Sequence record: KP869111
DNA from: Escherichia coli O157 typing phage 13
Length of the DNA: 64,000 bases
Direction: 5' to 3' (one strand)
Program-made: the position numbers and the translations under genes
In this document: positions 1 to 64,000 of the stretch, in pieces
How the letters are laid out: the number at the start of each line of letters is the position of its first letter
Numbering within the stretch: position 1 is the stretch's first letter
The notes under the pieces: generated by a model
Told to the model about the DNA's origin: nothing
The model's input: the letters and a program-made list of their open reading frames with translations, nothing else
The model's database searches: none

Positions 1-626
1 TCTTTAACACCACGAACTTCTGCAATATCGCCGAGAGGACGCATAACATAAGCAATTTCGGATGCGAACTTTTCAAAATCTTCCGGGTTAACCGGTACAA
101 CTACTTCTACACCCGTACGGTCATCAGGACCCATCTTATCTACAAAGGTCGGCTTAATTTGTGGACCTGTGTCATCTTGGTAGATTACGTAACCACGAAC
201 TTCACCGTTGTGATAAGACGTAAGGTTAAACGTATCAGTATATGCTAATGGAGCTTTAGAACCGAGTCCGAATCCACCAATGAAATCGTTACTCGATGTT
301 TTAGTTGAAGCAAAATATGAGTTATAAATTCCTGGCTCTTCGTCATTACCTCGAATGGTGAAATCGCTCATACCAGGTCCAAAATCACGAACTACAAAAC
401 GTGGGTCTAAACGACCTGGAGCCTGAACAATAAACTTATCAGTGCAACCGTTAAGAATTTGTCCATCGATACAGTTTGTAATTAATTCACGTACACAAGC
501 CAATTCTTTGTTTGTATAAAGGTCATTAGACAAAATCTTATAAACTTTGCTATTGCCTTGAATAGTGAATGCTGTGCTCTTACCGCCTGAACCAATAATC
601 GTTTCTTTAGCCGTTTCAATAATCAT
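1..626 (-). CDS. rIIA: rIIA membrane-associated protein, N-terminal ~209 aa (3' end beyond window start)
   Basis: Own translation from ATG at 626: [17 protein letters not shown]...GPGMSDF..., closely matches T4 rIIA N-terminus as recalled; no stop before position 1. Confidence 0.8.
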
Positions 627-638
627 ATTTTTCTCTCA

Positions 639-839
639 TCACAAGTTACGTTTAAAAATTTCTGCTACTTCAAGAAGTTCTTCTTTAGTAGCTGTATCGG
701 TTTGTATTTTATATCGAATTTCTTTAAAGCGTTCTTTAAAGGACTCTGCTGACTCGATATCAAAAAATCTTTGGATAAGCCGGAATTCCCGGAGCACTGC
801 TTTATCAAAAAGTTCCAAGTCCACGTTATATGTTCTCAT
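639..839 (-). CDS. small protein, rIIA.1-like by position
   Basis: 66-aa ORF ending 12 nt upstream of rIIA ATG; position as T4 rIIA.1; weak SD. Confidence 0.4.
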   Translation of the reverse strand: MRTYNVDLELFDKAVLREFRLIQRFFDIESAESFKERFKEIRYKIQTDTATKEELLEVAEIFKRNL

Positions 840-931
840 AATATTCTCTTCAGTAGATTCCTAGGGCACTATTACTAAAGACCATATAATCTATCATCTT
901 ATGTGTAATAGTGCCTCAGGCGATTCAGGAT

Positions 932-2032
932 TTACGCTGTGAAGATTTTATCCCACATCGCAACAACTGCATCTCGGTTATACTTCTTCCATACTGCTTC
1001 AGCACGTTTAACTCGAGCTTCGTATGTGTCAGTGAATTCTAATACAGCTTTTGTGTAAAGCGCAACTACTTCTTTCTTAGGAGTAGAGGAATCAATTTCT
1101 ACACGCACAGTATCTGGGTCGTATTCGAATGTCGCATGAGGATAATCCTTAAAAACTAACTGGATTACAGGGACACCTTTAGAGATGGCTTCAATAGAAC
1201 TATTCTCTACCGTACCTGTGTCAGGACACGTATTAATAAGTGCTTTAGCTGTTTTAAGACGTTCCATAATTTCACTGTGTGGAGCATCAATAATAACAGG
1301 ATATTTAGCTGGTGGTGCCCATTTACTAGGACAGTATCCTGCACCATTTTCGCCTAGTGCTTTAATCGCTTCAAGAGCAACATCAGTACGACGCATTTTA
1401 GTGTCATAACGTTGTGCACTAATAATCAGATCAGTCGCCGGAAGAACTTCAGGTTTCTCATTCAAACAAATAACCGGATAATCTTCGGCTTCAAACAACG
1501 GATTTGCTCGCCAATAATCATAATCAATTTTGTCAGTCAGACCTGAAGTCATATAACAATATTTACGTTCAAATTCACGGAAGGCTTTAGTAGGAGCATA
1601 ACTCTTACCACCATTCTTATGAATTTGAATAGTCTGGTCCCAAATTTGAACAATGCCACGAGATACCGGTTCAAACGGTGTTGCCATAAAATTCTTATGA
1701 ACTTTAGAGAGACCTGCGTCTTTAATTGCCTGAACGGTTAGTTTAGTCGGTTCCATAGTAACAACGAAATCGTATTCATGGATGCCGGCTAGTTCAACAA
1801 TCTTACGAGCCATAGTATAACTCATACCTAGACTGAATTTAGTCAGATGACCAACAGGATGATGATTAACCTTCCAATCACCAAATGTGTCATTATCAAA
1901 ACCAATATAATCAATATCGGCACCGATAGAAACTAAATATTTCAACACATTTAAATGTACTGCTTCAAGACCACCTTGTACACGGTCAGGATTAAATGGG
2001 ACTGCACGAGATGGGATAAACATAACTTTCAT
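932..2032 (-). CDS. GT-B fold glycosyltransferase, candidate DNA 5-hmC glycosyl (arabinosyl-type) transferase
   Basis: 366 aa; C-terminal E-x4-E-A-I-S-K-G-V-P-V-I motif typical of GT4/GT-B donor-binding domain; ATG with AAGG SD; sits between gene 39 and rIIA where T4 has gene 60/mobA. Confidence 0.55.
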   Translation of the reverse strand: MKVMFIPSRAVPFNPDRVQGGLEAVHLNVLKYLVSIGADIDYIGFDNDTFGDWKVNHHPVGHLTKFSLGMSYTMARKIVELAGIHEYDFVVTMEPTKLTVQAIKDAGLSKVHKNFMATPFEPVSRGIVQIWDQTIQIHKNGGKSYAPTKAFREFERKYCYMTSGLTDKIDYDYWRANPLFEAEDYPVICLNEKPEVLPATDLIISAQRYDTKMRRTDVALEAIKALGENGAGYCPSKWAPPAKYPVIIDAPHSEIMERLKTAKALINTCPDTGTVENSSIEAISKGVPVIQLVFKDYPHATFEYDPDTVRVEIDSSTPKKEVVALYTKAVLEFTDTYEARVKRAEAVWKKYNRDAVVAMWDKIFTA

Positions 2033-2058
2033 AATTAAGCCTTATTAAAATTAAAATG

Positions 2059-2076
2059 AAGCTCCCAAAGGAGCTT
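2059..2076 (-). terminator. hairpin (AAGCTCC-TTTG-GGAGCTT) overlapping gp39 stop, followed by T-rich tract
   Basis: 7-bp perfect stem seen directly; downstream CATTTTAATTTTAAT on minus strand. Confidence 0.5.
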
Positions 2077-3892
2077 AGGACATCCATTCTTTACGAAGTT
2101 CTGAATCATCACCCAACAACATTTCAAAGAGTTCTTTCCAATTTTCAGGAAGTTTAACTACGTCGTACACAGGGTTCTGAATCATTTCACGATATTCTGA
2201 CTTTTCAAGGGAGCCTAATCCCTTGATGTATCGAATACTATGCTTAGGCAGTGTATCTTTAACTTCTTCATACTCAGCTACAGTATAAAACCATTTTTGA
2301 GCTTTGCCAATTTGTGCAATAATTACAGGCGTTTTAACAAAGCGAATACGTCCTTGTTCAAACAATTCAGGCCAATTACTAAAGAAAGCAAGCAAAGCCG
2401 GATAGATACTTCCAAGACCGTCGTGATCTGCATCAGTCATAATTGCAATATTACGATAGTTCGTATTCTCTGCCTTTTCACCAAGAATAAGACCTGTGAT
2501 AGCACAGATATCAAAGAGCTCTTTGTTCTTCATCATATCAGCATATGACATACCCCAGCTATTCATCACCTTACCACGTAATGGGAATCCGCCGTGTAGT
2601 TCACGGTCACGAACATCAATGAGATAACCAATTGCAGAATCACCTTCTGTTAAGAACAATGTCGTATCTGCATCTTTACCACATTGGTTAGCTTTAATAT
2701 GCTTATGAACCTTAGCTTTAGTTGCCTTTTTAGCTGCTTTAGTTTCTGCAGCCTTTTCTGCTGCCAATTTACGAGCTAATGCTGCTTCAACAATAGGCAT
2801 AATCAAGGCTTCGTTTTTAAGAAGTGCCTGAGCAATTTTCTTAGCATCTAATTGGATATGATTACGAATATCACCATACGTTGACGTTAAACGTTCTTTA
2901 GTCTGAGAATCAAAACGCATGTTGCTCATGTCTCTAATAAACATCAACATTGTGAGGCATTCTTTAACACGAGCTTTAGTGACTTCAATACCCTTATATT
3001 TCTTTTTAATACCCGGCAAAAGATGTTCGCAGATATCGTCCATTACACATTCAACATGATGACCACCATTTTTAGTATGGATGTTATTCACATAAGTTAA
3101 ATGACGGAAGCCATCTGGTGATGTTGTGAATGCTATAGAGACTTTATCATTTTCTTGAATGATGTTATCTTCACCAAATTGTTTAGCAAATCGTTTAAAA
3201 TTACCATCAACCTTTTTACCATTAAATGTGAACTTGATATCAGGATAAACGACTGCCAATGTTTGAAGTCGGTCTAAAGTAATATCTAAATAAATTTGAG
3301 ATAAATTATGCTCTTCAAATGAAGAGAAATCAGGAGTGAAGATTACTTTAGTGCCTTTACCTTTAGATTTCTTAGAAGACCATGATTTGTTTTCCATTCC
3401 GTTTGAACAGTTAACAGTGATTTCATTTTCGCCATCTGACGTGATGCCTGTAAACAACGTAGAGAAGATATTAGTTAAACTACTCCCGACGCCGTTCATA
3501 CCACCAGTCTTGCGTTCAGAATCATCGCCAAAGTTACCACCAGCTTTTGGAATAGTCCAGGCTGCTACAGGCCCAGGAATTTGTTCACCTGTTTGGTCGG
3601 TAACTAAACCTTGAGGAATACCACGTCCGTTATCTTCCACCGAAACTTGATTATTTTTAATTTGCACATCAATTTTATTTGCAAACTTAAATGATGTACG
3701 AATAGCTTCATCAACCGAGTTGTCAATAATCTCATCGATTAATTTAACCAGACCAGGAACATATTCAACTTGTTGATATTTACCAAACAAAAAACGCTCG
3801 TGGGCTTCTTTGGCCGAAGAACCAATATACATGCCACTACGTTTCTTAATATGTTCTACATCTGACAGTACCTTAATTTCATTTTTAATCAT
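2075..3892 (-). CDS. 39: DNA topoisomerase II large (ATPase, GyrB-like) subunit, single ORF covering the T4 gene 39 + gene 60 functions
   Basis: 605 aa; GHKL ATPase motifs (NGRGIP, GGxxGxG) and Toprim (EGDSA, DADHDG); strong GAGGAG SD; no hop or intron interruption. Confidence 0.9.
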   Translation of the reverse strand: MIKNEIKVLSDVEHIKKRSGMYIGSSAKEAHERFLFGKYQQVEYVPGLVKLIDEIIDNSVDEAIRTSFKFANKIDVQIKNNQVSVEDNGRGIPQGLVTDQTGEQIPGPVAAWTIPKAGGNFGDDSERKTGGMNGVGSSLTNIFSTLFTGITSDGENEITVNCSNGMENKSWSSKKSKGKGTKVIFTPDFSSFEEHNLSQIYLDITLDRLQTLAVVYPDIKFTFNGKKVDGNFKRFAKQFGEDNIIQENDKVSIAFTTSPDGFRHLTYVNNIHTKNGGHHVECVMDDICEHLLPGIKKKYKGIEVTKARVKECLTMLMFIRDMSNMRFDSQTKERLTSTYGDIRNHIQLDAKKIAQALLKNEALIMPIVEAALARKLAAEKAAETKAAKKATKAKVHKHIKANQCGKDADTTLFLTEGDSAIGYLIDVRDRELHGGFPLRGKVMNSWGMSYADMMKNKELFDICAITGLILGEKAENTNYRNIAIMTDADHDGLGSIYPALLAFFSNWPELFEQGRIRFVKTPVIIAQIGKAQKWFYTVAEYEEVKDTLPKHSIRYIKGLGSLEKSEYREMIQNPVYDVVKLPENWKELFEMLLGDDSELRKEWMS

Positions 3893-4455
3893 GTTGTCTC
3901 CTCGTTATGAAGGTATTCTATCATCCGAAATCTAAAGCAAANNNNNNNNNNNNNNNNNNNNNNNNNNNNNNNNNNNNNNNNNNNNNNNNNNNNNNNNNNN
4001 NNNNNNNNNNNNNNNNNNNNNNNNNNNNNNNNNNNNNNNNNNNNNNNNNNNNNNNNNNNNNNNNNNNNNNNNNNNNNNNNNNNNNNNNTTTTAACTGTAA
4101 TGACCACATCACCTGATACGATCACCGAACCATCAACAAATTCTATAGAGCCTTTTTTGAAATCGACAGCTGTATCTGGTTCCGGAACTTCTTCAAAGAA
4201 TTTAAATTCTGCACCATAAATCAGAATATCACCTTGCATACTAATGATTGTACGTCCAGGTCCATCGGTTTCAGCGGCAATCATTGAAACACCGTAGCCA
4301 ATCATCTCTTCTACAATAAAATCTCTTGATAATAAAACCGTATGCAGAGTAGTGTTAAGACGTTTACCAGTCGTATTAAGAATTCTCAAGAAATTATCTT
4401 CCTGTCCTTTGATAATACGATATTTCTTACCAACTTCAAAACCTTTAAAAGCCAT
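3889..4455 (-). CDS. hypothetical protein (ORF spans assembly gap)
   Basis: 188-codon ORF whose stop overlaps gp39 ATG (ATGA); middle 49 codons are N; C-terminal segment carries the gp39 SD. Confidence 0.4.
   Translation of the reverse strand: MAFKGFEVGKKYRIIKGQEDNFLRILNTTGKRLNTTLHTVLLSRDFIVEEMIGYGVSMIAAETDGPGRTIISMQGDILIYGAEFKFFEEVPEPDTAVDFKKGSIEFVDGSVIVSGDVVITVKXXXXXXXXXXXXXXXXXXXXXXXXXXXXXXXXXXXXXXXXXXXXXXXXXXCFRFRMIEYLHNEETT
3942..4088. other. assembly gap (147 N)
   Basis: run of n characters. Confidence 0.95.
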
Positions 4456-4457
4456 AA

Positions 4458-4637
4458 TTAACCCTTCTTAAGTAAGTCGTAAAAACCACCGTTCACATGT
4501 TTAGGAGCAGAAACCCGACGAGTAGACAGACGATGACATTCAGGGCAAACATCGTTTTCTCGTTCAGAAATCCTTTTAATTTTTTCATATTCATGACCAC
4601 AATCTTCAGATTGACATTTATAATCGTATAACGGCAT
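4458..4637 (-). CDS. small zinc-ribbon protein (CxxC-x18-CxxC)
   Basis: Own translation MPLYDYKCQSEDCGHEYEKIKRISERENDVCPECHRLSTRRV... 59 aa; not in ORF track (<60 aa); abuts neighbours without overlap. Confidence 0.45.
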   Translation of the reverse strand: MPLYDYKCQSEDCGHEYEKIKRISERENDVCPECHRLSTRRVSAPKHVNGGFYDLLKKG

Positions 4638-4639
4638 TA

Positions 4640-5050
4640 TTATTCCTTAAAATGTGCTTTCAACATTTGATACAAAGACCATGCCTGGTCATTATTTTTG
4701 ATAGTAATCGTCATCACAGGAAATTCAGACAATTCATCAAGTTCACCAGAATCTTGCTCTTCGGACGCTTGATATGGATTTCCAACTTCGTCAAAGAACT
4801 CTGCTTCATTAGTGGAGAGCCAAATAAAGTTTTCATCAAGAATATCACCGCCTGTTGCGTATCCAACTGTGCCAGTAGATGTCACAATTTTAGTAGGACG
4901 ACCAAGATGGTCAACATCTAATACTTTAAATGGTTCCATGCCAAGACGTCGTGCATAAATCCCATTATCAGTGTGGTCTTTAATAAACTCTTCTTGGGCA
5001 CGTTTATCTTTAAATTGGTACCATGAGTTAACGCGGAATTTATTAGCCAT
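4640..5050 (-). CDS. hypothetical protein
   Basis: ORF track 4640..5068 begins with TTG; first ATG (MANKF...) at 5050 with GGAAGGA upstream and TAATG overlap with upstream stop. Confidence 0.5.
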
Positions 5051-5277
5051 TAGTAAGTTTCCTTCCAATAAGTTGTACCGTTTTCAGTGATTTCACGGAA
5101 GATACCATAGATGGGCATTTCATCGCCAAGTTTTTCGTAAACGTAAACCACTTCGGTGTAGCATAAAAATTCGGTCCAGTTTTTCTGTACAACAACTAAA
5201 TCAGGATTAAACAGAACATCTTCAAACTCATCGATGTTTGAATCGGTAGTTACGTTTTTAATGATTTGACGTTTCAT
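5050..5277 (-). CDS. hypothetical protein
   Basis: Start moved to internal ATG (MKRQIIK...) preceded by AAGAGGAGA SD; the track's upstream extension lies inside the promoter hairpin. Confidence 0.5.
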
Positions 5278-5334
5278 AATATTCTCCTCTTGTTTTGATA
5301 GGTCTATAGTATCATAGACCATAGTTGTTGTACA

Positions 5335-5859
5335 TCATTTTAGCAAAATAAAATCAACTTGTTCTGCCAATGAACGTCTAAACATTAATTGACAACTTCC
5401 GAGTATGAAATCAGGTGCTTCATAGACCGCGATGTAGTATCCTTTAGCTTTCAAGAGTTCAACATCCACTTGGTCATCAAACCATGCATAAACCGCGTCA
5501 ACACTTTCAAATCCAAAATAGAACCCTTGAGCCCAATCTTCACTCAATTCAAATGTGTACTCAATTCTATGGTATCTTAAGATATTTTGTTCAAGGAGTT
5601 TGTCTTCATTTACTGTAGGACGATTAGGGACATTATAGTTGTCGCCGTGATGGTAGAAGTTACCTGAGAGTATTCCATGCTTATCAAGGAATTCCCATGT
5701 TTCTTCAGAGTTGTCGGTGCCTGACCAACCGTACGGCGAGCGAGGTTCTTTATTCCAAGAGGTTTCCCAAATTCTGACGGCTTTACCGTCTTCGATAGCA
5801 ATTCCTGGTAATGATTCACGTTGAGTACAAAAACTACGTTCTACGCGGTAAACTAACAT
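5335..5859 (-). CDS. hypothetical protein
   Basis: 174 aa; ATG preceded by GAGGAG SD and an early promoter at 5886-5914. Confidence 0.6.
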   Translation of the reverse strand: MLVYRVERSFCTQRESLPGIAIEDGKAVRIWETSWNKEPRSPYGWSGTDNSEETWEFLDKHGILSGNFYHHGDNYNVPNRPTVNEDKLLEQNILRYHRIEYTFELSEDWAQGFYFGFESVDAVYAWFDDQVDVELLKAKGYYIAVYEAPDFILGSCQLMFRRSLAEQVDFILLK

Positions 5860-5885
5860 ATTATTCTCCTCTGGTTGATATGGTT

Positions 5886-5914
5886 ATAATATCAAATCCA
5901 GAGGAGAAGTAAAC
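5886..5914 (-). promoter_or_regulatory. early-type sigma70 promoter, -35 GTTTAC / -10 TATTAT, with inverted repeat pairing to the downstream SD
   Basis: minus strand reads GTTTAC-TTCTCCTCTGGATTTGA-TATTAT...CCAGAGGAG; arms CTCCTCTGG / CCAGAGGAG. Confidence 0.55.
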
Positions 5915-5918
5915 AACT

Positions 5919-6338
5919 TTATGCGAAAGCAGCTGGGCTATATTTTTTAATTTGGAATTCAGGAACTACCATGAACTGTCCAGCGAAAACAATGTTATAA
6001 AGCTTAACACCATCTTCTACCCAACGGTCGCTAATAAATCCGGCGATTTGCTTAGTTTTCCACGGTGTTCCATCAGTTGCCGCAGCAATAGTGAATTCAT
6101 GGTCTTTTTCAACAGAAACTGATCTGCATAATCCCCATTTGAACGCTTTTTCTTCCGGTTCAATGAATTGGCTTTTAACGTAACCAATGTTACCATCAGC
6201 GTCACGAACTTTAACTTCGTTACGTCCAAAAACAGGATCACTCACAGAAAGAACTTCAACCAACTTCCCGGCAACTTTAGAGCGAGAAGCAACAGATACA
6301 TATACGTAATCACCTGTAGAGAGATTTACAATATTCAT
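5919..6338 (-). CDS. hypothetical protein, member of 3-gene tandem paralog family
   Basis: 139 aa; C-terminal motif ISDRWVEDGVKLYNIVFAGQFMVVP shared with the next two genes. Confidence 0.6.
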   Translation of the reverse strand: MNIVNLSTGDYVYVSVASRSKVAGKLVEVLSVSDPVFGRNEVKVRDADGNIGYVKSQFIEPEEKAFKWGLCRSVSVEKDHEFTIAAATDGTPWKTKQIAGFISDRWVEDGVKLYNIVFAGQFMVVPEFQIKKYSPAAFA

Positions 6339-6347
6339 AATAATTCC

Positions 6348-6803
6348 TTAAGCTTTACGAGGAGACACATAGCGAGTGATTTCAGATTCTTTAACAACTC
6401 GGAAGTCACCTAAGAATACGATATTGTATAACTTTTCACCATCTTCAACCCATTGGTCACTAATGAAGCCACACATGGTATCAGTTGTGCTTGGATAGCC
6501 GTATTCATCGATGAAGTCAAATTCTTTATCAGTCTGGAATTCAACACCTTTACACAAGGCCCATTTGAACTGTACATTAGGTTCAGTAGAAGCAAAATGA
6601 GCGCTCACATGAGTTTCCAAGAATTTAGGACTTACGTAAGCATATTGAGTATCCTGACGTCCAAAACTAGGAATGATTCGAACTTTAACTTCTTTAATAC
6701 GTCCCATGCCATTTGTGCGAAGTCCGACAACTTCAACCAGACGACCTGCGGCTTTAGAACGGGATGCAGTTGATACACGCTTAATTTCACCAATAGTAAT
6801 CAT
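6348..6803 (-). CDS. hypothetical protein, tandem paralog family member
   Basis: 151 aa; C-terminal ISDQWVEDGEKLYNIVFLGDFRVV. Confidence 0.6.
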   Translation of the reverse strand: MITIGEIKRVSTASRSKAAGRLVEVVGLRTNGMGRIKEVKVRIIPSFGRQDTQYAYVSPKFLETHVSAHFASTEPNVQFKWALCKGVEFQTDKEFDFIDEYGYPSTTDTMCGFISDQWVEDGEKLYNIVFLGDFRVVKESEITRYVSPRKA

Positions 6804-6831
6804 AATTTCTCTCTTTGTTTAAATTGAATTC

Positions 6832-6860
6832 ACTATACTCCATCCATCCTTGGATGTACA
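6832..6860 (-). promoter_or_regulatory. early-type promoter (TGTACA -35, TATAGT -10) with conserved CCAAGGATGG spacer
   Basis: minus strand TGTACA-TCCAAGGATGGATGGAG-TATAGT. Confidence 0.45.
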
Positions 6861-6863
6861 ACA

Positions 6864-7358
6864 TTAATTTAGAATATTAACCACAGCACTACGTGGAACT
6901 ACACTAAAATCACCTGCATGAACAACGTTCAGAAGTTCAACACCGTCTTCAATCCACTGGTCAGTTACCCAGCCACTTACCGGTCCAGCGAATGGTCGAC
7001 GAATTGAAACTGCTTTACACAACAAGTCTGTAGGCTCGATAGGTTTAACTAAAGTACCGTACATAGAAGCGATGTCCATATCAAAGTGGAGACCATCTTT
7101 AACAGGTGCTTCTCCAATCAACAGTTCAAAGTCGGTGCTTGGAAGGGCGGTAGTAGAAATTGTACCATATGAATTTTTAATTTCTAAGAATAACCAAGGG
7201 CCTTCAGCTTGTTTGATGAAGTTAACAATAGTGAAACTATTACCTTGAGTGGCACCTAAAATTTCACAAAACTTTTCATAAGCTCGCACTGAAGCACCGT
7301 ACCAGTTGATTTGTTTTTCGTCTTTCAGGATGTAAGTGGCCGTAGTATTGATATTCAT
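6864..7358 (-). CDS. hypothetical protein, tandem paralog family member
   Basis: Track ORF begins with TTG inside the promoter; first ATG (MNINTT...) at 7358; C-terminal VTDQWIEDGVELLNVVHAGDFSVVP. Confidence 0.55.
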   Translation of the reverse strand: MNINTTATYILKDEKQINWYGASVRAYEKFCEILGATQGNSFTIVNFIKQAEGPWLFLEIKNSYGTISTTALPSTDFELLIGEAPVKDGLHFDMDIASMYGTLVKPIEPTDLLCKAVSIRRPFAGPVSGWVTDQWIEDGVELLNVVHAGDFSVVPRSAVVNILN

Positions 7359-7388
7359 AATGGTTTCCAGTTTGGTTAAGATAGAAAG

Positions 7389-7418
7389 ATTATACTCCAA
7401 CCATCCTTGGTTGTAAAC
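7389..7418 (-). promoter_or_regulatory. early-type promoter GTTTACA-N17-TATAAT with conserved spacer ACCAAGGATGGTTGGAG
   Basis: near-identical copies at 49400-49429 and 50419-50448. Confidence 0.55.
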
Positions 7419-7423
7419 TGTTT

Positions 7424-8101
7424 TTATCGCTGTTTTACACTTAACGGGTCAGGATTCTCAGGGACATCTTCAAGGCCAAGCGCATAACGCTGAGCATATT
7501 TTAACATCAAAATATCTTTAGCACAATCATGAATACTATCATGGGCAACGAATCCTTTTAGCGTACCCATCGGTAATGGACACATACTTAATCCTCGTGT
7601 CAACGAGTAAGCTTCGATTGCTGTACGAATATCACGTTGAGCCCAGAATTTAACCGGTTCTAATTTATCAGTATCAATATCTGGTTCAAGAACACCTTCA
7701 TCACGATAGAGGTCACGAATCAAATCGACCAAGATCGGGAAGTCAAAGCTCATACCACGGCACCACATCTGTGATTTCCATTGGTCAACTTTATTAGCTC
7801 GACAATAATCTAAAAAGATTTTAATGCCTTCAAGCGTAGTGACATCGTCTTCAGACGGAGCCAAGTTTTTACGTGCTTCAGCCGATTGTTCTTTCCACCA
7901 TTTCATAGTGGATTTAGCGAAAACTCGCTTCCCTTTCTGAGAAGCTAAATTAAATTTAATTCGCTTACCTCGTTGAACAAGTTCTTCAAATGATTCAACA
8001 ACTTCAGGGTCGGAATTATATGCAATAACCGCAAGGTCAATAACAGCCGCTTTTGATGTATTGCCGAATGTTTCAAAGTCTATAATAACATCAGTGCTCA
8101 T
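7424..8101 (-). CDS. dexA: exonuclease A (3'-5' DNA exonuclease)
   Basis: 225 aa; MSTDVIIDFETFG...DSIHDCAKDI matches T4 DexA as recalled. Confidence 0.85.
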   Translation of the reverse strand: MSTDVIIDFETFGNTSKAAVIDLAVIAYNSDPEVVESFEELVQRGKRIKFNLASQKGKRVFAKSTMKWWKEQSAEARKNLAPSEDDVTTLEGIKIFLDYCRANKVDQWKSQMWCRGMSFDFPILVDLIRDLYRDEGVLEPDIDTDKLEPVKFWAQRDIRTAIEAYSLTRGLSMCPLPMGTLKGFVAHDSIHDCAKDILMLKYAQRYALGLEDVPENPDPLSVKQR

Positions 8102-8110
8102 AATTTTCTC

Positions 8111-9424
8111 TCAAATAAAATGGACGTCAAAACGACCACGAGTCGTGCCGACATACAATAACTGTTTAGCTAATTCTGAATCGGCATAATGGATACACGG
8201 TGTATAAACAAAGGCCGTGTCAACAGACATACCCTGGGCCTTATGGAAGGTTGATACAGGTAGTGCCTTCACCTTAGTGAACATACGTTTAGCATCCCAG
8301 AATTCGCTCCATGGAGCTTTACCGCCTTTATTCCAGAATTTATATGTTTCTGCGGTCTTAGCCAAAAACAAATTGAATTTATAAAGCTCTTCTTCAGAAG
8401 AAATAACCTTTATATCTTCACGGATGTATTCTTCATCATCACTATATGTTTCTACTGTAAGATTCCAGTATCGTATCATATATTCGCCTGAAACACCGCG
8501 TGCTTTAACGAATGTAGACGTTTCTACAGCATCTCGAATACGAACGAATTGCCCGTTATTGAAAAGCATTTCGGTCATATTTTTGCCATCTAGCTTATAT
8601 GTCTTAGTAAATGGCTCTTGTAGAACAATGACTTCGTCTTTAATAAATGGCTTTTCTGTTTCGAGAAGTTTTCGGCGAATAATTGAATTTAACTTGTCCA
8701 CCGACTTATTTGTGAATGCCATCATTCGATTTTCGAAAAGGTCTTCAGGAGTTTTAACGACGTTAAAATAGTTCATCATATACGATTTAAGGTCTGTATA
8801 TCCATGAACACCGTGCCCATCAACTACTTTATCGTAAATCCATTTGCCATTACGAATATCAGTCGCAACATCAATAATTGGCGCATTGCTACGTTTAACT
8901 TCTGTAAGGTTGCATTGCACGAAGTCTTTGTGAGTGAAGAAAGGACTTAGATACGCAGTTGATTCGCCTGGGTCTACCGGACGAATCTGGCATCGGTCGC
9001 CGATTCCAATTACTGTGCACCATTTAGGGATACTAGCTAACATTATTTTAAACAGAGGACGGTCGCACATTGACGCTTCATCAAATAACAGTACACGACA
9101 CAAGGCTAAGTCGGGAACCTTTTTCTGTTCAAACAATACGTTTTCTTCGTATGTAGTTGGGTTGATTTTAAGAATGCTATGAATAGTCGATGCTTCTTGA
9201 CCCGCAAGTTTGCTTAGAACCTTTTTAGCAGCATGTGTAGGGGCTGCTAAAATAATACCTGATTCTCCGGCAGAAATAAGAGCTTCAACGATGAATCTAG
9301 TAAGGGTTGTTTTACCTGTACCAGCAGGCCCATTAATAGTTACGTGATGTTTCTTTTCTTTAATAGCGTTCATAACAACGTTGAAGGCGTTTTTCTGGCC
9401 TTCAGTCAAATCATCAAATGTCAT
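8111..9424 (-). CDS. dda: Dda DNA helicase (SF1B)
   Basis: 437 aa; MTFDDLTEGQKNAF...GPAGTGKTT Walker A; very close to T4 Dda as recalled. Confidence 0.9.
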   Translation of the reverse strand: MTFDDLTEGQKNAFNVVMNAIKEKKHHVTINGPAGTGKTTLTRFIVEALISAGESGIILAAPTHAAKKVLSKLAGQEASTIHSILKINPTTYEENVLFEQKKVPDLALCRVLLFDEASMCDRPLFKIMLASIPKWCTVIGIGDRCQIRPVDPGESTAYLSPFFTHKDFVQCNLTEVKRSNAPIIDVATDIRNGKWIYDKVVDGHGVHGYTDLKSYMMNYFNVVKTPEDLFENRMMAFTNKSVDKLNSIIRRKLLETEKPFIKDEVIVLQEPFTKTYKLDGKNMTEMLFNNGQFVRIRDAVETSTFVKARGVSGEYMIRYWNLTVETYSDDEEYIREDIKVISSEEELYKFNLFLAKTAETYKFWNKGGKAPWSEFWDAKRMFTKVKALPVSTFHKAQGMSVDTAFVYTPCIHYADSELAKQLLYVGTTRGRFDVHFI

Positions 9425-9732
9425 CGTAAAGTCCCTGCAATTGGAATACTAACAATACGGCCTGTGTCCAGGATTCGTTGATACAATCTTTGCGTCTCCG
9501 CATCTAGTTTAACGTGTTTCATTTCAAGCTTATTAAACCAGAACTTACGCGGAGTTTCGACCATTCTTAGAACTCCCATTTTTAAATCTGTTTTATACTG
9601 TGTTTTCAAAGTATCGAAAACTTTATCTGCAATATCCTTTCTAAAAAATACTGCAGGACGATGCTCATCAAGTGGAACCGGGACAGTAAATCCTTCCATA
9701 TCTCGATAAACTATTGCATATACATAAACCAT
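9421..9732 (-). CDS. hypothetical protein (dda.1 position)
   Basis: 103 aa; stop overlaps dda ATG (ATGA); AAAGG SD. Confidence 0.5.
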   Translation of the reverse strand: MVYVYAIVYRDMEGFTVPVPLDEHRPAVFFRKDIADKVFDTLKTQYKTDLKMGVLRMVETPRKFWFNKLEMKHVKLDAETQRLYQRILDTGRIVSIPIAGTLR

Positions 9733-9734
9733 AA

Positions 9735-10481
9735 TTAACCTTTAATCAGTTGGAATAATGATGCGCTAAGTGGTAAGCCACGTTTCAATTTTAATTTACC
9801 AATGAAACCAATCTTTTCAAAACGTTGCAGACCTTGGATAACTTTATCATATGTATCGAAAAGCGATTCAGCGTCAGTTAATTTAGTTTTAGTTTTCCAG
9901 TCAGAGCCTTTAAGAAGAACGTTGAGTTTAGTAAGTTCATGGCCTTCTGCTTGATGTGAGCCATTAATGCGTGCTTTCAAAGCAACAATTCTAAGTTTAG
10001 ATTCGTTAGATAAAGGTTGATTTTTCATCATGTTCGCCATATGCTTAACACGATTTTCACGTTTTGCTCGGATTTTTAAAATAGTACCATAAACCTTTTT
10101 GATTTGGGCCCATTTCTTCTCGTCGAGATTAAGTTTCTCTACTTTACGGGCCGAAGGATTGGCGATACGTCTTGCAATGGCATCGCGTTTCCCAATAAGC
10201 TCTTCTAATGTTAAATCAGAACGAGCGGTGTTATATTTTTTCTTAACCGGGATAACATTACCTTTAATGTAGCCTATATCATTATTAAAACGTTCTAAGG
10301 ATAATTTCTCACCTTCAACAGAGTTATTAAAAGATTCACCTGAGTAAGCGCAGACCTTTTGATCAAGAATGTTTTTAAGGTAATTAAAGTCTAAGTTAAA
10401 ATCCTTAGAGCGTCTCTTCGCAGAAGCTCTGGTGTGGTCAAGACGACGATTGATTTTGTTAATTTTATTATTTGATAACAT
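9735..10481 (-). CDS. hypothetical basic protein, Srd-like by synteny only
   Basis: 248 aa; AGAGGA SD; occupies the T4 srd position between modA and dda.1. Confidence 0.4.
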   Translation of the reverse strand: MLSNNKINKINRRLDHTRASAKRRSKDFNLDFNYLKNILDQKVCAYSGESFNNSVEGEKLSLERFNNDIGYIKGNVIPVKKKYNTARSDLTLEELIGKRDAIARRIANPSARKVEKLNLDEKKWAQIKKVYGTILKIRAKRENRVKHMANMMKNQPLSNESKLRIVALKARINGSHQAEGHELTKLNVLLKGSDWKTKTKLTDAESLFDTYDKVIQGLQRFEKIGFIGKLKLKRGLPLSASLFQLIKG

Positions 10482-10634
10482 AATATTTTCCTCTGTCTTA
10501 CGGACGTTAAGGTCATTTAGCTGATAAGCTTATAATATCATGCCCTCAGGTAGTGTACACTCTTTTTTCGTAAAATGCTTTAATTTTTTATGTGTTATAA
10601 TGGTTCTGAGTTCCATCCGGTTATTCCAATTCAG

Positions 10635-11243
10635 TCAGTAACTGACAATAGACAGATTCCAGATTGTATAACGTCCATCTTGAATAATAGAATCTACACG
10701 CAGTGTAGTCCCTATAGGGAGCATAAATTCACATTCGTCAGATATAAGTCTAGCATTAGACCGTCTTGTCGCTTCAGGGAAAGCTCCATTGAACTCACAA
10801 GATGGCGCAGCCAGAATCATGTTAAGCATATGTTCACGGAAGTTGAAAGCAAATGGTGCATCTTTGATGCAGAACATATTAAATGTTCCGTAAAAATTAT
10901 ACGAAGCAAAGTTACGTGCTACACCGAACACTGGACTGAAGCTCATTACTCTGTCAAATTTAATAATACTACCAATGCCTTTATCATCAAGTGTAGCCAT
11001 AGTTTTCTTAGAGATTCCACGATACATTGTCTCAGGAACAGAAGACGACCAATTTCTACGAACAATTGCACTTAAATCTTTTTGGATGCTATCAGGCTTG
11101 TTTTCCATACACTGCCATAGTACACTTTGTTCAATGTCACTGAATTGCTCATCGATTTTGTACTGAAGCATATCTTGATAATCCGGGCATTGAGCACGAC
11201 GAACCATTTCTTCAATTTCACACTCGTTATACGGCATAAACAT
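10635..11243 (-). CDS. ADP-ribosyltransferase, ModA/ModB family
   Basis: 202 aa; SSVPETMYRG motif paralogous to next gene; AGGAGA SD; synteny with T4 modA. Confidence 0.6.
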   Translation of the reverse strand: MFMPYNECEIEEMVRRAQCPDYQDMLQYKIDEQFSDIEQSVLWQCMENKPDSIQKDLSAIVRRNWSSSVPETMYRGISKKTMATLDDKGIGSIIKFDRVMSFSPVFGVARNFASYNFYGTFNMFCIKDAPFAFNFREHMLNMILAAPSCEFNGAFPEATRRSNARLISDECEFMLPIGTTLRVDSIIQDGRYTIWNLSIVSY

Positions 11244-11300
11244 TTAGGTTTCTCCTGTGGTTGATAAAGGTATAGTATCATCATCGGAAGAGTTTGTACA

Positions 11301-11882
11301 CTAAAAATTCAACATTTTCAAATGAATGATTTTGTATAATCGAGATAAAGGGTCATATTCTAAGTCTTCAATTTCCACAATCTCAAATCTAGAGATACCT
11401 GAGACCATGTACTCTTGTTCAGATTCAATCATATCTAGGACGTCAACACGCGTTTCTTCCATAACATGCTTAGGGTTCTTTCCGGCGAGTACAATGTTAA
11501 TCATGTTTTGGTAGTAATCAAAAATGAATGGAGCATTCCTGAGACTAAGAATAGTGTACGTCTGATACTCCCAACTCCCAGAGAATTGACGAGCTGTACT
11601 GAAATCAGTTGTGAACGATGTTACTCGTCCAGGAGACCAATGGCATCCAACAGAAAGAAGGGAAAGACGTTCTACTTCTTCTGGAGTTACACCACGGTAG
11701 AGTTCTACTGGTACTGTAGAAGACATATGCTTACGAACAAGATGGTCTAATTCATAGTGGAAATCCGGGTCTTCCTTAGAATCGGTGCAAGCCCAGAGAA
11801 TGTTTTGTTCTTGGCGGGTGAATTTGCTATCAATCAGATTTGTTAGGTATTCGCGTTCTTGAAGTTCAGATTGACATGTCAT
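11301..11882 (-). CDS. ADP-ribosyltransferase, ModA/ModB family (second paralog)
   Basis: 193 aa; STVPVELYRG motif; GGAGG SD inside promoter hairpin; synteny with T4 modB. Confidence 0.6.
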   Translation of the reverse strand: MTCQSELQEREYLTNLIDSKFTRQEQNILWACTDSKEDPDFHYELDHLVRKHMSSTVPVELYRGVTPEEVERLSLLSVGCHWSPGRVTSFTTDFSTARQFSGSWEYQTYTILSLRNAPFIFDYYQNMINIVLAGKNPKHVMEETRVDVLDMIESEQEYMVSGISRFEIVEIEDLEYDPLSRLYKIIHLKMLNF

Positions 11883-11925
11883 GATAGACCTCCATTTAAA
11901 GATAAGCCTATCATAACACGAGAGG

Positions 11926-12102
11926 AGGGAATGTAAACTACTTTTTAAGCTTTCCTACTAAAGGTCCATCAGGACCAGGTTGTTCTAACATGAATAACGA
12001 TGCTTTAAAAAGCAATGCCAACCCTTTCACCATTCGATACCATGTCTCAAAGTCTTTTTCCTTGATTTCTAGTAAGAATTTCTCTTTCAATTTCTCTTTC
12101 AT
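11926..12102 (-). CDS. small Lys-rich protein (about 58 aa)
   Basis: Own translation MKEKLKEKFLLEIKEKDF...; ATG overlaps upstream stop as ATGA; not in track; coordinates approximate. Confidence 0.3.
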
Positions 12103-12287
12103 TTCCAAGGACTCCATGGCGGAGGGTCGTCATAATAAGAGGCAAGGTCTTTCAGGGCTTCAACAGGTAAACTAAAGCCGTGTCGTTGTATAATACTATC
12201 TAGTTCATCGACAAGTTCACTACGATGAACTTTAGGAGCCTCAACTTCAGGCTCATCAAACATACTCATCAAGTCCATATTATTCAC
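12099..12287 (-). CDS. small acidic protein
   Basis: 62-aa ORF in the chain of coupled small genes between modB-like and soc. Confidence 0.4.
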   Translation of the reverse strand: MNNMDLMSMFDEPEVEAPKVHRSELVDELDSIIQRHGFSLPVEALKDLASYYDDPPPWSPWK

Positions 12288-12744
12288 CGAGATAAAAACT
12301 AGCCGGTTCAGAAAATGTTTCTAGTGCTACACCTTTTGTCTTAAAAAATTTCCAAATAGCTCGTTGCAAATGGATTAAATCTGCTAATGACGTAATAAAG
12401 TATTTTTTGGCAAAATACTTATGGTCTCGCTTTTCAAACAAGTCTAAACGCTTTTCAGGATTCACATAAACGGCATTTTCCGTAGATTCATAACCTAAGT
12501 CCTTTATGCCTTCTTCAAGACTAAACGGAGAATTTTTAGAATGAGTAATAGCTCCAACTCGCTCTACACGAATTTTGTAACCTTTAGGAATCTGCAATTT
12601 GCAGAATTCTTCTACGATATATTGCGGATTATTTAGACTTTTGTTAATGAGAATAGCTATTTCTAGTGGAGTCTTATCTTCCACTGGTATATGTTTAAAT
12701 GACTTGGCTTCAAGCAAATACATTTTAAATAGCATAGCATCCAT
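12280..12744 (-). CDS. hypothetical protein (mrh region by synteny)
   Basis: 154 aa; TAATG overlap with upstream gene. Confidence 0.5.
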   Translation of the reverse strand: MDAMLFKMYLLEAKSFKHIPVEDKTPLEIAILINKSLNNPQYIVEEFCKLQIPKGYKIRVERVGAITHSKNSPFSLEEGIKDLGYESTENAVYVNPEKRLDLFEKRDHKYFAKKYFITSLADLIHLQRAIWKFFKTKGVALETFSEPASFYLGE

Positions 12745-12923
12745 TATAATTTCCTCGATGGTTCACCCATATAAAGTTTTACAATACGTTCGCCTTCATC
12801 TTCGACGAGCTTTTCTTCATGTTTCTGGAATTCTTTAGCCATATTCTCTTCAAGAACATCCAGCCAATCTTCTGGACCGACACCATCGTCCCAGCTTTTA
12901 AACCATTTAACTATCTTGTTCAT
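12744..12923 (-). CDS. small acidic protein
   Basis: Track ORF trimmed to ATG (MNKIVKWF...) that forms an ATGA overlap with the upstream stop. Confidence 0.4.
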   Translation of the reverse strand: MNKIVKWFKSWDDGVGPEDWLDVLEENMAKEFQKHEEKLVEDEGERIVKLYMGEPSRKL

Positions 12924-13120
12924 TCGCAGCTCCCTGAGCTTGAACCACAATCAGAATAACTTGACCCGGAATCACCAGGCCAAGACGATACGTATGAATG
13001 ATTATAACTTGAAGAGCTTGAAGCATTAACCTGTTTTGTTTTTTGACGAACAACTTCTTCCATCATGCCGTCACCGATATATTCCCAACTTTTTTCGTGT
13101 GTATCAGGAATAGGCATCAT
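12920..13120 (-). CDS. small Ser/Gly/Cys-rich protein
   Basis: Track ORF trimmed to MMPIPD... to avoid a 100-nt overlap with the upstream gene; start uncertain. Confidence 0.35.
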   Translation of the reverse strand: MMPIPDTHEKSWEYIGDGMMEEVVRQKTKQVNASSSSSYNHSYVSSWPGDSGSSYSDCGSSSGSCE

Positions 13121-13133
13121 ACCTTCGCCTGGT

Positions 13134-13361
13134 TTAACAGCAAACAACTTCTTCAGTATCGTAAGCATTAATTGTTCCTCGAACAAAACGAACACCACCG
13201 TCATCCCAGCGGATTTCAGCATTAAATTTGACGTCTTCACCATCCATCATGAATGAGTGTACGACTACATCATCGTAATATCCAAGACCGTATTTCAACG
13301 AAACTTCTTGAGCAATCAAAGCACCTAATGTGTTATTAGGTTTAATCCAACGATTTAACAT
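13134..13361 (-). CDS. hypothetical protein (soc.1 position)
   Basis: Start at internal ATG (MLNRWIK...) preceded by GAGGAG SD and a GTTTAC promoter; the track's N-terminal extension overlaps the promoter. Confidence 0.5.
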   Translation of the reverse strand: MLNRWIKPNNTLGALIAQEVSLKYGLGYYDDVVVHSFMMDGEDVKFNAEIRWDDGGVRFVRGTINAYDTEEVVCC

Positions 13362-13427
13362 ATTGTTCTCCTCTTGAGTAAGTAAGAATATCTTAACACA
13401 GTTTTTAGTGGTTGTAAACTGTAGAAA

Positions 13428-13456
13428 CAAAAAAAAAGGAATCCCGAAGGATTCCT
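13428..13456 (-). terminator. rho-independent terminator after soc (GGAATCC-UUCG-GGAUUCC + U9)
   Basis: perfect 7-bp stem, UUCG tetraloop, 9-T run on minus strand. Confidence 0.7.
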
Positions 13457-13464
13457 TAAATTAT

Positions 13465-13701
13465 TTAACCACTTACTGGTGTAGGGGTAAACATTGCAGC
13501 GTTCTTAGTTTTCCAAGTTGCTGCATCAGAAACGACATCAGAATAAGCTGCCTTTTCTGACGGAAAGATTTGGTAATGAGAATCAGCAATCCGATGTTCG
13601 TTTGAATAAATCTCAAACGGAACAGAAACTTCCATACCTTTAACTTCTTTGCCTTCACCAGCAGGATGCGTAAAGGTTTTTATGTTTACATAACCACCCA
13701 T
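13465..13701 (-). CDS. soc: small outer capsid protein Soc
   Basis: 78 aa; GYVNIKTF...YQIFPSEKAAYS matches T4 Soc; AAGGAG SD. Confidence 0.85.
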   Translation of the reverse strand: MGGYVNIKTFTHPAGEGKEVKGMEVSVPFEIYSNEHRIADSHYQIFPSEKAAYSDVVSDAATWKTKNAAMFTPTPVSG

Positions 13702-13703
13702 AA

Positions 13704-14042
13704 TTAACTCCTTTGTTGTTTAATTACAGGTGTATTTATAATGAATTCCTGTGGAACAGTAAAATATCCGAATTTAGCTAATACAACAACATCACCATTA
13801 ATGATTACTGGAGAATAATCATCTGAGTTATTAAATTTCCAATGAAGCCTGTCATCATATCCATCAGAACCAAATGCTCGAGTAGCCGGTCTCCCGGCTT
13901 TTTGCCATGCATAAAAATCAAGTTTCATTTGCAACCCAATCAACCATATGTAGATGGTCTGATAATTGACTAACATGCTGAAGCTGATTAGACAGGAGCT
14001 TACAAATAAGCTCACTGTTATCATTTTTAAATAGTTGGTCAA
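13704..14042 (-). CDS. hypothetical protein with hydrophobic N-terminus
   Basis: 112-aa ORF between 56 and soc (position of segF in T4, but no GIY-YIG features); start uncertain. Confidence 0.4.
   Translation of the reverse strand: MTNYLKMITVSLFVSSCLISFSMLVNYQTIYIWLIGLQMKLDFYAWQKAGRPATRAFGSDGYDDRLHWKFNNSDDYSPVIINGDVVVLAKFGYFTVPQEFIINTPVIKQQRS
13733..13740 (-). promoter_or_regulatory. T4-type late promoter TATAAATA upstream of soc
   Basis: exact TATAAATA on minus strand about 30 nt upstream of soc ATG. Confidence 0.5.
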
Positions 14043-14090
14043 TACGTTTCTTATGAGCTTTCTTAAGCTGACGTTTATTTAAACGAGCCA

Positions 14091-14612
14091 TTAATAACCT
14101 CGGTCTTGACGAGCAAAGTTTTCAGCATTCTTCAGATAATACAGTTTAAAGATTTCTTCAGCAGAAAGACCCAGACCTTGGAACATGTTCAGAACGAAGT
14201 GCAGAATATCAATCATTTCGAATTTAATTTCGAGCTGGTCTTCGGGAGACAGTTCATCAATACGACGATTACGATATTCAGCATGTTGTGCTTTCCATGG
14301 CTTCCACACAGAGCTGGCAGCTTTTTCACCGTTGGACATACCACCAAGTGAAGTCAGCAGTTCACGGAATTCATCATCAATATAATCTTTCTGATTACGC
14401 AGCCAATCAACAACATCGCCAGCAGTAGCCAATTCATCAGGATGTTTGTTATGTTCAGGCTTGTCATTTGCCAGACGAACCTGTAAAGATTTCTGCATAT
14501 CAAGCATTACCTGCAGTGGGTCTTTATCTTCGTGAATCAGAGCATTAAAATAAGCTTCTTCTGCTTTATCAACACCAGAAATAAGTTGTGAACATTCGTT
14601 AAAGTGTGCCAT
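14091..14612 (-). CDS. 56: dCTP pyrophosphatase (dCTPase/dUTPase)
   Basis: MAHFNECSQLISGVDKAE... matches T4 gp56; start at ATG with AAAGGA SD (track ORF extends 5 codons upstream). Confidence 0.85.
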   Translation of the reverse strand: MAHFNECSQLISGVDKAEEAYFNALIHEDKDPLQVMLDMQKSLQVRLANDKPEHNKHPDELATAGDVVDWLRNQKDYIDDEFRELLTSLGGMSNGEKAASSVWKPWKAQHAEYRNRRIDELSPEDQLEIKFEMIDILHFVLNMFQGLGLSAEEIFKLYYLKNAENFARQDRGY

Positions 14613-14700
14613 TATTTTTCCTTTCAATTCAGTATAAGAGAATTAATTCTAACATTAATTTTATAAAGCGTAATAAATAATAGGTAACTAAGGAGATATT

Positions 14701-14898
14701 ATGTTTAAACTTCCATCGTTAATCAACGCTATTAAAGGCAATAAAAAGAAAACTGCTATCGCTGCAATAGTTGTAGGTGGCATTATTTCATGGAACTTCG
14801 GGATTGCACCATTGTTAGTTGCCCATGGTATTATAGTTCCTTCTGTTCCATTGGATACTGTAGTTGATTTGGCCTTTGCTATTATAGGGCTTGTTTAA
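14701..14898 (+). CDS. small hydrophobic (membrane) protein, only plus-strand gene candidate
   Basis: 65 aa; strong SD TAAGGAG 6 nt before ATG; two hydrophobic segments; 3' end overlaps gp61 stop convergently. Confidence 0.5.
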   Translation: MFKLPSLINAIKGNKKKTAIAAIVVGGIISWNFGIAPLLVAHGIIVPSVPLDTVVDLAFAIIGLV

Positions 14899-15917
14899 AT
14901 CTTCGAATAACGAGATAATCTCATTTTAGCATGCAACCCACTTGAAATATTCTGTTTCATATATTCTAAAATTTCTTGTGGTGTTGCATTTTCTTTCATT
15001 ACCATATCATTCACATCCTTTGATCTCCATGGAGCTCGATCCCAGAACATGACACGTTCGCCTGCATCAACTAATCGCTTCATGCGAGCTATAGTATCTG
15101 GATGCCTAGGTTCATTATCCATTACCCATACCCGACGTTCTTTAAATGGTACCACATCTAAATCTATTGAGCCGCCTGTAATAGCGATTGCATTGGGTAT
15201 GAATAAACTATCAATAGGGCCTTCCATTACCCAGACGTCTCCTTCCTTAACACGTTCAACACCATAAATTTTTGTTGCAGACTCAAACGCTTTAATAGTG
15301 ATATATTTCTGAGGAGCATCTTTGCGAAGTGCACGTCCTTGAAATGACTCAGCCTTCCCGTCTTTATTAAAAATAGGAATCACTAAACGTGGTTCGGGAA
15401 TCTCTTTCTTATACGTACCAGGTTGAATCTTGTTGACCAATTTAGGCCATTCTAATGTGAACCATAATCTGTTCCACGATTCTTTAGGAATACACCGAGA
15501 CTTAACATATTTCACAATAGGATGCTCTTCAGGCAGCTTGTCCAGACGAGAACAAGACGGCAAAGAATTTATAGTCTTTTTCTCCGGTTCTGGTTTATGT
15601 TCAGGAACCTTTTCAATCTTTGGTTCCATTCTAGCTTTTTCTTTACGAACTTCCATTAGATATTCGCGATAAAGCTCTTCATCATACTCTTTTAAGTATC
15701 CAGAAATTGTATTGTGGTATTGACAGTTATAGCAATGCACATTACCTGGAGTACCACCGTAATACCATCCGCGAGCTTTCATTGCATCTGTCTGGGAGTC
15801 GCCACAAACTGGACAACGAAACGTTAATTTAAATGTGCTTGAATTATTGATTTGTCTAAAACGAGGGAGGTGAGAAAACGCACGATAAGCAAATTCATTA
15901 TCTATCCATTCAGCCAT
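14895..15917 (-). CDS. 61: DNA primase
   Basis: 340 aa; zinc-ribbon CPVCGDS...CYNC plus Toprim; matches T4 gp61. Confidence 0.85.
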   Translation of the reverse strand: MAEWIDNEFAYRAFSHLPRFRQINNSSTFKLTFRCPVCGDSQTDAMKARGWYYGGTPGNVHCYNCQYHNTISGYLKEYDEELYREYLMEVRKEKARMEPKIEKVPEHKPEPEKKTINSLPSCSRLDKLPEEHPIVKYVKSRCIPKESWNRLWFTLEWPKLVNKIQPGTYKKEIPEPRLVIPIFNKDGKAESFQGRALRKDAPQKYITIKAFESATKIYGVERVKEGDVWVMEGPIDSLFIPNAIAITGGSIDLDVVPFKERRVWVMDNEPRHPDTIARMKRLVDAGERVMFWDRAPWRSKDVNDMVMKENATPQEILEYMKQNISSGLHAKMRLSRYSKI

Positions 15918-15956
15918 AGTATTCTCCAGAGGCCTTAAATTAATAAGGCCATCATA

Positions 15957-16424
15957 TCACAACTTATTAATATTTACTTTAATTCGCTTTCTTTTCTTGG
16001 AAGGAATTTGTTCTGGACCTTTATTTACGACTGCACCTGTAGTTGTTCCTGATGCAATAGCTTGAGGGCTGCCACCTGAATCACCAGCCACCATATCCTC
16101 AAATAAAGGGAGTTCTTTAAATATTTCTTTCTGTTGTTCTTCTGTAATGTTATAGCGGGATGCTACGGCACTCCAGGCAGACATCATTGAGGCCATTCCA
16201 TTAAGACCTGGAACAGTGCTCATCATTCGCTTCATTGAACGAACTGAAGCATGAAAAGGTGTATAAGCCGCTTTCTCTTCAGGAGTGGAAGGACGTTTAA
16301 GAACACTTCCACGTTCATCGATGATTTTGGCTTCGTATGCTTTCCATTCGGTAAAAGGTTTTTGCATTAGTCGAATAAACTTATATGCATAAACAGAATC
16401 TATTGCAGTGTTAATAATACCCAT
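15957..16424 (-). CDS. hypothetical protein
   Basis: Track ORF begins TTG; first ATG (MGIINTAIDS) has AGGAGG SD. Confidence 0.5.
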   Translation of the reverse strand: MGIINTAIDSVYAYKFIRLMQKPFTEWKAYEAKIIDERGSVLKRPSTPEEKAAYTPFHASVRSMKRMMSTVPGLNGMASMMSAWSAVASRYNITEEQQKEIFKELPLFEDMVAGDSGGSPQAIASGTTTGAVVNKGPEQIPSKKRKRIKVNINKL

Positions 16425-16443
16425 AGGTACCTCCTGAGTATAT

Positions 16444-16641
16444 TTAATCAATTACAAAGATTGCTTTGTCACCATTTATATCTGTGACTTCATATGTAGT
16501 GCCTTCATACTGTGGAATATTCCAAATTACACCGTCATTAGCTTTTACGCTAATATGGCATTGGTGTTTTGAAACAACTTCATAATCTTCAAAACTTGTA
16601 AAAACACTAATTTTAGAACCAGTGCAAATTGCAGTAGTCAT
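16444..16641 (-). CDS. hypothetical small protein
   Basis: 65-aa ORF, ATG start, packed between neighbours. Confidence 0.45.
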   Translation of the reverse strand: MTTAICTGSKISVFTSFEDYEVVSKHQCHISVKANDGVIWNIPQYEGTTYEVTDINGDKAIFVID

Positions 16642-16642
16642 T

Positions 16643-17293
16643 TTAACCTCGATTCATAAATGCATTAAATATTTGGTCATCAACAGAAATTTCTAATTCG
16701 ACTTCAATTGCTTCGGCCTTTTCTTCAGGTGGTAATTCGTATCCACACACTACAATTTTTTCATCGATATCAAAATATACAGAAGCAATACGATTAATGT
16801 TATTTTCAGTTAAGTCCAAATCAACATCAACATCTTTTTGGCCTACACTTAGAGGATAACTAATACGGGTTATTTTATTATCTTTAACAAAGAGTCCACC
16901 AACATACTCTGTACTACGTTTGAAGTTTACACGTTTCCGAATTGAAAGATATGATACATCTTTACCGTGAGCTCGGCTCATAGGACATAATGAATAGCTA
17001 GAATAAGAGATGTCAAATCCTACACCTTCAATATGAGCCAACGCGTCATGATTAAACCAATTATAATCATATGCCAAATCCATTATATTGTAATATGTGA
17101 AAGGCACAGGATTAACATCATATGTTGTACCTTTAAAATCTGCCCAGGCAACGATTTCGTTATCTTTAACAATTACAAAAATTACACCAATATGGTATCC
17201 TTTATTATTTTCATTCGGCGTTATATTATAACATTGTGCATTAGGAAATTTACCATATTTAAATGGTGCGTTTTTGTGCATATAATAAATCAT
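16643..17293 (-). CDS. hypothetical protein
   Basis: Track M1 is GTG; ATG (MIYYMHK) follows the upstream stop (GAATAATATG). Confidence 0.5.
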   Translation of the reverse strand: MIYYMHKNAPFKYGKFPNAQCYNITPNENNKGYHIGVIFVIVKDNEIVAWADFKGTTYDVNPVPFTYYNIMDLAYDYNWFNHDALAHIEGVGFDISYSSYSLCPMSRAHGKDVSYLSIRKRVNFKRSTEYVGGLFVKDNKITRISYPLSVGQKDVDVDLDLTENNINRIASVYFDIDEKIVVCGYELPPEEKAEAIEVELEISVDDQIFNAFMNRG

Positions 17294-17294
17294 A

Positions 17295-17588
17295 TTATTC
17301 ACCTGTGATTTCGGTTACGATATCTTTGTTATCGAAATTAGGGTCACAATACAAAACATAGTTGTACTGCATGATACCGCCAGACTTAAGTTGTTCAACA
17401 ACTTTATTAACCATATTAGGACGGTCTCGTTTAGTGATGTTCATGATATCAGAGAAGATTTGTTGTTCAACATCTTCTTGATTTGCAGTCATTGACCACT
17501 CACAGAGGTCTTTATCATAACCTGCCGTAACTGGAGCCGGTGCACATGATACTGCAAGTAAGATTGCTGCCAATGATAACTTTTTCAT
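17295..17588 (-). CDS. putative lipoprotein
   Basis: 97 aa; signal peptide MKKLSLAAILLAVSC with lipobox-like LAVSC. Confidence 0.5.
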   Translation of the reverse strand: MKKLSLAAILLAVSCAPAPVTAGYDKDLCEWSMTANQEDVEQQIFSDIMNITKRDRPNMVNKVVEQLKSGGIMQYNYVLYCDPNFDNKDIVTEITGE

Positions 17589-17651
17589 TTTAACTCCTTA
17601 GTTGATTTGATAGGACTACTATACTATAGTCCATCTATAATGTAAACAAGT

Positions 17652-17900
17652 TTATTCTTTTTCGCGAATAATAATTACTTGTTGAGGCTGCTGAGCCGAT
17701 TTCTTTTCGGCAACGATAGACCAAATTAAAGTTCCAATCCAACCAATCATCGTCCAGTTAAAGAGTAAAGATACAAAGAAGATTGCTGTTGTGCTTTTTG
17801 TGCCACGAATAAGTGCGATTACCCAAGGCAACATGTAAATGATGATTGAACCAATACCTGCGATTAAAACTGCTACTGAACTAGCTACGAATAATTCCAT
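17652..17900 (-). CDS. small inner-membrane protein (2 predicted TM helices)
   Basis: 82 aa; two long hydrophobic stretches; own GTTTAC promoter at 17929-17958. Confidence 0.5.
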   Translation of the reverse strand: MELFVASSVAVLIAGIGSIIIYMLPWVIALIRGTKSTTAIFFVSLLFNWTMIGWIGTLIWSIVAEKKSAQQPQQVIIIREKE

Positions 17901-17928
17901 GTTAATTTCCTCTTGATTTGTTATGTTT

Positions 17929-17958
17929 ATAATATCTTGTTTTAACTTTGGCGTAAAC
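17929..17958 (-). promoter_or_regulatory. early-type promoter GTTTAC-N18-TATTAT
   Basis: seen on minus strand upstream of 17652..17900. Confidence 0.45.
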
Positions 17959-17961
17959 CAA

Positions 17962-18330
17962 TTAATTAAATTTGTTTAAACGTTCAATACACTGGACGTA
18001 GTTATTCGCGATTTGTTTCTGGGTAGGCTCTTTACCAGTTGTTTCAACATAACGAATGAATGCGATTTCAGTAGCCTGTAGACAATGTTCTTTAACGCGT
18101 TGTTCTTTTGACAATGCTACAGTATCAGAGTCACGATAACGTTGAGCATGGGCATCAGCTTGAATCATTCGATTACCTACAGTAACCGGGTCTTCCACTT
18201 CAACTTTAGGTTGGTCGTACTGTTTAACATTCGGATTGTAAATCAATTGGCCAACGTTATTAGGGATAAAGCCATGGGCACCACATCCGGTTAATCCAAA
18301 TACCATTGCTAAAGCGATTAATTTTTTCAT
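17962..18330 (-). CDS. putative lipoprotein
   Basis: 122 aa; signal peptide with lipobox LTGC; AGAGGAAA SD; GTTTAC promoter upstream. Confidence 0.55.
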   Translation of the reverse strand: MKKLIALAMVFGLTGCGAHGFIPNNVGQLIYNPNVKQYDQPKVEVEDPVTVGNRMIQADAHAQRYRDSDTVALSKEQRVKEHCLQATEIAFIRYVETTGKEPTQKQIANNYVQCIERLNKFN

Positions 18331-18401
18331 TTCAATTTCCTCTGTAGTTGATAGAAAGATAGTAACACAGTATGTGGGGCTTGTAAACAGTTATTTTAAA
18401 A

Positions 18402-18590
18402 TTATCGAAAATCTGCTTCGAAAACTTTCTCGTCATTAACAAATGCTTTAACTAATGCTTTGTTCACTTCAGCAAGTTGTACCGTAACCCACTCGATTTC
18501 TTCGCGATCACCTGATAACATGATATCTTTAGTGAACATCTCACCGCTTTTAAACCAACCGATAAAAGTAACTTTAGTTAATTTGCTCAT
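18402..18590 (-). CDS. hypothetical small protein
   Basis: Start at ATG (MSKLTKV...) overlapping upstream stop as ATGA. Confidence 0.4.
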   Translation of the reverse strand: MSKLTKVTFIGWFKSGEMFTKDIMLSGDREEIEWVTVQLAEVNKALVKAFVNDEKVFEADFR

Positions 18591-18904
18591 ATTTCCTCGC
18601 AAAATGCCCATTCAGCGTGATAAACTGTAGCGCCTTTAGTATCATTCATTTGAACTACATCTACCGGAGAAATTACTCGATAGAGACGTGGTTCACCTCC
18701 ATAAGAGCGTGCTGCTCGTCCTGCATAAATCTTTGCTAAACCGATATCTTCAGTAAAGAATACACGATCCAAGTTTTTCTTACGTCCAGTTTCAGACAGA
18801 ACTCCTGTTTCTTCAGGAGGACAAAGCATGTTTTCGATGTTAGCTGAACTACTTGAACCGTGATAAAAAATCTTAAATTCTGCTTTACAATCAATGGTTT
18901 TCAT
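18587..18904 (-). CDS. hypothetical protein
   Basis: 105 aa; SD GGAG lies in downstream arm of promoter hairpin. Confidence 0.5.
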   Translation of the reverse strand: MKTIDCKAEFKIFYHGSSSSANIENMLCPPEETGVLSETGRKKNLDRVFFTEDIGLAKIYAGRAARSYGGEPRLYRVISPVDVVQMNDTKGATVYHAEWAFCEEI

Positions 18905-18930
18905 TTTGTTCTCCGGTAGTTGATAGGTCT

Positions 18931-18959
18931 ATAATAACACAACTACCGGAGAAGTAAAC
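18931..18959 (-). promoter_or_regulatory. early-type promoter GTTTAC-N17-TATTAT flanked by 12-bp perfect inverted repeat (CTCCGGTAGTTG / CAACTACCGGAG)
   Basis: arms at 18911-18922 and 18940-18951; downstream arm contains SD GGAG. Confidence 0.6.
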
Positions 18960-19334
18960 TTAAAAACGTAATTTAGATATATCTGCGTTGATTTCGTTTT
19001 GGTTTGCGTCGTATGCAATTAAACGAACCGCTTTAGATGGGTCATTCAATGCATAGAAATGATGGAACATTGCTCGAACGATATCACCATTTACGAGTTC
19101 TACCTGGATAGGAGAACCTTTTTCGAGTTGGAAATGTTCATAAGCTTTGATGGTTCGCAGATAATCAAGTTTTTGATTTCCAGCTCCAACAATTTGTACG
19201 ATACGTTTGCCCATGTTTTCCATACGAGATACAATAGTTTTAGGAGCAAGAATAACGTAGGTTGCCAGTGGAGAAACTACTTCAACAGTTGTGTTTTCGG
19301 TGATTGCAGTAAAAATTGCTTGAGACATATTCAT
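18960..19334 (-). CDS. hypothetical protein
   Basis: 124 aa; preceded by GTTTAC promoter at about 19345-19395. Confidence 0.5.
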   Translation of the reverse strand: MNMSQAIFTAITENTTVEVVSPLATYVILAPKTIVSRMENMGKRIVQIVGAGNQKLDYLRTIKAYEHFQLEKGSPIQVELVNGDIVRAMFHHFYALNDPSKAVRLIAYDANQNEINADISKLRF

Positions 19335-19400
19335 AATGTTTTCCTCTTGGTTGGTGTAAGTACATCATATCATGCCTAGAGGAAGATGTAAACCCAGAAA

Positions 19401-19416
19401 GGAGACCGAAGTCTCC
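19401..19416 (-). terminator. hairpin GGAGAC-UUCG-GUCUCC downstream of gene 41 (possibly bidirectional)
   Basis: 6-bp stem; on plus strand followed by TTTTTATT, on minus strand by TTTCTGGGTTT. Confidence 0.5.
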
Positions 19417-19422
19417 TTTTTA

Positions 19423-20865
19423 TTAAAATTTTAACTCATTGGCTAAGCTATCTAGGTCAGCACGTGTTGCTTTGGCTTTACCTACGCGTTCCGTACGATT
19501 CACCTCTGCCTGACGCATCTGAGCACCTGCGTTTTCATTTACTGTGTTAGGTGTGTTCATGCCTTCTTGCTCAATCTCAATCCATTTCTGGTTGCCTTTA
19601 CGTACACCCATCAGGAATTTATTCCACTTATTCTTATCGCCGTATCGTGATTTGATTTGTTTGATAAGTTGTTGTTCAGCTTGTGCAAGTTCTTCGGTTT
19701 CAATTACAGCCAACATGAAATCCGCCGTTGCTGGTAAACCTGCTGATTCTGCAATATCACTCATGTTCATGTCTGAAGCATCCCATGCTGCACGTCCTAC
19801 TTGAGCTGCAGTCCATAGAACTGTTTCAGATTCTACTGCTAATGCACGAAGTTCTTCTGCGATAGCTTTAACTAATGTGTAGCTATTTTCAGTGTAAACT
19901 CTGATACGACAAGACCCACAAATACCTAAGTAATCAACCATGATTACAGATGGTACAAAGTTCTTCTTAAGTTTTAACTCATTAAGCAATGCACGAAATG
20001 TATTAGCATTAGCTCCACCAGTAGGATACTGTTTAACTACTAAACGTCCTAATGTTGTTTTTGAACGCCATTTTTCCATCTTGGCTTTATATTCAGCATA
20101 AGATACGTTACCATCATCAATATCATCAAGTGATACGTCAAGCATGTTTGCATCTATACGCTTAGCACAAACTTCTTCAGCCATTTCCATAGAAATATAA
20201 AGAACGTTATGACCTGTTTGAAGATAATCTGCAGCAAGTGAACAAAGGCCTAAAGATTTACCAACGTTAACACCGGCCATTAAAACGTTCAGTGTACCTG
20301 TTTCTGCACCACCTTTGGTGATTTTATTCAGAATGTTTAATTTGAACGGGACCTTACGTGCTTTATTTAGATAAGAAAGCCAGCGTGCTTCATAATCTTC
20401 CATCCAGTCATGGCCAACATAACTATCAAACGAAATTGAAAGTGCTTGACGCATAATATCAGGAATAGCTCCTACGTCAGGCATTTTCTTGTTACGTTGT
20501 TCTGGAGGTAGTTCAGCATTAGACTGAATCTCAATGATTTTGGATGTAGCATTATACATCGCTTTTTGCTGGACATATTTCTCAGTTTCTTTAACCAACC
20601 ATTCATGGTCTTCAGGAGTATCAGCCAATTTTTCAATTAGGTCTGAAGTTCCTTTATATTCGGCTTCAGTTAAAGAACTGTTATCTAAAGCCACCTTTAA
20701 CGCATTGATAGATGGCATTGCATTATATTCGTTAACGTGGCTCTTTATAATTTTAAAGACATTTTTTGCCGGTCCACGCTCAAAATACTCAGAATCCATA
20801 TAAGGCCAGACCTTAGAAAAATAAGCCTGGTCATATACGAGATGAGACAAAATAATTTCTACCAC
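19423..20865 (-). CDS. 41: replicative DNA helicase (DnaB-like)
   Basis: 480 aa; Walker A GVNVGKS; matches T4 gp41. Confidence 0.9.
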   Translation of the reverse strand: MVEIILSHLVYDQAYFSKVWPYMDSEYFERGPAKNVFKIIKSHVNEYNAMPSINALKVALDNSSLTEAEYKGTSDLIEKLADTPEDHEWLVKETEKYVQQKAMYNATSKIIEIQSNAELPPEQRNKKMPDVGAIPDIMRQALSISFDSYVGHDWMEDYEARWLSYLNKARKVPFKLNILNKITKGGAETGTLNVLMAGVNVGKSLGLCSLAADYLQTGHNVLYISMEMAEEVCAKRIDANMLDVSLDDIDDGNVSYAEYKAKMEKWRSKTTLGRLVVKQYPTGGANANTFRALLNELKLKKNFVPSVIMVDYLGICGSCRIRVYTENSYTLVKAIAEELRALAVESETVLWTAAQVGRAAWDASDMNMSDIAESAGLPATADFMLAVIETEELAQAEQQLIKQIKSRYGDKNKWNKFLMGVRKGNQKWIEIEQEGMNTPNTVNENAGAQMRQAEVNRTERVGKAKATRADLDSLANELKF

Positions 20866-20874
20866 GATAACTCC

Positions 20875-21216
20875 TTAAAAGAATTTAAATTTTTTCTTGG
20901 TTCGTTCATTAAAAGCTTGTTGTACTTGCATTGTAACACATTTTTCAACATGTGGTGCAAGTTCTGCTTTTCTGTCCTGGTCAAGAACTGCAAAGTCCAT
21001 TACGATTTTACCATCAACCCAGTCTAGTTTTGTAATATAGACTATATGATGAGAACCATCTTCAAGTGTAATCAGAATCTCTTGAATGACATTTTCCATT
21101 GCTGAACGGATAATTTTAAGAGATTCATTAAACACTCGTTCTTTGCGAATGTCTTCCCCTTCCGAAGAAGGGGATTCATCAACGATTTCTAGATTTAAAT
21201 CATCGAGATTATTCAT
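20875..21216 (-). CDS. hypothetical protein (gene 40 position by synteny)
   Basis: ORF between uvsX and 41; start taken at second ATG to limit overlap with uvsX. Confidence 0.45.
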   Translation of the reverse strand: MNNLDDLNLEIVDESPSSEGEDIRKERVFNESLKIIRSAMENVIQEILITLEDGSHHIVYITKLDWVDGKIVMDFAVLDQDRKAELAPHVEKCVTMQVQQAFNERTKKKFKFF

Positions 21217-22381
21217 CGAAATCTTCCATTTCGTCAAGGTCGTTTTCTATATCTGCTGCAGACGGAGCATCAGAAGTTTTAACCGGAACTTTAGTTGTTG
21301 CTTTGCAATTAATAAGGTCGTTAACAGCGTCATCAACTTCTTTAATAGAAGAGATAGCACCTAGTTTATATTTAGTTTCAATTGCATCTCGGAAAGGTTT
21401 GTGTTTAAACAAAGGTCCCCAGAATTCTACACAATCGGTAGCTTTAGCACGCCATGATTTCTCTTCACGAATCATTTCGCCTGTTTCTTCGTCAAGGAAT
21501 TCGCGAGCATACCACCCGGCTTTAGGCTTAACAACAAATCCAATTTCAGTTGCCATTTCTAACAAGCCACTGAATGGGTCAATACCGCCATCAAAATTAA
21601 CCGTGATCGGGAAAGTAGATTTCTCTTTAACTGTACGAGATTTTTCCGCTTTCAACGTAAAGTCATAACCGGTCAATTCTGTACCTTCTTTAACCTGACG
21701 TTTAGAGATAAAAAATACCGTGTTGGCAGAATAAAGAATACCTGTACCACCGCCCATAATCTCTTTAGGATACAATCCGCCGATTTCCATTGCTGTATGG
21801 TTGATTGCAACACATGGAATATCTTTAATAGTCAGATAAGGAGTCACAATGCGGAACAGAGATTTAAGTGCCTTAGCACGAGACATATCACCTACAACTT
21901 TCTCGTTCAATGCATCTTCGGTTTCTTTCTTAGATGCAGTATTACCAATCGAGTCAATAAAGATAATAACTTTATCACCGCGTTCAATAGCGTCAAGCTG
22001 ATTAGTCATATCAACTTTAAGTTGTTCGACAGATTGAATCGGAGTATGAACTACACGGTCTAAATCAACACCCATTGAACGAAAATAAGATTCCGAAGCA
22101 CCGAATTCTGAGTCATAAAACAAACAGATTGCATCTTTATATTTCTTCATATACGCTGCAACCATAGTTAGTCCAAACAACGTTTTAAAGTGTTTAGAAG
22201 GAGCAGCAAAAATAGTTAAGCCTGATTGCAACCCGGCATTCAGTGCACCACCTAATGCAATATTCAACATCGGAATACGAGTAGGGACTTCATCGCGATT
22301 ATTAAACAGCTTAGACTTAGTCAAGTCTGCAGTCATTTTAGAAGTAGAAGCTTTAATCAGACGAGATTTTAAATCAGACAT
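21209..22381 (-). CDS. uvsX: UvsX recombinase (RecA-like)
   Basis: 390 aa; MSDLKSRLIKASTSK... closely matches T4 UvsX. Confidence 0.9.
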   Translation of the reverse strand: MSDLKSRLIKASTSKMTADLTKSKLFNNRDEVPTRIPMLNIALGGALNAGLQSGLTIFAAPSKHFKTLFGLTMVAAYMKKYKDAICLFYDSEFGASESYFRSMGVDLDRVVHTPIQSVEQLKVDMTNQLDAIERGDKVIIFIDSIGNTASKKETEDALNEKVVGDMSRAKALKSLFRIVTPYLTIKDIPCVAINHTAMEIGGLYPKEIMGGGTGILYSANTVFFISKRQVKEGTELTGYDFTLKAEKSRTVKEKSTFPITVNFDGGIDPFSGLLEMATEIGFVVKPKAGWYAREFLDEETGEMIREEKSWRAKATDCVEFWGPLFKHKPFRDAIETKYKLGAISSIKEVDDAVNDLINCKATTKVPVKTSDAPSAADIENDLDEMEDFDE

Positions 22382-22434
22382 TGTATTTTTCCATAGGCAT
22401 CATTATATTTTACTCATGTTTAAAAGATAAGATG

Positions 22435-22461
22435 ATTATATACTAAGGGTTATACAGCATT
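22435..22461 (-). promoter_or_regulatory. candidate T4 middle promoter (MotA-box-like AATGCTGTA + 12 bp + TATAAT) upstream of uvsX
   Basis: one mismatch to TGCTT core; spacing fits the middle promoter rule. Confidence 0.35.
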
Positions 22462-22479
22462 TAAAACTTTAAATGACTC

Positions 22480-23028
22480 TTAACGAGCCCATTTGATGAT
22501 TTCTGTAATCAAATCATTACGTTCGCTTGCATTAAATCCTATAACTTTGTTAGCACCATCATGATTAAGTAATTGATACGTTTGGATTTTGTTATGAATT
22601 GCAAACTCTTCAAAATGTGAAATGACTGTATTAAAACCGAATGAAGACAAAGTGATAAGGTCGTCTTCAAAACTTTCAGTCATTTCGTTACGTGTTAAAA
22701 TAATTGTGAACACATCATGGTTTTGGCAAAGACGAACATAATCCTGTTCATAAACGTCAAGAACCGAGTCCGCATCTTGTCGAATACGTCCATAAACCCA
22801 GTTACTAATATATCCACGGTCTAACAGATAAATCTTAGTAGGGTCTAAATAATTCAACATCGTTTCGAAACAGCCAACTTCATTTCGAGACTTAACATCG
22901 AAACGTCCATCAACTGTTCGTTTAGGGAAATCAATCTTTACATATCTTTCACTAATTTCCATTATGTCATTAATGAAAGTTGTTTTACCAGCATTATCCG
23001 GGCCATCTACTAAAATAATTTTAGCCAT
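22480..23028 (-). CDS. P-loop kinase (NMP-kinase / thymidylate-kinase-like fold), substrate unknown
   Basis: 182 aa; Walker A LVDGPDNAGKTTF; GAGGAA SD; no T4 counterpart recognised at this position. Confidence 0.5.
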   Translation of the reverse strand: MAKIILVDGPDNAGKTTFINDIMEISERYVKIDFPKRTVDGRFDVKSRNEVGCFETMLNYLDPTKIYLLDRGYISNWVYGRIRQDADSVLDVYEQDYVRLCQNHDVFTIILTRNEMTESFEDDLITLSSFGFNTVISHFEEFAIHNKIQTYQLLNHDGANKVIGFNASERNDLITEIIKWAR

Positions 23029-23029
23029 T

Positions 23030-23929
23030 TTATTCCTCGATTACGACATCTTCATATTTAGGTATATTATACGGTGAAGAAATTAAAGCATTAAAGTAGA
23101 TGAACTCACCAAGACCTGGATGAAATACTTCTTCAGGATTTTCGAAATATTGAATCTTCGGACGTCCTTTAAGAATTTGATAGTACTCAGTTTTAGTTGG
23201 TTTAAAAATTCGAATCAACGCTTCTTCAGGATACTTATTTCTGTCGAAGCTATTATTTGGATCGGTTATATAAAGCGGTTGACCTAATTGAATTGCGCAT
23301 TCAACAACTTGTTCAAAACGATAGCATGGGTCACTAATTCGAAATGGATGAAAAATACCATCTAGATGAATAGGAGCCAAATCACCTACAAGACGCTGCA
23401 TGATGGAAGGACGTATAACTTTCTGCGTTACGATAATCTTATTACCATCTGCACCTGCGTTAACCAGCACTTCTTTTTGACGTTCATTCAACACAGTAGT
23501 TTGAAGTGAACGATTAACCGACAACATATCAGTTTTTAAGAATTCGTCAATATAAAAACGTGGTTTATTAGGGTCTGCAGTGATATTGAAATTGAATTCC
23601 ACATCAAAAGCGCCGTCATATCCAGTGATATCTGTGATTAAAAAATCACAATCATAATAAGCAATTAATGAATCAACAACAAATTCATTTTCAGACCAGA
23701 AATATTTACGAGTGTTATACGCGTTATCTTTATACCATAATGGAACAAACTTAAATTCTGGAAAAAGACGTTCGCATTCTTTAATATCAGATGCATTACG
23801 TGGATATGTAATCACATCACCCGGATTAGCACGGTGCAAATGAAGTTGGAAGTTGCCATCCTTAAGGATAGCATACTGTCCAGTTTCATAAGACCGCATA
23901 CTCAAGATTGGTACGCGGAAAATAGCCAT
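23030..23929 (-). CDS. hypothetical protein, possible second glycosyltransferase (beta-gt position)
   Basis: 299 aa; C-terminal EQVVECAIQLGQPLYI loosely resembles GT-B EA..G.P(V/L) motif; TAATG overlap with upstream gene. Confidence 0.45.
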   Translation of the reverse strand: MAIFRVPILSMRSYETGQYAILKDGNFQLHLHRANPGDVITYPRNASDIKECERLFPEFKFVPLWYKDNAYNTRKYFWSENEFVVDSLIAYYDCDFLITDITGYDGAFDVEFNFNITADPNKPRFYIDEFLKTDMLSVNRSLQTTVLNERQKEVLVNAGADGNKIIVTQKVIRPSIMQRLVGDLAPIHLDGIFHPFRISDPCYRFEQVVECAIQLGQPLYITDPNNSFDRNKYPEEALIRIFKPTKTEYYQILKGRPKIQYFENPEEVFHPGLGEFIYFNALISSPYNIPKYEDVVIEE

Positions 23930-24645
23930 TAGTCAAGGAATCCTTTAACATAATCAAAATCACGTTCAAACACATGGGCACTTACCATGGTATGAGTATA
24001 ATCACCAACTTCTACCCCACATTCGTTAGCGATATAATGAAGTAATTTTCCTTGGAGATAAAAATCCAACTGCATAACAACAGCACAGTTCTGAGAACGC
24101 ATATGACAGTGGGTATAAAGCTTACCATCACGAATATAATAAGTCACTGAGTCAGTACATGGATATTCAAGCGTTTCGTCCGAATCAAGCAAAGCCTGAT
24201 CAGAACTTTCTAGAATTTGGAACACAACTCTTCGAGAGTTAGGCTTCTCTTTAAGTTCTTTTAGAAGAGCTGGTAATTGGGCCGCAATGCGAGGACCATA
24301 GAAAGTGTTGAAGTTCGCCGGCAAAACATCTGATTTTGGTTTAGAAATAAATTTAGCGACATTAGGATATGCCTTAAACGCTTCTTCTGCGTTGGTACCA
24401 CCAGAAATCATAAACTTCCAGAAGTCTTCGGCATATTCATAAGAGATGCGGTTAATACGTGGGTCGGTCATTTTGAATGATGATGGAGTGTCAACAACTA
24501 CTGTCATAGACCCAATTTCATTACAACGTCCAATACGAGAATCAGTTACGAATTCCGGGTTTTCTAAAATTTCACGATTGACTGCTTTAAATGCGGTTTG
24601 AAAATCTGCGGCTTTGATATATTTCATTGTGTTATGTTTTCCCAT
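23929..24645 (-). CDS. pyrimidine hydroxymethylase of thymidylate synthase superfamily (dCMP hydroxymethylase, gene 42-like but divergent)
   Basis: 238 aa; NSRRVVFQI, YPCTDSVTYYIRDGKL (catalytic Cys), MRSQNC, SAHVFERDF align to T4 gp42 / TS motifs; GAGGT SD. Confidence 0.6.
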   Translation of the reverse strand: MGKHNTMKYIKAADFQTAFKAVNREILENPEFVTDSRIGRCNEIGSMTVVVDTPSSFKMTDPRINRISYEYAEDFWKFMISGGTNAEEAFKAYPNVAKFISKPKSDVLPANFNTFYGPRIAAQLPALLKELKEKPNSRRVVFQILESSDQALLDSDETLEYPCTDSVTYYIRDGKLYTHCHMRSQNCAVVMQLDFYLQGKLLHYIANECGVEVGDYTHTMVSAHVFERDFDYVKGFLD

Positions 24646-24687
24646 GTTTACCTCAATACAATTTATTATATACTCAATTCGTAAAGC

Positions 24688-24927
24688 TTATTTGAATTTC
24701 TTGACAATGTTGATATAACGTAAAGCTTCAGCATCGATACTTCCAAGAACACTATGAAGAAATGCATCAGCGTAGTATTCCAATTGAACAGGTTCTTTAA
24801 TCACTTTAGCCGCTTTAGTTTCAAACAGGCCCATCAGGGCCTTTTTAAGAATTTGTTCGTTGCTGTTAATTTTCATAGTCAAAATCTCTTCATTAAGTTG
24901 GTGGTTAAAAGTTTTTCTAGAAATCAT
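24688..24927 (-). CDS. small acidic protein (weak carrier-protein-like LGSID motif)
   Basis: 79-aa ORF; ATGA overlap with upstream gene. Confidence 0.4.
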   Translation of the reverse strand: MISRKTFNHQLNEEILTMKINSNEQILKKALMGLFETKAAKVIKEPVQLEYYADAFLHSVLGSIDAEALRYINIVKKFK

Positions 24928-26084
24928 TCCGGGTACCTCAAAGCGTCATCAGAGTTAGTTATATCAATAATAGATATAGAGTTTTCTGCTAACCCGTTTT
25001 TAGATAATTGACGTTTATAATATCTTTCACAATATGTACACGTCGTCCCGCAGATTTCATTAGCACAATCGAAATCTGGATGTCTGAACCACCTTTTTTC
25101 TAAAAAGCCATCTAACAAAGAGGTTTCAATATTTACTGTATGTGAAAACTCAGTTTCGTTTTCAAGAGTGAAAATAGTCTCTAAAGGCTTCCACAGTTCT
25201 AACAAATTACCTTCAAACTTTTCAGAAGCGTATGCTTCAAGAACTTTCAAAATGTAGTCTGTGCTACCTGTACGTCCTGAAACTTTGAATTGAGTGATAC
25301 CAATATCATTATAAAGTTTCAAATCTTGAGGACGAACAAAACGAGTTCTCAACCAGTTAAATGGGTCTGTATCACGAGCTTTAATACAGTGCTGCATAGG
25401 ATATCCGTTTAAGGATTTAGCATCATCAGCTGTAACATCAGTACTATGGAAAATATAGCAAGAGTCACGATAGCTACAATGTGTTGTATACCCTTTACCA
25501 GCATTAGAACAGAACTCATTTACAAGAACTTCAAATATTATATTGTTCTTATTGCAAAACTCTGCTGCACGCTTCAGGAAAGAAACTGAACGGTTCTTAT
25601 GAATTCCACAGCAGACCTTTTTGATATTATACTGGTCATGCAAGTATTTGATTTGAGTTACAGCATCGACATGTAGAATTGTTGAAACTTCAATCTCAAT
25701 GTCTTTATTGACTTCACGAACAATTTCCATAACAACAGGGTTAGCGATAGTAATACGCCATACGCCTATTGACCAAAGATACTGAACATAATCCTGAATA
25801 GCTTTCTTCTTCCACCCAACTAGTTCTCTTTTTGAACCAGGATTTATCGTGTTGAGTGTATAGTTAAAGCAAATACCTAATTCGTTACAACGTTTAACGT
25901 AATCTTCTAACATCTTTTTGTCAACGTCAGGAAGCCTAAAATCAGGTCTGGCTGCTACAAAAGCCATTTCTCTTGTAGAGCCGTATACTTCGTTTATCAA
26001 GCTATTAGGATAAGTTTTATTGAGCTCTACGATTTTATCAAGAAGAGCTAAATCAAAATTCGTTCCAATTTTAAAAGTATTCAT
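24924..26084 (-). CDS. Cys-rich protein of uncertain family (possible Fe-S enzyme; peptidase-U32-like or radical-SAM-like features)
   Basis: Track M1 is GTG; ATG at MNTFKIG; Cys clusters EFCSNAGKGYTTHCSYRDSC and C-terminal CANEICGTTCTYC (CxxxCxYC spacing). Confidence 0.45.
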   Translation of the reverse strand: MNTFKIGTNFDLALLDKIVELNKTYPNSLINEVYGSTREMAFVAARPDFRLPDVDKKMLEDYVKRCNELGICFNYTLNTINPGSKRELVGWKKKAIQDYVQYLWSIGVWRITIANPVVMEIVREVNKDIEIEVSTILHVDAVTQIKYLHDQYNIKKVCCGIHKNRSVSFLKRAAEFCNKNNIIFEVLVNEFCSNAGKGYTTHCSYRDSCYIFHSTDVTADDAKSLNGYPMQHCIKARDTDPFNWLRTRFVRPQDLKLYNDIGITQFKVSGRTGSTDYILKVLEAYASEKFEGNLLELWKPLETIFTLENETEFSHTVNIETSLLDGFLEKRWFRHPDFDCANEICGTTCTYCERYYKRQLSKNGLAENSISIIDITNSDDALRYPE

Positions 26085-26140
26085 TTTTTTGCATCTCACG
26101 TTAATTGATGCGATGGTTTTTGCAGGTCTTACTTAAATTA

Positions 26141-26527
26141 TTATAGATTCGGTTTATATGATTTAAATGTTTCGAATTCGCCTTTATTCATAAGAGCTTT
26201 GAATTCGTCAGGACGCATAGCTTTGTCGTCGATAATCCAATCATATACTGGTTTATGTGTTAGCAAATTATGGTACTTCAAACCAATGTTTTCCAAGTTC
26301 TGAATCAGACTTGGGAGAATGTCAATTGCTATACGACCAGGACCTACTGACTTCATACCGCGAGCAGTGTAAAGCGTTATGGTATGCCCTGCATCATACA
26401 GGGCATTAATAGCAGTCACCATTTCGACGTCTGGTTTGAAGTTCACGTAATCACGATTGTTATTCCACTCTGTTATACAATCATCGACATCAAAACAAAG
26501 ATTAAGCATGTTTTCTACACGGTGCAT
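26141..26527 (-). CDS. HAD-superfamily-like small phosphatase
   Basis: FDVDDC (motif I-like DxD), conserved K, IIDD (motif IV-like); start at ATG overlapping upstream stop. Confidence 0.5.
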   Translation of the reverse strand: MHRVENMLNLCFDVDDCITEWNNNRDYVNFKPDVEMVTAINALYDAGHTITLYTARGMKSVGPGRIAIDILPSLIQNLENIGLKYHNLLTHKPVYDWIIDDKAMRPDEFKALMNKGEFETFKSYKPNL

Positions 26528-28212
26528 TAGATTCGTTCCCATTGATGAGTGATATCGCCACCGATTGGACGATAAGAAACACCAGTTTCTTTATCAGTTA
26601 GTACCCATTTACCAGGATTTTTTGTAATCAGAGTAGCCGTTACAGGTTCTGCTACGTCATAACTAATAGAGCCGTCCTGAAGTACACGGCCCATGTTACG
26701 TAATTGCTTAGTCAGAAGTTCCATACCTTTATAATATGCGGCTACCGCTTTAAGTGGATTATTCTTGAAATAACCACCTAATGCAATCCAGATAATTGCT
26801 ACAGCCAAATGATGATACTCGTTAAACGAACTCATCTTTCCATATTTGTAAACTAATGGATTGATGTTAATAGTCACATTACAAGTTGTTTCGTCAATAG
26901 TAAACTGTCCCCAGGTCGGATTAGCGTTGAATTCATCATAACCTGAAACAGCATAAAGCACTTTAGCTTCATCATACAATTTTGGCCCGTAAATCTTGGT
27001 TTCGCCAAAATATCCACGAGGGTCGATAAACTTGACTTCGCCGTTATCAGTAATCATAGTATTACTGAAGTTCGGGTCACCGTGAATAACAGAGTACTGT
27101 CCCTGAGAACGGGTATGATAACGAATAAGATGTTCTAAAGCTTGCTTCAGCATTGGCTTCAGACGTCCAATCTTAGTGTAGTTCACGTGTGTGATTTTAC
27201 CAAATGAATCAATCAATGGCTGAATGCTTTCACAACGATCAATAACTTTCGTATAGAACTCTTTAGTGAAATCACGGCGAACAGTTTCAGGACTTACAAA
27301 ATAAGTGTCTGTGCTGAATTTCAGTGCATCTAAAATTGCATCAACAATTTGTGGACGAGCAAGACTTGATTTGGATTTAATATATTCAAATGCTGGCTTA
27401 CCTTTAATACGTTCCATTTCAAAATTATTTTCATTTACCGAAACTAACTGAGGAACTGAATCTGATTTCACTTTCAAATACCATGAAATCTCATCTTTTT
27501 GAAGAGCTCGACCTTGTTCGGTTAACGCGAATTTAGTTACAGTTTCTTCGCCAATTTCAACTGCATTAAAACTACGATTAAGTTCACGAACTTCATGAGC
27601 TTTTTCAAGTTTAGGCATATCACCTAAATCAATTAGATTCATAAGCTCTGATTTATTGAATGCACTGCCGTAAAGGAATTCTACGAAATCACGTCCTTTG
27701 CAGTATTCATGAATTTCCTCATCAGTAGAACCCATGTAGAATTCCCAGTCTTTGAACTGATAAATTCCTACAACATTACCGCCTGTTGAACCTACGTTAG
27801 TGATATTTTCACCATCGAAATTATATCGACATTCATCACCCTTAACATAGATTGCGTTAACATTCCAAGACCATGAACCAAAATCAGGAATAATATCACA
27901 CCAGTTAACAATTACGTTATGGCCATCTAAATCTTTGTATAATTTAGCAAGAGCATAAGCAGAACCATACGCTTCATCAACTGTACGAATAGTCACATTG
28001 AACCCTTCTTGCTCGCAATAAGCTCGAACAGTTTCAGCAAATTTTGAATGAACTACTACAATAATTTCATCTGCGCCAAGGTCAGAATAAATTGTATACA
28101 AATTGCTCAGAATAGTGTCTTGTTTATAGTTAACAAGAACTTTTGGAATATGATGCGTTATTGGATACAAACGAGTTGCCAGTCCAGCACCAAGAATAAC
28201 AGCTTTTTTCAT
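26527..28212 (-). CDS. bifunctional sugar-1-phosphate nucleotidyltransferase (N-term) / small-molecule kinase of APH-choline-kinase fold (C-term)
   Basis: 561 aa; N-terminal ILGAGLATRLYPIT (RmlA/GlmU-like); C-terminal HGDPNFSNTMI...IDP (Brenner kinase motif); GAGGA SD. Confidence 0.65.
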   Translation of the reverse strand: MKKAVILGAGLATRLYPITHHIPKVLVNYKQDTILSNLYTIYSDLGADEIIVVVHSKFAETVRAYCEQEGFNVTIRTVDEAYGSAYALAKLYKDLDGHNVIVNWCDIIPDFGSWSWNVNAIYVKGDECRYNFDGENITNVGSTGGNVVGIYQFKDWEFYMGSTDEEIHEYCKGRDFVEFLYGSAFNKSELMNLIDLGDMPKLEKAHEVRELNRSFNAVEIGEETVTKFALTEQGRALQKDEISWYLKVKSDSVPQLVSVNENNFEMERIKGKPAFEYIKSKSSLARPQIVDAILDALKFSTDTYFVSPETVRRDFTKEFYTKVIDRCESIQPLIDSFGKITHVNYTKIGRLKPMLKQALEHLIRYHTRSQGQYSVIHGDPNFSNTMITDNGEVKFIDPRGYFGETKIYGPKLYDEAKVLYAVSGYDEFNANPTWGQFTIDETTCNVTININPLVYKYGKMSSFNEYHHLAVAIIWIALGGYFKNNPLKAVAAYYKGMELLTKQLRNMGRVLQDGSISYDVAEPVTATLITKNPGKWVLTDKETGVSYRPIGGDITHQWERI

Positions 28213-28253
28213 GTTGTGGTCCTCATTGGTAAGTAGGTGTATTGTACACTATT

Positions 28254-28397
28254 CTAGTTAAAGCATTCATACTTTGCTTGTAGTCCAATCATAATCCATC
28301 CAATTACAAGTGTTGGAATCATTACTGGAGCCGTTAAGCTCCAGTAGATAGTCATGACAAGCATCAATAGTAAAAGTCCTATTGTTATTGCTTTCAT
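28254..28397 (-). CDS. small hydrophobic membrane protein (47 aa)
   Basis: Own translation MKAITIGLLLLMLVMTIYW...; ATG overlaps SIS-gene stop (ATGA); not in ORF track. Confidence 0.4.
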   Translation of the reverse strand: MKAITIGLLLLMLVMTIYWSLTAPVMIPTLVIGWIMIGLQAKYECFN

Positions 28398-29029
28398 TGT
28401 TCGCCTCGTAACATGGCACCTAGTGCACCGCCTGGATGGAACTTAAGAAAGTCATTAGAGGTAAATCCACGTTCAGACGAAAGGTTGATAGCAAACGTAT
28501 CGATAAGCGCTAACAACAATGTAGTGGACATAGTCGGAGCCAGAGAATTCTCATCAACCTCTACCGCGATGCCTGTACAGAAAGAGTAATCAAAAAGGGC
28601 TTCATTTTCTTGCGGAATGTCTGGGTTACAATGCAACAGAATCTGTTTGACATTTGGACGAATCATTTTAAGATGCTTAGCCACGCCTATCATTTCTTCA
28701 GTCTTACCAGAACGACTAATATGAATCAACACATCATTAGGCGCAATGAATCCTGCATCACCGTGAGAATAATGCCCAGTGTTCAAGTACATACTCGGGA
28801 TACCGAGTGAAGCAAATGTCTCAGAAGCTTTAGTTGCAATATTAGCATTCTTACCAACACCTGTAATAATTACTCGGCTTTCATAATTACTAAGTCCAGG
28901 GCGTCGAAGAGTTTCTAGAATAGCATTATAACGAGCAGGGTTTTGACTAATTACTTTGGCCATAGCGGCCAAAGAAGAAGCTTGTTTTATGATTGCGTCA
29001 ATAGCGATAGTAATAGGAGTAGTTTTCAT
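28394..29029 (-). CDS. SIS-domain sugar-phosphate isomerase (arabinose-5-phosphate isomerase KpsF/GutQ-like, no CBS domains)
   Basis: 211 aa; ITGVGKNANIATK...HGDAGFIAPNDVLIHISRSGKTEE...APTMSTT...HPGGALG match the API/SIS signature. Confidence 0.7.
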   Translation of the reverse strand: MKTTPITIAIDAIIKQASSLAAMAKVISQNPARYNAILETLRRPGLSNYESRVIITGVGKNANIATKASETFASLGIPSMYLNTGHYSHGDAGFIAPNDVLIHISRSGKTEEMIGVAKHLKMIRPNVKQILLHCNPDIPQENEALFDYSFCTGIAVEVDENSLAPTMSTTLLLALIDTFAINLSSERGFTSNDFLKFHPGGALGAMLRGEQ

Positions 29030-29069
29030 ATTTCTCTCATTTAATTAGTTTACCGTCCATGACATTATA

Positions 29070-31781
29070 TCAAAAATCGAACATATCGAACAGAGATGCT
29101 TTCTTCTCGTAATCGAGTTTCGCTGCTGATGTGAATCCTTCAAGTGGTTTAATAAATGTCTTCTCAAGGAGAACAGTGTAGTCCATCCAATGAAGTACGT
29201 CATCTTTAATTAAATCTGTGATTTCAGTACCAGAAGGCCATGCGATACATTTATCACCGAACGGGTTTCCTTCACGTAAAGGCAGAACATATACTTTTTC
29301 ACCTTCTACAACTTGTGGAGCATCAATATTACCTTTGATAGCTCTGTTATATGTCAGAATTCCACGAATATGGAACGGACATTTAGGACCAGGGAATCCA
29401 CCTACATCATATTTAGCAATGTTATTCGCAGAAGATACCGACGCGATGCTAATATAATTCAATTGACGGAATTCTTTTTCAAACTCTTTAAAATATTCTT
29501 GTAATGATTCTTCACCTTCTTGAAGCATACGACGAATACATTCTTTAAGAGCTTTCTGTACTGCTTTAGGGGTCGAAGATTTCTGAGTCTCTAGACCCAT
29601 GATTTTGAGTTTAGGCTCAGCGTAACGAGTACCTTCCATATCCCACACGTTTAATGCGTAACGTTTCTTACCAGTCCAGAATCCACCAATACCTTTAGAA
29701 CCGAGCGGAGGACCAGCGATAGCTTCTCGGTCCATGAACATTAAGTGTTGTTTATTGTTCATGTATTCACACATTTCACGGAAACCTCTATCAATAGCAG
29801 GTTCCATACGTTCACGAGCGAACTTATCTAAGAAGTCTACCCAATGGTTGGTATCACGGAATTTAGATTCACCAACCTTATCGATAATTTTATCAGCAGA
29901 TACGTAAATAGAGTCTGTATCACCATAAAGAACGAAAGCTTCACCTTCTGTACCACAAACTTCGTTCAGATATTCATTAACTTTACGTTCAATCCACTGT
30001 AAAGCCATTTGACCAAATGTTGTGATTGCAGTAGCATTACGCAAATCGTAATAACGGAACCAAACGTTGCCAAGTGCACCATAAAGTGAGTTGATAAGCA
30101 ATTTACGGTTAATTTGTGCAGTCATACCTGCAACTTCAGTACGTTGAGCTCTAAACAACATTTCATTAAGAGATTTAGCAGACAACTTTTTAATCTTTTC
30201 TTTAATCTCGTCAGTGAAGTCGAAACGATAATCAACATCTAATGGTTCGTCAACAGAAAGATTAGGATTATGCAACGCCTCTTTAATTATTTCACCATTA
30301 CGTTGAGCCGCAAGCATATAACCTTTATGTTCTTTACGTTGATTAAAGACCTTAGTGATTTCAGTTGGAACTACACCATCACGGTCTTTATAATACATCA
30401 TGCCATTAGGAGAACAACTGTACACATCTGAAGGACGTTCAGCGATTGCGTTAATATAATCATGCAGTGGAGCTACTTTAAACGTTCCTGCTATTGTTTC
30501 CGGGCTAATATTCACTTGGCGAATAATACTTGGATACAGAGATGTAAGGTCGAAACTCATTACATATTTGTATCGATTTGGAATAGGTTCCTTAACAAAA
30601 GCGCCAGGATAAGGTTGAACCGGGTGAGAACGACCTTGTGGAATCACCTTGTTCTGCTCTTTAAGGCTATTAAAAATAATAGCATCCCATGTTTTAATTG
30701 GGCTAAACACAGATTGAATCTGTATCTTAGCATAATAACCCATGTCCAAACTCAAGTTGATGAACTGACGCTTAGCATCAATTTGCAATACACGATACAC
30801 GTCGATAATGTTATAAGAAATATATCGTTGGTGATTGCTTTCACGAAGCTTAGAAATAGGGCCGTCATATTTCAGTTTACCAACGTTCAATTCAAATTCT
30901 GAAATGTAATCTAGAGAATACGACGGTTGATTGGTAAAAGAGAATTTTTTGTAAAGGTCGATATAATCAAGAACAGAGATACCGAACAATGTAATGATTT
31001 CACGAGAACCATACATGTTTTCGATAACTTTAACACGAGTTTTACGATGCGGTGATAAACGTTTCGCAGTAGATTCGCCAAAAATATTCTTGATTCGGTT
31101 ATACACATATGGAATATCAAATGACTCAACGTTCCATCCAGTCAAAATGACAGGAGTTTTCTGTTGCCAGAAGTTGAGATATTCCATCAACAATTCTTTT
31201 TCGTTATCGAACGGCATATAAATGATTTTATCGATAATTTCAGATGGAACTTCATCACCGCCTTGTTCTTGAAGCTTAGCAGCGATTTCAATAGACCATT
31301 CTTCTACATTACCATATGGAGAATTCAATAGATCAAATACGTAGAACCTGTCGTCAATTGAGTCATAATGGGTGATAGCATCAATCGGATGTTTTGCTTG
31401 TGATGGCTCAGGGAACCCATCCGGAGATGTTACTTCGATGTCGAAGTTAGCCACACGAATTTTTGTATGGTCGTATTTGATTTCATAGTTATAAGTGTCA
31501 GACAAATACGCCAATTTGAAATCGTCCATGCCAAGTGCTTCAAGTCCGATATCTTCCATGCGTTTAATCCATTGGGAGGCATCACGCATATTAGCGAACA
31601 ACTTACGAGTACACGGCTTACCGTAGATATCGAAATATTTCGTAGCCTGACTTTCCGGACAATGAGCAAACAGTGATGGTTTATATTCTACTTCACGAGT
31701 ACGTTCACGGCCATTAGAATCGATGTAACGTTCAAAAATTGAATCACCAATCTGTTCAACCGTTAAGTAAAATTCTTTCAT
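29070..31781 (-). CDS. 43: DNA polymerase (family B) with 3'-5' exonuclease
   Basis: 903 aa; exo motifs FDIE, polymerase motifs SLYPS, K...YG, YGDTDS; N-terminus MKEFYLTVEQIGDSIFERYID matches the RB69 gp43 sequence as I recall it. Confidence 0.95.
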   Translation of the reverse strand: MKEFYLTVEQIGDSIFERYIDSNGRERTREVEYKPSLFAHCPESQATKYFDIYGKPCTRKLFANMRDASQWIKRMEDIGLEALGMDDFKLAYLSDTYNYEIKYDHTKIRVANFDIEVTSPDGFPEPSQAKHPIDAITHYDSIDDRFYVFDLLNSPYGNVEEWSIEIAAKLQEQGGDEVPSEIIDKIIYMPFDNEKELLMEYLNFWQQKTPVILTGWNVESFDIPYVYNRIKNIFGESTAKRLSPHRKTRVKVIENMYGSREIITLFGISVLDYIDLYKKFSFTNQPSYSLDYISEFELNVGKLKYDGPISKLRESNHQRYISYNIIDVYRVLQIDAKRQFINLSLDMGYYAKIQIQSVFSPIKTWDAIIFNSLKEQNKVIPQGRSHPVQPYPGAFVKEPIPNRYKYVMSFDLTSLYPSIIRQVNISPETIAGTFKVAPLHDYINAIAERPSDVYSCSPNGMMYYKDRDGVVPTEITKVFNQRKEHKGYMLAAQRNGEIIKEALHNPNLSVDEPLDVDYRFDFTDEIKEKIKKLSAKSLNEMLFRAQRTEVAGMTAQINRKLLINSLYGALGNVWFRYYDLRNATAITTFGQMALQWIERKVNEYLNEVCGTEGEAFVLYGDTDSIYVSADKIIDKVGESKFRDTNHWVDFLDKFARERMEPAIDRGFREMCEYMNNKQHLMFMDREAIAGPPLGSKGIGGFWTGKKRYALNVWDMEGTRYAEPKLKIMGLETQKSSTPKAVQKALKECIRRMLQEGEESLQEYFKEFEKEFRQLNYISIASVSSANNIAKYDVGGFPGPKCPFHIRGILTYNRAIKGNIDAPQVVEGEKVYVLPLREGNPFGDKCIAWPSGTEITDLIKDDVLHWMDYTVLLEKTFIKPLEGFTSAAKLDYEKKASLFDMFDF

Positions 31782-31839
31782 TTAATTTCCTTTAGACGAG
31801 TTATTGTCTTTTGTTTGTTGATGAACTTATTATACTCCA

Positions 31840-31859
31840 AATGGGACCGAAGTCCCATT
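31840..31859 (-). promoter_or_regulatory. RNA hairpin (AAUGGGAC-UUCG-GUCCCAUU) between regA and gene 43, followed by TGGAGTATAAT
   Basis: 8-bp stem with UUCG loop directly after regA stop; no U-tract; possible terminator, processing site or operator. Confidence 0.4.
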
Positions 31860-31862
31860 GCT

Positions 31863-32231
31863 TTAATTACCAATTGTATATTTTGCTTTCAAAGTCCAGT
31901 CATCTTTCTGTTTAAAAGAGATAACACGGAAGTTATTAGTCAGGCCAAACAGATCTTCACGAGCAGAGTCTTCAATAACAATCAATCCCCAGTCTTCAAG
32001 CAACTGAGCAATCGAATCACGTCGCTGATAGTCTTCACCATCAATATCAACCTGACGTCCGTCCATACGCAGCATTTCTTTAAAGTGGACGATGTAATAT
32101 TTACCTTGCTTTTGGAGGATATGACAAGACTGGTAAAGGACTTTATCCTTGTTATTAGCGATGCCCATACGGGTTAGAGTCTCTTTGACTTTCAGAAAAT
32201 CTTCAGGGTTCTTCAATTTAATTTCAATCAT
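31863..32231 (-). CDS. regA: RegA translational repressor
   Basis: MIEIKLKNPEDFLKVKETLTRMGIANNKDKVLYQSCHIL matches T4 RegA; start at MIEI (track ORF extends 3 codons). Confidence 0.85.
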   Translation of the reverse strand: MIEIKLKNPEDFLKVKETLTRMGIANNKDKVLYQSCHILQKQGKYYIVHFKEMLRMDGRQVDIDGEDYQRRDSIAQLLEDWGLIVIEDSAREDLFGLTNNFRVISFKQKDDWTLKAKYTIGN

Positions 32232-32233
32232 TT

Positions 32234-32797
32234 TTACCATTCCAATGCTAATTTTTTAAATTGTTTTTGTTCTTTTACGTTTTTAGTAACTTCTTTGAGA
32301 AATTCATCAGTGACCATGGCCTTCAGTTCTTTAAGGACTATTGGCAGCTTGTTATTTTTTTCAAGGAGCCGCTTATACTCGGTAGCATCATTCATGTTGA
32401 TTGTGTAATGTTTCATCAACAGTTTGATAACTAGTAACTCTGAAGTGTCTTCGACTAGTTTAGCCCATTTAGAGAATCGACGACCACGCGGAATTGCCGC
32501 CATCATATAGTTGAAGTGCGCTTCATCACTTAATTCAGAACCGACTAAGTTCATCATGTAAACGGCTGGCATACATTCTGGAAACTGGGATAACGAGTTC
32601 TCAACCATAAATTTTGAGTAGTCGACCTGAGCAATTGACATAGATTTCTTTTCATTAATAGCATTAATGATTTTAAAGAATTCATTCTCAGGTTTTTCTT
32701 TAAACATATCAGCACATTTTTGAATCGCATCAGCGTCATTAGACTTCCATGCAATTTGGTGCTCGTTAAGCTGGACGTCATCATCGAATAAGTTCAT
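32234..32797 (-). CDS. 62: clamp loader small subunit
   Basis: 187 aa; matches T4 gp62 along its length. Confidence 0.85.
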
Positions 32798-32798
32798 A

Positions 32799-33761
32799 TT
32801 ATTTCCAAGTCAGTTCACAGGTCAGTTGAAGAAGCATATACATAACATGTAATTCAATATTACTTGCTAGTCCATGAAACTTATTATTTTCGCCTGCAAT
32901 TTCGTAAAGCGAAATAATACTTTTACCAGGTGCAACTTGGTCATAACATTCTGAAACTAATTTATCTATGAACCATGAATAATCTGCAGCATATTTTGGA
33001 GCTAATGCACGAAGTTGTTTGATATCTTTGTTCTTCATTGCTTCGATAACATCAGAGACTGTGCCACGGTCATTAGTTACGATAGACAGAATACCTGCAT
33101 CAAGAACACCTTTAGACGAGTACTGGTCTAATTGGCCAATTGTACGACGAAAGTCTGGGAAGTTCTTTTTAACCAGAGCTGCAACAACTTTCATATCAGC
33201 GATTTCGATATTTTCGTTCTTACAGATTTCAACCATACGATGAATCATTTTCTTCATCATCGAGATTTTATCTTCTTCAGTCGGACGACCGAATTCTATA
33301 ACTCGACAACGGCTACGTAATGGTTCAATAATTCCATCAATGTTGTTGGCAGTAATAATAATAGAACAGTTACTAGAGAATTCTTCCATAAACGTACGAA
33401 GGTGACGTTGTGATTCGGCGAGGCCACTACGGTCAAATTCATCAATAACAATAACTTTAGGCTTGCCTTCCATTGAGACTGAACGAGCGAATGCAGTTAA
33501 CGGACCACGCACAAAATCAATCTTACAATCAGAACCGTTGACGAACATCATTTCGGCATTGATATCATTACATAATGCTTTTGCTACGGTTGTTTTACCT
33601 GTACCAGGAGAAGGAGAGTGCAAAATAATATGAGGAAGTTTTCCTTTAGATACTAAAGACTTGAATGTTTCATGGTCATACGCAGGCAGAATACATTCGT
33701 CAATGGAAGAAGGACGATATTTCTGTTCTAGAATGTGTTCTTTGGAATTGATAGTAATCAT
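32799..33761 (-). CDS. 44: clamp loader large subunit (AAA+)
   Basis: 320 aa; Walker [11 protein letters not shown]; matches T4 gp44. Confidence 0.9.
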
Positions 33762-33788
33762 GTAATTTTCCTCATTATCATTAAACTG

Positions 33789-33804
33789 GAGGATTTCTCC
33801 TCCA
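33789..33804 (-). promoter_or_regulatory. hairpin GGAGGA-GAAA-UCCUCC in 45-44 intergenic region
   Basis: 6-bp stem seen; no U-tract; upstream of gene 44 SD. Confidence 0.3.
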
Positions 33805-33836
33805 TAATCGTATCACATTAAACGTAAATCTTTGTC

Positions 33837-34523
33837 TTAGAAGTCGTGAGTAGAATCGGCTTCCATTGCAATAACATAACTTACTTGAGAGCTTTCAAAC
33901 TTGGCTGCAACTTTATCACCAGCTCCCCACAACATTACTTTATAGTTACCTGGCTGGATTTTCATATTAGCCATATTGATTACAAAGTTAAAGTTATTAG
34001 AACCATCATAATCGGTAAGAGTCAAAGAATACTTAGGACGAGTTAGTCCGGAATCTTCAACTTTATTGTAACCGTTGATAACAATTTTACCATCTTTATT
34101 TGTAATAGCAATTGTATCAATCTGGAGACCACGTGAAACTCGAAGCAATTGTTGAAGGTCTTCAGCTTTAATTTCAGTAATCACAGAAGCCACCGGGAAT
34201 TGAATTGGCTTATTAGGAAAAACAATGGTGCTCTTGTCGGCAGCAGGCCAATAAACTGTGGAACGTGTATCTGCAATTTTAATATTGCCATCGGTGTGCA
34301 TTGAAATTTCAGCATCATCAGACACTAGACTCAAAATGCTTAAGAAGCTATTCAAATCATAAAGTGCTACGTCAAAATCAATTTCATCGGAGATATTTGC
34401 TTCTGCATAAGTGGTGCCATTAACTGCACGGGTCATAATAAATTTACCTTGACTCAGCAGAATGCCGGAGTTAATAGAGGCAAAGTTTTTCAGAATAGCG
34501 ATAGTATCTTTAGACAGTTTCAT
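33837..34523 (-). CDS. 45: sliding clamp
   Basis: MKLSKDTIAILKNFASINSGI... matches T4 gp45; start at MKLSKD (track ORF extends 5 codons). Confidence 0.85.
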   Translation of the reverse strand: MKLSKDTIAILKNFASINSGILLSQGKFIMTRAVNGTTYAEANISDEIDFDVALYDLNSFLSILSLVSDDAEISMHTDGNIKIADTRSTVYWPAADKSTIVFPNKPIQFPVASVITEIKAEDLQQLLRVSRGLQIDTIAITNKDGKIVINGYNKVEDSGLTRPKYSLTLTDYDGSNNFNFVINMANMKIQPGNYKVMLWGAGDKVAAKFESSQVSYVIAMEADSTHDF

Positions 34524-34565
34524 TTTATTTCCTTTCAAGACAATTCAAAGTTTATAACAAATTTA

Positions 34566-34982
34566 TTATGCAGCAACCATCTGCTTTTTAATAGCTTCAG
34601 GCAGTGATTCAATATATTCTGGAATTTTAGAAGCAACAATTTCGCCAGCTGCAATTAATTGTTCATCGGCATCAACACAGTAGAAATCTTCCAGACGCTC
34701 AGAACCATCTTTATCAAGAACGATTTTTCCACCTGCTTCAATAGAATCTTTATAGTGCTTACGCATCAGATGAATCCACATATCAGATACATCGTTATCA
34801 ATAAAACCATAAATCATAAAACGAGTTTCTTGTGGCAAAGATTGAAGCTTTTTAGCACTTGCGTCATCACAATGCAGGACCCATGCTTTACGAACACGAT
34901 TATGGTTATGCGGGTTAGCGTCAGTACGGATAGAAGTAACTTTCAGATCAGCAGCAGTGAAACCTTTAGCAGTAGTAAACAT
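34566..34982 (-). CDS. hypothetical protein, RpbA-like by synteny
   Basis: 138 aa between genes 45 and 46. Confidence 0.45.
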   Translation of the reverse strand: MFTTAKGFTAADLKVTSIRTDANPHNHNRVRKAWVLHCDDASAKKLQSLPQETRFMIYGFIDNDVSDMWIHLMRKHYKDSIEAGGKIVLDKDGSERLEDFYCVDADEQLIAAGEIVASKIPEYIESLPEAIKKQMVAA

Positions 34983-34994
34983 ATTATTTCTCTC

Positions 34995-35195
34995 TTATTC
35001 GTAGAAGTCAGTAACTGTCCATGCGGAATTGCGATTAGACATTATTTTATTATACTCATCTTTAAAAGCAGATTTGAGCATTTGTTCAGTAACAATATGT
35101 TCTTCACCTGAAAACGTATTGGTCAAAACATATTTTTTAATTTCAGGGACAACAAGAAGATGTTGTCCGGTTGAATACTCCATGTTGTTCTCCAT
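34995..35195 (-). CDS. hypothetical small protein
   Basis: 66-aa ORF between rpbA-like and gene 46. Confidence 0.4.
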   Translation of the reverse strand: MENNMEYSTGQHLLVVPEIKKYVLTNTFSGEEHIVTEQMLKSAFKDEYNKIMSNRNSAWTVTDFYE

Positions 35196-35237
35196 TTAAT
35201 TTGATGTGGTCATTATAACCACATCGTGTTAAAGCGT

Positions 35238-36926
35238 TTATGAAACAGTCATTACAGTAAATCGTCCAACTTTGCTCATTTGAAGATGTTGTCCATAACG
35301 TTGAGGGTCATGGTCTCTATGAGAAATAATGAACACGTTAGTATTTTGTAAACTTCCAAGAATGGTATCTATAGCCTTAACAGCCTCAGAATCTACAGCG
35401 CCGTCAAAAACTTCGTCAAGAATAAGAGTGTTGATTTTAACACCAGAGACCTTTTCAGCAATATCTCGCCATGTAAACAACAATGCGATATCGATACGTG
35501 CCTTTTCACCTTGACTAAATGAAGCATAACTAAAATCTTCACGACCACGTGATTTTATAGATTCATTGAATTCTTCATCAATAGAAAACACGTAATCGGC
35601 TTCCATGATTTTAAGATAATGGTTAATCTGCTTGTTGAACAGAGGCACATATTTTTTAATGATAGCACCTTTAATACCAGAATCTTTTAACATATCTGTG
35701 ATAATACCACGATGGTATTTTTCAAGAACGATATCCGATTTTGTTTTAATGATTTTATCAAGTTCTTTTTGAAGCAAAGCTATCTCATCGGCATGGTCGA
35801 TAAATTCCGCCGAGGCTTGTTCTATTGCAGCTTTAACTTTCTTAGCTTTATCAATAGTGGCAATCATTGCTTGTTTCTTGGTACGAATATCAGATGCAAG
35901 GTCCTGCTTAGTCTTAACATTAGCTCTATATTCGTCCACTAGGACACTCAGATTATCTCTGTGGCAGGTAAGTTGCTCGAATGAGTGATTACATTCATGA
36001 AGCTTATCGGTAATCTTAGAGACAATAGGGTCACCCTGGTGCAACTGTGATGCGCAAGTAGGACATGTACCGCCATCATGATACATCTTAATAACTTTGT
36101 TATATGAGTCAATTTTAGATTTAATCAAGAATGCTTCTTGTCCTATCTTGTTGAATGCCTCAGTAGGGTCTTCGTCAAGAACGATATTAAGTAGACGCTC
36201 GTTAGCTTCTTCGATTTCTGCTTTTAATGACCGAGCTTCTTTGGCTAGGTCGTCGTACATATTCTGTAGACGCGCTACATTATCACCAGATAATTTCTTT
36301 TGACGTTCGATGTTCTCATTATAAATCTTAATTTGTTGGATAATACCATCTTTCTTGGCATCGAGAACTTGTCCCTGGGAATTAAGTTCTCGAACTTGAG
36401 ACTTATTGATTTTATCCATTTCAGCGAGTGTGCCAACTTCTAATAAGTCTTCAACAAGCTTTCTGCGAGCAGGGGTGCTAAGAGCCATGAAAGGGGTATA
36501 CCCTGCCGTCCCAAGCACAACGATTTGTTTAAAAGACGCGTATGACATTCCGATGCTACGTTCAAATTCTTCTTGGAAGTCACGACTGCTGGCAGATTCA
36601 TCAAGACGAACACCGTCAACGGAGATTTCGAAAATATTGGGCTTTTGGCCACGTTTAATGAAGTATTTTTTACCATCGAATTCCATCCAAAGCTCAACTA
36701 AGAGCTCTTTCTTGTTCGTGCTATTAATGATTTGTCCTTTCTTAACATCACGAAATGGTTTACCGAAAAGTCCGAAAGTGATGGCTTCTAACATCGTAGA
36801 TTTACCACCGCCGTTTTTACCAGTGATTAATGTCTTTTGGACTTTATCTAATTGGATATCAATAGGATTCCCACCTACCGACATGATGTTTTGATAACGA
36901 ACACGATTTAATTTAAATGATTTCAT
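35238..36926 (-). CDS. 46: recombination endonuclease subunit (Rad50/SbcC-like ATPase)
   Basis: 562 aa; Walker A GKNGGGKST, coiled-coil with CPTC zinc hook, signature and D-loop at C-terminus. Confidence 0.85.
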   Translation of the reverse strand: MKSFKLNRVRYQNIMSVGGNPIDIQLDKVQKTLITGKNGGGKSTMLEAITFGLFGKPFRDVKKGQIINSTNKKELLVELWMEFDGKKYFIKRGQKPNIFEISVDGVRLDESASSRDFQEEFERSIGMSYASFKQIVVLGTAGYTPFMALSTPARRKLVEDLLEVGTLAEMDKINKSQVRELNSQGQVLDAKKDGIIQQIKIYNENIERQKKLSGDNVARLQNMYDDLAKEARSLKAEIEEANERLLNIVLDEDPTEAFNKIGQEAFLIKSKIDSYNKVIKMYHDGGTCPTCASQLHQGDPIVSKITDKLHECNHSFEQLTCHRDNLSVLVDEYRANVKTKQDLASDIRTKKQAMIATIDKAKKVKAAIEQASAEFIDHADEIALLQKELDKIIKTKSDIVLEKYHRGIITDMLKDSGIKGAIIKKYVPLFNKQINHYLKIMEADYVFSIDEEFNESIKSRGREDFSYASFSQGEKARIDIALLFTWRDIAEKVSGVKINTLILDEVFDGAVDSEAVKAIDTILGSLQNTNVFIISHRDHDPQRYGQHLQMSKVGRFTVMTVS

Positions 36927-37162
36927 ATGTATTCTCTTCGAATGAAGTCCTCTACATATTTTAACATGTCATCTCTATCAGCAAAATACTCATCTAGTTC
37001 TGCATACATAACAACACCCGGTGCGTACTCACAGGTAACATACATTGTTCCAAAGAAACGAGGAGTTGTCTCCTCATAATTCTCAGTCCATTCAACGATA
37101 CCAATATAACCGTCACCAATACTAAATTCGTGACGATGGATTTCATAGTCAGTCTTCGTCAT
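36923..37162 (-). CDS. hypothetical small protein
   Basis: ORF between 47 and 46; start uncertain. Confidence 0.4.
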   Translation of the reverse strand: MTKTDYEIHRHEFSIGDGYIGIVEWTENYEETTPRFFGTMYVTCEYAPGVVMYAELDEYFADRDDMLKYVEDFIRREYI

Positions 37163-37406
37163 TATACGCATCCTCGATACATGCTTCAGCCATTTTAAGA
37201 ATAGAGCCAGGAGTATCGTTGTCCATTATATTAAAGCTAAATTCAATAGCCCAGTCGGTACAGACATGAACGGCTTTAACTTCATTGCCTTCAACGCGTA
37301 ATGGCTCAATCCAATACTTGATAGTGTTCTCGAATCCATCATCATCTTTAACGTCTATTTCAACTTCAAGCCCAAGCCCGGCATTGTTAAATTCATCTAA
37401 AGTCAT
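37149..37406 (-). CDS. hypothetical small acidic protein
   Basis: 85 aa; ATG overlaps gene 47 stop. Confidence 0.4.
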   Translation of the reverse strand: MTLDEFNNAGLGLEVEIDVKDDDGFENTIKYWIEPLRVEGNEVKAVHVCTDWAIEFSFNIMDNDTPGSILKMAEACIEDAYNDED

Positions 37407-38422
37407 TGTGTTGCCTCAATATAAAGTTCGTTAGAATATTTGACCAGCGCTTCTCTGTCTTCGTCTGAGATATCTGGAATCGCGTCAATATATTCTTTAA
37501 TGATATCTTGAAGTGATTTAATCTCGATTTCCTGGTCGTCATCAGATTCAACACTGTTATCAACTTTAGAAACCATACGAAGAGAGTGAACTACTTTTTC
37601 AAGTTCAGATTCAAACTTAGTCAACTCTGAATCAATTTCTGATACTATAACACGTACGGCTAGATTAGTATAATCAGAATAATTGATTTTGCCTTTAAAC
37701 GGATAAGTGATTCTTCGATGCCATGTTGTTTCATTAGGAATAAATTCCATACGTTCAACATCAGTGTCAAATACCCAGAATCCACGCGGGTCGTTCTCAT
37801 CACCTGCAGTAAGGGTCCACGGTGTTCCAATATATTTGACGTTAGCAGCTTCAGAGATTGTGTGGAAGTGGCCTGACCAGACTTGTTTATAAGTCTTTAA
37901 GAAATCAGGTTCAAGCCCATGAGACTTCATCCCTTTATAGAAATAAAAGCCGTTCAGTTCCCAGTGCCCAACACAATACGCAGCAGAAGAAGTCTTGATG
38001 TGCTCTAAGATTTCACCTGTATTTTCTTCACACATCCATGGAACGATATCAATCAGACATCCGTCAAAATCTACAGTAGTCGGATGCTCATAAATAGTAA
38101 AGTTTTCAAATTGAGTTAACAATTCAGAAACAGTGTTAGGTGTTATTGTATTCTTAAACGCCATGTCATGGTTTCCTATCGTGACATGAACGTGAATGCC
38201 TGCTTTAGAAATCATATCAACGATTTCACGATTGAATTCCATTGTACGATGTGTTATTGCTTTACGGACGTCAAACCAATCACCGTACTGAATCCAAGTT
38301 TTAATCCCGTGTTTCTTAGAGTATTCAATTGCTTGTCGAATACCATCACGTTGAATATCTTGAACCCATGGGTCGTCTTGTTTGACTCCGATATGGAAGT
38401 CGCCTAAGTGCAAAATTTTCAT
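37403..38422 (-). CDS. 47: recombination endonuclease subunit (Mre11/SbcD-like phosphoesterase)
   Basis: 339 aa; MKILHLGDFH, GNHD phosphoesterase motifs; matches T4 gp47. Confidence 0.85.
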   Translation of the reverse strand: MKILHLGDFHIGVKQDDPWVQDIQRDGIRQAIEYSKKHGIKTWIQYGDWFDVRKAITHRTMEFNREIVDMISKAGIHVHVTIGNHDMAFKNTITPNTVSELLTQFENFTIYEHPTTVDFDGCLIDIVPWMCEENTGEILEHIKTSSAAYCVGHWELNGFYFYKGMKSHGLEPDFLKTYKQVWSGHFHTISEAANVKYIGTPWTLTAGDENDPRGFWVFDTDVERMEFIPNETTWHRRITYPFKGKINYSDYTNLAVRVIVSEIDSELTKFESELEKVVHSLRMVSKVDNSVESDDDQEIEIKSLQDIIKEYIDAIPDISDEDREALVKYSNELYIEATQ

Positions 38423-38473
38423 ATTATTTCCTCATTAGTTAATTCATTTTATCATCCGTTTATAAAGCAAAAA

Positions 38474-38493
38474 AGGAACTCCGAAGAGTTCCT
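38474..38493 (-). terminator. rho-independent terminator (AGGAACUC-UUCG-GAGUUCCU + U6)
   Basis: 8-bp stem, UUCG loop, T6 tract on minus strand. Confidence 0.65.
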
Positions 38494-38665
38494 ATCCACA
38501 TAGTACACCGTACAGAGGCTCATTTGAACTTTTAAATCGAATTGGCTTGTACGTAATAGTTCCTTCGGCTTTAGCTTTATCATAAGACTCTTTAAAACGT
38601 CTCATTCTTTCTGCTTTGCCTTTACGGATTTTATCGAAATTTTCAGAAGTCGGGATGTTCGTCAT
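38492..38665 (-). CDS. small protein (57 aa)
   Basis: Own translation MTNIPTSENFDKIRKGKAER...; stop immediately before the terminator hairpin; not in track. Confidence 0.35.
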   Translation of the reverse strand: MTNIPTSENFDKIRKGKAERMRRFKESYDKAKAEGTITYKPIRFKSSNEPLYGVLCG

Positions 38666-38704
38666 GCATAAGCACCTCTCAGAAAATGCCTAAATCAATT
38701 TCTC

Positions 38705-38926
38705 TCATCGTTTCCACCATTTCTTAACTTGAAATGAATCGGCCCACACGAGTTGTTTTGGGTCTGCCTTTACAATAGGCGGACAAATTTCTGTAATAGA
38801 ACCGTCGTGATATTCCTTTTCAGAAATTTTAACACAAAGAGGACCTCCCAATTTAAGGGTGAACCCTGCGTTCAGCTTCAGACGTTTAAACTTTGTTTGA
38901 ACTAGCGCCATTAATGATGTCCTCAA
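38705..38926 (-). CDS. hypothetical small protein
   Basis: 73-aa ORF; start uncertain. Confidence 0.35.
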   Translation of the reverse strand: MRTSLMALVQTKFKRLKLNAGFTLKLGGPLCVKISEKEYHDGSITEICPPIVKADPKQLVWADSFQVKKWWKR

Positions 38927-39209
38927 TAGCCTGACGAGTAGTAACCCACTGGATTTTAATTAACTTGTCATTGTATGGTTGTCGTAGAATATCCCGAGAT
39001 TTCTTAATAGCATATTCGTAAGCTTCGAAGTTGTTTTGAATTGCTGCTTCTTGAGCATGAGCATAAAGACGGTTTAGTTCAAAACGATTCTTTTTAAGAA
39101 TCTTTTCGGATTTTTTACGTGCTTCAGCTTCATTTTTCTTTTGGATTTCTTGTAGCATTTTAGCTACTGCATCTTCTGCTTCTTTATTTTCAATAATCTC
39201 GGTAGTCAT
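38886..39209 (-). CDS. hypothetical protein (Lys/Glu-rich helical)
   Basis: 107-aa ORF. Confidence 0.45.
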   Translation of the reverse strand: MTTEIIENKEAEDAVAKMLQEIQKKNEAEARKKSEKILKKNRFELNRLYAHAQEAAIQNNFEAYEYAIKKSRDILRQPYNDKLIKIQWVTTRQAIEDIINGASSNKV

Positions 39210-39210
39210 A

Positions 39211-39426
39211 TTATCTCATTAAATTAAAATAAAAACGTCCATCCTCTTCAATACAGAACTCATACTCAACTGGAGTCCCATTTATCGAAAATGACACGTC
39301 ATGTGGGTTCAAAGGGTCGATGTCAAAATTAATTTTAAATTCACGACCCAACAGTTTTACCAAATAAGGGATTGCTTCGTCAAAAGGTTCTTCTAAGTAG
39401 TTAGAGATGTCAATTGTCATCCTCAT
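39211..39426 (-). CDS. hypothetical small protein
   Basis: Track ORF trimmed to internal ATG just downstream of gene 55 stop. Confidence 0.4.
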
Positions 39427-39967
39427 ATAAAAAATCCAAACTAGGCGAATCGCTAACAACTTCCTTCTTTTCAGCCCCAGGAGCTTTATAAGCGGATTCT
39501 TCATAATGCGTCATTTTATCGTAGATGTCTTGAATAAACGTTTCATCTACTAACGCTACCATATCATCGTCATGACTGTCGTAGACATTATGAACGAAGT
39601 AACTATATTTCTTTGCAACTTCCTTACGTTCTTTTTTGATACGTTGGACAAAAGCATTAAAACAAGCTCGAGTTATGTATGCATGTGGGTTATTGTACTT
39701 AGTTTCGTCGAAATTATGAAGTCCCTTAATAGAGGCTTCAATCCCATCTGCAATCATCTCCTGCTTCCAAGACTGGGTATATCCTGAAAAGTTGAAACGT
39801 TTGGACAGGCCTTCGGCGATAAGCATAATTGCTAAACCGATGGTATCATTCTGACGAATAATTTTGTTTGGGTCTTTATTATTTAAGAGCTCCTTTTTCC
39901 ACTCGATTATAGCGGCGAGAAGCTCTTTATTATTCACATAGTTATTTTTAGGTTTTTGTTCAGTCAT
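39410..39967 (-). CDS. 55: late-transcription sigma factor
   Basis: [17 protein letters not shown]...matches T4 gp55; track M1 is TTG; ATG preceded by AAGAGG. Confidence 0.85.
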
Positions 39968-40039
39968 AAGTACCTCTTGGCTCAATTCATAGGTCTATTA
40001 TATCATAATATTTAGAGACCTATCTTAAAGCACGAGATA

Positions 40040-40309
40040 CTATCGGAGCAAACAATAAGCCTGAAACACTTTTTCCATTAAACGTTTGAACTCATGGATA
40101 TCGATATAAAGCTCAGTAAGACCTGCATTATAAAGAAAATCTAAAAAGTTCTCATGTGTTTCGTTATAGTCGCCTTCGTTTAATTGAGATACATGAGTTT
40201 CCCAAAAACCAACACCTTTAACGAATGGAAAATACGTGACTTTCATGTATTCGTCAACATAAAATTCGCCCAGCTTTTCTTCAGTTATACTGATTCGAGT
40301 TAATTTCAT
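40040..40309 (-). CDS. hypothetical protein
   Basis: 89-aa ORF upstream of gene 55. Confidence 0.45.
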   Translation of the reverse strand: MKLTRISITEEKLGEFYVDEYMKVTYFPFVKGVGFWETHVSQLNEGDYNETHENFLDFLYNAGLTELYIDIHEFKRLMEKVFQAYCLLR

Positions 40310-40533
40310 TCTAGTTCCTTTGCTGCTTCAAGAGCAGCATCCAGCGAATCAAATTGGTCAACGAAATCAATATTCAACGCATCGTCAACCGTAGCATATA
40401 ACCACCATTGTTTGAATTCGTATTCAAGAATAAATCCAGGACCTTCAATCTGAGGAAGACCTAGGCTATTTGTACCAACTTCGTAACCAGCTAGACGCAG
40501 GTCATTAATCAAAGTTTCTGTTAATACGCTCAT
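40306..40533 (-). CDS. hypothetical acidic protein
   Basis: 75-aa ORF, ATGA coupling with downstream gene. Confidence 0.45.
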   Translation of the reverse strand: MSVLTETLINDLRLAGYEVGTNSLGLPQIEGPGFILEYEFKQWWLYATVDDALNIDFVDQFDSLDAALEAAKELE

Positions 40534-40862
40534 TTTGCCGCCTTAACAATTTTCAGGTCAACGAATTTTTTCTTACGTTGATTTTTCATACGACGGATAG
40601 TCTTTTCAGAGATTTCATGTTTCTGATAAGCTTTAGATTCAACACCAAATGCAGCAACGTCAAATTCAGAAAGAATATATTGTACTAGAATTTCACGAAT
40701 AGAATTACGTCCAATTTTCTGGTCGTGTTTTTGCATGATTTCATAAAGACGGAATTCCCACGCATCAAGAACTTGAGGAGTAACAATATTGCCAGATTCC
40801 AGAAGAGCAACAACTTTATCGAAAGCGAAAGAATTAACTACGTTTTTGATTTTAGTAGACAT
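40530..40862 (-). CDS. hypothetical protein
   Basis: Start at internal ATG (MSTKIKN) with GAGGAA SD. Confidence 0.45.
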   Translation of the reverse strand: MSTKIKNVVNSFAFDKVVALLESGNIVTPQVLDAWEFRLYEIMQKHDQKIGRNSIREILVQYILSEFDVAAFGVESKAYQKHEISEKTIRRMKNQRKKKFVDLKIVKAAK

Positions 40863-40928
40863 ATTATTTTCCTCGGTTATTTTATTATCCAACGAGGGCA
40901 TTATACTCTGCTCTCAAGAGTCTGTACA

Positions 40929-41168
40929 CTATTTTTTAAGCATGAAAAGCAAGTAATTTGTATCGCGTGGGCTGATATCGACACCCATATCAAAGATACC
41001 TTTATATATTGGGTATTTGTTTTCGGTTGTATCGAAGCTGAAACTATTTCCATCACAACTAACAGTAATAGCATCTGTTAAAATGTCATACTCAATCCTA
41101 ACAATTGAATCCCCAATTTTAACGTCGAGGTGTTTTTTGAATTTGATAAAATCTAATTCTTGGGCCAT
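40929..41168 (-). CDS. hypothetical small protein
   Basis: 79-aa ORF. Confidence 0.45.
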   Translation of the reverse strand: MAQELDFIKFKKHLDVKIGDSIVRIEYDILTDAITVSCDGNSFSFDTTENKYPIYKGIFDMGVDISPRDTNYLLFMLKK

Positions 41169-41231
41169 GATATTTTCCTCATTTTAAGACGATAGGAAGT
41201 CATGTTATTATCTTCCTATCGTTGTATATTA

Positions 41232-41444
41232 TTAACCGAACTTTTTAGCGCCTTTCCAGCCTTCGTACATAACTGCGCAAGTCAATAGCACGGCATGTTG
41301 GCATTCTTTGTATTTGTAAATCCAGAACCAGCGTAAAAAGTCTTCATCCTCAACACCGTTGAGTTTCATATTGGCAAAGAATTCGGCACGTTCTTCACGA
41401 AGTTGCCATGACACAATATTTTCAGGATTCATTTTGTGTTCCAC
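41232..41444 (-). CDS. hypothetical small protein
   Basis: 70-aa ORF. Confidence 0.4.
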   Translation of the reverse strand: MEHKMNPENIVSWQLREERAEFFANMKLNGVEDEDFLRWFWIYKYKECQHAVLLTCAVMYEGWKGAKKFG

Positions 41445-41570
41445 GCCCCATTTTCATCGATGAACTTAATCCAGTCATTTACAGACCATTTAGTTGTATC
41501 ACCCTTTGGATTAACATTTAAAGTATATAATCCCTGCTTAAAAAGCATTCGTTTGATATTCATAATTTCC

Positions 41571-41864
41571 TCAACTGTAACGATAACATTCGTTAGCTTT
41601 ACGTTTGGCTTCAGTATGAGAAGTATTATAATCATACTCTTCTTTACTGTAAACATCTTTTTTCAACTTACGAACTTCTTTGCGGAGTTGTCGATTCATT
41701 TCGTTCTTGACTTCAGAATCAACGCCTTTCATACGCTTCCATTTATCAGAGCGGAATATGTTTTCAACCATGTCTTTGTGGCTAACACCGTCAGGAGCTT
41801 TACGTTTACCAAAATAGTCATAATCGCGAACTTTCAAATCTTTACGACGATACGTTTTACCCAT
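41571..41864 (-). CDS. hypothetical basic protein
   Basis: Track ORF trimmed to MGKTYRRK to avoid overlap with upstream gene. Confidence 0.4.
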   Translation of the reverse strand: MGKTYRRKDLKVRDYDYFGKRKAPDGVSHKDMVENIFRSDKWKRMKGVDSEVKNEMNRQLRKEVRKLKKDVYSKEEYDYNTSHTEAKRKANECYRYS

Positions 41865-41871
41865 AAGTACC

Positions 41872-42120
41872 TCAGAGGTTGATTGATACAACGCGTTTGA
41901 TAAAATTCACTTCACTTACTGAAAGGTCTTTAAGACCGATTGATTCTAAACGCTGAGTAAGCGTCAACATCGGGATATAATCCCAATGAGTTTTATTTGC
42001 TTGATAAGTACGAACGCCATTAGCAATTTCAACATGCAAATCGGAAATGGTAACGAATACCGGACGTTCGTCATTAACTTTAAGGGTTAGAACAACTTTC
42101 TTTGAATCTAAACTAATCAT
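41872..42120 (-). CDS. hypothetical small protein
   Basis: 82-aa ORF. Confidence 0.45.
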   Translation of the reverse strand: MISLDSKKVVLTLKVNDERPVFVTISDLHVEIANGVRTYQANKTHWDYIPMLTLTQRLESIGLKDLSVSEVNFIKRVVSINL

Positions 42121-42338
42121 GACTTAATTTCCTTCGCAATTGAACAGAAGATACCACGGTCACAAAGCATTTCACCAATTTCTGGATATTTGATTGAACG
42201 GTACCAAACATCCAGGCTTGAAACTCTGGTTATCTGTACTGCATTACCGTTGACAGAATAGTACTGGTCAACCTTAATTTCTTTATCTTCAATTGTCATT
42301 TTATTTTCCTCTGTGGTAGATGGTGTTAATCTTAACAT
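42117..42338 (-). CDS. hypothetical small protein
   Basis: 73 aa; GTTTAC-N17-TAAGAT promoter and AGAGGAAAA SD upstream. Confidence 0.45.
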   Translation of the reverse strand: MLRLTPSTTEENKMTIEDKEIKVDQYYSVNGNAVQITRVSSLDVWYRSIKYPEIGEMLCDRGIFCSIAKEIKS

Positions 42339-42440
42339 ATCTATCGAGGATGTAAACTGGTTTTATGAAAATATTTTTGATTTGAGAGGGGCACAAGGAG
42401 ATAGTGAAGTGAAGATTCCAATGGATTATATTAGAAATGA

Positions 42441-42459
42441 GATAAAGAAGACCAGGCGG
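42441..42459 (-). terminator. hairpin GACCAGG-UGCCG-CCUGGUC followed by U-rich tract
   Basis: 7-bp stem downstream of the glutaredoxin-like gene stop. Confidence 0.4.
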
Positions 42460-42466
42460 CACCTGG

Positions 42467-42790
42467 TCAATCTTCTATGATATCAGAGTCGTATCCTAAT
42501 GAAATCAAGGACTTTTTAAACTCTGCAATATTCTTTTGTTTCTTATCATTTAAAAATATGACAGGATAACGAATATTAAGTGAAGTGAATCCTGCACGTT
42601 TAGCAAGAGATACGATTAAAGGTCGGTCATATTCAATCTTACCATTATTAGTGAGGACTTTATAAAATGTATAAGGAGCATTGAGCTCCTTTAAAAGTTT
42701 TGTAACAGTATAACATCCTGGACAACGTCCTACTTCTTCAGGGATGCCATAAATTTCAATCTTGTTCTTTAAGTTCGAGTTTTGTTCCAC
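42467..42790 (-). CDS. glutaredoxin/thioredoxin-like protein (CPGC active site), NrdH-like
   Basis: Track ORF N-terminus is hydrophobic read-through; proposed GTG start with AAGGA SD; CPGC motif. Confidence 0.45.
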   Translation of the reverse strand: MEQNSNLKNKIEIYGIPEEVGRCPGCYTVTKLLKELNAPYTFYKVLTNNGKIEYDRPLIVSLAKRAGFTSLNIRYPVIFLNDKKQKNIAEFKKSLISLGYDSDIIED

Positions 42791-43073
42791 GAGAAATAAT
42801 TCCTTGGTAAGCCCAATAAGGAGGATTAACAGAATCCTCGCCAGAGTTTTCTTCAGGAAAATAAACCTGGATAACAAATCCAGATGCATCAAAGGTAAAA
42901 TAAACCGTAGGCAGTTCACCTAACAATTCGGCACGAGCATTAATTTCTTCGAGATCTCGTTCACGTCCAGCCCAAAAACTAGGATTTAGATTACATTCGT
43001 AAAAATAATAGTCATTACCGAACATATCAAACCCCTTCCAACTCTCTACCACATACCGCTCAAAACTAATCAT
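42756..43073 (-). CDS. hypothetical protein
   Basis: 105-aa ORF overlapping the 3' neighbour by about 35 nt. Confidence 0.4.
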   Translation of the reverse strand: MISFERYVVESWKGFDMFGNDYYFYECNLNPSFWAGRERDLEEINARAELLGELPTVYFTFDASGFVIQVYFPEENSGEDSVNPPYWAYQGIISRGTKLELKEQD

Positions 43074-43075
43074 AA

Positions 43076-43291
43076 TTAAGCCTTTTTATCAAGAACAGAA
43101 TTCAGTTTATTAGTAATTTTGTCCAAACGTTCATTGAATTCGCTGGAGGATAAACCCTTTTCCGGAGAAATTAAACTAATCACGAAAAATACACCAGTAA
43201 AAGGAATAAGAAAAATAGCTCCAACTGCCATAAACAAAAAGAACGTTACAGTTGTAAGAAAATCAGCTAAACCTTTACGAAATTTATACAT
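43076..43291 (-). CDS. small membrane protein
   Basis: 71 aa with central hydrophobic helix pair. Confidence 0.4.
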   Translation of the reverse strand: MYKFRKGLADFLTTVTFFLFMAVGAIFLIPFTGVFFVISLISPEKGLSSSEFNERLDKITNKLNSVLDKKA

Positions 43292-43402
43292 ATTTACCCT
43301 TAATTAATTAACCAAGCATTGATAAGCAAACCATATTGCGAATAAAATTCTGGACCAAAATGAAAAATCATATCATTTATAGTATCCATAATGTAGTTCA
43401 AT

Positions 43403-43873
43403 TTAATCATGTTTCCACACCCCATTGGTATTCGACCAAAGTCGCTGATTATCTGATCCTCGCCACAGTTTTTTGGTCGGAAGATTTTTCTCATACTTCC
43501 CATCAATAATAACATCAACATATTTAAGCATTTCTAGTTGTTTAATATCTTCAAACTTATATCCTGTCCACAACCAAATGCTTTTATTGGGATAAATATT
43601 TTTTACTGTTTGAACAATGCAATGAACAACATCTCTATTATCAGGATAGAGAGGGTCGCCTCCGGTTATAGTCAATCCTTCTATATAATCATTATTCAAA
43701 CATTCAATTAATTGTTCTAGTGTCTCTCCAGTGAATGGAGCACCATTTCTAGCGTTCCATGTTGATTTATTATAACACCCTTCACATTTATGCAAACAAC
43801 CTGTAACGAAAAGAACGACCCTGCAACCAGGGCCATTCACAAAATCGCAAGGATAAAATCTATCATAATTCAT
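43403..43873 (-). CDS. nrdG: anaerobic ribonucleotide reductase activating protein (radical SAM)
   Basis: 156 aa; CLHKCEGC radical-SAM cluster motif; matches T4 NrdG. Confidence 0.85.
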   Translation of the reverse strand: MNYDRFYPCDFVNGPGCRVVLFVTGCLHKCEGCYNKSTWNARNGAPFTGETLEQLIECLNNDYIEGLTITGGDPLYPDNRDVVHCIVQTVKNIYPNKSIWLWTGYKFEDIKQLEMLKYVDVIIDGKYEKNLPTKKLWRGSDNQRLWSNTNGVWKHD

Positions 43874-45687
43874 TGGTGTTTAACCCTATGCATGATTTCT
43901 TTATTTTTACCGAGATTAAATCCGCGTTCGTTCGGATTTCCCAAATAACCGCATGTTCTTCTTATGGTGTTCATCTTTTTAGGATCAGTTTCTCCGCAAA
44001 CTGAACAAACAAATCCGTTTTCAGTAGGAGTCATTTCATGGGTACTTCCACATGTAAAACATTTATCTACTGGCATATTAACACCAAAATAATCTAAATG
44101 TTGTGCAGCATAATCCCAGACAGCCTCAAGTCCCTTTAAATTGTTTTTCATATCTGGAAGTTCAACATAAGAAATGTGACCACCTGTCGCAATGAAATGA
44201 TATGGCGCTTCACGAGAAATCTTTTCAAACGGAGTAATATTTTCTTCTACTGAAACATGGAAACTATTAGTGTACCAGCCTTTATCTGTAACATCTTTTA
44301 CACTTCCATATTTTTCTGTGTCTAGTTTACAGAAACGATAACAAAGGTTTTCAGCAGGTGTAGAATACAAGCTAAAAGCAAACCCAGTTCTTTCAGTCCA
44401 TTGTTTAAGAAGAGCATTCATTTTAGTTAAAATTTCTTGTCCAATATCACGTCCGACAAGAATATTCAATTCGTGGATACCAATGTATCCTAAAGACACT
44501 GAACTTCTACCGTTTTTAAATAACTCAATTATGTCGTCATCAGGTTTAAGACGAACCCCGAATGCACCTTCTTGGTAAAGAATAGGAGCAACAGTCGCTT
44601 TAACTCCTTTTAAGGAACTAATTCTACACATCAAGGCTTCAAAACACAGATCCATACGTTCATTGAATAATTCAACAAATTTCTGTTCATTGAACTGTGT
44701 TCCAATATAAGAATCTAATGCGATACGAGGAAGATTCAGTGTTACAACACCGAGATTATTACGTCCATCAAGAATTTCATTACCAGTCGAATCTTTCCAT
44801 ACGCTCAAGAAACTACGGCAACCCATTGGAGAAACTGGAACTGAAGAACCAGTAATAGCTTTATTATTCTTAGCTGAAATAATATCAGGATACATTCTTT
44901 TGCTTGCGCACTCTAGAGCAAGCTGCTTAATATCATAGTTCGGATCGTCTTTATAAAGATTAACACCTTCTTCAACGAACATAACAAGCTTAGGGAAAAT
45001 AGGAGTTATTCCATCACGACCAAGACCTTTAATGCGGTTTTTAAGAATTGCCTTCTGAATCATTCGTTCAGTCCAATCGGCCCCCGTACCAAATGTAATT
45101 GTTACAAAAGGTGTTTGTCCGTTTGAACTAAAGAGAGTATTTACTTCATATTCATAAGCTTGGAACGCGTCATAGACATCTTTTTCTGTTTTGGATTGAG
45201 CATAATTCAACGCATCAGCGATTTGCCATTTTTCCGCATCTTCAACATGTTTAGCGTATGTGCGTTTAACATAAGGAGAAAGAACTTTATCGACATTTGC
45301 AAATGTAGTTCCGCCATACTGATGTGAAGCAACTTGTGCAGTAATTTGTGCCATAATTGCAGTAGCAACACCAATCGATTTAGGCGTTTCAATTTGAGCA
45401 TTGCCTAATTTAAATCCGTTCTCAAGCATCCCCTTTAAATCGACTAAACAACAATTAGTAAACGGAAGAGCAGGAGAATAATCAATATCATGCATGTGGA
45501 TAATTCCACTTTCATGCGCATTCATAATAAAAGACGGGACCATATTTTTGGCAATGTGCTTAGACACAATACCAGCCATAAGGTCCCGTTGAGTTGGAAA
45601 AACACGAGAATCTTTATTAGCATTCTCGTTTAAAAGGTCTTTATTAGTTTTATGAATTAATCCTTCAATTTCTTTTTCAATTTTCAT
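43870..45687 (-). CDS. nrdD: anaerobic ribonucleoside-triphosphate reductase (glycyl radical enzyme), uninterrupted
   Basis: 605 aa; C-terminal RRTCGYLG glycyl radical motif and Cys zinc site; no intron. Confidence 0.9.
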   Translation of the reverse strand: MKIEKEIEGLIHKTNKDLLNENANKDSRVFPTQRDLMAGIVSKHIAKNMVPSFIMNAHESGIIHMHDIDYSPALPFTNCCLVDLKGMLENGFKLGNAQIETPKSIGVATAIMAQITAQVASHQYGGTTFANVDKVLSPYVKRTYAKHVEDAEKWQIADALNYAQSKTEKDVYDAFQAYEYEVNTLFSSNGQTPFVTITFGTGADWTERMIQKAILKNRIKGLGRDGITPIFPKLVMFVEEGVNLYKDDPNYDIKQLALECASKRMYPDIISAKNNKAITGSSVPVSPMGCRSFLSVWKDSTGNEILDGRNNLGVVTLNLPRIALDSYIGTQFNEQKFVELFNERMDLCFEALMCRISSLKGVKATVAPILYQEGAFGVRLKPDDDIIELFKNGRSSVSLGYIGIHELNILVGRDIGQEILTKMNALLKQWTERTGFAFSLYSTPAENLCYRFCKLDTEKYGSVKDVTDKGWYTNSFHVSVEENITPFEKISREAPYHFIATGGHISYVELPDMKNNLKGLEAVWDYAAQHLDYFGVNMPVDKCFTCGSTHEMTPTENGFVCSVCGETDPKKMNTIRRTCGYLGNPNERGFNLGKNKEIMHRVKHQ

Positions 45688-46157
45688 TTTAAACTCTTTC
45701 TAAGCTGCTTTTTGAATGAAGCTATTAATTGTGTTTTAGTATCAGATTCATTATATTCAAATCCTCTTTGAAGCATCTCAGTCATCATTTCCTCTTTACC
45801 TAGTCTTGAGAACTCTTTAGTTTTGTCTGGAACAAAATTAGGATGGATATTATTATCAGAATAATCTTGTTTCAAATAAGCAAGAAGAGCTTCAAGCCAT
45901 TCGAGGTAATCAACGTTTTGACCTTTAAGACCAGAACGGTTGAACTTATGCTTCATTTGACCTTCTGCTGCATTGCACAGGTTACATAGTAAACCACGAA
46001 CCTTACCAGCTTTTGGCCCGTTTAATTCATGGTCGTGGTCAAGATGGTTACCTTGAACATCAGGGTCTAATTCACGGTGGCAAATAGGACACTTACCATT
46101 CTGTGCATCATAAAATTTTTGTTTTTCTTCTTTATATTTTGCGCCTGATAATAACAT
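45684..46157 (-). CDS. 49: endonuclease VII (Holliday junction resolvase)
   Basis: 157 aa; near-identical to T4 gp49 as recalled. Confidence 0.9.
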   Translation of the reverse strand: MLLSGAKYKEEKQKFYDAQNGKCPICHRELDPDVQGNHLDHDHELNGPKAGKVRGLLCNLCNAAEGQMKHKFNRSGLKGQNVDYLEWLEALLAYLKQDYSDNNIHPNFVPDKTKEFSRLGKEEMMTEMLQRGFEYNESDTKTQLIASFKKQLRKSLK

Positions 46158-46186
46158 GATAAACCCTTACCTTAAATAGATAAGGG

Positions 46187-46194
46187 TATTTATA
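46187..46194 (-). promoter_or_regulatory. T4-type late promoter TATAAATA upstream of gene 49, adjacent to hairpin that includes the gene 49 SD
   Basis: exact TATAAATA on minus strand; hairpin CCCTTA...TAAGGG at 46163-46187. Confidence 0.5.
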
Positions 46195-46196
46195 AT

Positions 46197-46289
46197 TTAG
46201 TAAACGTTATAAAAGTCTCGATGGAAACGCTTATACTGACGAATCATTCTTTTAGTAGGACGAGTTTCTGAAATAATTGAAGTCCTCAT
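46197..46289 (-). CDS. small basic peptide (30 aa) with RPTKR...KR.HR.FY motif
   Basis: Own translation MRTSIISETRPTKRMIRQYKRFHRDFYNVY; weak SD; paralogous motif in 46800..46970. Confidence 0.3.
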   Translation of the reverse strand: MRTSIISETRPTKRMIRQYKRFHRDFYNVY

Positions 46290-46384
46290 ATTTGGATTGT
46301 TTGGGGCCCAATCATAATAAATTTCCAGGATTTTTGCCCATTTTTTCTTTCGCCATAAAATAGTTCAGTTTTCATAATAAGCCC

Positions 46385-46798
46385 TTAACTTAAACGTCTT
46401 TCTAAATATTCAATGTATTCCGCGGCGGCTTGCATCAGATTACCTTCATAACCGTCATTATTTTCTTGACCGGCTAATTTAGCTAAAGCATAAGAAATAC
46501 GTTCACCTTCGAATTCGCCAAGACCACCATCACAAACTACTTGGTCAATTTCTTCGAGTTCATCTATTGAATGGGATTCCCAGAAGCACCAAAGAGAAGT
46601 ATCACGGTCATAGATGCAAAGTTTCTCACCTGTGTTCAACATCACTTCGATAATGCCATGGTCGCCATAACCATCTTCGGTAGTAGTACCAATTACCTTG
46701 ATGATTGTTCCTTTCTTTAATTCAGGAAACTTGACTTGTAGTTCTTCATCTTCTTTAACAATCTTGAACCATTTACCGCGAGTTTCAGAAATATTCAT
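46385..46798 (-). CDS. hypothetical protein, Pin-like by synteny
   Basis: Track ORF 46385..46936 has hydrophobic read-through N-terminus; internal ATG MNISETRGKW chosen; position of T4 pin between 49 and nrdC. Confidence 0.4.
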   Translation of the reverse strand: MNISETRGKWFKIVKEDEELQVKFPELKKGTIIKVIGTTTEDGYGDHGIIEVMLNTGEKLCIYDRDTSLWCFWESHSIDELEEIDQVVCDGGLGEFEGERISYALAKLAGQENNDGYEGNLMQAAAEYIEYLERRLS

Positions 46799-46799
46799 A

Positions 46800-46970
46800 T
46801 CAATATTCTCTATAAAAGTTACGATGAGAACGTTTAGCTTTGCGAAGCTGACGTTTAGTAGGACGAACTGTAAATGGTTGTCCAGAGAAAAAATTCGGAT
46901 CGGTTTTAATAAGCAAATACCAATCATGTTTGCCATTTTTTAATAAACGGTACAATAATTTAACTTGCAT
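46800..46970 (-). CDS. small basic protein with RPTKRQLRKAKRSHRNFY motif
   Basis: Start at ATG (MQVKLLY) with GGGAAGAG SD and GTTTAC promoter upstream. Confidence 0.4.
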   Translation of the reverse strand: MQVKLLYRLLKNGKHDWYLLIKTDPNFFSGQPFTVRPTKRQLRKAKRSHRNFYREY

Positions 46971-47098
46971 AATAATCTCTTCCCATTTCCATATCAATTA
47001 ATTCATTTATTGAAGGTTCATCATAACACGTTTCTTCGTCGTTGTAAACTGTTTCGACGTCTGGCTCGACCGTCTCCCATCGAGCCGAATACCACGGT

Positions 47099-47455
47099 TT
47101 AACCGCGGAGTTTATTGATCTCTTCATAATCAACCCAGGATTCTAGCCCAGATGGCAAATCAGATTCAATTTCCCAAAGAAGCTCTTCAATGGCTTGCAG
47201 GCGATTATATTCTTCAACGGTAATGGTAACCATTGGTGCAACCGGTTCTGCCTTTTTAACAATCATATCGTTCATCAGGATGTAAAGGTCATCACGAACG
47301 ACAGTGTCGTTCCAACCCCATGATTTGGCTTCATAAGCTAATGATGAAGGGAGCACATTTAAAACTTCAATAATAGTTGGAGCATCAGGACCAAGTTCAT
47401 TGGCACAAACTTCGTATACATCTTGGAAATCTTTAAGATTTAATGAATATGTCAT
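47099..47455 (-). CDS. hypothetical acidic protein
   Basis: 118-aa ORF. Confidence 0.5.
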   Translation of the reverse strand: MTYSLNLKDFQDVYEVCANELGPDAPTIIEVLNVLPSSLAYEAKSWGWNDTVVRDDLYILMNDMIVKKAEPVAPMVTITVEEYNRLQAIEELLWEIESDLPSGLESWVDYEEINKLRG

Positions 47456-47715
47456 TTAAAATATTCTCGTAGTTGGTCAAAGCCACCGATCGAAGTTCCA
47501 TCAGGAGCAAACACTTGAGGCATAGTCAATCCAACTTGTGATTCACGTCCAAGCTTAACCAGAAGCTCAGCAATTTTCTCATCATCAAAAACACCTTTTT
47601 CTGGCATAACGTTAATGAATTCGAATGGTTGTTTCTTAACAGTCAGCAATCGTTTCGCATTATCACAATAAATGCATTTATGAATAGTAGAGTCATACCC
47701 GTACACTTTAAACAT
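47452..47715 (-). CDS. nrdC: thioredoxin/glutaredoxin NrdC
   Basis: MFKVYGYDSTIHKCIYCDNAKRLL... matches T4 NrdC; CxxC active site. Confidence 0.8.
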   Translation of the reverse strand: MFKVYGYDSTIHKCIYCDNAKRLLTVKKQPFEFINVMPEKGVFDDEKIAELLVKLGRESQVGLTMPQVFAPDGTSIGGFDQLREYFK

Positions 47716-48121
47716 TATTTTTCCTTTCATCGATTAAATATGCAACGCCAAATACAATACATGTAATAAAACCTGTGATACAGATAGAAACCAACAACAC
47801 TGTACCAAAGAACCAAATCAGGTTATCTTTAGTAGTTTGTTTTATATCCATCTCACGAATTTCTATAGCTATAGTATCACCTTTATTCAGAAGCGTATAA
47901 AACGACGGTGATACATGCCTGTCAAAAACTCGTCCTTGCTCATCTTTATAGACTGCAATAAATTCTAATTTAGAATATTTTCCTGTAGATTGACCTGAGA
48001 TTAATTCCACTACCTCCACAGGAATTACTTTAGTTTCCATGTAAGTATTCTGACTGTTCCAAATGAATGGAATAATAGCAAAAACTAAAGCTGCGATAAA
48101 ACAACGAAGGCTATATCTCAT
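47708..48121 (-). CDS. membrane protein (N- and C-terminal TM helices)
   Basis: 137-aa ORF. Confidence 0.45.
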   Translation of the reverse strand: MRYSLRCFIAALVFAIIPFIWNSQNTYMETKVIPVEVVELISGQSTGKYSKLEFIAVYKDEQGRVFDRHVSPSFYTLLNKGDTIAIEIREMDIKQTTKDNLIWFFGTVLLVSICITGFITCIVFGVAYLIDERKNNV

Positions 48122-48426
48122 TATAATGTTCTCTCAAATTTGTGGAAGCATTTACGGCATTTCAATTTCAAGTTATCACTGGTCCAGTTAACCAGTTGGA
48201 CTTGGATAGTTCCACATTCCGGACATGGATGTTTTGCTGCCGATTTGGCAGCATTTTCACGTCGTTCAACCATTTTCATGATTTCGTTCCATGCTGGAGG
48301 AACGAACTCTTCTTCACCGTGGATTTTATCTCGCTGAACAAATTCAATCTTTGAACTATCGTCAATAAACTTAACCAAGCGGTGATTAGTGTTCATATCA
48401 ATATCCTCTAAAAGACGTAGTTTCAT
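48121..48426 (-). CDS. hypothetical protein with C-terminal zinc-ribbon (CPEC...CRKC)
   Basis: 101-aa ORF. Confidence 0.45.
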   Translation of the reverse strand: MKLRLLEDIDMNTNHRLVKFIDDSSKIEFVQRDKIHGEEEFVPPAWNEIMKMVERRENAAKSAAKHPCPECGTIQVQLVNWTSDNLKLKCRKCFHKFERTL

Positions 48427-49370
48427 TATAACACCTCAATGGCATTTCGTAAACCATCCGCTTTCGCATTCAGAGCTTTTAACGATTTAGTCTGTTCTTT
48501 AATCTGGGCTTCGACTTCTTTCAGACGAGATTTGAGATATTCGCGTTCTTCGGCCATGATATCGACCTTTTCTGCTTTAGGTTCTTTAATAGGCTTAAAC
48601 ACATTAGGGTTCTTCAGTTTAATTTTAATTCGAGAACTGAATAACATTGAACCGTTATCTTCGGTTTCGTCGAACATTTCAACAACATCCATAGTCTGTA
48701 ACATCATGCGAAGTTTATAAGACAGAGAACGAATGGTTTTGTTGCGCTTATTAATTTCTTCGGCTTTCATGGTACCGAGATTACGTGAGTAATAATAAGG
48801 AACCTGGATATCAATTGATAACGATGCGTTACCATTACCAGTTGGTTTGAATACTGCAGTAACCCAATCTTTAACATGAACTTTATTTGTACGACCATCG
48901 CCGCCTGTGAATAATTTACGTGAATGTTTAAAAAGCATATTCACTTGGTTATTGAATTCACAAGCAAATTTATCAGCAAATTTAGTTTCAGGAATGGTGG
49001 AGAACCAATCAGCTAAATGAGTCTTTTTAACATCATTAACAATAGTGAATTCAACCAAATCGGTTTTAGATGTCACAGATTTAATAAAGCTCGGTTTCAT
49101 AAAGTTTTTAATGTTATCACGAGCCACAGTAGAAGATAATAAACGAGAACGTTTGAACCATTGAAGCAACGTCCCTAATGAATGAGAATATGCATTTTGA
49201 GTATCTTTACAGATATGATTTTCTTGGCCTGTGTATGTACCAAAATCGCGAAGAATACCACTTACTACATCTCGGTGTGGAACATCAAATCCTAATGAAC
49301 CAGAAGCACGTTGGGCATGAACGTTAGCGATAAGACCTGCAAAGTATTCAATGTAATGTGAACGTGTCAT
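48426..49370 (-). CDS. hypothetical protein with C-terminal coiled coil
   Basis: 314 aa; own conserved promoter at 49400-49429. Confidence 0.55.
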   Translation of the reverse strand: MTRSHYIEYFAGLIANVHAQRASGSLGFDVPHRDVVSGILRDFGTYTGQENHICKDTQNAYSHSLGTLLQWFKRSRLLSSTVARDNIKNFMKPSFIKSVTSKTDLVEFTIVNDVKKTHLADWFSTIPETKFADKFACEFNNQVNMLFKHSRKLFTGGDGRTNKVHVKDWVTAVFKPTGNGNASLSIDIQVPYYYSRNLGTMKAEEINKRNKTIRSLSYKLRMMLQTMDVVEMFDETEDNGSMLFSSRIKIKLKNPNVFKPIKEPKAEKVDIMAEEREYLKSRLKEVEAQIKEQTKSLKALNAKADGLRNAIEVL

Positions 49371-49399
49371 AATATTTTCCTCTCGTTAAGATAGATTCA

Positions 49400-49429
49400 T
49401 TATACTCCAACCATCCTTGGTTGTAAACT
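49400..49429 (-). promoter_or_regulatory. early-type promoter, conserved copy (GTTTACAACCAAGGATGGTTGGAGTATAAT)
   Basis: identical core to 7389-7418. Confidence 0.55.
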
Positions 49430-49432
49430 ATT

Positions 49433-50392
49433 TTATGATTTTAACGCATTCATTGCGTTAAAAAGTTTAGAATACTGCAACTGGAGATTCGTTACAACAC
49501 TTTGAGCATCACGAAGCTTAGCTTGTGCTTTGTCAAGTTCAACAGACAGTTGGTCCATAGTGGCCTTGATTTGATTGTAATGGTAATCTTCGGCCGGAAG
49601 AAGGTCATTAGAAACATTTAGTTTTACTGCAGACAGTTTGCACACATTTGGCAAACCTTTAAACATTGATTTACCCGAAGTAGAATAAGCACTTAGGACT
49701 TCGGCCTGTTCAATTGGGGTCCCAGTAAGCGATGCTTCAAACAATGCATTTTCCTTTTTAAGATTTTGATAATATTCGGAGTCTTTGTGCCACCATGGCG
49801 CAGGAACCTTTTTACCAATAGATACACGAGCCTGGATAGCGATATGGCCCTTATTCTTGATAAGGTCGATAATATTAAGCTCACGAGAATAAATCGCTTT
49901 AATCTGGTGGATATTATCACCTAAAACTTCCAACGCTTGGTGGAATACACGAGCGACATTATCATTCTTAGGTTTATACGTAAGAGTGAACTCATTCTCA
50001 CTGATAACCATGATTTCCAACTTATCGTAAGTATATTTCAAATGTTTCATGTTAATTGCTTGAGGACGAATACGAGAAGCAATGGCCATCAGATTGTTAA
50101 GGTTATTCCGGAACTGCTTAGCGAAATATTGTCCTTCACCGCCAATACAAAAATTACGAAGTTTCTGTTTGGCCAATAAACGGCTGAACTCACCATTTTT
50201 AATGAACTCTTTAACGGGTGTGTTAGTAACGCATTCAAATTGAGTAAACTTACGAGAAGTAATCCCATAATATGAACAGATTTCCTCAATCTCTTCAGGA
50301 GTCTTTACAGGCATACGGATAGGATTAGGTCCTGGAGTATATGCGTTCGAGGTAAATTCTTTGATAAGTTCTCTACGTGTAATAAAAGCCAT
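49433..50392 (-). CDS. hypothetical protein with C-terminal coiled coil
   Basis: 319 aa; GAGGAA SD; own conserved promoter. Confidence 0.55.
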   Translation of the reverse strand: MAFITRRELIKEFTSNAYTPGPNPIRMPVKTPEEIEEICSYYGITSRKFTQFECVTNTPVKEFIKNGEFSRLLAKQKLRNFCIGGEGQYFAKQFRNNLNNLMAIASRIRPQAINMKHLKYTYDKLEIMVISENEFTLTYKPKNDNVARVFHQALEVLGDNIHQIKAIYSRELNIIDLIKNKGHIAIQARVSIGKKVPAPWWHKDSEYYQNLKKENALFEASLTGTPIEQAEVLSAYSTSGKSMFKGLPNVCKLSAVKLNVSNDLLPAEDYHYNQIKATMDQLSVELDKAQAKLRDAQSVVTNLQLQYSKLFNAMNALKS

Positions 50393-50418
50393 TTTATATT
50401 CCTCATGTTGAAAAATTT

Positions 50419-50448
50419 ATTATACTCCAACCATCCTTGGTTGTACAT
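50419..50448 (-). promoter_or_regulatory. early-type promoter, conserved copy (TGTACAACCAAGGATGGTTGGAGTATAAT)
   Basis: 26-nt identity with copies at 7389 and 49400. Confidence 0.55.
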
Positions 50449-51443
50449 CATTCCTTAAGAAGTTTTACTACCTGAATAAGATTAGCTCGTTCTGTTTTAT
50501 TTTTACCGTTTAAGCCTGCTAATCGTGAGATTTCATCGTCAGTCTGTTGAATAGTTACATTAAGTTCGTTAATCAAAGCTTCAAAGTATTTGATTTGCTC
50601 AGCATGTTTTGATTCAAATTTCTGAACCGGAATAACGTCTTGGTTCAGTTCATCAATAAGGTCTTTAAGAGCATCTTCTTGGTTGATATCATATTCAACT
50701 TCTTTTATTTCTTCAACGAGCTCGTCTTTATATCTAACGTCTTTTAGTCCTGGAGCTGGTCCTGAAATCTCTTCTTTAAGAGTACAAACATACCCAATAC
50801 GGTATCCAACGCCGTCTCGCTTGATATCAACTTCGTCGATAAATCCACAATGTTTAAGTCCAGAGCCGATTATGTCAAAATATCCTTGACGTCGTCCTTC
50901 AAACGTTACACGAACTACTAAGACGGTTTTGCCACCGACCTTTTGAAGCTCACATTTATAAAAGTTTGTTGAACCTGAATAACATGGATGAGTTTTAAAG
51001 TTCATCTGACGATCTAGGCCCATTTGTAAACGTGCTGTTACGGCCATAAAACGTGTTTGGTTCTCGTTAAGATGAGCAACAATCCATTTCAAAGGCATTT
51101 TACCCTGTTCACGGCCGAACAAATCAGTACGTCCTAGATTACGCAGGATGTTGTTAGAGTTAATCATCGACAGAACGTTAAGTTTATTCAGCGCGCTGAA
51201 GATTCCATCAGCCATTGATTTTCCATAACCTTTACACGCTTTAATAAGTGCTCGCGGCAGATTAGTATAGATTTCAGACGGCATATGAAAATCAAATTTA
51301 CTAGTCAGTAATTGATGAACTTGGATAGCAATTTGCTCATAATTAAGTGCTCTGCGATCGTTATGGTCTTTAAACCATACTTTAATCTGTGAAGCACATA
51401 AACCGTTAATTTCATGTTTTACCGCATCAGATGTAATGCTCAT
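50448..51443 (-). CDS. hypothetical protein with C-terminal coiled coil
   Basis: 331-aa ORF. Confidence 0.55.
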   Translation of the reverse strand: MSITSDAVKHEINGLCASQIKVWFKDHNDRRALNYEQIAIQVHQLLTSKFDFHMPSEIYTNLPRALIKACKGYGKSMADGIFSALNKLNVLSMINSNNILRNLGRTDLFGREQGKMPLKWIVAHLNENQTRFMAVTARLQMGLDRQMNFKTHPCYSGSTNFYKCELQKVGGKTVLVVRVTFEGRRQGYFDIIGSGLKHCGFIDEVDIKRDGVGYRIGYVCTLKEEISGPAPGLKDVRYKDELVEEIKEVEYDINQEDALKDLIDELNQDVIPVQKFESKHAEQIKYFEALINELNVTIQQTDDEISRLAGLNGKNKTERANLIQVVKLLKE

Positions 51444-51505
51444 AACTATTTCCTCGGATTGAATTGGAACTCAAAACCATTATAACCCGTCCTTGGGTAA
51501 AGCGT

Positions 51506-52033
51506 TTATGCGTGAACCGACTTTAAACGTTCTTCAAATTTCCGAAGAGTACTAATACGTTCTGCTTTCTGTTTTGTATAGTTTGCAATACGTTCTGAAG
51601 TGAGAGCGTATCGTTCGTTTACTGTTTCTTTCATGAAGTCAGGGATTTCACGAGAAGCTTTAATTTCATCAAACTTATCGAGTACTGCCTGGTCTTCAGC
51701 AATTAAATTTTCGTACATCTCGATATCTTTCTTGATGAAGTCGATATCTTCCTGGGTTACTTTGGATAAACGAGATGCTTTATCCTTTTTGTACTGCTCG
51801 TTAGTTTCACGAGACCAGAATAATGTACGTTTTTTGTTAGTGTTTTTGTAGACTTCCACAATTCCAACTGAATCGATGATAACAATCCAATTCCAGCGAG
51901 ATTTGAAAATCTGACCTCCGTCCACGGTAATCTCGTTACCATAAGCAATGTCATTAAAGAACTTACTTTGTGCTTCGGATTTAAATTTACCGTCGTTATA
52001 ATTTACCAGGTTGAAAATATCTTTAGCGTTCAT
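51506..52033 (-). CDS. hypothetical protein
   Basis: 175 aa; GTTTAC promoter hairpin at about 52040-52090 upstream. Confidence 0.5.
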   Translation of the reverse strand: MNAKDIFNLVNYNDGKFKSEAQSKFFNDIAYGNEITVDGGQIFKSRWNWIVIIDSVGIVEVYKNTNKKRTLFWSRETNEQYKKDKASRLSKVTQEDIDFIKKDIEMYENLIAEDQAVLDKFDEIKASREIPDFMKETVNERYALTSERIANYTKQKAERISTLRKFEERLKSVHA

Positions 52034-52091
52034 GTTTTACCTCCAGTAGTTGATAGGTCTATAATAACATAACCATAGACCTTGTAAACAA

Positions 52092-52379
52092 CTAAAAGAA
52101 ACTTTTTTCGGTATTTTTTCCACTGAACCAAACAGACTTCGGGATTTTTTGTAATTTTTCAGATTTAAGTTTCTCTTCCTGTTCTTTCTTATATACACCC
52201 TTGTCGTACTGGAGCATCTCTATGACATTCTTTTGCAAACGATCTAAGGTAATTAAGGCTTTAGTTTTTCCTTTCAAGGAAGAGTCCTGGCGAACCTCCT
52301 CGCTATATTGCATTGTAGAACTAACCATACGATGAGCATAGAGTTCGACTGCGGCTTTAATTTTTTGCATAAAATCCAT
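52092..52379 (-). CDS. hypothetical protein
   Basis: 95 aa; AGAGGA SD 8 nt before ATG. Confidence 0.45.
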   Translation of the reverse strand: MDFMQKIKAAVELYAHRMVSSTMQYSEEVRQDSSLKGKTKALITLDRLQKNVIEMLQYDKGVYKKEQEEKLKSEKLQKIPKSVWFSGKNTEKSFF

Positions 52380-52517
52380 AACATATCCTCTTTGATTTGT
52401 ACATCATTATTTTTAAATATTTCTATGCCCTCAGTAGGTTCCTGGTGTCCTTCTTTGAGGTAAGCCATATGATTATTCATCTTTATGGCTTTTGTTACCT
52501 CAGAACTTCCTATAAGC

Positions 52518-53519
52518 TTATTTCAGTAAAGTAACTTCCGAGATTTCTTCCCAACCATCTTTATCAGTTGAAATAAAATCTGCTACATAAAGAGCCGTAC
52601 GTAATGATACATTGCGAAGACGAGATACGTTAGCCTTCATCCAGGACAATGCTTTATACGTTTCTGCATCCGTCAGACCACGTTTCTGCATCATGTCAGT
52701 AGATAATATTACATCTTCAACTCGAACCATAATCTCTTCATTAGAGTGTACTCCAAGGTCGAGATACACTGAACGAGATACTAAAGCTTGAAGGTGTGGA
52801 GCAAGTTTCGAACCCCGTTCTAACTCTTTATCGATATCAACGTTTGTAATGAAAACGATAGTACCTTCAAACTCAAATTCTTTATCAATACCCTTATCCT
52901 CGAGATAAGATGACGCAGTGCTCCAACAAACTTTGCGTTTATCTCCGGTATCTAATGCTGCTTTAAGAAGGTTCAGGATGTCCATATCTGAGAATACGTC
53001 AACGTCATCGATTAAGAGAACGCTGTCTTCATCACGGTTGAGCCAAAGTTGTTCGTAAAGGCCAATACCAGAGATTTTACCATTAATGCTTTTGTATTTG
53101 ATGAAACCATTATCATTAGCATTATTAAGTGCTTTATCCAGAGAATACGTCTTACCAATACCAGCTGCACCTGAAATAATGAGTGAACGAATTTTGCCAT
53201 CGATAATGCCATTCGTCATCATGTTCATTACTTTAAAGCGTTTGTTGATACGGGTTTTCATATCTTCAGTGCTTTCAACAACTGCAACTGGTGATGTCTC
53301 AACTCCTTCCATTACGATGTCTGATTTGAAGACCCATACTCCACGTTCAGAACCATCAATCATAACGAAAATTTTACCATCACCTAAGTGGGAACATTCA
53401 GGATTAAGCTTTGCCGGGAACCAGGTCTTTGTGGCAACATAAGAACCAGAGATTTCGTTATTACGATAGATACCTTTTTTGATTTGAACGTTGAACATTT
53501 TATTCTCCAATTTACTCAT
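52518..53519 (-). CDS. P-loop ATPase (AAA-like) with N-terminal domain of unknown function
   Basis: 333 aa; Walker A ISGAAGIGKT, Walker B LLIDDVD. Confidence 0.5.
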   Translation of the reverse strand: MSKLENKMFNVQIKKGIYRNNEISGSYVATKTWFPAKLNPECSHLGDGKIFVMIDGSERGVWVFKSDIVMEGVETSPVAVVESTEDMKTRINKRFKVMNMMTNGIIDGKIRSLIISGAAGIGKTYSLDKALNNANDNGFIKYKSINGKISGIGLYEQLWLNRDEDSVLLIDDVDVFSDMDILNLLKAALDTGDKRKVCWSTASSYLEDKGIDKEFEFEGTIVFITNVDIDKELERGSKLAPHLQALVSRSVYLDLGVHSNEEIMVRVEDVILSTDMMQKRGLTDAETYKALSWMKANVSRLRNVSLRTALYVADFISTDKDGWEEISEVTLLK

Positions 53520-53595
53520 TTCGTTTCGATAGGTCTATAGTATCATATCCTAAAAGCATGTACACTACTTTTTAAAAATATTTTAACCCCCTAAA

Positions 53596-53612
53596 GGGAC
53601 CCGAAGGTCCCC
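53596..53612 (-). terminator. hairpin GGGGACC-UUCG-GGUCCC after secreted-protein gene
   Basis: GC-rich stem with UUCG loop; only a short U-tract. Confidence 0.4.
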
Positions 53613-53616
53613 ACAT

Positions 53617-53883
53617 TTACTTATCACACTTAGCAACATAATTAGGCATATCACAGAATACAGAGCGAGTAACTACTCGACCCTTTGACCATGCTTCAGT
53701 TGCTTGTCCGGCCGTGCTATTAATATAGCTTGATTTAATGTTCTCAATACCCTGAGAATGTGATGCATTTACCGAACCGTTAGAAGGCCCAGAAGACTGG
53801 TTACCACCAGCTCCTGCGCCCGTGGTAGCACCAACAGAGAATGCCATCATTACTGCGAATAAACCAATTACTAATTTTTTCAT
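53617..53883 (-). CDS. secreted Gly/Ser/Asn-rich small protein
   Basis: 88 aa; N-terminal signal peptide MKKLVIGLFAVMMAFSVGA. Confidence 0.45.
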   Translation of the reverse strand: MKKLVIGLFAVMMAFSVGATTGAGAGGNQSSGPSNGSVNASHSQGIENIKSSYINSTAGQATEAWSKGRVVTRSVFCDMPNYVAKCDK

Positions 53884-53914
53884 ATTTACCTCAAGTTAAT
53901 GGTTATTTATCTAT

Positions 53915-54904
53915 TTATTTATAGTAAGAATTATGATTTTCGAGATAGACTTGCTCAAGGAAGTCATCCCAGAAACTCATATCTACTTTTTGTTGCATAC
54001 CGTTCTTAGCGGCTTGTTCTGACGCATGTTCAACTTGGTCAACGATATCTTCTAGGAATTCTTGCACAGTTTTAAACGTATGTTTACCAAGCTTAACATC
54101 GAGAATAAATGGAGCATCCTGAAGTGGGTAAACCAGGTCGCCGGTTTTGTAAATTTCCAATAATTGAAGTCCACCACGACATGCATGACTCAATGCTTTC
54201 CAGTCAATACCTTCGTTAGCTTCTGCCTTACGAGCACGTTCGCCATAGTTCTCTTCCAGTTTAACCAGGATGGCATTGAACTCTTTATTGGTTAACGTAT
54301 CTTGGAATTTACGGTCTAACAGATTATAGAATGTTTGCTTACCTGTTTTCTCGTTTTCGGTTTCAACCCATGAAGCAAATTCACCTACAGGCAGAACATT
54401 CTTCATATGTGATAAACGAATTACTGCACCATTATCAAAGTATTGTCCCCATTCATTAGAACGTTTAAGGGCTTGACGAAGAACAGCCAGTCGAGAACCC
54501 TTGACACCGTATTTAGAAGCTTGCTTACGGACATACCCTAAATAAGATTTCATGTTAGTGGTATAGAAACGAGACCTGTTATCTTGAATATACTTCCATA
54601 CATCAGGCAAATCAGATTTAACTACTAGACTTTGTGGAGTGTGAAGCATATCTAATGCGACGGTTTCACCATCTGCAGCTAGTTTAAAGAAATATTTGAG
54701 ACTATATAACTCATGGTCCACGTCGTCTTTTGTGTTCTTAGAAGATGTGTTATTCGTGTTCTTGCTCATGTGTTCTTTAACGTTACCGGTCAAGATATCA
54801 CGAGCATGAGGGACATAAATTTCTTTAAAATCGACGTCAGATTCAGGAGTAGACGTTCCATAAAGGTGGCTACCAAAGTAGCCTTTCATAATTGTTTTCA
54901 TCAT
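53915..54904 (-). CDS. polymerase-beta-type nucleotidyltransferase-fold protein, function unknown
   Basis: 329 aa; N-terminal GSHLYGTSTPESDVDF fits the G[SG]x9-13 DxD NTase motif. Confidence 0.5.
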   Translation of the reverse strand: MMKTIMKGYFGSHLYGTSTPESDVDFKEIYVPHARDILTGNVKEHMSKNTNNTSSKNTKDDVDHELYSLKYFFKLAADGETVALDMLHTPQSLVVKSDLPDVWKYIQDNRSRFYTTNMKSYLGYVRKQASKYGVKGSRLAVLRQALKRSNEWGQYFDNGAVIRLSHMKNVLPVGEFASWVETENEKTGKQTFYNLLDRKFQDTLTNKEFNAILVKLEENYGERARKAEANEGIDWKALSHACRGGLQLLEIYKTGDLVYPLQDAPFILDVKLGKHTFKTVQEFLEDIVDQVEHASEQAAKNGMQQKVDMSFWDDFLEQVYLENHNSYYK

Positions 54905-55374
54905 TTAGCCTTATATTCAAGAGTAGGACAGACTTTTTCTTTACGAGCTTTAAGGTATTCGCCTATTAATGATTTCTTACGTTCAATAGGCTCAAGTCCA
55001 TTTTTAATTCGTTCTTGGTTTTGCGCAATGAGCTCAATTTCTTTATAATATTTTCTGTCGTTATATTTGTCTAACAACCAAGACGGACCAATTACCAACC
55101 CGGTAGCAATAAAAGCCATGACTGCTACAATTAAAATGCCTACACCAATTGAGGCTGGAACTAATGTCCATAGACTGCTAAAAACAAAGAATTTAGTTAA
55201 AATTTCCTGGCCAATGATTGTGACTGCTGCTAAAATCGCAAATCCAATAATTGAAACAGCCAATACCGGGATTAACGTTTTCCAAAAATAAGCACACAAC
55301 GTTTTCGGACGATTCCATGTACTATTGAACGCGGCATAAATTTTAAAGTGCCAAGAGTTTTCATTGATAATCAT
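54901..55374 (-). CDS. membrane protein (3-4 TM helices)
   Basis: 157-aa ORF; ATGA-type overlap with upstream gene. Confidence 0.45.
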   Translation of the reverse strand: MIINENSWHFKIYAAFNSTWNRPKTLCAYFWKTLIPVLAVSIIGFAILAAVTIIGQEILTKFFVFSSLWTLVPASIGVGILIVAVMAFIATGLVIGPSWLLDKYNDRKYYKEIELIAQNQERIKNGLEPIERKKSLIGEYLKARKEKVCPTLEYKAK

Positions 55375-55383
55375 AATAATTCC

Positions 55384-55914
55384 TTATTTCAAAGTTGGGA
55401 TAATAGAATCGAGATAAGCTTTAAGAGCAACTGCTTCATCTTTGTCTAATGTAACGATATGTTGACGAAGGTCATCAATTTGACGAATAACTACAACATC
55501 GCCATCTTCATAAGAAGGATTAACGCCTAGGACCGTTGTATAGTCAGGGCGGTCCTGATTTGTAATAAAAGCATTACGGCATTTAGCCCATTGAAGTTTG
55601 GCCTTTTTGGCTATTTCAGATTCCATTAATTCTTTCACCTTAGTGACGAATGTTTTCCAATTATTGATAGAAAGGCATTCATCTTCTGTTTCGATATTAA
55701 CCCCACTATAAAGACCGTGATAAAAACGAACTTGAAGGTCTTCATCGATGTTAATTACAGATGCATGGCCTGGCGGATTGAGTTTCAAAATCTTGTCCAG
55801 TTCCATAGGAAGAATAGTAACAGAATCATCTTCTTGTGTCAGAACGTAAGCATAACCACGTTTTTCGATACATAAATCACCAAACAACTCGGTTGTTTCA
55901 ATTACAATTTTCAT
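55384..55914 (-). CDS. hypothetical protein
   Basis: Track M1 is GTG; ATG at MKIVIE directly after the upstream stop. Confidence 0.5.
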   Translation of the reverse strand: MKIVIETTELFGDLCIEKRGYAYVLTQEDDSVTILPMELDKILKLNPPGHASVINIDEDLQVRFYHGLYSGVNIETEDECLSINNWKTFVTKVKELMESEIAKKAKLQWAKCRNAFITNQDRPDYTTVLGVNPSYEDGDVVVIRQIDDLRQHIVTLDKDEAVALKAYLDSIIPTLK

Positions 55915-55915
55915 A

Positions 55916-56095
55916 TTATTCACCAATTAAAGTTTCAACAAAATTCACCAAAGCATTCTGGCACGCATCAACCTGATTTTCATAAAAGTCTCCGTTATCA
56001 TTTACCGCGTGATAAGCTACATCATTCAAATCTGAATCGGCTTCACGTAGGTCACGGATAAGGTCCATCAATTTATTAGCTTGTTCACGGGTCAT
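55916..56095 (-). CDS. small acidic protein (59 aa)
   Basis: Own translation MTREQANKLMDLIRDL...; not in track. Confidence 0.3.
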   Translation of the reverse strand: MTREQANKLMDLIRDLREADSDLNDVAYHAVNDNGDFYENQVDACQNALVNFVETLIGE

Positions 56096-56259
56096 TTTAC
56101 CATACTCGTTTCAATAAGATTCACTATGCCGTTTACCATGTTATAAGTAAACATCGGATAATTGTATTGTACTACAACATAAGCGATAAGCAAAAGTTTC
56201 ATTTTGTTCTCCGTTTGTTTTGGTAGGACTACTATAACATAGTCCTACCAAGATGTAAA

Positions 56260-56466
56260 CTACCGATTGTGTTTTAAATGTTGATAAAGTTCTTCAACTT
56301 GTTTTGGGTCTAAAACAATTAGGTCATTTTCTTGGCGAAGATAAATCCATCCCTTATCCCCAGGACCATTTTTACAAAACATTGCCACCATATCATCATC
56401 TTCAGCGCTTTCAGGTAAAAGTTCAAGCACACCGTCTTCAGATTTTCTAGTATAATCGTAAAGCAT
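56260..56466 (-). CDS. hypothetical small acidic protein
   Basis: Start at ATG (MLYDYTRK) with GAGGA SD. Confidence 0.4.
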   Translation of the reverse strand: MLYDYTRKSEDGVLELLPESAEDDDMVAMFCKNGPGDKGWIYLRQENDLIVLDPKQVEELYQHLKHNR

Positions 56467-56473
56467 AATATCC

Positions 56474-56653
56474 TCACATAATCTCGTTAACATACATTTG
56501 CAATTCAGTGTGGGCGTCGGCCATCTTTTTCATAGCTCTGTTAATGTCGATGTCTCCATCTTCGCACCCATGAGCATTTTCCCAATCAGATACCGCATTA
56601 GCATACTCTTCAATCAAAAACATCAACTTAGAAATCTTTTCTTTACGTGTCAT
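56474..56653 (-). CDS. small protein (59 aa)
   Basis: Own translation MTRKEKISKLMFLIEEYANA...; AGGAGA SD; GTTTAC promoter hairpin upstream; not in track. Confidence 0.35.
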   Translation of the reverse strand: MTRKEKISKLMFLIEEYANAVSDWENAHGCEDGDIDINRAMKKMADAHTELQMYVNEIM

Positions 56654-56754
56654 AGCGTTCTCCTATAGTAAGTAAGGACTACTATAACACAACCTGAGGA
56701 GAAGTAAACTGATAGATGCCAAAAAGCCCCAACCATAAGGAAGGGGCTAGTAAA

Positions 56755-57057
56755 TTAGATAGATGTAGGCTCTAATTTTATTTTCATGAACTCGGCAAAT
56801 TGTCTGGCAGTTTTTATGCCTTGTTCATGACATTCAAATGCATCATCACAGGGACTATTTTTGTAATGCTTTGCCATATACTTATAGAATTTTTCAGAAT
56901 TCTCGACATTTTGAATTTCAAACAAAGTATATACGTTTTTAATCCCTGATTCCATAAAGTTATCAAAATATGGGTCGATATATGCAGTACCAACGATAGG
57001 AGTTGTTGCTGCAAAAAACCCCAGCATCGCCATGACAGCTATCGCTCTTAAGGCCAT
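56755..57057 (-). CDS. rI: lysis inhibition regulator rI (periplasmic antiholin-binding protein)
   Basis: 100 aa; MALRAIAVMAMLGFF...DPYFDNFMESGIKNVYTLFE matches T4 RI. Confidence 0.75.
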   Translation of the reverse strand: MALRAIAVMAMLGFFAATTPIVGTAYIDPYFDNFMESGIKNVYTLFEIQNVENSEKFYKYMAKHYKNSPCDDAFECHEQGIKTARQFAEFMKIKLEPTSI

Positions 57058-57069
57058 ATAGGCCTCCTG

Positions 57070-57282
57070 TTAATTTTGGCCAGTATTTATTTTTCGCCTT
57101 TGGACGGCCTTAACATCTGTGAGGTATTTTTCCAGCTTGCGCTTGCGTGTATAATCAGCTTTAGAACCAGTTTGACGGATATCCTCGTTTAAATGAGAAA
57201 TAGAATGTCCTAATTCTCTTCGGATTTCATCCAATTGGGTTACAGTAAGATTACGAAGTTGTCTTTCGTTTAATTGCTGCAT
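57070..57282 (-). CDS. hypothetical small basic protein (rI.1 position)
   Basis: 70-aa ORF. Confidence 0.4.
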
Positions 57283-57309
57283 ATATACCTCTTGGTTAGA
57301 TATTAGTAT

Positions 57310-57891
57310 TTATAACAACCCTGTCAAATCATTCCAATGCTTCCGGCATAATGACACGTATCTATCGGTATCACCAATTTCAATTTGACTGCCATCTGTA
57401 ATTGGAAGTCCGTCTTCCGTGACTCTAGCTACCATTGTGGCCTTTTTACCGCAATGACAGACACCTTTAAGTTCAACAAGCTTATCGGCAATAGCCATTA
57501 ATGCTTGAGAACCTTCAAATAGATTACCTTTAAAATCTGTTCGTAGTCCATATGCCATTACTGGCACATTGTATACGTCAACAATACGACTAAGTTGATA
57601 CACCTTTTCAGTAGTTAAGAACTGAGCTTCGTCAACAAATACACAGTGAATATCCTTTTGTGCTGCAGCCCATTTATAGAATTCAAAGATATCCATGTCT
57701 TTTGTAATTATATTGGCATCCTGACGAATACCAATACGAGAGACTATTTCACCTTTTGAATCACGAGTATCAATAGCCGGTTTAAGAACTAATACACCCA
57801 TGCCACGTTCTTTATAGTTATGTGCGGCAGTAAGTAATGAAGAAGACTTACCAGCGTTCATAGCGGCATATGTAAAAATTAAACTAGCCAT
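57310..57891 (-). CDS. tk: thymidine kinase
   Basis: 193 aa; MASLIFTYAAMNAGKS P-loop, C-terminal zinc site CHCGKKAT; matches T4 Tk. Confidence 0.9.
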   Translation of the reverse strand: MASLIFTYAAMNAGKSSSLLTAAHNYKERGMGVLVLKPAIDTRDSKGEIVSRIGIRQDANIITKDMDIFEFYKWAAAQKDIHCVFVDEAQFLTTEKVYQLSRIVDVYNVPVMAYGLRTDFKGNLFEGSQALMAIADKLVELKGVCHCGKKATMVARVTEDGLPITDGSQIEIGDTDRYVSLCRKHWNDLTGLL

Positions 57892-57900
57892 AAGAGTCCC

Positions 57901-58083
57901 TTATAGTGAATTCACGTAGTCAATGAGTTCTTGTTCTTTCCTGTCAAATGATTCCAACAATGCTTGATATTCTTCATCTGTTAAAGGAGCATATTCATCG
58001 TACGCATTGGTGGCTGCTTGCTCATCCAATAGGTCATGGATAAGTTCGAATAGTTTAGCTTTCTCTTCTTTAGTTAATTTCAT
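57901..58083 (-). CDS. hypothetical small acidic protein
   Basis: 60-aa ORF. Confidence 0.4.
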   Translation of the reverse strand: MKLTKEEKAKLFELIHDLLDEQAATNAYDEYAPLTDEEYQALLESFDRKEQELIDYVNSL

Positions 58084-58307
58084 TTAGGTTCACCTTCTTT
58101 AACGAAATCTGGGTAAGGGTAAAATCCTGAGTAAAACCCTTCACCTTTATGATTGCTACAACCTTTGTTCGAACAGTAACACCAATAATCAAAATCACAA
58201 GCCATTTCGTCATTGCATAAAGCAAAAACTACAGGCCATTCGCATTTTTCGCATTTAGCACCTGTAAGAATTTTTGTTTGACTCATAACCATGTCACCTT
58301 TAAGCAA
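58080..58307 (-). CDS. small Cys-rich protein
   Basis: 75 aa with 8 Cys (putative zinc binding). Confidence 0.4.
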   Translation of the reverse strand: MLKGDMVMSQTKILTGAKCEKCEWPVVFALCNDEMACDFDYWCYCSNKGCSNHKGEGFYSGFYPYPDFVKEGEPK

Positions 58308-58510
58308 TATTCTTCTACATGTTGTTTACGGCCTTTCTTATCAATAAAGGTATATTCAACGAATGTTCCGATGTAGTCTTTATCTACATCATGTGGACTA
58401 TTAATTGGACATTTGGTACGACAAATGCGTTCCCATTGACGAATAATTACTGCCTTATTCTTTGGGTCATATGGATGTGGATAATGTATATTCATAATAA
58501 CGGTTCCCAA
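58283..58510 (-). CDS. hypothetical small protein
   Basis: 75-aa ORF. Confidence 0.4.
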   Translation of the reverse strand: MGTVIMNIHYPHPYDPKNKAVIIRQWERICRTKCPINSPHDVDKDYIGTFVEYTFIDKKGRKQHVEEYCLKVTWL

Positions 58511-58989
58511 TCAACAATCACAATTTCTAGTTTAGTGGAATACGTATCTAAAATCTCTTCGATGACATCCCAGTTTCCGCCACCGATACCTGCACCAATT
58601 CTTGGCATATAAATTACAGGCTTTGTTATCTTATTCTTTCCGAATTCATTTAATTCTATTATACAATTCATTAAAGCAGAGTACTCAAAATTAGGTCCCG
58701 GCTCAAACTGCGTATAAAGATTAAAGCAATAAGCTTTATGGGTCTTAAAATATTTTTCATAAACCGAATAAGTCCCGAGTTTAGACTCGTCTCCGAATTC
58801 GGTTTGAAGTTTATCGGCTTCCAGAATTTTTGGATAAGCCTTTGCTAATTGTCCTGCCACACCGGCGCCCATTGTATGAAAACAATTACACCCATGAGCA
58901 ATATTATTACCTTTAGAAAACAGGGCGACAATATCGCCCTTGATATAGTTTTTAATCACTTGCTGCAAGTCCTCTAGTATAAGAGTCAA
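58492..58989 (-). CDS. macro-domain-like protein (putative ADP-ribose binding / ADP-ribosyl hydrolase)
   Basis: 165 aa; motifs NIAHGCNCFHTMGAGVAGQL and PRIGAGIGGG resemble macro domain glycine-rich loops. Confidence 0.45.
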   Translation of the reverse strand: MTLILEDLQQVIKNYIKGDIVALFSKGNNIAHGCNCFHTMGAGVAGQLAKAYPKILEADKLQTEFGDESKLGTYSVYEKYFKTHKAYCFNLYTQFEPGPNFEYSALMNCIIELNEFGKNKITKPVIYMPRIGAGIGGGNWDVIEEILDTYSTKLEIVIVDWEPLL

Positions 58990-59299
58990 CTAGACGGTCC
59001 ACCATAGAATTGCATGCTGCCTTATCTTTAGGTTCCGCCACCGAGCATTCTAATATTTGCCATTTTTTATAGTATCTTTTAATTAAGGTAGACGCCTTGA
59101 ACCTACTAGACGCCCCATCTTTTTCTCCGTCTTTATACGCGTATAACAATTTTTGTGAAAAATCTACTTTACACTCTTGACTTTTACCACAATAATCAGA
59201 CGCCGTTCTGTTTGTATACTCCGTTACATCAGTATATGTAGTATTAGCAAGAGCGTTAAATGAAACCAAGCTAACTATTAAAGCCAACATTTTGGTCAT
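58952..59299 (-). CDS. secreted Cys-containing protein
   Basis: 115 aa; signal peptide MTKMLALIVSLVSFNALA. Confidence 0.4.
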   Translation of the reverse strand: MTKMLALIVSLVSFNALANTTYTDVTEYTNRTASDYCGKSQECKVDFSQKLLYAYKDGEKDGASSRFKASTLIKRYYKKWQILECSVAEPKDKAACNSMVDRLVDSYTRGLAASD

Positions 59300-59838
59300 T
59301 CTTTTATTTCCAGTAGTTTATTTGATTTAAGGTAATTAGCCTTTTCTAGGACTTCAGAAGCATATTTACTTCCAGCACTTGTCTTCCATCCCGCATTATA
59401 TGAGGATATGGCTTTTCTTATATCCCCGTTATGTATATTTAACCAATAAGAAAATTCGATATAAGCCCATCTGGCTGAATTAGACCGCTTAGATAGCATT
59501 TTCTTAATTTGGGCATCAGTCATATTATAACCAAGCTGGTTAATTCTTGCCCTCATTGTTGGTAGATAGTTTTGGAACATTCCATACGCATGGTGACCTT
59601 TCTTATCTTTAAGATTAATACCGGCAGATGATTCTTGCCATAGTATTGCGGCCATTATGTATCCAAGTCCTTTCTTATGCATATTTTCATGCGTTTTAAA
59701 TTTTCCATCCTTAGAAAACTGTTCCCCAAACTGATAAGCATAATTCAAGTTATCGAGTTGGACATTACTAAAAGTATGCTCGGAGCTATGTGCTGATAAC
59801 GAAAGAGCAAATAGACCAGCGAGTAGTGCTTTTCTCAT
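59296..59838 (-). CDS. secreted lytic-transglycosylase-like (SLT domain) protein
   Basis: 180 aa; signal peptide; WQESS...AYGMFQ resembles the SLT catalytic E-S and GLMQ motifs. Confidence 0.55.
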   Translation of the reverse strand: MRKALLAGLFALSLSAHSSEHTFSNVQLDNLNYAYQFGEQFSKDGKFKTHENMHKKGLGYIMAAILWQESSAGINLKDKKGHHAYGMFQNYLPTMRARINQLGYNMTDAQIKKMLSKRSNSARWAYIEFSYWLNIHNGDIRKAISSYNAGWKTSAGSKYASEVLEKANYLKSNKLLEIKE

Positions 59839-59846
59839 GTTTACCT

Positions 59847-60305
59847 CTAGATTTTAATCACTGCTTTAGAAGCTTTTCCTGGTAGTCGTTTACTGTTAAT
59901 AATAGCCATTCTGCATTGAAGAGTCTTCATTTTGAATGCTGGATTTTCGCGACAAACTGTAAGTCCTAACCAAAGATTTCCATCAGTTATTTCTAAACGG
60001 CCTGGGCGATATTCGACACCTTCGACAAAATCTTCATCAACATCTGGACGGGCTGGCATTGATAAAAATTCTGCAACTTCTTTAACATGATTTTTTACTT
60101 TATGAAATAATTCAAAAACGTAATTCTCATCTATTTCTCTCTGGATGGCACGATCTAAGAGATGTTGAGAATACTTGATATGAAAGCCTGGTAGTCCAAG
60201 AGACTTTGCAGCATCTTTTATACTGGCATTTATTTTGCGGAACTCCGTTTCAAAGATTCGACGGAGTTTATTGCGGCGGATAAAAACGTCTGAATTGATA
60301 GTCAT
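59847..60305 (-). CDS. regB: RegB site-specific endoribonuclease
   Basis: 152 aa; MTINSDVFIRRNKLRR...KYSQHLLDRAIQREIDE matches T4 RegB. Confidence 0.85.
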   Translation of the reverse strand: MTINSDVFIRRNKLRRIFETEFRKINASIKDAAKSLGLPGFHIKYSQHLLDRAIQREIDENYVFELFHKVKNHVKEVAEFLSMPARPDVDEDFVEGVEYRPGRLEITDGNLWLGLTVCRENPAFKMKTLQCRMAIINSKRLPGKASKAVIKI

Positions 60306-60333
60306 TTTGATTTCTCCTCTAGTTGACAGGTCT

Positions 60334-60362
60334 ATAGTAACACAACTAGAGGAGAAGTAAAC
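60334..60362 (-). promoter_or_regulatory. early-type promoter GTTTAC-N17-TACTAT within inverted repeat (CCTCTAGTTG / CAACTAGAGG) pairing with regB SD
   Basis: arms at 60315-60324 and 60343-60352. Confidence 0.55.
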
Positions 60363-60661
60363 TACTCTTTGAAAGGAATTAACTTTTTAACTGCTTTAGA
60401 TACTTCGTCACGAACCTGGTGGAAGTTCTTGAGCTGTTCAAGGCGTTGTTCGTAATACGCAATCTCATCTTCTTCAAGACAATCGTCAGCGTCTTCTTTC
60501 AGATATGCCTTGTACTCATTAAAGAGGGCCCATAGGCGGTTCTCAAAGTCATCAAGGCTTTGAATTTTCTTGTGCTTCGGAACAAGGCCAAAAGGATTGC
60601 TTTCAGTTATGCGTCGAGATGCTTCATAATGAGTTCCAAAGCCTGATAGGATTTGAGCCAT
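60362..60661 (-). CDS. hypothetical protein
   Basis: Track ORF trimmed to MAQILSG with TAATG coupling. Confidence 0.4.
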
Positions 60662-60906
60662 TAGTATTTTTCCTCTGGTTGAAATACCGCACGACAAGCC
60701 CACATACTAGCTTCCTTTAGGCGTTCTTTAGCACAGTTCAATTGGGACAAAGCTGTCAAAGCTTCAGGAGTATTCGCAGACAACGCTTCTTCCGCCAAGG
60801 CATCGAAAATAAGCCCTAATCGAACTTCTGCATCTTTAATAGCGTTCACTTTACCGATTTTATCATCGGTATGCGGCTTGTAGCCTTTGATGTCTTCAAT
60901 CGACAT
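60661..60906 (-). CDS. hypothetical small protein
   Basis: Internal ATG (MSIEDIK) with GAGGAA SD; resolves overlap with 60896..61120. Confidence 0.35.
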
Positions 60907-61120
60907 AAGGAATTTCCTCATCGGTGGCAAGGTCATATTCGACCAATTGGATAGGCTCATTAATACCATATCCACGTACAGTGATATCGGTTGTCGGATA
61001 TTTTCCAGTAATATCACCCATTCTAAATGCTTCAGTGAATGATTGCTCGCCTGAGCAACTAAACCAGGCGGCAAAACATTTTAAAACATCTTCAGACCCT
61101 TCTATAATCAATTTAGCCAT
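60896..61120 (-). CDS. hypothetical small acidic protein
   Basis: 74 aa; TAATG coupling to GrcA-like gene. Confidence 0.4.
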   Translation of the reverse strand: MAKLIIEGSEDVLKCFAAWFSCSGEQSFTEAFRMGDITGKYPTTDITVRGYGINEPIQLVEYDLATDEEIPYVD

Positions 61121-61482
61121 TATAGACTCTCAGTAAAGGTACGAGCGATAACGTCGCGCTGCTGTTCCGGGGTCAGAGAGTTAAAGCGAACTGCATAACC
61201 GGATACACGGATGGTCAGCTGTGGATATTTTTCCGGATGCTTAACTGCATCTTCCAGAGTTTCGCGACGCAGAACGTTAACGTTCAGATGTTGACCACCT
61301 TCAATTTTAACTTTAGGTTGATGTTCAATTTCAATTTCACGGGCATTCAAACCGTAGAAAATTTCCGGGTCTACAATAGCGTCTTCTTTAAAAGTCTTAG
61401 AGACGATAATCCGGGCTTGAGTACCGTCTTCAAAATAAATAGTGCCTTTATGTGCACCTTCAAGAATTTGATATGCTTTCAT
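61120..61482 (-). CDS. autonomous glycyl radical cofactor (GrcA/YfiD-like; T4 Y06I-type)
   Basis: 120 aa; C-terminal [59 protein letters not shown] with RVSGY glycyl radical motif, essentially as in enterobacterial GrcA. Confidence 0.75.
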
Positions 61483-61488
61483 ATAACC

Positions 61489-61797
61489 TCAATTAGAAAA
61501 TAAATTTATCCAAGTTTTTTCTTTAATCAAAAATGGGTCAGAACTAAACGCCATTAAACTTTGAGTGATTAATCCCTTAAATGGCCCATCAATAAATTCC
61601 ATTTTGAAATGCGGAATACTAGTCATCAACCGTGCGTTAGGAGCAGTACAAAGAACCTGCTGCCCTGCGAACGGACCTTTAGTCAAACGGTATCGTTTAG
61701 GTTTAAAATGGTAAATCTCGTAATTTTCTACAAGAGCCCTTTTATTGCATACTGGGCTGTTATAACAATATTCAAAAACTTCAATAGTGGTCATCAT
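61489..61797 (-). CDS. hypothetical protein
   Basis: 102-aa ORF. Confidence 0.45.
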   Translation of the reverse strand: MMTTIEVFEYCYNSPVCNKRALVENYEIYHFKPKRYRLTKGPFAGQQVLCTAPNARLMTSIPHFKMEFIDGPFKGLITQSLMAFSSDPFLIKEKTWINLFSN

Positions 61798-62333
61798 TGC
61801 ATTCCAATCACAAAAAATTGAGGACGAGCATTACCGCCGATGCAATATTTGCTTTTGCAGCAGTACTGTACTGTTTTAATATGGACATTGTAAATCTTAT
61901 CCATATCAGGAGCTTTAATAGGCTCGTCAATTATATACAGAATACGAGAAAGCGTTAATCCACGGAATTTAGAACCTTCATTGCCAATAAAACTACGAAC
62001 AGAATCAGTAAATAAACGGAATCGAATATCATCGCTAGAATAACGAGAAAATTCTTTTTCAATGTTACCAGCAGAAATTTTAGCATAAGCTGAAGTATTA
62101 GAAAGAACAATAACTGTTCCGCCATCATACAGCCAATTAGCAGCAAAGTTAGTCACAGCAATTGATTTACCGGATTGTCTGCCACCGTCTAAACGAAGTG
62201 TACAGTACTGCTTGAGTACGTCTTCAAACGGTGGGATATAACCGTTCTTACAAATTTCTTCTACTCTAGCATCAGAATGGTGTGTAAAAGCATTCATCAG
62301 GGATAGATAAGGTCCAGTTAAAAATGTTCTCAT
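61794..62333 (-). CDS. hypothetical P-loop-containing protein
   Basis: 179 aa; GGRQSGKS Walker-A-like. Confidence 0.45.
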   Translation of the reverse strand: MRTFLTGPYLSLMNAFTHHSDARVEEICKNGYIPPFEDVLKQYCTLRLDGGRQSGKSIAVTNFAANWLYDGGTVIVLSNTSAYAKISAGNIEKEFSRYSSDDIRFRLFTDSVRSFIGNEGSKFRGLTLSRILYIIDEPIKAPDMDKIYNVHIKTVQYCCKSKYCIGGNARPQFFVIGMQ

Positions 62334-62506
62334 TTAGTTTCTCTTTTATGTTGGGCCATTCCGTGGCACATGTTAGGTCCTTCGACTCGCTATGTAAACC
62401 CATTACCGCACTTGGGCTCGACATTATTACAGGTTGGAAAAGGTACATCACTCAGAGGACTCGACGTTCATGAGGAGAGGTTGCGTTTCCCTTTATTAGG
62501 CAAGAA

Positions 62507-62932
62507 TTATACTCTAGGCTTTTGAGCTTGTTTGGTATTGGATTCCCATGCGGCTTTGGTAATTTTGTTAGTGGCATAACCAAAGGCATTAGATAGAACA
62601 CCTTTAGAGTTGAATACATCCAATCCAATAAGTACACCGGCTGTGTTAAATTTAGGAGCAAAGTACGCATTAGTTTTAGAAAGAGCTTTTTTCAATTCNN
62701 NNNNNNNNNNNNNNNNNNNNNNNNNNNNNNNNNNNNNNNNNNNNNNNNNNNNNNNNNNNNNNNNNNNNNNNNNNNNNNNNNNNNNNNNNNNNNNAGGGTC
62801 TTGAACCAAACCATCAAAAACGCCTTTACTATTTACTTTATATGTTACTTTGGGATTTTTACCTTCTTCGATAGCAGCTTTCTGTTCCGCAGATAATGTA
62901 ACTTCAGTGATAAACTCCTGATATGTTTTCAT
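62507..62932 (-). CDS. head internal protein (IP) with capsid targeting sequence; ORF spans assembly gap
   Basis: N-terminus MKTYQEFITE is the T4 IP capsid-targeting signature; 32 codons are N. Confidence 0.5.
   Translation of the reverse strand: MKTYQEFITEVTLSAEQKAAIEEGKNPKVTYKVNSKGVFDGLVQDPXXXXXXXXXXXXXXXXXXXXXXXXXXXXXXXXELKKALSKTNAYFAPKFNTAGVLIGLDVFNSKGVLSNAFGYATNKITKAAWESNTKQAQKPRV
62699..62794. other. assembly gap (96 N)
   Basis: run of n characters. Confidence 0.95.
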
Positions 62933-62940
62933 TTTGTTCC

Positions 62941-63351
62941 TTAGTAAATTGATTTACCATAGTATTTGTACCAAGTCGGACGTTGAGCAATTTTTTCATC
63001 TAAGCGTGCTTGACTTATCGCAATGGACGCTTCGGACGGGACGTAATTATTACGAAATTCTACAGGAATGTCGGAAATATCCTGGACTGTCGTGTCCTTG
63101 ATTTTGAAACCACGTTTCAAGCATTCGGCGATTAGCTCGATTTGACGTAAACGTAAAAATTCGAGTTTGTCGTAAAAGAATGTTACGTGACCTGTGCCTA
63201 AGATAAATGTTGGAGAGATTTTAAAATCCTTTACACGTTTACCGTTTTGAACATGTTTACGGACTGCACCAAATACGCGTGGTAATTCACGATACTCAGC
63301 CATAAGATGTTGGTCGGACAGTTCAGAAACAAGTGTTAAATTGATACGAGT
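62941..63351 (-). CDS. denV: endonuclease V (pyrimidine dimer DNA glycosylase)
   Basis: [31 protein letters not shown] matches T4 DenV; start at MTRINL (track ORF extends 5 codons). Confidence 0.85.
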
Positions 63352-63381
63352 CATAATTTCCTCCAAGTAGTTGATGAATGT

Positions 63382-63411
63382 ATAGTATCAAAACTCTTGG
63401 AGGAAGTAAAC
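63382..63411 (-). promoter_or_regulatory. early-type promoter GTTTAC-N18-TACTAT with inverted repeat (CTCCAAG / CTTGGAG) around the denV SD
   Basis: seen on minus strand upstream of denV ATG. Confidence 0.5.
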
Positions 63412-63412
63412 A

Positions 63413-63694
63413 CTATTTTTCTGAAGCGCCTGAAATATATTTTTCAAGACGTTGTTTCATCAGCGAGCCGTTCTTAGCGATTTCTTCCGGTTTATCGCAC
63501 ATACGCAACAAGGCTTCAAGCTTAACGATATCACTGGTGCGCTCAAATTTGCGAGTATCTATCTTACTGGCAAGTTCAGAAATACGTGCTAATAGACTTT
63601 CAGCTTCAACCAAAGCTGCACCTAGCTTAGTTGCAAATGTGTCAGTAGCTTCGTTAAGAATAGATTCTGATAAAAATTCACTATATGTTTTCAT
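63413..63694 (-). CDS. head internal protein (IP) with capsid targeting sequence
   Basis: [10 protein letters not shown] at the N-terminus (track ORF begins 5 codons upstream); position of ipII/ipIII between denV and e. Confidence 0.5.
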
Positions 63695-64000
63695 ATATAC
63701 GCTTTCCAAGTTCCTGTTTTAAATGTTGAGATTACGCGTTTCGCTCGATTAGGTGTCTGACGGTACCATTTAGATTGGGCTAGATTTACTGCCGCTTCAT
63801 CCCAACGTTTCTGTTGAAGCATACGAAGAGAATTAGTAAAACCAGCGACGCCTGCTACACCCATTTGGAAGACCATATTGACCAATGCACATCGACGAAC
63901 CGCATCTAAAGAATCATATACCGGTTTAAGTTTAGCATTACCCAAGATTCCGCGAACGGCTTTATCAACGTCTTCATTAAATAGCTTTTCAGCCTCATCA
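63691..64000 (-). CDS. e: lysozyme (endolysin e), C-terminal part; 5' end beyond window
   Basis: [36 protein letters not shown]...[15 protein letters not shown] matches T4 lysozyme residues about 60-160; frame open to window edge. Confidence 0.85.

Follow-up and report, generated by a model that had tools for sequence, protein, structure and literature searches.

A GT-B glycosyltransferase gene between gene 39 and rIIA.1 of an RB69-like phage, probably encoding a chain-extending enzyme of DNA arabinosylation

The alpha- and beta-glucosyltransferases of phage T4 (CAZy families GT72 and GT63, respectively) are phage GT-B enzymes that transfer a sugar from a UDP-sugar donor to a modified cytosine after replication, and the purpose they serve is the evasion of restriction. 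In phages T2 and T6, a beta-alpha-glucosyltransferase adds a second glucose to produce gentiobiosyl-hmC, which makes it a closer functional analogue of the protein examined here. The DNA of phage RB69 carries arabinose, and the product of RB69 ORF003c was proposed on the basis of HMM searches to be a GT-B arabinosyltransferase (Thomas 2018, PMC6024577). Subsequent MS/MS and NMR analyses identified the base in RB69 DNA as 5-hydroxycytosine rather than hmC (Lee et al. 2026, PMC13326640), and RB69-type DNA is now described as containing arabinosylated 5-hydroxycytosine (PMC13326640, PMC13390438). Two nucleosides have been reported for RB69, namely alpha-D-Araf-5hodC and beta-D-Araf-(1->3)-alpha-D-Araf-5hodC (PMC13326640). 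In the same work, RB69 gp48 is the producer of 5hodCMP, gp46:47 is designated 'arabinosyltransferase 1', and gp3 (the ORF003c product) is designated, as a hypothesis, 'beta-arabinosyltransferase 2' (PMC13326640). A two-transferase arrangement, with one gene located in the sugar island and the other in the gap between rIIA and the topoisomerase gene, has been described both by Lee et al. (PMC13326640) and in a 2026 paper on the Durham Collection. As reported by a paper citing the original work, deletion of the arabinosyltransferase 'Aat' in phage Bas46 renders it sensitive to a defence system. The proposal that this gene encodes a transferase is therefore already known, having been published in 2018 and refined in 2025-2026.

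The window analysed in this study is the entire 64,000-nucleotide stretch of Escherichia coli O157 typing phage 13 (KP869111), which is identified by tblastn as an RB69-like Mosigvirus. A sequence-only reading of this DNA had drawn attention to a 366-aa ORF between gene 39 and rIIA that carries an E-x4-EAISKGVPVI motif, and both the ORF and the motif are present (Table 1). The gene, hereafter called gp3 for its RB69 counterpart, lies more precisely between gene 39 and rIIA.1, as expected for Mosigvirus genomes, and the gene order is identical to that in the RB69 annotation. The reading had also contrasted this site with that in T4. Indeed, T4 carries rIIA.1, 60, 60.1 and mobA in this interval, whereas its glucosyltransferase genes are located elsewhere, with b-gt adjoining gene 42 and a-gt between genes 47 and 55. 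A tblastn search with both T4 proteins (best E = 1.6) agrees with the earlier statement that the window carries no homologue of either enzyme. A recent foreign origin of the gp3 gene was considered on the basis of composition and rejected, because its GC content of 0.37-0.40 equals that of its neighbours.

Table 1. Features of the transferase locus and of the partner island in the window.
Feature	Coordinates	Strand	Basis
rIIA.1, downstream neighbour, followed by rIIA	639..839	-	Pfam T4_RIIA1, E 2e-30
Strong stem-loop in the 92-nt spacer from the transferase stop to the rIIA.1 start	860..920	-	inverted repeat
Gene for 366-aa GT-B glycosyltransferase, RB69 ORF003c/gp3 family (PHROG 8302); DNA arabinofuranosyltransferase, role probably that of the second, chain-extending enzyme	932..2032	-	ATG to TAA ORF
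Predicted nucleotide-binding motif E276-NSSI-E281-AISKGVPVI290, C-terminal domain	1163..1207	-	translation
Shine-Dalgarno AAGG, 7 nt 5' of the ATG (2032..2030)	2040..2043	-	sequence reading
7-bp hairpin, loop UUUG, overlapping the gene 39 stop, then CAUUUUAAUU	2059..2076	-	terminator scan
Gene 39, unsplit topoisomerase II large subunit, 605 aa, upstream neighbour	2075..3892	-	Pfam DNA_gyraseB, HATPase_c, Toprim
Nucleotide kinase, RB69 gp45 equivalent	22480..23028	-	99.5% identical to RB69 gp45; annotation
299-aa protein, RB69 gp46:47 equivalent, proposed first (base-proximal) arabinosyltransferase	23030..23929	-	position; PMC13326640
ThyA-like 5-hydroxy-dCMP synthase, RB69 gp48 equivalent	23929..24645	-	Pfam Thymidylat_synt; function from PMC13326640
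Sugar-activation part of the island	24924..29029	-	Pfam; roles from PMC13326640, section 27
U32-like protein	24924..26099	-	Pfam
HAD-type phosphatase	26141..26542	-	Pfam
Bifunctional kinase/UDP-sugar pyrophosphorylase (NTP-transferase/kinase)	26527..28212	-	Pfam only
SIS-domain arabinose-5-phosphate isomerase	28394..29029	-	Pfam

The gp3 gene is flanked by two hairpins of very different quality. The one on the gene 39 side (AAGCTCC-TTTG-GGAGCTT, read from 2076 to 2059 on the minus strand, with CATTTTAATT behind it) overlaps the TAA of gene 39, as the sequence-only reading had observed. However, to regard it as a terminator of the transferase gene's own asks too much of a modest hairpin at the gene 39 3' end. 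The folding energy of the 61-nt hairpin region is -13.1 kcal/mol (z = -1.33), which 20 of 200 shuffled sequences match. In addition, our scan returned four terminator-like sites in 4.6 kb compared to 2.5 +/- 1.6 in shuffles, such that a terminator function for this hairpin is poorly supported. The same stem is found 3' of gene 39 in RB69, where the loop is UUCG instead of UUUG. Stem-loops unrelated in sequence also reside right after the gene 39 stop in T4 (GCGGG-GTAAAA-CCCGC) and directly behind it in the Dhakavirus QL01, and in these two phages, which are without a gp3 gene, other genes come after the gene 39 hairpin. Because hairpins are present at this site in phages that do not carry the gp3 gene, the element is to be assigned to the gene 39 3' end and not to the transferase gene. 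We therefore rejected a terminator specific to gp3, for which the fold is also unexceptional. The distance from the hairpin to the ATG is only 26 nt, which leaves no space for a promoter, and thus the gp3 gene must be transcribed by read-through from upstream.

The stem-loop on the rIIA.1 side, which the sequence-only reading missed, is much stronger. It is formed by a 16-nt inverted repeat with 88% complementarity, and has a centroid fold of -28.5 kcal/mol and a minimum-energy fold of -29.5 kcal/mol (z = -3.7; 1 of 200 shuffles). The possibility that this hairpin is a repeated cassette element was rejected because its arm is no commoner in the window than expected by chance.

The identity of the protein is clear from close relatives. 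It is 99.7% identical to RB69 ORF003c (NP_861693.1) at the same length, 100% identical to its orthologues in E. coli O157 typing phages 3 and 6, and 98.1% identical to the orthologue in the BASEL phage Bas47 (AlbertHofmann), which is annotated as a 'putative hmC-arabinosyltransferase'. It matches PHROG 8302 over residues 1-366 of 366 (E 5.9e-223), and is 99% identical to the solved structures PDB 9iqz (apo) and 9ir0 (with UDP), which were released in July 2025 under the title 'phage HY126 glycosyltransferase'. These structures presumably derive from the HY126 work of He et al. 2026. Thus, gp3 is the Mosigvirus RB69-type ORF003c enzyme, a member of a published and crystallised family. The RB69 and HY126 versions represent the same gene at the same length and position with the same flanking hairpins, and they differ by only a few substitutions.

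By sequence, this family is very narrow. Two word-indexed homology searches with gp3 yielded only 10 clusters, and a HMMER search across 1.84 billion representative proteins gave 26 matches at E <= 1e-3, of which approximately eight are true family members. A search of gp3 against Pfam, including Glyco_transf_4 and Glycos_transf_1, gave no match even at E <= 10, and a search of the PDB with the family profile recovered the self structure alone. The weaker HMMER matches bear Pfam Glyco_transf_4 and Glycos_transf_1 domains, and profile-profile comparison (hhalign) of the gp3 family with Pfam-verified GT4 proteins gave a probability of 99.9% and E 9e-31 over 360 columns. Within the family, E276 is invariant and E281 is nearly so. 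The alignment to the GT4 relatives places E281 at the second Glu of the EX7E motif and T272 at the position of the first. Hence, gp3 lacks the canonical EX7E, and the invariant E276, located four residues past T272, creates E-x4-E in its place.

A model of gp3 was generated by AlphaFold (AF2) with an 11-sequence family alignment, which gave pLDDT 90.8 and pTM 0.87 compared to pLDDT 37.5 for a single-sequence run. The model superposes on 9iqz/9ir0 with TM 0.95-0.97 and exhibits two Rossmann-like beta/alpha/beta domains with an inter-domain cleft. The GT-B fold that the sequence-only reading had predicted, and for which it had suggested structure prediction as a check, is therefore the fold obtained, with GT4-type enzymes as the nearest neighbours. 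The best explanation for these data is that gp3 is a soluble two-domain GT-B glycosyltransferase of GT4-like architecture. Its membership in GT4 is established at the level of profile and fold, and not by Pfam thresholds or the canonical motif.

Beyond its architecture, gp3 departs from the cellular members of this group. Identities to the retaining GT4-type enzymes BshA, PimA, MshA, WaaG and sucrose-phosphate synthase are 10-14%. Unlike these proteins, gp3 would use a furanose donor and an acceptor that is itself a sugar on DNA, and its product linkage is reported to be beta. No sequence homology was detected between gp3 and T4 a-gt (GT72), and neither sequence homology nor close structural homology was found to T4 b-gt (GT63). 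Furthermore, the T4 enzymes transfer another sugar, use hmC instead of 5hoC, and take the base as the acceptor, whereas gp3 would take a sugar. A nearer relationship exists to gp76 and gp77 of Acinetobacter phage DLP3 (equivalent to Kimel orf074 and orf075), which belong to the same family with 41-43% full-length identity and the same conserved residues, and which act on arabinosylated 5hoC DNA with UDP-Araf (PMC13326640). In DLP3, however, the two genes form a tandem pair within the island and both are needed for a third sugar, whereas the phage examined here has one copy located 21 kb away and two sugars.

The partner locus is an island between uvsX and gene 43 at approximately 22.5-29 kb. 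The modification system is indeed split over two loci, as the sequence-only reading had argued, with the gp3 gene at one and the sugar-nucleotide genes at the other. Five of the island proteins (the kinase, the ThyA-like protein, the U32-like protein, the HAD phosphatase and the SIS isomerase) were compared with their RB69 counterparts and are 94-100% identical to them. The genome thus encodes a 5hodCMP synthase and the genes for UDP-Araf synthesis between 22480 and 29029. Because the RB69-type base is 5-hydroxycytosine, and because the ThyA-like protein is 99.2% identical to RB69 gp48 but only 25% identical to T4 gp42, the hmC acceptor assumed by the earlier reading has to be abandoned.

The 299-aa protein is of particular relevance to the function of gp3. 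Its ORF is intact here, whereas in the RB69 reference a 1-nt insertion splits it into ORF046c and ORF047c. This is in agreement with Lee et al., who remark on a sequencing error (PMC13326640). The gene fills the slot of T4 b-gt, in that it adjoins the ThyA-family gene on its uvsX side. Searches for glycosyltransferase features in this protein by Pfam and by phmmer and hmmsearch against the PDB were all negative, and hhalign comparisons revealed no similarity to GT4 or to gp3, such that its assignment as a GT-B enzyme comes solely from Table 1 of PMC13326640. Nevertheless, it is a candidate for a further transferase of the system, and probably the primary one.

We consider it very probable that gp3 serves this pathway as a DNA arabinofuranosyltransferase, and likely that it performs the second step by extending a chain that has already been started. 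The distribution of the two proteins is consistent with this division of labour. The 299-aa protein is present in 348 phage records, comprising at least 138 protein clusters, from phages of Escherichia, Acinetobacter, Klebsiella, Serratia, Enterobacter, Proteus, Yersinia and other hosts. The gp3 family is present in 211 records, all of which are Mosigvirus-type or Acinetobacter-type (E 1e-3, with either paralogue as the query). Viewed by lineage, the 299-aa protein is a constant companion of the island, whereas the gp3 family is confined to those lineages whose chains are di- or tri-arabinosyl. The phages with analysed DNA in the island lineages are all arabinosylated, and they amount to the handful on which this phyletic argument is built. 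Among them, the Mosigviruses RB69, NP, Bas46 and Bas47 have one gp3 each and carry mono- and di-arabinose (PMC13326640, PMC13390438, PMC12923530), and the DLP3-type phages have two gp3 paralogues and up to tri-arabinose (PMC13326640).

Genomic context provides another link between gp3 and the island. In Acinetobacter phages and in one metagenomic contig, gp3 homologues are found within or directly beside the island, unlike the arrangement in the phage examined here. The Acinetobacter phage Kimel carries two tandem homologues inside the island (41-43% identical to gp3), with the genes for the kinase, the ThyA-like enzyme and the 299-aa protein as their neighbours. The gp3 homologue of metagenomic contig L006 (41% identity) shares 4 nt with the beginning of a gene whose product is 48% identical to the 299-aa protein, and a kinase homologue (48% identity) comes next. 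Contig L005 is a counter-example, with its gp3 homologue near ligase and DsbA genes. The two Acinetobacter paralogues are 56% identical to each other, and gp3 is equidistant from both (41-43%). This places gp3 as an outgroup to the pair, and one-to-one orthology with gp77 is therefore not established.

The sequence-only reading regarded gp3 as the transferase that uses the island's NDP-sugar, a view that overlaps with the earlier HMM-based proposal and employs the same kind of reasoning (Thomas 2018, PMC6024577). Membership in the pathway is upheld, but the notion that gp3 is the sole or base-proximal transferase is not, given the more widely distributed 299-aa candidate in the island. It could be argued that gp3 does attach the first sugar, leaving the 299-aa protein to add the second or to do something else. 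After all, gp3 is the only protein of the system with glycosyltransferase features that are detectable by sequence, it was the one picked for crystallography with UDP, and the fold of its presumed predecessor is a literature assignment. We nonetheless regard this order of events as unlikely. Approximately 137 phage records have the island and the 299-aa protein but no gp3 homologue. One of these is phage LC53, whose DNA is still arabinosylated, specifically mono-arabinosylated (bioRxiv 10.64898/2025.12.19.695335). Likewise, phage Thanatos is mono-arabinosylated and has a single arabinosyltransferase, which is syntenic to gp46:47 (PMC13326640). Moreover, the DLP3 homologues of gp3 lengthen existing chains. 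With UDP-Araf as the donor, gp76 and gp77 together attach a third arabinose to the DNA of RB69, whereas no single DLP3 transferase exhibits activity on plain 5hoC DNA (PMC13326640, section 26).

The requirement for both DLP3 proteins in that assay, with gp76 or gp77 inactive alone, also raises the question of whether gp3 might be a partner that is needed in a complex with the 299-aa protein and that catalyses no separate step (PMC13326640, section 26). The 4-nt overlap of the two homologous genes in the metagenomic contig noted above would fit such an arrangement, as it suggests coupled expression. We judge a purely accessory role to be quite improbable, however, because 21 kb separate the two genes in Mosigvirus and their transcription contexts differ, because the match of one, two and three transferases to one, two and three sugars fits sequential action, and because gp3 retains the conserved nucleotide-binding residues and, going by the title of 9ir0, binds UDP by itself in the crystal. 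It is harder still to believe that the acceptor of gp3 is not DNA but, for example, a lipid, a small molecule or a protein of phage or host, and that the association of gp3 with DNA modification is a coincidence. The recurrent proximity of family members to the arabinosylation island, seen independently in two lineages, restriction of the family to phages with multi-arabinosylated DNA, and the in vitro activity of gp3 homologues on DNA (PMC13326640) all speak against this idea, which we consider exceedingly remote.

Our preferred model, in which gp3 extends the chain, combines what was seen in this analysis (the ORF, its fold, the family to which it belongs, the tie to the island and the narrow spread among phages) with published data on the chemistry of the DNA, on UDP as a ligand and on what the Acinetobacter homologues do. 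From these we infer that gp3 itself carries out the second step. In this process, 5-hydroxy-dC supplied by the ThyA-like enzyme would be incorporated during replication, and the 299-aa transferase would then attach the first alpha-D-Araf to O5 of the base. Subsequently, gp3, which is predicted to bind its UDP-sugar in the C-terminal domain, would add a second arabinose at O3 of the first to yield beta-D-Araf-(1->3)-alpha-D-Araf-5-hydroxy-dC in DNA. The donor for gp3 would most likely be UDP-D-arabinofuranose made by the island genes at approximately 24.9-29 kb. Presumably, the thicker sugar coat would offer broader protection from host nucleases.

The stereochemistry of the product adds a further aspect. 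In RB69 DNA, an alpha linkage comes first and a beta linkage second (PMC13326640, section 23), and the close structural neighbours of gp3 are all retaining enzymes. Both transferases are said to resemble retaining GT4 enzymes. If the alpha and the beta linkages, which draw on one UDP-Araf pool, are formed in succession from a single donor anomer, then one of the two enzymes must break the rule of its family. We tentatively raise the possibility, which we consider rather unlikely, that gp3 is the exception, namely an inverting furanosyltransferase in a retaining-type fold family that acts on a glycan borne by nucleic acid. If true, then an enzyme in which the canonical EX7E has lost its first Glu would join a furanose by a beta-(1->3) linkage to a sugar that DNA already carries.

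The finding of a GT-B transferase gene at this site is real, and the guess that it uses the nucleotide-sugar of a distant island, with the system spread over two loci, proved largely right. The corrections are that the base is 5-hydroxycytosine, that the island carries what is probably the primary transferase in a form that is invisible to sequence searches, and that gp3 likely adds the second arabinose. More generally, the gp3 family appears to set the number of arabinose units per cytosine in T4-like phages. This number is reported, in papers that cite the original studies, to affect escape from restriction enzymes, glycosylases and CRISPR systems, and is therefore relevant to the choice of therapeutic phages and to the engineering or sequencing of such genomes.

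Gene 39 and rIIA.1 flank a slot that is variable among the T4-like genera and that holds the 366-aa glycosyltransferase gene (gp3) in typing phage 13. Dhakavirus QL01 possesses the arabinosylation island and lacks a gp3 homologue, and its slot is filled by two small hypothetical ORFs. Typing phage 13 differs from T4 in having neither the gene 39/60 split with the gene 60 translational bypass nor mobA, and its gene 39 is a single ORF of 605 aa. Two runs of N are present in the window, at 3942-4088 (147 bases) and 62699-62794 (96 bases), and the protein encoded by the ORF at 3889-4455 is only partly readable because the first of these runs falls inside it.

Stem-loops are located directly 3ˊ of the gene 39 stop codon in the window, T4 and QL01, where their sequences are unrelated and the downstream genes differ. 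The loop of the window example reads UUUG, whereas RB69 carries the classic UUCG tetraloop. A strong stem-loop also occupies the spacer between gp3 and rIIA.1. Its centroid fold has a predicted energy of -28.5 kcal/mol, and its minimum-energy fold (-29.5 kcal/mol, z -3.7) was equalled by one of 200 shuffles. No U-run follows the structure on its 3ˊ side, the 3ˊ arm has one uncompensated change in RB69, and further copies of the arm across the window are not above chance.

Coordinates of the features discussed
Feature	Sequence	Position	Remarks
Stem-loop	Window	860-920	Within the spacer from transferase stop to rIIA.1 start; arms CCTAGGGCACTATTAC / GTAATAGTGCCTCAGG, loop 29 nt
Stem-loop after gene 39	Window	2059-2076	
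Stem-loop after gene 39	T4 (L003)	~3749-3764	
Stem-loop after gene 39	QL01 (L004)	~2912-2937	
Two small ORFs	QL01 (L004)	2951-3514	Hypothetical
Gene 39	Window	2075-3892	
299-aa protein	Window	23030-23929	
ORF046c + ORF047c	RB69 (L009)	2098-2998	
Peptidase-U32-like protein	Window	24924-26099	Middle of island
gp3-family gene to kinase homologue	Metagenomic contig (L006)	450-3019	Logan SRR26937416

Within the island, the 299-aa protein is encoded by a single unbroken ORF, whereas a 1-nt insertion in the RB69 reference record splits it in two. Its RB69 equivalent (gp46:47) has been published as the first arabinosyltransferase (PMC13326640). Sequence similarity to any glycosyltransferase family was not detected by Pfam, PDB sequence search, or hhalign against GT4 and gp3. 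The pathway steps described in the literature searched give no role to the peptidase-U32-like protein.

A third arrangement of the arabinosylation system is found in the metagenomic contig, where a gp3-family gene is followed by a homologue of the 299-aa protein and then by a kinase homologue. Because the gp3-family gene overlaps the start of the 299-aa-protein homologue by 4 nt, this organization suggests that both transferases are translationally coupled in that phage.

Follow-up and report, generated by a model that had tools for sequence, protein, structure and literature searches.

The window analysed here, 64,000 nucleotides of Escherichia coli O157 typing phage 13 (KP869111), constitutes the early region of an RB69-like phage of the T4 type (Mosigvirus) in which the minus strand carries all the genes, and E. 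coli O157 typing phage 3/6 matches it at 100%. Scanning for GTTTAC, a spacer of 16-19 nt and TAYTAT returned seven strict matches, on the minus strand only, against 0.13 expected and with none of 100 shuffles reaching seven, which bears out the promoter motif reported in a preliminary description of this DNA. A relaxed early-promoter pattern yielded 25 sigma-70-like promoters, all intergenic, lying 5' of annotated minus-strand genes and followed by a Shine-Dalgarno sequence (SD) and a start codon.

The preliminary description had also held that at least about 20 intergenic sites embed such a promoter in a hairpin whose 3' arm takes in the SD of the next gene, so that the SD is occluded in RNA reading through from upstream and free in RNA started locally. 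For each of the 25 promoters, the energy needed to open the whole translation initiation region (TIR, from SD to AUG) was compared with that of 100 shuffles of the segment from the -35 to the transcription start site (TSS); all comparisons of long (read-through) and short (locally started) RNA are based on a predicted start 7 nt past the -10. This folding test supports promoter-dependent masking of the TIR at seven of the 25 promoters, about a quarter, where the predicted opening energy is 9.6-17.9 kcal/mol in the read-through RNA and 1.0-4.7 kcal/mol in RNA starting at the predicted local TSS. The seven cassettes are as follows, with opening energies given in kcal/mol for long vs short RNA.

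5857..5914, minus strand: cassette 5' of a 174-aa gene (5335-5859); -35 GTTTAC 5909-5914, -10 TATTAT 5886-5891, predicted start ~5879, ATG 5857-5859; 11-bp arms, 5' TTCTCCTCTGG 5898-5908 and 3' CCAGAGGAGAA 5864-5874 with the SD; opening 15.6 vs 1.6, shuffle p 0.01, fold z -6.6.
11875..11938, minus strand: cassette 5' of an ADP-ribosylase gene (11301-11882, the position of T4 modB); -35 11933-11938, -10 TATGAT 11910-11915, predicted start ~11903; 5' arm CGTGTTATGATAGGCT 11905-11920 spanning the -10 and discriminator, 3' arm GGTCTATCATGACATG 11875-11890 spanning the SD end, ATG and first codons; 16-bp helix, -21.9 kcal/mol, z -4.47; opening 17.9 vs 4.7, p 0.01.
18902..18959, minus strand: cassette 5' of a 105-aa gene (18587-18904); -35 18954-18959, -10 TATTAT 18931-18936, predicted start ~18924, ATG 18902-18904; 14-bp arms, 5' TTCTCCGGTAGTTG 18940-18953 and 3' CAACTACCGGAGAA 18909-18922; opening 15.3 vs 2.1, p 0.01.
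42297..42357, minus strand: weak cassette, gene start 42299; -35 42352-42357, -10 TAAGAT 42329-42334; three 5-bp helices, TCCTC 42346-42350 with GAGGA 42307-42311 (SD), TAGAT 42339-42343 with ATCTA 42317-42321, and an inner TGTTA with TAACA; -12 kcal/mol, z -3.4; opening 9.6 vs 1.0, p 0.01.
56647..56709, minus strand: moderate cassette, gene start 56653; -35 56704-56709, -10 TATAGT 56681-56686; helix of GTGTTATAGT 56681-56690 with GCTATGACAC 56647-56656 (start codon), or alternatively a 7-bp TTCTCCT/AGGAGAA pairing of spacer with SD; opening 11.3 vs 3.2, p 0.03, fold z -1.2.
60303..60362, minus strand: cassette 5' of regB (59847-60305); -35 60357-60362, -10 TACTAT 60334-60339, predicted start ~60327, ATG 60303-60305; 14-bp arms, 5' TTCTCCTCTAGTTG 60343-60356 and 3' CAACTAGAGGAGAA 60312-60325; opening 15.0 vs 4.6, p 0.01.
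63352..63411, minus strand: cassette 5' of denV (62941-63354); -35 63406-63411, -10 TACTAT 63382-63387, predicted start ~63375, ATG 63352-63354; arms of 10+4 bp, 5' TTCCTCCAAG+AGTT 63392-63405 and 3' AACT+CTTGGAGGAA 63358-63372; opening 15.7 vs 2.9, p 0.01.

At 5859, 18904, 60305 and 63354, the four examples of the preliminary description, 10-14 bp of the promoter spacer pair with the SD: the 5' arm begins directly 3' of the -35, the SD lies inside the 3' arm, and the inverted repeats are perfect or near-perfect, as had been described, the arms of the one given as 18911-18951 being 14 bp in length rather than 12. Two further sites, 11882 and 56653, use another register, in which the -10 region pairs with the AUG. 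The predicted start falls between both arms at all seven masking sites, and the predicted energies agree there with the proposed geometry of an open local and an occluded read-through RNA. When spacers and leaders are compared across promoters, the cognate duplex is strongest at the four example sites (rank 1 of 25 in both directions), and for the whole set the pairing has a permutation p of 0.00065. Since its fold z is only -1.2, the site at 56653 is the least secure of the seven, while the site at 10481 (shuffle p 0.02) was left out of the masking count because its opening cost is nearly equal in long and short RNA (7.5 and 5.3).

At the other 18 of the 25 early promoters the hairpin is placed elsewhere or absent, which does not fit the notion of a systematic, genome-wide device. 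Fold z falls below -5 at 5859, 18904, 56202, 60305 and 63354, folds are weaker elsewhere, and roughly nine of the 25 have no stem-loop. Among the sites previously counted, those near 5296, 17600, 52040 and 56225 have a hairpin around the -10 that leaves the SD untouched, specific pairing is absent near 10520, 11270 and 53530, and the one near 19345 has a 7-bp option that does not rise above shuffles. The non-masking hairpins, and a positive control from within the window, are these.

56220..56260, minus strand: related non-masking cassette; 13-bp hairpin, TTGGTAGGACTAT 56239-56251 with GTAGTCCTACCAA 56220-56232, straddling the -10 (56231-56236).
52055-52082: similar hairpin.
5301-5320: similar hairpin.
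17613-17632: similar hairpin.
46163..46194, minus strand: gene 49 control; late promoter TATAAATA 46187-46194; hairpin ACCCUUAUCU 46178-46187 with AGGUAAGGGU 46163-46172, containing the endonuclease VII SD (gene start 46157).

The hairpin at 56202 has a z of -5.3, the SD lies 16 nt further downstream, and TIR opening is 3.0 vs 3.2, i.e. unmasked. Several hairpins, those at 56202 and 52033 among them, are equally stable without touching the TIR, so that another function of such hairpins must exist. The gene 49 arrangement, published for T4 (PMC3014915), was recovered by the same calculation (SD opening 7.35, z -3.6); on the minus strand TATAAATA occurs only at 13740, 46194, 53923 and 57314.

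Masking extends beyond this phage. Upstream of denV orthologues in T4-like contigs, the TIR is masked in the long and free in the short RNA in 29 of 34 distinct regions, with opening energies in these 29 of 8.5-22.7 and 1.5-4.2 kcal/mol, respectively. The stems involved are of at least 10 different kinds and fall in two registers, and, since the anti-SD shifts between spacer and discriminator, it is the masking of the TIR that appears to be the conserved property. Pairing at regB is kept in at least six lineages with differing stems (CTAGTTG/CAACTAG, CTTGACTG/CAGTTAAG, CTTTATG/CATAAAG, TGTAAG/CTTACA, TGTAG/CTACA and ATCCTCTCTG/CAGAGAGGAT), and in nearly all cases the strongest duplex is that between cognate partners. 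At the 18904 locus the closest relative has the compensatory change TTCTCCAGTAGTTG/CAACTACTGGAGAA, and in more distant relatives the pairing is down to 5-6 bp. T4 itself is masked at regB, denV, modB (TIR opening 13.1 vs 1.6), motB.2, nrdC.8 and e.8, so masking is not peculiar to the phage of the window.

In an alignment of 38 distinct sites, anchored on CTCC/GGAG and built without regard to pairing, 66.7% of cells are paired compared to 57.4±1.2% after shuffling (0/500), and the covariation score is 0.212, compared to 0.105 after shuffling (0/500) and 0.035-0.092 with slid partners, although these shuffle controls overstate independence, the sequences being related by common ancestry. The mean inward extension of the stem is 3.19, and 1.11±0.20 with permuted partners. 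Comparison across relatives thus speaks for masking itself being under selection. Stems are almost all Watson-Crick, and their mismatches contain no excess of G-U (5, vs 11 A-C), so the alignment does not place the pairing at the RNA rather than the DNA level.

Taken together, we consider it probable (about 0.6) that these are early cassettes of the PeSL kind, that is, intergenic units of less than 100 nt with an early promoter, a stem-loop, an SD and an ATG (Arbiol 2010, PMC2839356; Comeau 2014, PMC4122927), and that in a subset, seven of 25, an anti-SD or anti-AUG borne by the promoter restricts translation to locally started RNA. Each cassette fits a -35, spacer, -10, leader of ~20 nt, SD and ATG into 55-60 nt, set against the upstream stop codon. 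The promoter itself would house the anti-SD or anti-AUG, in some cases within the spacer directly 3' of the -35 and in others in the -10/discriminator, and always 5' of the transcription start. RNA from an upstream promoter would contain both arms and form a helix of 10-16 bp burying the SD and/or AUG, and RNA from the cassette's own promoter would lack the 5' arm, because this arm lies wholly upstream of the predicted start, and would present an open TIR. The gene would then be translated from its own early promoter alone, in a short pulse until early promoters are shut off, and would be insulated against transcription from upstream. For denV, such transcription would come from the adjoining lysozyme (e) and internal-protein genes, which, going by T4, are presumably heavily transcribed. 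For regB, tight, early-only expression is said to be required (PMC3014915). What the analysis shows are the sequences, their predicted energetics, where the arms lie with respect to the promoter elements, and conservation with covariation; from these we infer that transcripts probably start where predicted, that read-through RNA is probably made, and that restricting translation to locally started transcripts is probably both effect and purpose. It counts against this reading that 18 of the 25 early promoters are unmasked, that the pairing at 18904 dwindles in more distant relatives, and that leaders of only ~20 nt leave a 3' arm lying beyond the start no room to avoid the SD.

One could instead suppose that the stem-loops attenuate or terminate upstream transcription and serve as recombination linkers, their overlap with the SD being incidental, which we regard as unlikely. 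The cassettes fit the PeSL definition, in which the stem-loop often lies over the -10 or in the interval separating it from the -35, and one PeSL stem-loop cut lacZ expression as rrnB T1 does (PMC2839356); the hairpins at 56202, 52033, 5277 and 17588, moreover, leave the SD outside. The top dispersed repeat families of the window are promoter cassettes (D1-D5 and D7 are all such), two cassettes of one genome have 42 identical nt in common, and at regB, the one cassette for which a junction was located, the cassette is 98-100% identical in the relatives L114, L115 and L046-L048 beside 240 nt of upstream sequence only ~53% identical (in L116 these 240 nt are 99% identical). The seven masking hairpins, however, do not look like intrinsic terminators, for which one expects a GC-rich stem that closes a 3-8 nt loop and is directly followed by a run of T: their loops exceed 20 nt, they have no T tail (the sequences 3' of the 3' arms at the four example sites read TAATATG, CAAAATG, ATCAAAATG and ATTATG), and a consensus terminator scan calls none of them, though it calls the canonical terminator at 13436-13457, which, with others, shows that such terminators exist where the phage needs them. 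Despite changes of stem and register, the 3' arms of denV and regB orthologues always hold the SD or AUG. A recombination role would be compatible with masking and would leave the covariation unexplained.

The helix could also shield the SD from RegB in polycistronic RNA, thereby stabilising long transcripts rather than silencing them. RegB cuts the GGAG of early SDs, is inhibited by secondary structure and has the strong-site consensus GGAGRAYARAA (PMC3014915, PMC1702504). Several masked SDs resemble such RegB/S1 sites in consisting of GGAG and an A-rich tract that fits this consensus (11/11 at 18904, GGAGAACAAAA; 10/11 at 5859, GGAGAATAATA), and regB is itself among the masked genes. Such protection nevertheless seems improbable, given that the match to the consensus 3' of the GGAG is poor at 60305 and 63354, that helices of the second register occlude the AUG more strongly than the GGAG, and that the T4 denV SD is masked although its sequence already makes it RegB-resistant (PMC1702504). 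Translational coupling, in which ribosomes ending at the upstream stop open the helix so that the gene is translated only together with its neighbour, draws on the stop codons found 5-10 nt ahead of the 5' arm at 5859, 18904, 60305 and 63354, where they abut or overlap the -35. Terminating ribosomes might in this way partly open the helix and give coupling instead of silencing, but they would reach only the first few nt of an arm of 11-14 bp, and we hold this to be improbable as well. Least probable of all, in our estimate, is a role at the DNA level, as a cruciform or single-strand hairpin in promoter use, replication or recombination, or an origin as a by-product of quasi-palindrome templated mutation. 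While the nearly complete Watson-Crick pairing of the stems and the palindromes that other promoters have around the -10 or in the spacer, unconnected with the TIR, would suit it, it accounts neither for the coincidence of the 3' arm with the SD or AUG in 29 of 34 denV regions and in two registers, nor for a 5' arm that never extends past the predicted start; the pairing at T4 regB, in addition, depends on two G-U pairs in the sense RNA.

Masking by promoter-borne arms can be compared with three known systems. The cassettes share with PeSLs their repetition through variable early regions, mosaic junctions, and a stem-loop placed in the promoter spacer or across the -10; their membership in this published class had been overlooked in the preliminary description (PMC2839356, PMC4122927). 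PeSL stem-loops have, however, been described as terminators or attenuators, in the T4/PST pair upstream of the promoter (PMC2839356, PMC4122927); PMC2839356 mentions neither SD pairing nor any effect on translation, the words "translation" and "sequester" being absent from it, and the phages covered by the two studies did not include the RB69 type. The work on RegB and S1 (PMC1702504) considers structure solely as a cause of resistance, unconnected with the position of a promoter.

The closest parallel is with T4 e, soc, 49 and I-TevI, in which translational masking by a promoter-containing hairpin is experimentally documented (PMC3014915), and the analogy drawn earlier with e, soc and 49 is correct, the gene 49 case itself lying within the window. 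Common to both are an SD and/or AUG buried in RNA from the upstream promoter, here as predicted, and an internal promoter starting inside the structure and giving open RNA, here as judged from the position of the -10. The T4 genes, however, use late (gp55) or middle promoters and delay expression to late times (PMC3014915), whereas the promoters of the seven cassettes are early ones of the form GTTTAC/TAnnnT, neither late (TATAAATA) nor middle, and the cassettes carry the 5' arm within the spacer or the -10/discriminator and are predicted to limit expression to the earliest period. The T4 reviews consulted contain no early-promoter case of hairpin masking. The masking predicted here is a variant of that of T4 late genes, new in its use of early promoters, and affects far fewer sites than had been claimed.

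The early promoter motif of the preliminary description, GTTTAC followed by TAyTAT, was borne out by a scan of the window, in which the strict pattern GTTTAC-N16-19-TAYTAT gave seven matches where 0.13 are expected, every one of them on the minus strand, and a relaxed pattern ([GAT]T[TG]TAC, 16-19 nt, TAnnnT) placed 25 promoters in intergenic gaps 5' of annotated genes. All elements of these cassettes are read on the minus strand, since it holds every gene of the window save one. At the four cassettes first given as examples, named here, like all sites, by the start coordinate of the downstream gene (5859, 18904, 60305 or regB, and 63354 or denV), inverted repeats of 11, 14, 14 and 10+4 bp indeed reach the Shine-Dalgarno sequence (SD), and at 18904 the repeat is longer than had been claimed. 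Their 5' arms start at the base directly after the -35, the SD lies inside the 3' arm, and the fold z-scores range from -5.3 to -6.6. When all spacers were combined with all leaders, these four favoured their own leader (rank 1/25 in both directions), and the preference across the whole set had a permutation p of 0.00065.

As a measure of masking, i.e. the pairing of a 5' arm in the promoter DNA with the SD or AUG of the next gene in read-through RNA, we calculated for each promoter the free energy required to hold the stretch from SD to AUG (TIR) unpaired, once for a long transcript spanning -100 to +30 and once for the short RNA from the predicted local start 7 nt after the -10, and set the long-RNA value against 100 shuffles of the segment from -35 to start. 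By this calculation, masking attributable to the promoter segment is found at 7 of the 25 window promoters, a base rate of 28%, and no such masking at the remaining 18.

TIR opening energies at the seven masking promoters of the window (minus strand, kcal/mol)
5859: 15.6 long, 1.6 short
11882 (ADP-ribosylase gene): 17.9 long, 4.7 short
18904: 15.3 long, 2.1 short
42299: 9.6 long, 1.0 short
56653: 11.3 long, 3.2 short
60305 (regB): 15.0 long, 4.6 short
63354 (denV): 15.7 long, 2.9 short

The "at least about 20" sites initially proposed were thus an overcount, since only these seven pass the opening test; among the fifteen sites named at the time, seven qualify and the rest do not. Nor does the single architecture described for them hold, as 11882 and 56653 use another register, in which the 5' arm consists of the -10 hexamer with its flanking bases, and the 3' arm of the start codon and first codons. 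The observation is partly confirmed and its interpretation partly supported, in that the motif, the repeats and predicted masking at seven promoters stand, and the count does not. Promoter 10481 reached a shuffle p of 0.02, but was left out because its opening cost is nearly equal in the long and short RNA (7.5 vs 5.3).

About nine of the 18 non-masking promoters have no hairpin or palindrome. At 5277, 17588, 52033 and 56202 hairpins span the -10 and end before the SD (13 bp, z -5.3 at 56202), and the promoters at 6803, 7358, 49370 and 50392 have a small spacer palindrome in common, repeat family D3.

Hairpins and palindromes at non-masking promoters
56220-56251, 52055-52082, 5301-5320, 17613-17632, minus strand: hairpins of up to 13 bp spanning the -10 and ending short of the SD
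6832-6860, 7389-7418, 49399-49428, 50419-50448, minus strand: four near-identical copies of the spacer palindrome AACCAAGGATGGTTGGAG

The copy at 6832-6860 (minus strand) is the variant ATCCAAGGATGGATGGAG. The -10-spanning hairpins would be absent from the local transcripts too. Independently of any hairpin, many window cassettes, and T4, have a conserved leader start about 7 nt after the -10, probably part of the consensus of early promoter and initial transcribed sequence.

Examples of the leader start
18915-18924, 52045-52054, 60318-60327: ATCAAC(T/C)AC

At the four example cassettes, the stop codon of the upstream gene is only 5-10 nt away from the 5' arm (5915-5921, 18960-18962, 60362-60364 and 63413-63415, minus strand), so that terminating ribosomes could touch the anti-SD.

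The conservation of the pairing was assessed in 38 distinct cassettes from the window, T4 and related contigs, aligned by the anchors CTCC (spacer) and GGAG (leader) only, so that pairing is not assumed; this alignment was used because MAFFT, applied to the sequences upstream of regB, misregistered the stems. Paired cells amount to 66.7% vs 57.4±1.2 in shuffles (0/500), covariation scores 0.212 vs 0.105 shuffled (0/500) and 0.035-0.092 for slid partners, and the stems extend inward past CTCC/GGAG by a mean of 3.19 bp vs 1.11±0.20 with permuted partners. Since the kinship of the cassettes inflates these shuffle and permutation tests, orthologous sites were compared as well. Upstream of regB, a helix of 10-15 bp covers the SD from 97% down to 56% RegB identity with differing inner stems, the cognate arms form the strongest duplex in nearly every case, and the helix is lost in two lineages; when metagenomes were scanned with a profile of RegB, no more than three new stem variants came to light. 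Upstream of denV, masking is seen in 29 of 34 distinct regions, whose opening energies are 8.5-22.7 kcal/mol for the long RNA and 1.5-4.2 for the short, open one, with at least 10 different stems in two registers; the anti-SD directly follows the -35, within the spacer, or else occupies the discriminator, from -10 to start. The five unmasked regions all come from genomes of 345-378 kb; in four a true terminator overlaps the -35, and the fifth yielded no promoter. Those four (L152, L155, L159 and L160, T4-like) carry the -35 GTTGAC within the intrinsic terminator stem, an arrangement of the RB49 type of PeSL (promoter-early stem-loop cassette) without TIR masking. Because the register at denV shifts while the SD/AUG target is kept and the 5' arm always ends at or before the start, what is conserved would appear to be TIR masking itself, and we regard this shift around a fixed target as the strongest argument. 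The gene at 5859 has relatives only in near-identical phages and thus allows no covariation test.

A 4-kb sample of the window matches Escherichia coli O157 typing phages 3 and 6, which belong to the RB69-like genus Mosigvirus (Straboviridae), at 100% identity, and the window, running from rIIA through replication genes, nrdD and regB to denV, equals NC_041864.1 18764-82763 save one base and two N runs, owing to which coordinates are offset from that record by -77 ahead of the first run and by +96 past the second. The first run (3942-4088, 147 nt) corresponds to 70 nt in typing phage 6 with a GGGCCGAAGCCC terminator hairpin; the second (62699-62794, 96 nt) is an insertion relative to NC_041864.1 within an ORF. 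The masking device is not peculiar to this phage, because T4 has it: the same calculation on T4 1-80000 finds masking at six of 23 promoters.

TIR opening at the six masking promoters of T4
motB.2: 12.6 long, 0.3 short
modB: 13.1 long, 1.6 short
nrdC.8: 13.7 long, 3.1 short
regB: 12.8 long, 1.8 short
denV: 11.1 long, 1.0 short
e.8: 8.8 long, 2.2 short

The best supported reading is that translation would be confined to transcripts from the local early promoter; the starts, the read-through and the effect of the helix on translation are inferred. The lysozyme and internal-protein genes, which by analogy with T4 would be heavily transcribed, directly precede denV with no terminator in between, and this would be a plausible reason for masking it. 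Expression of regB is tight and early-only (PMC3014915). The reading of the masking hairpins as intrinsic terminators was rejected for their anatomy, as their loops are longer than 20 nt and a T tail is missing, and a consensus terminator scan that calls the canonical terminator at 13436-13457 calls none of them. A cross-tabulation of masking with upstream intrinsic terminators involved small numbers and a crude scan that overlooked known terminators. Coupling to upstream termination, attenuation or a DNA-level role of the inverted repeats are possible, because a count intended to separate pairing in RNA from pairing in DNA shows no excess of G-U over A-C mismatches (5 vs 11) and hairpins without masking exist. 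The helix may also shield long RNAs from the RegB ribonuclease, since several masked SDs fit its consensus GGAGRAYARAA and RNA structure blocks RegB (PMC3014915, PMC1702504); as a general explanation this fails, because the T4 denV SD resists RegB owing to its sequence (PMC1702504).

One could also speculate, at somewhat less than even odds (roughly 0.35), that conserved early-promoter cassettes of T-even-type phages insulate themselves translationally, an anti-SD in the spacer or discriminator tying translatability to the transcript start. Masking, combined with cutting of the exposed SD by RegB, would then give a brief immediate-early pulse of RegB, DenV and ModB, and freeing cassette output from its genomic context would aid modular gene shuffling. 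If Rho also acts on untranslated read-through RNA, the masking helix would be a conditional terminator, which would square it with the "terminator" phenotype of PeSLs. Should masking hold, promoter choice rather than terminators would govern when, and in what amount, T4-type phages make some early proteins, among them RegB, endonuclease V and an ADP-ribosyltransferase, and would account for how dense, terminator-less early genes escape expression from their neighbours' transcripts. A translational insulator would join the picture of PeSLs as mobile promoter cassettes, RNA level would be no predictor of protein in phage RNA-seq, and the device would be useful in the design of compact synthetic cassettes. 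With T4 as a carrier, it is open to direct genetics in the best-studied phage.

In T4, the SDs of e, soc, 49 and I-TevI are masked in long transcripts, and a promoter within the structure, in every case a late or middle one, lifts the masking (PMC3014915), whereas the promoters of the window cassettes are early. The gene 49 case is kept in the window and was recovered by the opening-energy calculation; the late promoters of e lie past 64000, and a search of the window 5' of the masked genes found no late or middle promoter accounting for the masking.

Published masking structure kept in the window
46163-46194, minus strand: 10-bp gene 49 hairpin, late promoter TATAAATA overlapping the 5' arm, SD of endonuclease VII inside

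Upstream of gene 55, the late sigma factor (39968-40041, minus strand), an 8-bp long-range helix AGUAUCUC/GAGGUACU over the SD, only modestly above shuffles (z -2.1), encloses a MotA-box-like GTGCTTTAA and hexamers resembling a -10, together with a further hairpin inside, AUAGGUCU/AGACCUAU.

Masking at an early promoter is not among the cases in the T4 reviews covered, and the full-text literature gave no prior description of early-promoter/SD hairpins, an older mention being possible. PeSLs combine early promoter, stem-loop and SD, and have been read as promoter-terminator modules for modular shuffling (PMC2839356, PMC4122927). The window cassettes agree with PeSLs in the features that could be examined. 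Promoter cassettes are the top dispersed repeat families, and the upstream edge of the regB cassette coincides exactly with a mosaic junction: in five related upstream regions (L114, L115 and L046-L048) compared with window 60306-60600, regB is 96-99% and the cassette 98-100% identical, and the 240 nt upstream are unrelated. In the related contig IMGVR_UViG_641509422_000001, the denV cassette and that of the 18904 orthologue (L008 vs L036/L065) have 42 identical nt in common, from GTTTAC to ATCAACT, with a complementary 3' arm only in the denV copy; this is as expected from cassette exchange, and looks as if one hairpin had been broken when two cassettes recombined. Within the window, 18909-18959 and 52038-52089 (minus strand) share the half from -10 to SD, TATTATAGACCTATCAACTAC[C/T]GGAG, and differ in their spacers, of which one pairs with the SD and the other with the sequence directly after the -10, a pattern that suggests an exchange of cassette halves. 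SD pairing or an effect on translation is absent from both PeSL papers (PMC2839356, PMC4122927), and the window cassettes, judged by their sequence, would combine two known kinds of element, the masking established for T4 and the PeSL, in an early-promoter setting.

Follow-up and report, generated by a model that had tools for sequence, protein, structure and literature searches.

A conserved plus-strand gene facing primase gene 61 in T-even phages, with a candidate late promoter and a predicted small membrane product

The DNA analysed here, called the window throughout, is a 64-kb stretch in which each position equals the NC_041864.1 position minus 18763. A 1.6-kb query taken around the ORF under study is 100% identical to E. 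coli O157 typing phages 3 and 6 (Mosigvirus, RB69-like, Tevenvirinae). The ORF, FDG80_gp053, lies on the plus strand at positions 14701-14898, from an ATG at 14701 to a TAA ending at 14898, and encodes 65 aa, as described in an earlier note made from the sequence alone. It is preceded by the Shine-Dalgarno sequence TAAGGAG (14689-14695, plus strand), which the same note had reported with a 6-nt spacing: the ribosome binding site stands, and its spacer measures 5 nt (ATATT). An in-frame TAA is found within the Shine-Dalgarno sequence itself, at 14689-14691, so the ATG at 14701 is the only possible start. An equivalent AGGAGG or AAGGAGG sequence is present in every lineage compared. At the other end, the stop codon of FDG80_gp053 overlaps that of the convergent primase gene 61 (14895-15917, minus strand) within the 4-nt palindrome TTAA at 14895-14898, which is the overlap that had been noticed previously.

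Among the approximately 124 CDSs annotated across the window in RefSeq (NC_041864), FDG80_gp053 is the sole one on the plus strand. An independent scan of the window singled out the same ORF, as the only one on this strand of at least 25 aa which combines an ATG with a Shine-Dalgarno sequence and is for the most part clear of minus-strand ORFs. Both results bear out the previous statement that no other convincing plus-strand ORF exists in the 64 kb. The region from 14628 to 14894, filled by FDG80_gp053, is the largest internal gap lacking minus-strand ORFs of at least 50 aa.

RefSeq labels the product as a hypothetical protein, and the copy in phage 55 is labelled as a putative transmembrane protein. 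The RB69 copy is already annotated as RB69ORF029w, and was listed under 'novel ORFs', with a transmembrane segment predicted by TMHMM at residues 21-41 (Nolan et al. 2006, PMC1524935). The PHROG 2024 HMM matches FDG80_gp053 over its full length (E=1.9e-27), residues 1-65 falling on positions 1-65 of the 65 in the profile. FDG80_gp053 is a real and conserved gene; being already annotated as RB69ORF029w and included in PHROG 2024, it is not a new one. Compared with PHROG 2024, RB69ORF029w and VR7ORF033w, it has the same length, genomic slot and strand, and nothing differs. The PHROG 2024 family carries no assigned function and no Pfam model, and no literature on it was found.

Between 692 and 914 phage records, depending on the search, match the family. 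By tblastn with FDG80_gp053, 692 phage records were matched, 685 of them over at least 80% of the protein. In at least six genera of Tevenvirinae a plus-strand ORF of 63-67 aa occupies the slot between gene 56 and gene 61 and converges on the latter: Mosigvirus (the window phage, RB69, a20 and phage 55), Tequatrovirus (T4), Gaprivervirus (CJ20 and TH41), Jiaodavirus (Klebsiella phage KP1079), Dhakavirus (QL01) and Mosugukvirus (Pectobacterium phage PM2); three metagenomic contigs show the same arrangement. The upstream neighbour is the dCTPase gene 56, dam or a homing endonuclease gene, with primase gene 61 always on the opposite side and strand, in accordance with the synteny of PHROG 2024. 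A profile search of a collection of 5.8 billion proteins returned 117 clusters, all of them made of proteins of about 41-74 aa; the long contigs carrying the family measure about 160-193 kb, and wherever a source name within these clusters points to a phage, that phage is T4-like. When 1.84 billion representatives were scanned in full by HMMER with a profile of close homologs, only 2 clusters were found, none beyond the family, which therefore appears to be without distant relatives. These searches place the family in enterobacterial Tevenvirinae only.

Three subtypes may be distinguished: A, found in Mosig-, Tequatro- and Gaprivervirus; B, found in Dhaka- and Mosugukvirus and in large Klebsiella and Enterobacter phages; and C, found in Jiaodavirus. 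All three match PHROG 2024, including the T4, Dhaka, Mosuguk and Jiaoda proteins and both Gaprivervirus copies. A and B also occur as tandem paralogs, about 20-25% identical to each other, in the order A-B in the Gaprivervirus TH41 (positions 1501-1698 and 1707-1907 of its locus, the B copy having the 4-nt overlap with primase) and in the order B-A in a metagenomic T4-like contig, L014 (1305-1508 and 1501-1698). In CJ20, the other Gaprivervirus, a degenerate B copy is found at 1699-1816 of the locus; it begins with ATG TGA, and the segment is annotated as intergenic. A strong hairpin lying 3' of the CJ20 ORF had been considered as a bidirectional terminator, and was rejected once TH41 showed that the 118-nt 'gap' is the degenerate second paralog. 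A family which is duplicated and diverged in some genera, and present in enterobacterial Tevenvirinae only, follows a pattern typical of envelope or conflict genes.

The T4 ortholog is located at 17738-17938 of NC_000866.4 (plus strand; 2739-2939 of the extracted locus), encodes 66 aa, is 54% identical to FDG80_gp053 and shares the TTAA overlap with gene 61. The gene order in T4 is 56-dam-ORF-61, and dam is absent from the Mosigvirus locus. The earlier note had placed the window ORF where T4 carries dam; the comparison was incomplete, as T4 has its own copy between dam and gene 61. In NC_000866.4 no feature is annotated from the end of dam (17625) to the start of gene 61 (17935), a 310-bp 'intergenic' gap. 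The exact sequence of the T4 protein has no record in the NCBI or UniProt protein databases and is found in read-archive assemblies only; a T4 assembly annotated with Pharokka does include the ORF. Since the reference lacks it, proteomic, CRISPRi and deletion screens built on NC_000866.4 cannot have seen this gene. In T4_ev240 (LR597657.1; about 1910-2108 of locus L017) a 1-nt deletion within the A-run of the lysine codons shifts the frame and leaves an annotated remnant of 41 aa. It may be a homopolymer error of sequencing or assembly, or a gene loss in laboratory culture; if the frameshift is real, the gene would be dispensable in the laboratory. The copy of ERS-1 (PP337211) was matched in two pieces.

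The evidence for coding comes from the comparison of 11 copies, representing nine distinct lineages. In all 11, frame +1 is free of internal stops, and the other five frames contain stops in most copies. Between the window phage and RB69 there are 6 synonymous changes and 1 non-synonymous change (Sd=6, Nd=1), and the comparison with the metagenomic L014 copy gives a pS of 0.78 and a pN of 0.16. Synonymous sites are saturated between genera (pS 0.7-0.8), with pN values of 0.2-0.55. The mean pairwise differences at codon positions 1, 2 and 3 are 0.41, 0.18 and 0.59, i.e. in the order 3>1>2, and in-frame length variants or indels are seen in a20, P0004 and P0033. This pattern of substitutions indicates that the family is under purifying selection at the protein level.

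The predicted product, of about 6.7 kDa, has a basic N-terminus, in which all five K/R residues fall between positions 3 and 17 (K3, K12, K15-17), followed by a hydrophobic portion (18-65) that contains two Asp residues, D52 and D56, and ends in ...DLAFAIIGLV. Its structure was modelled by AlphaFold2 from an alignment of 38 sequences, with a mean pLDDT of 79.8 and the highest confidence (88-90) over residues 21-50; the model has three helices (4-13, 15-41 and 51-62), with residues 42-50 as a loop. Hydropathy and the model agree on a transmembrane helix at about 15-41. Of the two hydrophobic segments previously proposed, the first corresponds to this one clear transmembrane helix, and the second is better described as a short hydrophobic or amphipathic C-terminal helix (51-62) with two Asp residues; with about 12 residues, and too acidic, it does not qualify as a confident membrane span. 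M1, W31, N32, P37 and G43 are invariant and A39 and P47 nearly so; almost all members have H, Q or N at position 42, and 37 out of 38 have an acidic residue (D or E) at position 52. The transmembrane helix is thus followed by a conserved loop, H42-G43-x3-P47 in the window phage and (H/Q)G-x3-P in the family.

According to the positive-inside rule, the basic N-terminus would be cytoplasmic. A bitopic N-in/C-out topology, with the C-terminal helix at the membrane interface, is favoured here; the protein may instead form a helical hairpin, in which the C-terminal helix crosses the membrane. The conservation of an invariant Asn in the middle of the membrane suggests self-association or the binding of a partner. 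No matches to Pfam or NCBIfam were obtained with the window protein or with four others representing the subtypes. The AlphaFold2 model retrieved only its own family from BFVD and had 0 Foldseek hits in the PDB, and a profile search of the PDB gave only chance transmembrane matches (E>0.2). By hhalign, the family shows no similarity to Imm and RI of the window phage.

Upstream of the gene, the octamer AATAAATA (14672-14679, plus strand) lies 21 nt before the ATG, as the -13 to -6 region of a candidate gp55-dependent late promoter. The transcription start predicted from this candidate box is at about 14685, with a leader of about 16 nt. The earlier note had described the motif as one mismatch away from a late promoter, and the comparison of lineages supports it strongly. 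In 8 of the 9 distinct lineages the first ORF of the unit has NATAAATA ahead of it, at 12-28 nt from the ATG, with a strong Shine-Dalgarno sequence in between; the motif is kept while the flanking sequence is poorly alignable. In T4, both AAAGGAGG and GATAAATA, the latter at about 17709-17716, precede the ortholog. An exact ATAAATA is absent upstream of the copy in the remaining lineage, L015. The first position of the motif (N, at -13) is A, G or C and never T, a count that rests on 11 motif instances which are not independent; the IMG/VR locus scan comprises 7 loci. Of 50 late promoter sites in T4, 32 are perfect and 9 have an A at -13, which is the commonest variant (Geiduschek and Kassavetis, PMC2988020), and in relatives of T4 this position is poorly conserved, A or T (Nolan et al., PMC1524935). 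The late-promoter HMM used in the latter study called no site before RB69ORF029w.

The distribution of the core motif within the window points in the same direction. ATAAATA is depleted, with 11 occurrences against 28.5 +/- 5.3 expected. All 7 of the minus-strand matches lie 24-32 nt upstream of a Shine-Dalgarno sequence and an ATG; the matches on this strand, at 13739, 46193, 53910-53922, 57090 and 57313, precede soc, the endonuclease VII gene 49, rI, an ORF upstream of rI and gp121. The box before rI is the same AATAAATA variant. On the plus strand the motif is found at 14673, 38090, 43592 and 61435, and only at 14673 (1 of 4) does an ORF follow. Since the motif is depleted while every minus-strand copy stands before a gene start, ATAAATA appears to be avoided in the window except where it is active as a promoter. 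Late expression of FDG80_gp053 from a gp55-type promoter is therefore likely, given the association of NATAAATA with a Shine-Dalgarno sequence in 8 of 9 lineages and a depleted core motif that otherwise precedes late genes. Lacking a T at -13, the promoter may be weak or need another factor. A full-text search of the T4 and RB69 literature found no transcript, ribosome-profiling or proteomic evidence for any family member.

The three further NATAAATA boxes on the plus strand lie within minus-strand genes, with no plus-strand ORF downstream: CATAAATA at 38089-38096, GATAAATA at 43591-43598 and AATAAATA at 61434-61441. They could be due to chance, or be late promoters for purely antisense transcripts.

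The late box stands back-to-back with a predicted MotA-type middle promoter of gene 56 (ACGCTTTA, 12 nt, TAGAAT; 14638-14678, minus strand), which corresponds to RB69 Pm:16038, with a score of 21.6 (Nolan et al. 2006), at an offset of 1360. The upstream end of this promoter overlaps the late box by 7 nt, and its MotA box is located immediately next to the late box. A MotA-box-like GCTT(T/A)A adjoining or overlapping the late box is also found in the Dhaka, Mosuguk and Gapriver lineages and in L014 and L016, as exemplified by TAAAGCATAAATA in Gaprivervirus. The adjacency may reflect only how short the intergenic region is, and a switch function for the pair is speculation.

At the 3' end, a scan of 14000-16200 detected no intrinsic terminator. 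The overlap with gene 61 is 4 nt long in the window phage, T4, QL01 and TH41-B, and extends to 14 nt in L016 and 21 nt in PM2; the two genes are instead separated by 9 nt in L015 and by 18 nt in L014 and KP1079, and each of these gaps is taken up by a short GC hairpin, after which a U run comes in L014 and L015 and not in KP1079. The TTAA arrangement is therefore not conserved in KP1079, L014, L015, L016 and PM2. In the window phage and in T4 the ORF reaches into the stop codon of gene 61, and with no terminator found in window positions 14000-16200 a late transcript would probably run some way antisense into the 3' end of gene 61. As the overlap is not conserved and selection acts on the protein, any antisense effect looks like a by-product and not a conserved function. 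The suggestion of a transcript antisense to the end of the primase mRNA has therefore lost most of its weight: the coding sequences share 4 nt, their spacing elsewhere ranges from -21 to +18 nt, hairpins intervene in three lineages and selection is seen at the protein level.

All together, these data are best explained by a conserved gene with its own variant late promoter and a small inner-membrane protein as product, a reading that we consider probable. The NATAAATA box would be read by RNA polymerase carrying gp55, gp33 and gp45, so that FDG80_gp053 would be transcribed on its own, as an mRNA with a short leader and a strong Shine-Dalgarno sequence from which the protein would be translated. 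The product of about 6.7 kDa would insert into the inner membrane, its lysine-rich N-terminus being kept in the cytoplasm, through one long transmembrane helix marked by the Trp-Asn pair and a Pro kink; the (H/Q)G-x3-P loop and the short acidic and hydrophobic C-terminal helix would lie at the periplasmic face. The late timing, the membrane topology and the oligomerisation, or partner binding, via the buried Asn are all inferred. As to its role, the most likely proposal, still a speculative one, is that FDG80_gp053 modulates the cell envelope late in infection without being essential, and affects the timing of lysis or lysis inhibition, or the exclusion of, or resistance to, other phages. A structural or replication protein is unlikely.

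Other explanations were weighed against the same evidence. That FDG80_gp053 is no gene, and arose by chance as an ORF in an AT-rich spacer, would recall the many plus-strand ORFs of 60-90 aa that lie antisense to minus-strand genes in the window; codon-level selection, open frames and wide conservation contradict this view, which has a negligible probability and is refuted as far as sequence analysis reaches. It is also rather unlikely that the gene, though real, is expressed early or in the middle period, or constitutively at a low level, from an unrecognised promoter, with ATAAATA conserved for another purpose, e.g. as an AT-rich upstream element of the gene 56 middle promoter. The late box does abut or overlap the MotA box of the minus-strand promoter, the HMM of Nolan et al. 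gave no late score to the RB69 site, and a T at -13 is missing in all lineages. Early and middle transcripts of T4, however, are all of the opposite polarity (PMC2988020), no sigma-70-like promoter was found on the plus strand in 14000-16200, T4 keeps the motif though dam separates it from gene 56, and the distance of 12-28 nt from the motif to the Shine-Dalgarno sequence and ATG fits the late genes of the window. A role of the RNA itself, in which a late transcript from the plus strand base-pairs with the end of gene 61 mRNA and with mRNA reading through toward gene 56, shutting down early and middle replication genes, with the ORF as an incidental passenger, would agree with the ORF ending inside the primase stop in the window phage, T4 and QL01, with no terminator in 14000-16200, and with the transcription of both strands at several T4 sites at different times (PMC2988020). 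It is nevertheless very unlikely: the substitutions are distributed over the codon positions as in a protein under purifying selection, with synonymous sites saturated, the overlap varies from -21 to +18 nt, the GC hairpins after the ORF (with a U run in L014 and L015, without it in KP1079) would stop the antisense transcript, and the tandem paralogs speak for a function of the protein.

A more specific assignment, to a holin, pinholin or antiholin-type lysis protein, is suggested by the small, hydrophobic and probably late product, by the labels 'Putative holin' and 'Holin' given to homologs in KP1079 and vB_EcoM_OE5505, and by the AATAAATA variant that also drives rI in the window. These labels, however, are guesses of the submitters, given without evidence, and the assignment is unlikely. 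One transmembrane domain is predicted (15-41), as holins require, but a charged hydrophilic cytoplasmic tail at the C-terminus is lacking: this end is hydrophobic, and the charges are gathered at the N-terminus. The usual holin layout has a charged C-terminal domain, the reverse of FDG80_gp053. Nor does the gene lie in a lysis cassette or adjoin an endolysin, its neighbours being the dCTPase and primase genes in every lineage, and profile comparison with RI and Imm shows no similarity, nor is any holin family of Pfam or NCBIfam matched. T-even phages, besides, already have holin T, RI and RIII.

The closest known systems each share some of these features. Like the set formed by the T4 RI antiholin, holin T and the other lysis-inhibition proteins, FDG80_gp053 has a probable late TATAAATA-type box, and its predicted product is small, sits in the inner membrane and exposes only a short portion to the periplasm; unlike that set, it has no signal-anchor-release N-terminus and no sizeable periplasmic domain, lies at a different genomic location and is not similar to RI. 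Class II holins and pinholins (S21, about 70 aa, two transmembrane domains) resemble it in size, in having two hydrophobic stretches joined by a short turn and in its probable late timing, whereas in FDG80_gp053 the charge is N-terminal, the second stretch has about 12 residues and a conserved acidic residue, and no endolysin is adjacent. Imm and Sp, the superinfection exclusion proteins of T4, are small membrane proteins as well, with genes 3 kb away in the shared 56-61-sp-imm neighbourhood, and a fast-evolving duplicated family is what would be expected of genes involved in conflicts between phages; they differ, however, in being early and on the minus strand, and no similarity to Imm is seen. 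Type I toxin-like peptides also derive from short hydrophobic ORFs whose mRNA is complementary to transcripts of the other strand; for FDG80_gp053, in contrast, the antisense partners would be the ordinary mRNAs of the flanking genes, with no dedicated small RNA seen, and the sequence is well conserved. Opposite the gene, the other strand holds nothing but the end of the primase gene and the promoter of gene 56, and no separate promoter/terminator pair for a small RNA was seen in 14000-16200.

A wider reading may be put forward, though its probability is low. The A, B and C proteins would form an overlooked family of T-even late membrane proteins, whose promoter, paired with that of gene 56, would work as a middle-to-late switch: the firing of the gp55-polymerase would yield the membrane protein and also lower primase and dCTPase expression through promoter occlusion and convergent antisense transcription, and the protein would be a new late factor of lysis timing or exclusion. 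If this were true, such a factor would have escaped notice over 70 years of T4 genetics for lack of an entry in the reference annotation. Coming back to the preferred reading, of a conserved late gene for a small membrane protein, FDG80_gp053 is the only unit on the plus strand over some 64 kb of early and middle genes, with a conserved variant of the late promoter, and as such a clean and testable case of a late gene lying within the early region. The value of the finding lies in the gap of the T4 reference annotation, in the conserved promoter variant and in the paralog structure; should a phenotype be found, e.g. in lysis timing or exclusion, a component would be added to a very well studied system.

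Two other regions of the window deserve mention. Between soc and gene 56, at 13704-14091 (minus strand), two small ORFs are labelled in RefSeq as 'head protein' and 'virion structural protein'; small ORFs at this position are elsewhere called 'hypothetical', 'soc.2' or 'putative transmembrane protein'. The product of the ORF at 13704-14042 (minus strand) begins with a hydrophobic segment, and for this reason the structural labels look over-annotated. Just downstream of the DNA polymerase gene, at 26141-29029 (minus strand), a cluster is annotated as a phosphoheptose isomerase, a bifunctional GlmU and an arabinose-5-phosphate isomerase (KpsF), and resembles a pathway for sugar nucleotides; in phages of the RB69 type, arabinose is used to modify hydroxymethylcytosine.

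Follow-up and report, generated by a model that had tools for sequence, protein, structure and literature searches.

Imm and Sp (Spackle, gp61.3) of phage T4 are the closest described counterparts of the proteins considered here. Lu and Henning reportedly found in 1989 that T4 imm, carried alone on a plasmid, brings about exclusion. Spackle has been characterised as a protein. N-terminal sequencing of T4 gp61.3 from the periplasm showed that the first 22 residues had been removed and that the chain starts at Gly23 (PMC7650644), and crystals were obtained of this 75-residue form, Gly23-Glu97, which inhibits gp5 lysozyme (PMC7677548). The two proteins form a 1:1 complex in which the lysozyme is inhibited (PMC7650644, PMC7677548), and the residues of T4 Sp that contact gp5 have been named (PMC7677548). 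For Imm, reviewers summarise the findings of Lu and Henning as those of an inner-membrane protein that prevents DNA transfer (PMC6832632). In T4 the genes occupy two places, with the orders 43 - imm.1 - imm - 42 and 41 - dmd - 61.4 - sp - 61.2 - 61.1 - 61. The gene imm.1, which in T4 naming is ORF 42.2, lies immediately upstream of imm (ORF 42.1).

We analysed a window of 64,000 nucleotides from Escherichia coli O157 typing phage 13 (KP869111). Over the 6.5 kb compared, its sequence matches at 100% identity that of E. coli O157 typing phages 3 and 6 (NC_041863, KP869101), which belong to the Straboviridae, subfamily Tevenvirinae, genus Mosigvirus (the RB69-like group), and about 150 more genomes cover at least 80% of the same 6.5-kb query at 95-99% identity. 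Positions 17,295 to 18,330 very probably hold the Mosigvirus orthologues of T4 sp, imm and imm.1, which would form one contiguous, early-expressed superinfection-exclusion cluster. The locus is an ordinary one, widely present, and its sp and imm genes have already been annotated.

Gene content and putative early promoters

The initial annotation had placed here three genes between those for primase and helicase, each with its own early promoter; it had described the second product as a two-helix membrane protein and had proposed an exclusion function of the Imm or Sp type. The ORF listing reproduces the coordinates exactly, with three consecutive ORFs filling the interval, all on the minus strand like every other gene in this part of the window (Table 1). 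The functional proposal is likewise borne out by homology, which assigns ORF1 to Spackle, ORF2 to Imm and ORF3 to Imm.1, and hydropathy gives ORF2 the two hydrophobic stretches that the description called for. Since all three proteins exceed the Pfam gathering scores, a chance origin of the features of the cluster was dismissed.

Table 1. Genes and putative promoter motifs of the sp-imm-imm.1 interval and its flanks, in window coordinates
Feature	Coordinates	Strand	Product	Features or matches
Primase gene 61	14895-15917	-
sp (gene 61.3 orthologue), ORF1	17295-17588	-	97 aa	Pfam, phrog, PDB and T4 match
Promoter motif before sp	17618-17647	-		GTTTACA, spacer, TATAGT; consensus match
imm, ORF2	17652-17900	-	82 aa	Pfam, phrog and T4 match
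Promoter motif before imm	17929-17958	-		GTTTACG, spacer, TATTAT; consensus match
imm.1 homologue, ORF3	17962-18330	-	122 aa	DUF5481 / phrog_1754 and T4 match
Promoter motif before imm.1	18359-18388	-		consensus match; homologous to T4 imm.1 promoter
Helicase gene 41	19423-20865	-

ORF1 matches the T4_Spackle profile (PF25676) with 145 bits against a cut-off of 27 (E = 1.1e-42, profile positions 1-96 of 96), as well as phrog_1586, 'spackle periplasmic' (2.9e-42), and the solved structures of T4 Spackle (PDB 6x6o, 1.4e-39; 7cn6, 1.1e-33). Its product shares 66% identity with T4 Sp and keeps both disulfide cysteines, C29 and C81, as well as the gp5-contact residues S32-A35, Q37 and N76. An alignment of Sp homologues shows no variation at C29, C81, S32, M33, A35 or N76 and hardly any at T34. 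The putative cleavage site between VTA and G is also present, with P19 and A22 invariant across the homologues. The mature protein is predicted to consist of G23-E97, and in the periplasm it would inhibit the gp5 lysozyme of the tail spike.

ORF2 matches Imm_superinfect (PF14373) with 57.2 bits (cut-off 27.9, E = 1.5e-15) and phrog_1039, 'immunity to superinfection' (9.9e-31). It aligns with T4 Imm over the full length, with 54 of 83 positions identical (65%, E = 3e-37). The hydrophobic stretches span about residues 3-31 and 38-63 (hydropathy windows 1-34 and 40-59), R32 and K35 lie between them, and a charged C-terminal tail follows (EKKSAQQPQQVIIIREKE). The protein would reside in the inner membrane and block DNA transfer from an incoming phage. 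We also considered ORF2 as the orthologue of 61.4, which occupies the corresponding slot in T4, and rejected this; T4 61.4 is hydrophilic, 85 aa long and assigned to other phrogs.

ORF3 gave 37.3 bits against DUF5481 (PF17578; cut-off 27, E = 3.7e-9) and an E-value of 5.1e-29 against phrog_1754, to which T4 Imm.1 and gp46 of Citrobacter phage Merlin also belong. With 31-32% identity to T4 Imm.1 (E = 1e-18), it is, as judged from its sequence, a diverged homologue of that protein. Neither the anti-phage defence models of PADLOC-DB, at E <= 0.01, nor NCBIfam gave a match for Sp, Imm or Imm.1. RefSeq already carries the product names 'spackle periplasmic' for sp and 'immunity to superinfection' for imm, and lists imm.1 as 'hypothetical protein'; the two RefSeq names, and the identity of the first gene as sp at its canonical 41-61 position, had been absent from the initial annotation.

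Early expression is suggested by three putative promoters of the T4 early type. Each upstream gap (63, 61 and 71 nt) contains a GTTTAC-N16-19-TANNNT site, and the three promoter motifs lie within one mismatch of the published T4-type consensus TTTACW-N17-TAYWAT. The window as a whole has 23 sites of the GTTTAC-N16-19-TANNNT form, 21 of them on the coding strand, compared with 3.7 expected in shuffled sequence. With one consensus match per gene and a motif enriched to this degree, an early promoter for each gene is a fair reading. The putative sp promoter contains a hairpin, GGACTA...TAGTCC, that embraces the -10 box (RNA fold z = -2.1), and similar motifs occur in the T4 dmd promoter and at position 56231 of the window. 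Upstream of imm.1 the DNA aligns with that of T4, with CTGTTTACAAG at -35, TACTAT at -10 and the leader CTATCAACTAC. A Shine-Dalgarno sequence, AAGGAG or AGAGGAAA, precedes each of sp, imm and imm.1.

Imm.1 and the position of the imm.1-imm pair

The gene order in the typing phage is 41 - two small ORFs - dmd - imm.1 - imm - sp - 61.2 (AdfA) - ... - 61. The absence of an imm homologue from the canonical position between genes 42 and 43 had been remarked on from the sequence, and the comparison accounts for it. Each genome, including this one, gives a single imm match, which here lies elsewhere, and the 43-42 interval is filled by sugar-modification genes resembling kpsF, glmU and phosphoheptose isomerase genes. 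The order 43 - imm.1 - imm - 42 is found in T4 (Tequatrovirus), in Salmonella phage S16 (Gelderlandvirus) and in two uncultured, metagenomic lineages (L016 and L018), and in Citrobacter phage Merlin (Moonvirus; gp46 matches phrog_1754 at 2.5e-48) it differs by one extra ORF between 43 and imm.1. The sp gene lies in the 41-61 interval even where its product is only 46-53% identical. Given the order 43-imm.1-imm-42 elsewhere and the fixed place of sp at 41-61, the Mosigvirus order is derived. Comparison shows that sp kept its place while imm.1 and imm were transposed, as a unit, into the space between dmd and sp, where T4 has 61.4. The putative promoter of imm.1 moved along with the pair, as its upstream region aligns with that of T4.

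Between imm.1 and imm lie 11 nt in T4 and 61 nt here, and in four further lineages the gap measures 7-32 nt; the spacing of 7-32 nt in the canonical arrangement implies an operon. In a phage collection, the numbers of Imm.1 and Imm matches agree for the Mosigvirus type (154 records at at least 95% identity) and for the Tequatrovirus type (502 records), and the two genes are adjacent in all four of the records that appear in both listings. The coupling is not obligatory: CC31 (Karamvirus) has imm.1 with no adjacent imm, and in P896 (Gaprivervirus) and AnYang (Dhakavirus) imm follows straight after 43, without imm.1. Because the pair behaves as a mobile two-gene cassette with its own promoter, it is reasonable to consider Imm.1 a candidate exclusion protein. 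We suggest that promoter/stem-loop cassettes of the PeSL type may have moved imm.1-imm; no diagnostic footprint of such an agent was found.

Several features of the Imm.1 family bear on where its members reside. ORF3 fits the PROSITE-type lipobox rule (ALAMVFGLTGC, with Cys16 as the candidate acylated residue and Gly at +2). The lipobox cysteine is present in eight of ten aligned family sequences and the other two carry a signal of the AHA-cleaved type, and we therefore regard Imm.1 as a periplasmic protein that is usually lipid-anchored; the two homologues without the cysteine indicate that the anchor itself is dispensable for the family. C83 and C114 are invariant in all ten sequences. In E. 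coli, lipoproteins that lack Asp at +2 are sorted by the Lol system to the outer membrane. No member of the family has Asp at +2, and by this rule, which is the sole basis for the assignment, Imm.1 is probably tethered to the outer membrane. AlphaFold predicts a disordered tether at about residues 17-47 followed by a C-terminal helical domain, in which helices 75-98 and 104-120 reach pLDDT values of about 90, with lower confidence for helix 48-70.

Beyond DUF5481 and phrog_1754 the family searches matched nothing, and the PDB gave no relative of Imm.1 by fold or by sequence. Spackle was considered as a relative of the mature Imm.1 domain, both being small, helical and disulfide-bonded, and was rejected; in a profile comparison the alignment is confined to the signal peptides. 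An exhaustive HMMER search of 1.84 billion sequences returned only eight representatives at 50% identity, a word-index search returned three proteins, and a scan of viral contigs returned two near-identical loci only. The eight representatives among 1.84 billion mark the family as narrow, and the literature searched contains no mention of DUF5481.

Imm.1 has also diverged at about twice the rate of its neighbours, being 31% identical to its T4 counterpart as against 54-85% for Dmd, Imm, Sp, AdfA, gp61 and gp41, and this pattern is repeated across lineages. A published gene-content comparison missed the RB69-group Imm.1 and gave it as absent (PMC5885020). The 31%-identical orthologue found here indicates that the RB69 group does have the protein and differs from T4 only in how far it has diverged.

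Proposed roles of the three proteins

The functions given here are those of the T4 proteins, carried over at an identity of 65-66% for Sp and Imm and of only 31% for Imm.1. Under the exclusion reading, host RNA polymerase would transcribe the cluster right after infection from the sigma-70-type early promoters. Sp would be exported by the Sec pathway and cut after Ala22, and in the periplasm it would bind the lysozyme domain of tail-spike gp5 from a later phage and stop the digestion of peptidoglycan. Imm would insert into the inner membrane, so that incoming DNA is not transferred. Imm.1 would be lipidated at Cys16 and, because Asp is missing at +2, would probably be delivered by Lol sorting to the inner leaflet of the outer membrane, where a flexible tether of about 30 residues would hold its small, disulfide-bonded helical domain in the periplasm. 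For Imm.1 our best guess is that it contributes to the same envelope barrier, either as an accessory or in a way specific to its lineage.

A different emphasis, which we consider possible though doubtful, is that the cluster mainly guards the envelope of the infected cell, providing resistance to lysis from without and helping to maintain lysis inhibition. In favour of this, sp and rIV are one gene, and a review describes mutants in sp and imm in which lysis inhibition collapses prematurely and which resist lysis from without less well (PMC6832632). These phenotypes do not set envelope protection apart from exclusion, however, as inhibition of the gp5 lysozyme and a block of DNA entry yield both of them (PMC6832632, PMC7677548).

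Imm.1 could instead act independently of DNA-entry exclusion, as an outer-membrane lipoprotein of the Llp or Cor kind that has only its promoter region in common with imm. Llp of phage T5 and Cor of phages phi80 and N15 are outer-membrane lipoproteins that block receptors. An Imm.1 of this kind would bind a host outer-membrane receptor from the periplasmic side and so block adsorption, or would protect progeny from inactivation by cell debris. The lipobox, the lack of Asp at +2 and the small tethered domain are all consistent with such a role, and a divergence from T4 about twice that of the neighbouring genes would fit a protein that tracks lineage-specific partners. The separate occurrence of Imm.1 in CC31 and of imm in P896 and AnYang points the same way. 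Against these points, Imm.1 matches only DUF5481 and phrog_1754, and no solved structure or fold. Moreover, imm.1 lies 7-32 nt upstream of imm in five lineages, implying an operon, the two genes relocated together in Mosigvirus, and two members of the family are soluble and not lipid-anchored. Altogether we judge an independent role of this type unlikely, although it is the chief alternative for Imm.1.

The reading of Sp as soluble has to be set against its signal peptide. The initial annotation had counted two lipoproteins in the cluster. Both lipobox motifs are indeed present, since ORF1 also fits the PROSITE-type rule (SLAAILLAVSC, Cys15, seven residues upstream of the putative cleavage site between VTA and G), but the classification of ORF1 as a lipoprotein was not confirmed, T4 Sp being cleaved after residue 22. 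Purified T4 Sp starts at Gly23, which corresponds to cleavage of the signal-peptidase-I type, and Sp is therefore treated as a soluble periplasmic protein and not as a lipoprotein. By the published evidence ORF3 is likely the sole lipoprotein of the cluster.

The lipobox of Spackle is nevertheless strictly conserved, and the soluble-periplasmic picture leaves it unaccounted for. Across 17 Sp homologues, with identities as low as 47%, Ser14 and Cys15 never vary, although the hydrophobic core of the signal peptide otherwise does. The codons for Ser14 are TCA, TCT, AGT and AGC, and those for Cys15 are TGT and TGC; the use of both TCN and AGY codons for the one residue, and of both TGT and TGC for the other, shows that selection here acts on the protein. 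In the profile comparison the Sp signal peptide is also in register with the lipoprotein signal of Imm.1.

One larger reading takes up these observations: a three-layer envelope barrier that includes the overlooked Imm.1 as a periplasmic lipoprotein tethered to the outer membrane, together with a Spackle that is at first, or in part, a membrane-anchored lipoprotein. We hold this to be improbable. If it were true, Imm.1, usually co-transcribed with imm, would either work together with Imm or exclude phages in a lineage-specific way, and its fast divergence would help to set which T-even relatives are excluded (for example RB69 versus T4).

The proposal that Spackle is partly or transiently acylated at Cys15, with the soluble Gly23 form as a second product or a parallel fraction, can draw on the points above and on the consideration that a blocked, membrane-bound Sp would be invisible to Edman sequencing of osmotic-shock protein, but it seems unlikely: T4 Sp released from the periplasm begins at residue 23 (PMC7650644), the signal-peptidase-I residues Pro19 and Ala22 are just as invariant as Ser14-Cys15, the soluble form of 75 residues shows full activity in vitro, and Sp lipidation is not evident from the titles or abstracts of the papers found on spackle and lipoproteins.

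Comparison with known systems

The likeness of Imm.1 to T5 Llp and to Cor of phi80 and N15 is one of analogy only. Llp and Cor are, as Imm.1 is predicted to be, small phage-encoded lipoproteins with early or prophage expression that exclude other phages at the envelope; they differ in that no sequence or fold similarity between Imm.1 and Llp or Cor was detected.

The comparison with T4 is closer for each of the three proteins. Like T4 Spackle (gp61.3, PF25676; PDB 6x6o, 6xc0, 6xc1, 7cn6 and 7cn7), ORF1 encodes 97 aa, with the same putative cleavage site between Ala22 and Gly23, the same C29-C81 pair and the same contact residues, and in both phages the gene lies in the 41-61 interval next to 61.2. 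The signal peptides, in contrast, are identical at only 10 of 22 residues, the upstream neighbour is 61.4 in T4 and imm here, and the sp promoter here has a hairpin resembling that of the T4 dmd promoter.

Imm.1 shares with its T4 counterpart (ORF 42.2) the lipobox signal, the motifs YNPNVK and AQxYRxSD, the two invariant C-terminal cysteines and a place directly upstream of imm with a homologous promoter, whereas an extra pair of cysteines in T4 (C33 and C44) is absent here.

Imm resembles T4 Imm in its two hydrophobic stretches, a basic loop RGxKS and a charged tail ending in VIIIREKE. The difference between the phages lies in the setting of the gene, which is found between genes 43 and 42 in T4, 11 nt from imm.1, and between dmd and sp here, 61 nt from imm.1 and with a promoter-like site of its own. 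These comparisons confirm the presence of the classical T4 exclusion genes in RB69-type phages and show where imm is located in Mosigvirus.

Invariant residues in the Spackle signal peptide

We examined the signal peptide of Spackle across 17 homologues, with identity down to 47%, and found no variation at Ser14-Cys15, a lipobox-like pair. Both TCN and AGY codons are used for Ser14 among these homologues, which indicates, at the level of codon comparison, that the pair is under selection as protein. This invariance is left unaccounted for by the published picture of Sp as a soluble protein starting at Gly23.

Distribution of imm.1 and imm

The Imm.1 orthologue of the window is 31-32% identical and occupies a locus different from the canonical one. 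A gene-content comparison of the T4 and RB69 groups listed Imm.1 as absent from the latter (PMC5885020); it was probably overlooked there because its sequence has diverged. Coupling of imm.1 to imm is not strict across lineages: the Enterobacter phage CC31 (Karamvirus) has imm.1 without imm beside it, and in Gaprivervirus P896 and Dhakavirus AnYang gene 43 is followed directly by imm, with imm.1 absent. Whereas imm.1-imm fills the 43-42 interval of T4, that of the window carries kpsF-like, GlmU-like, phosphoheptose-isomerase-like and peptidase genes. We take these to be a sugar (arabinose-type) modification pathway for the hydroxymethylcytosine DNA of RB69-like phages.

Companion genes in the 41-61 interval

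Judged by homology, the exclusion genes are accompanied within this interval by two putative counter-defence genes, dmd and a T4 61.2 orthologue matching the anti-DarT factor A family. Two further ORFs, of 105 and 124 aa (phrog_2110 and phrog_10668, both without a functional annotation), occupy a position that in T4 is without genes. Searches of Pfam, NCBIfam, PADLOC and PDB gave no match for either. Both ORFs come with a GTTTAC-type promoter motif of their own, and the 105-aa ORF overlaps the start of dmd by 4 nt.

Locations of the features discussed
Feature	Position	Strand	Remark
Promoter-like GTTTACAACCAAGGATGGTTGGAGTATAAT	7389-7418; 49399-49428	minus	30 nt
T4 61.2 orthologue	16643-17293	minus	directly downstream of sp; Pfam AdfA, E = 1e-119
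sp codons 14-15	17544-17549	minus	Ser14-Cys15
Palindrome around -10 box	17606-17625	minus	sp promoter
imm.1	17962-18330	minus	
dmd	18402-18590		
105-aa ORF	18587-18904	minus	between 41 and dmd
124-aa ORF	18960-19334	minus	between 41 and dmd
43-42 interval genes	about 24690-29030	minus	kpsF-like: arabinose-5-phosphate isomerase
Palindrome-bearing promoter variant	56231-56260	minus	
Palindrome-bearing promoter variant	6555-6612 of L003 (T4 dmd region)		T4 dmd promoter
imm.1 of CC31	1762-2202 of L015 (CC31 locus)		between 43 and 42

Early-promoter and promoter-like sequences with palindromes or repeats

In a recurrent early-promoter variant, a palindrome (GGACTAT..TATAGTAGTCC) flanks the -10 box on both sides; the sp promoter shares it with the T4 dmd promoter and with a site near 56231. 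For the gap upstream of sp, RNA folding gave z = -2.1. The two copies of GTTTACAACCAAGGATGGTTGGAGTATAAT are identical, are separated by 42 kb, and contain a small inverted repeat within the spacer. This pair is reminiscent of the promoter/stem-loop (PeSL) cassettes, proposed agents of gene shuffling in T4-type phages.
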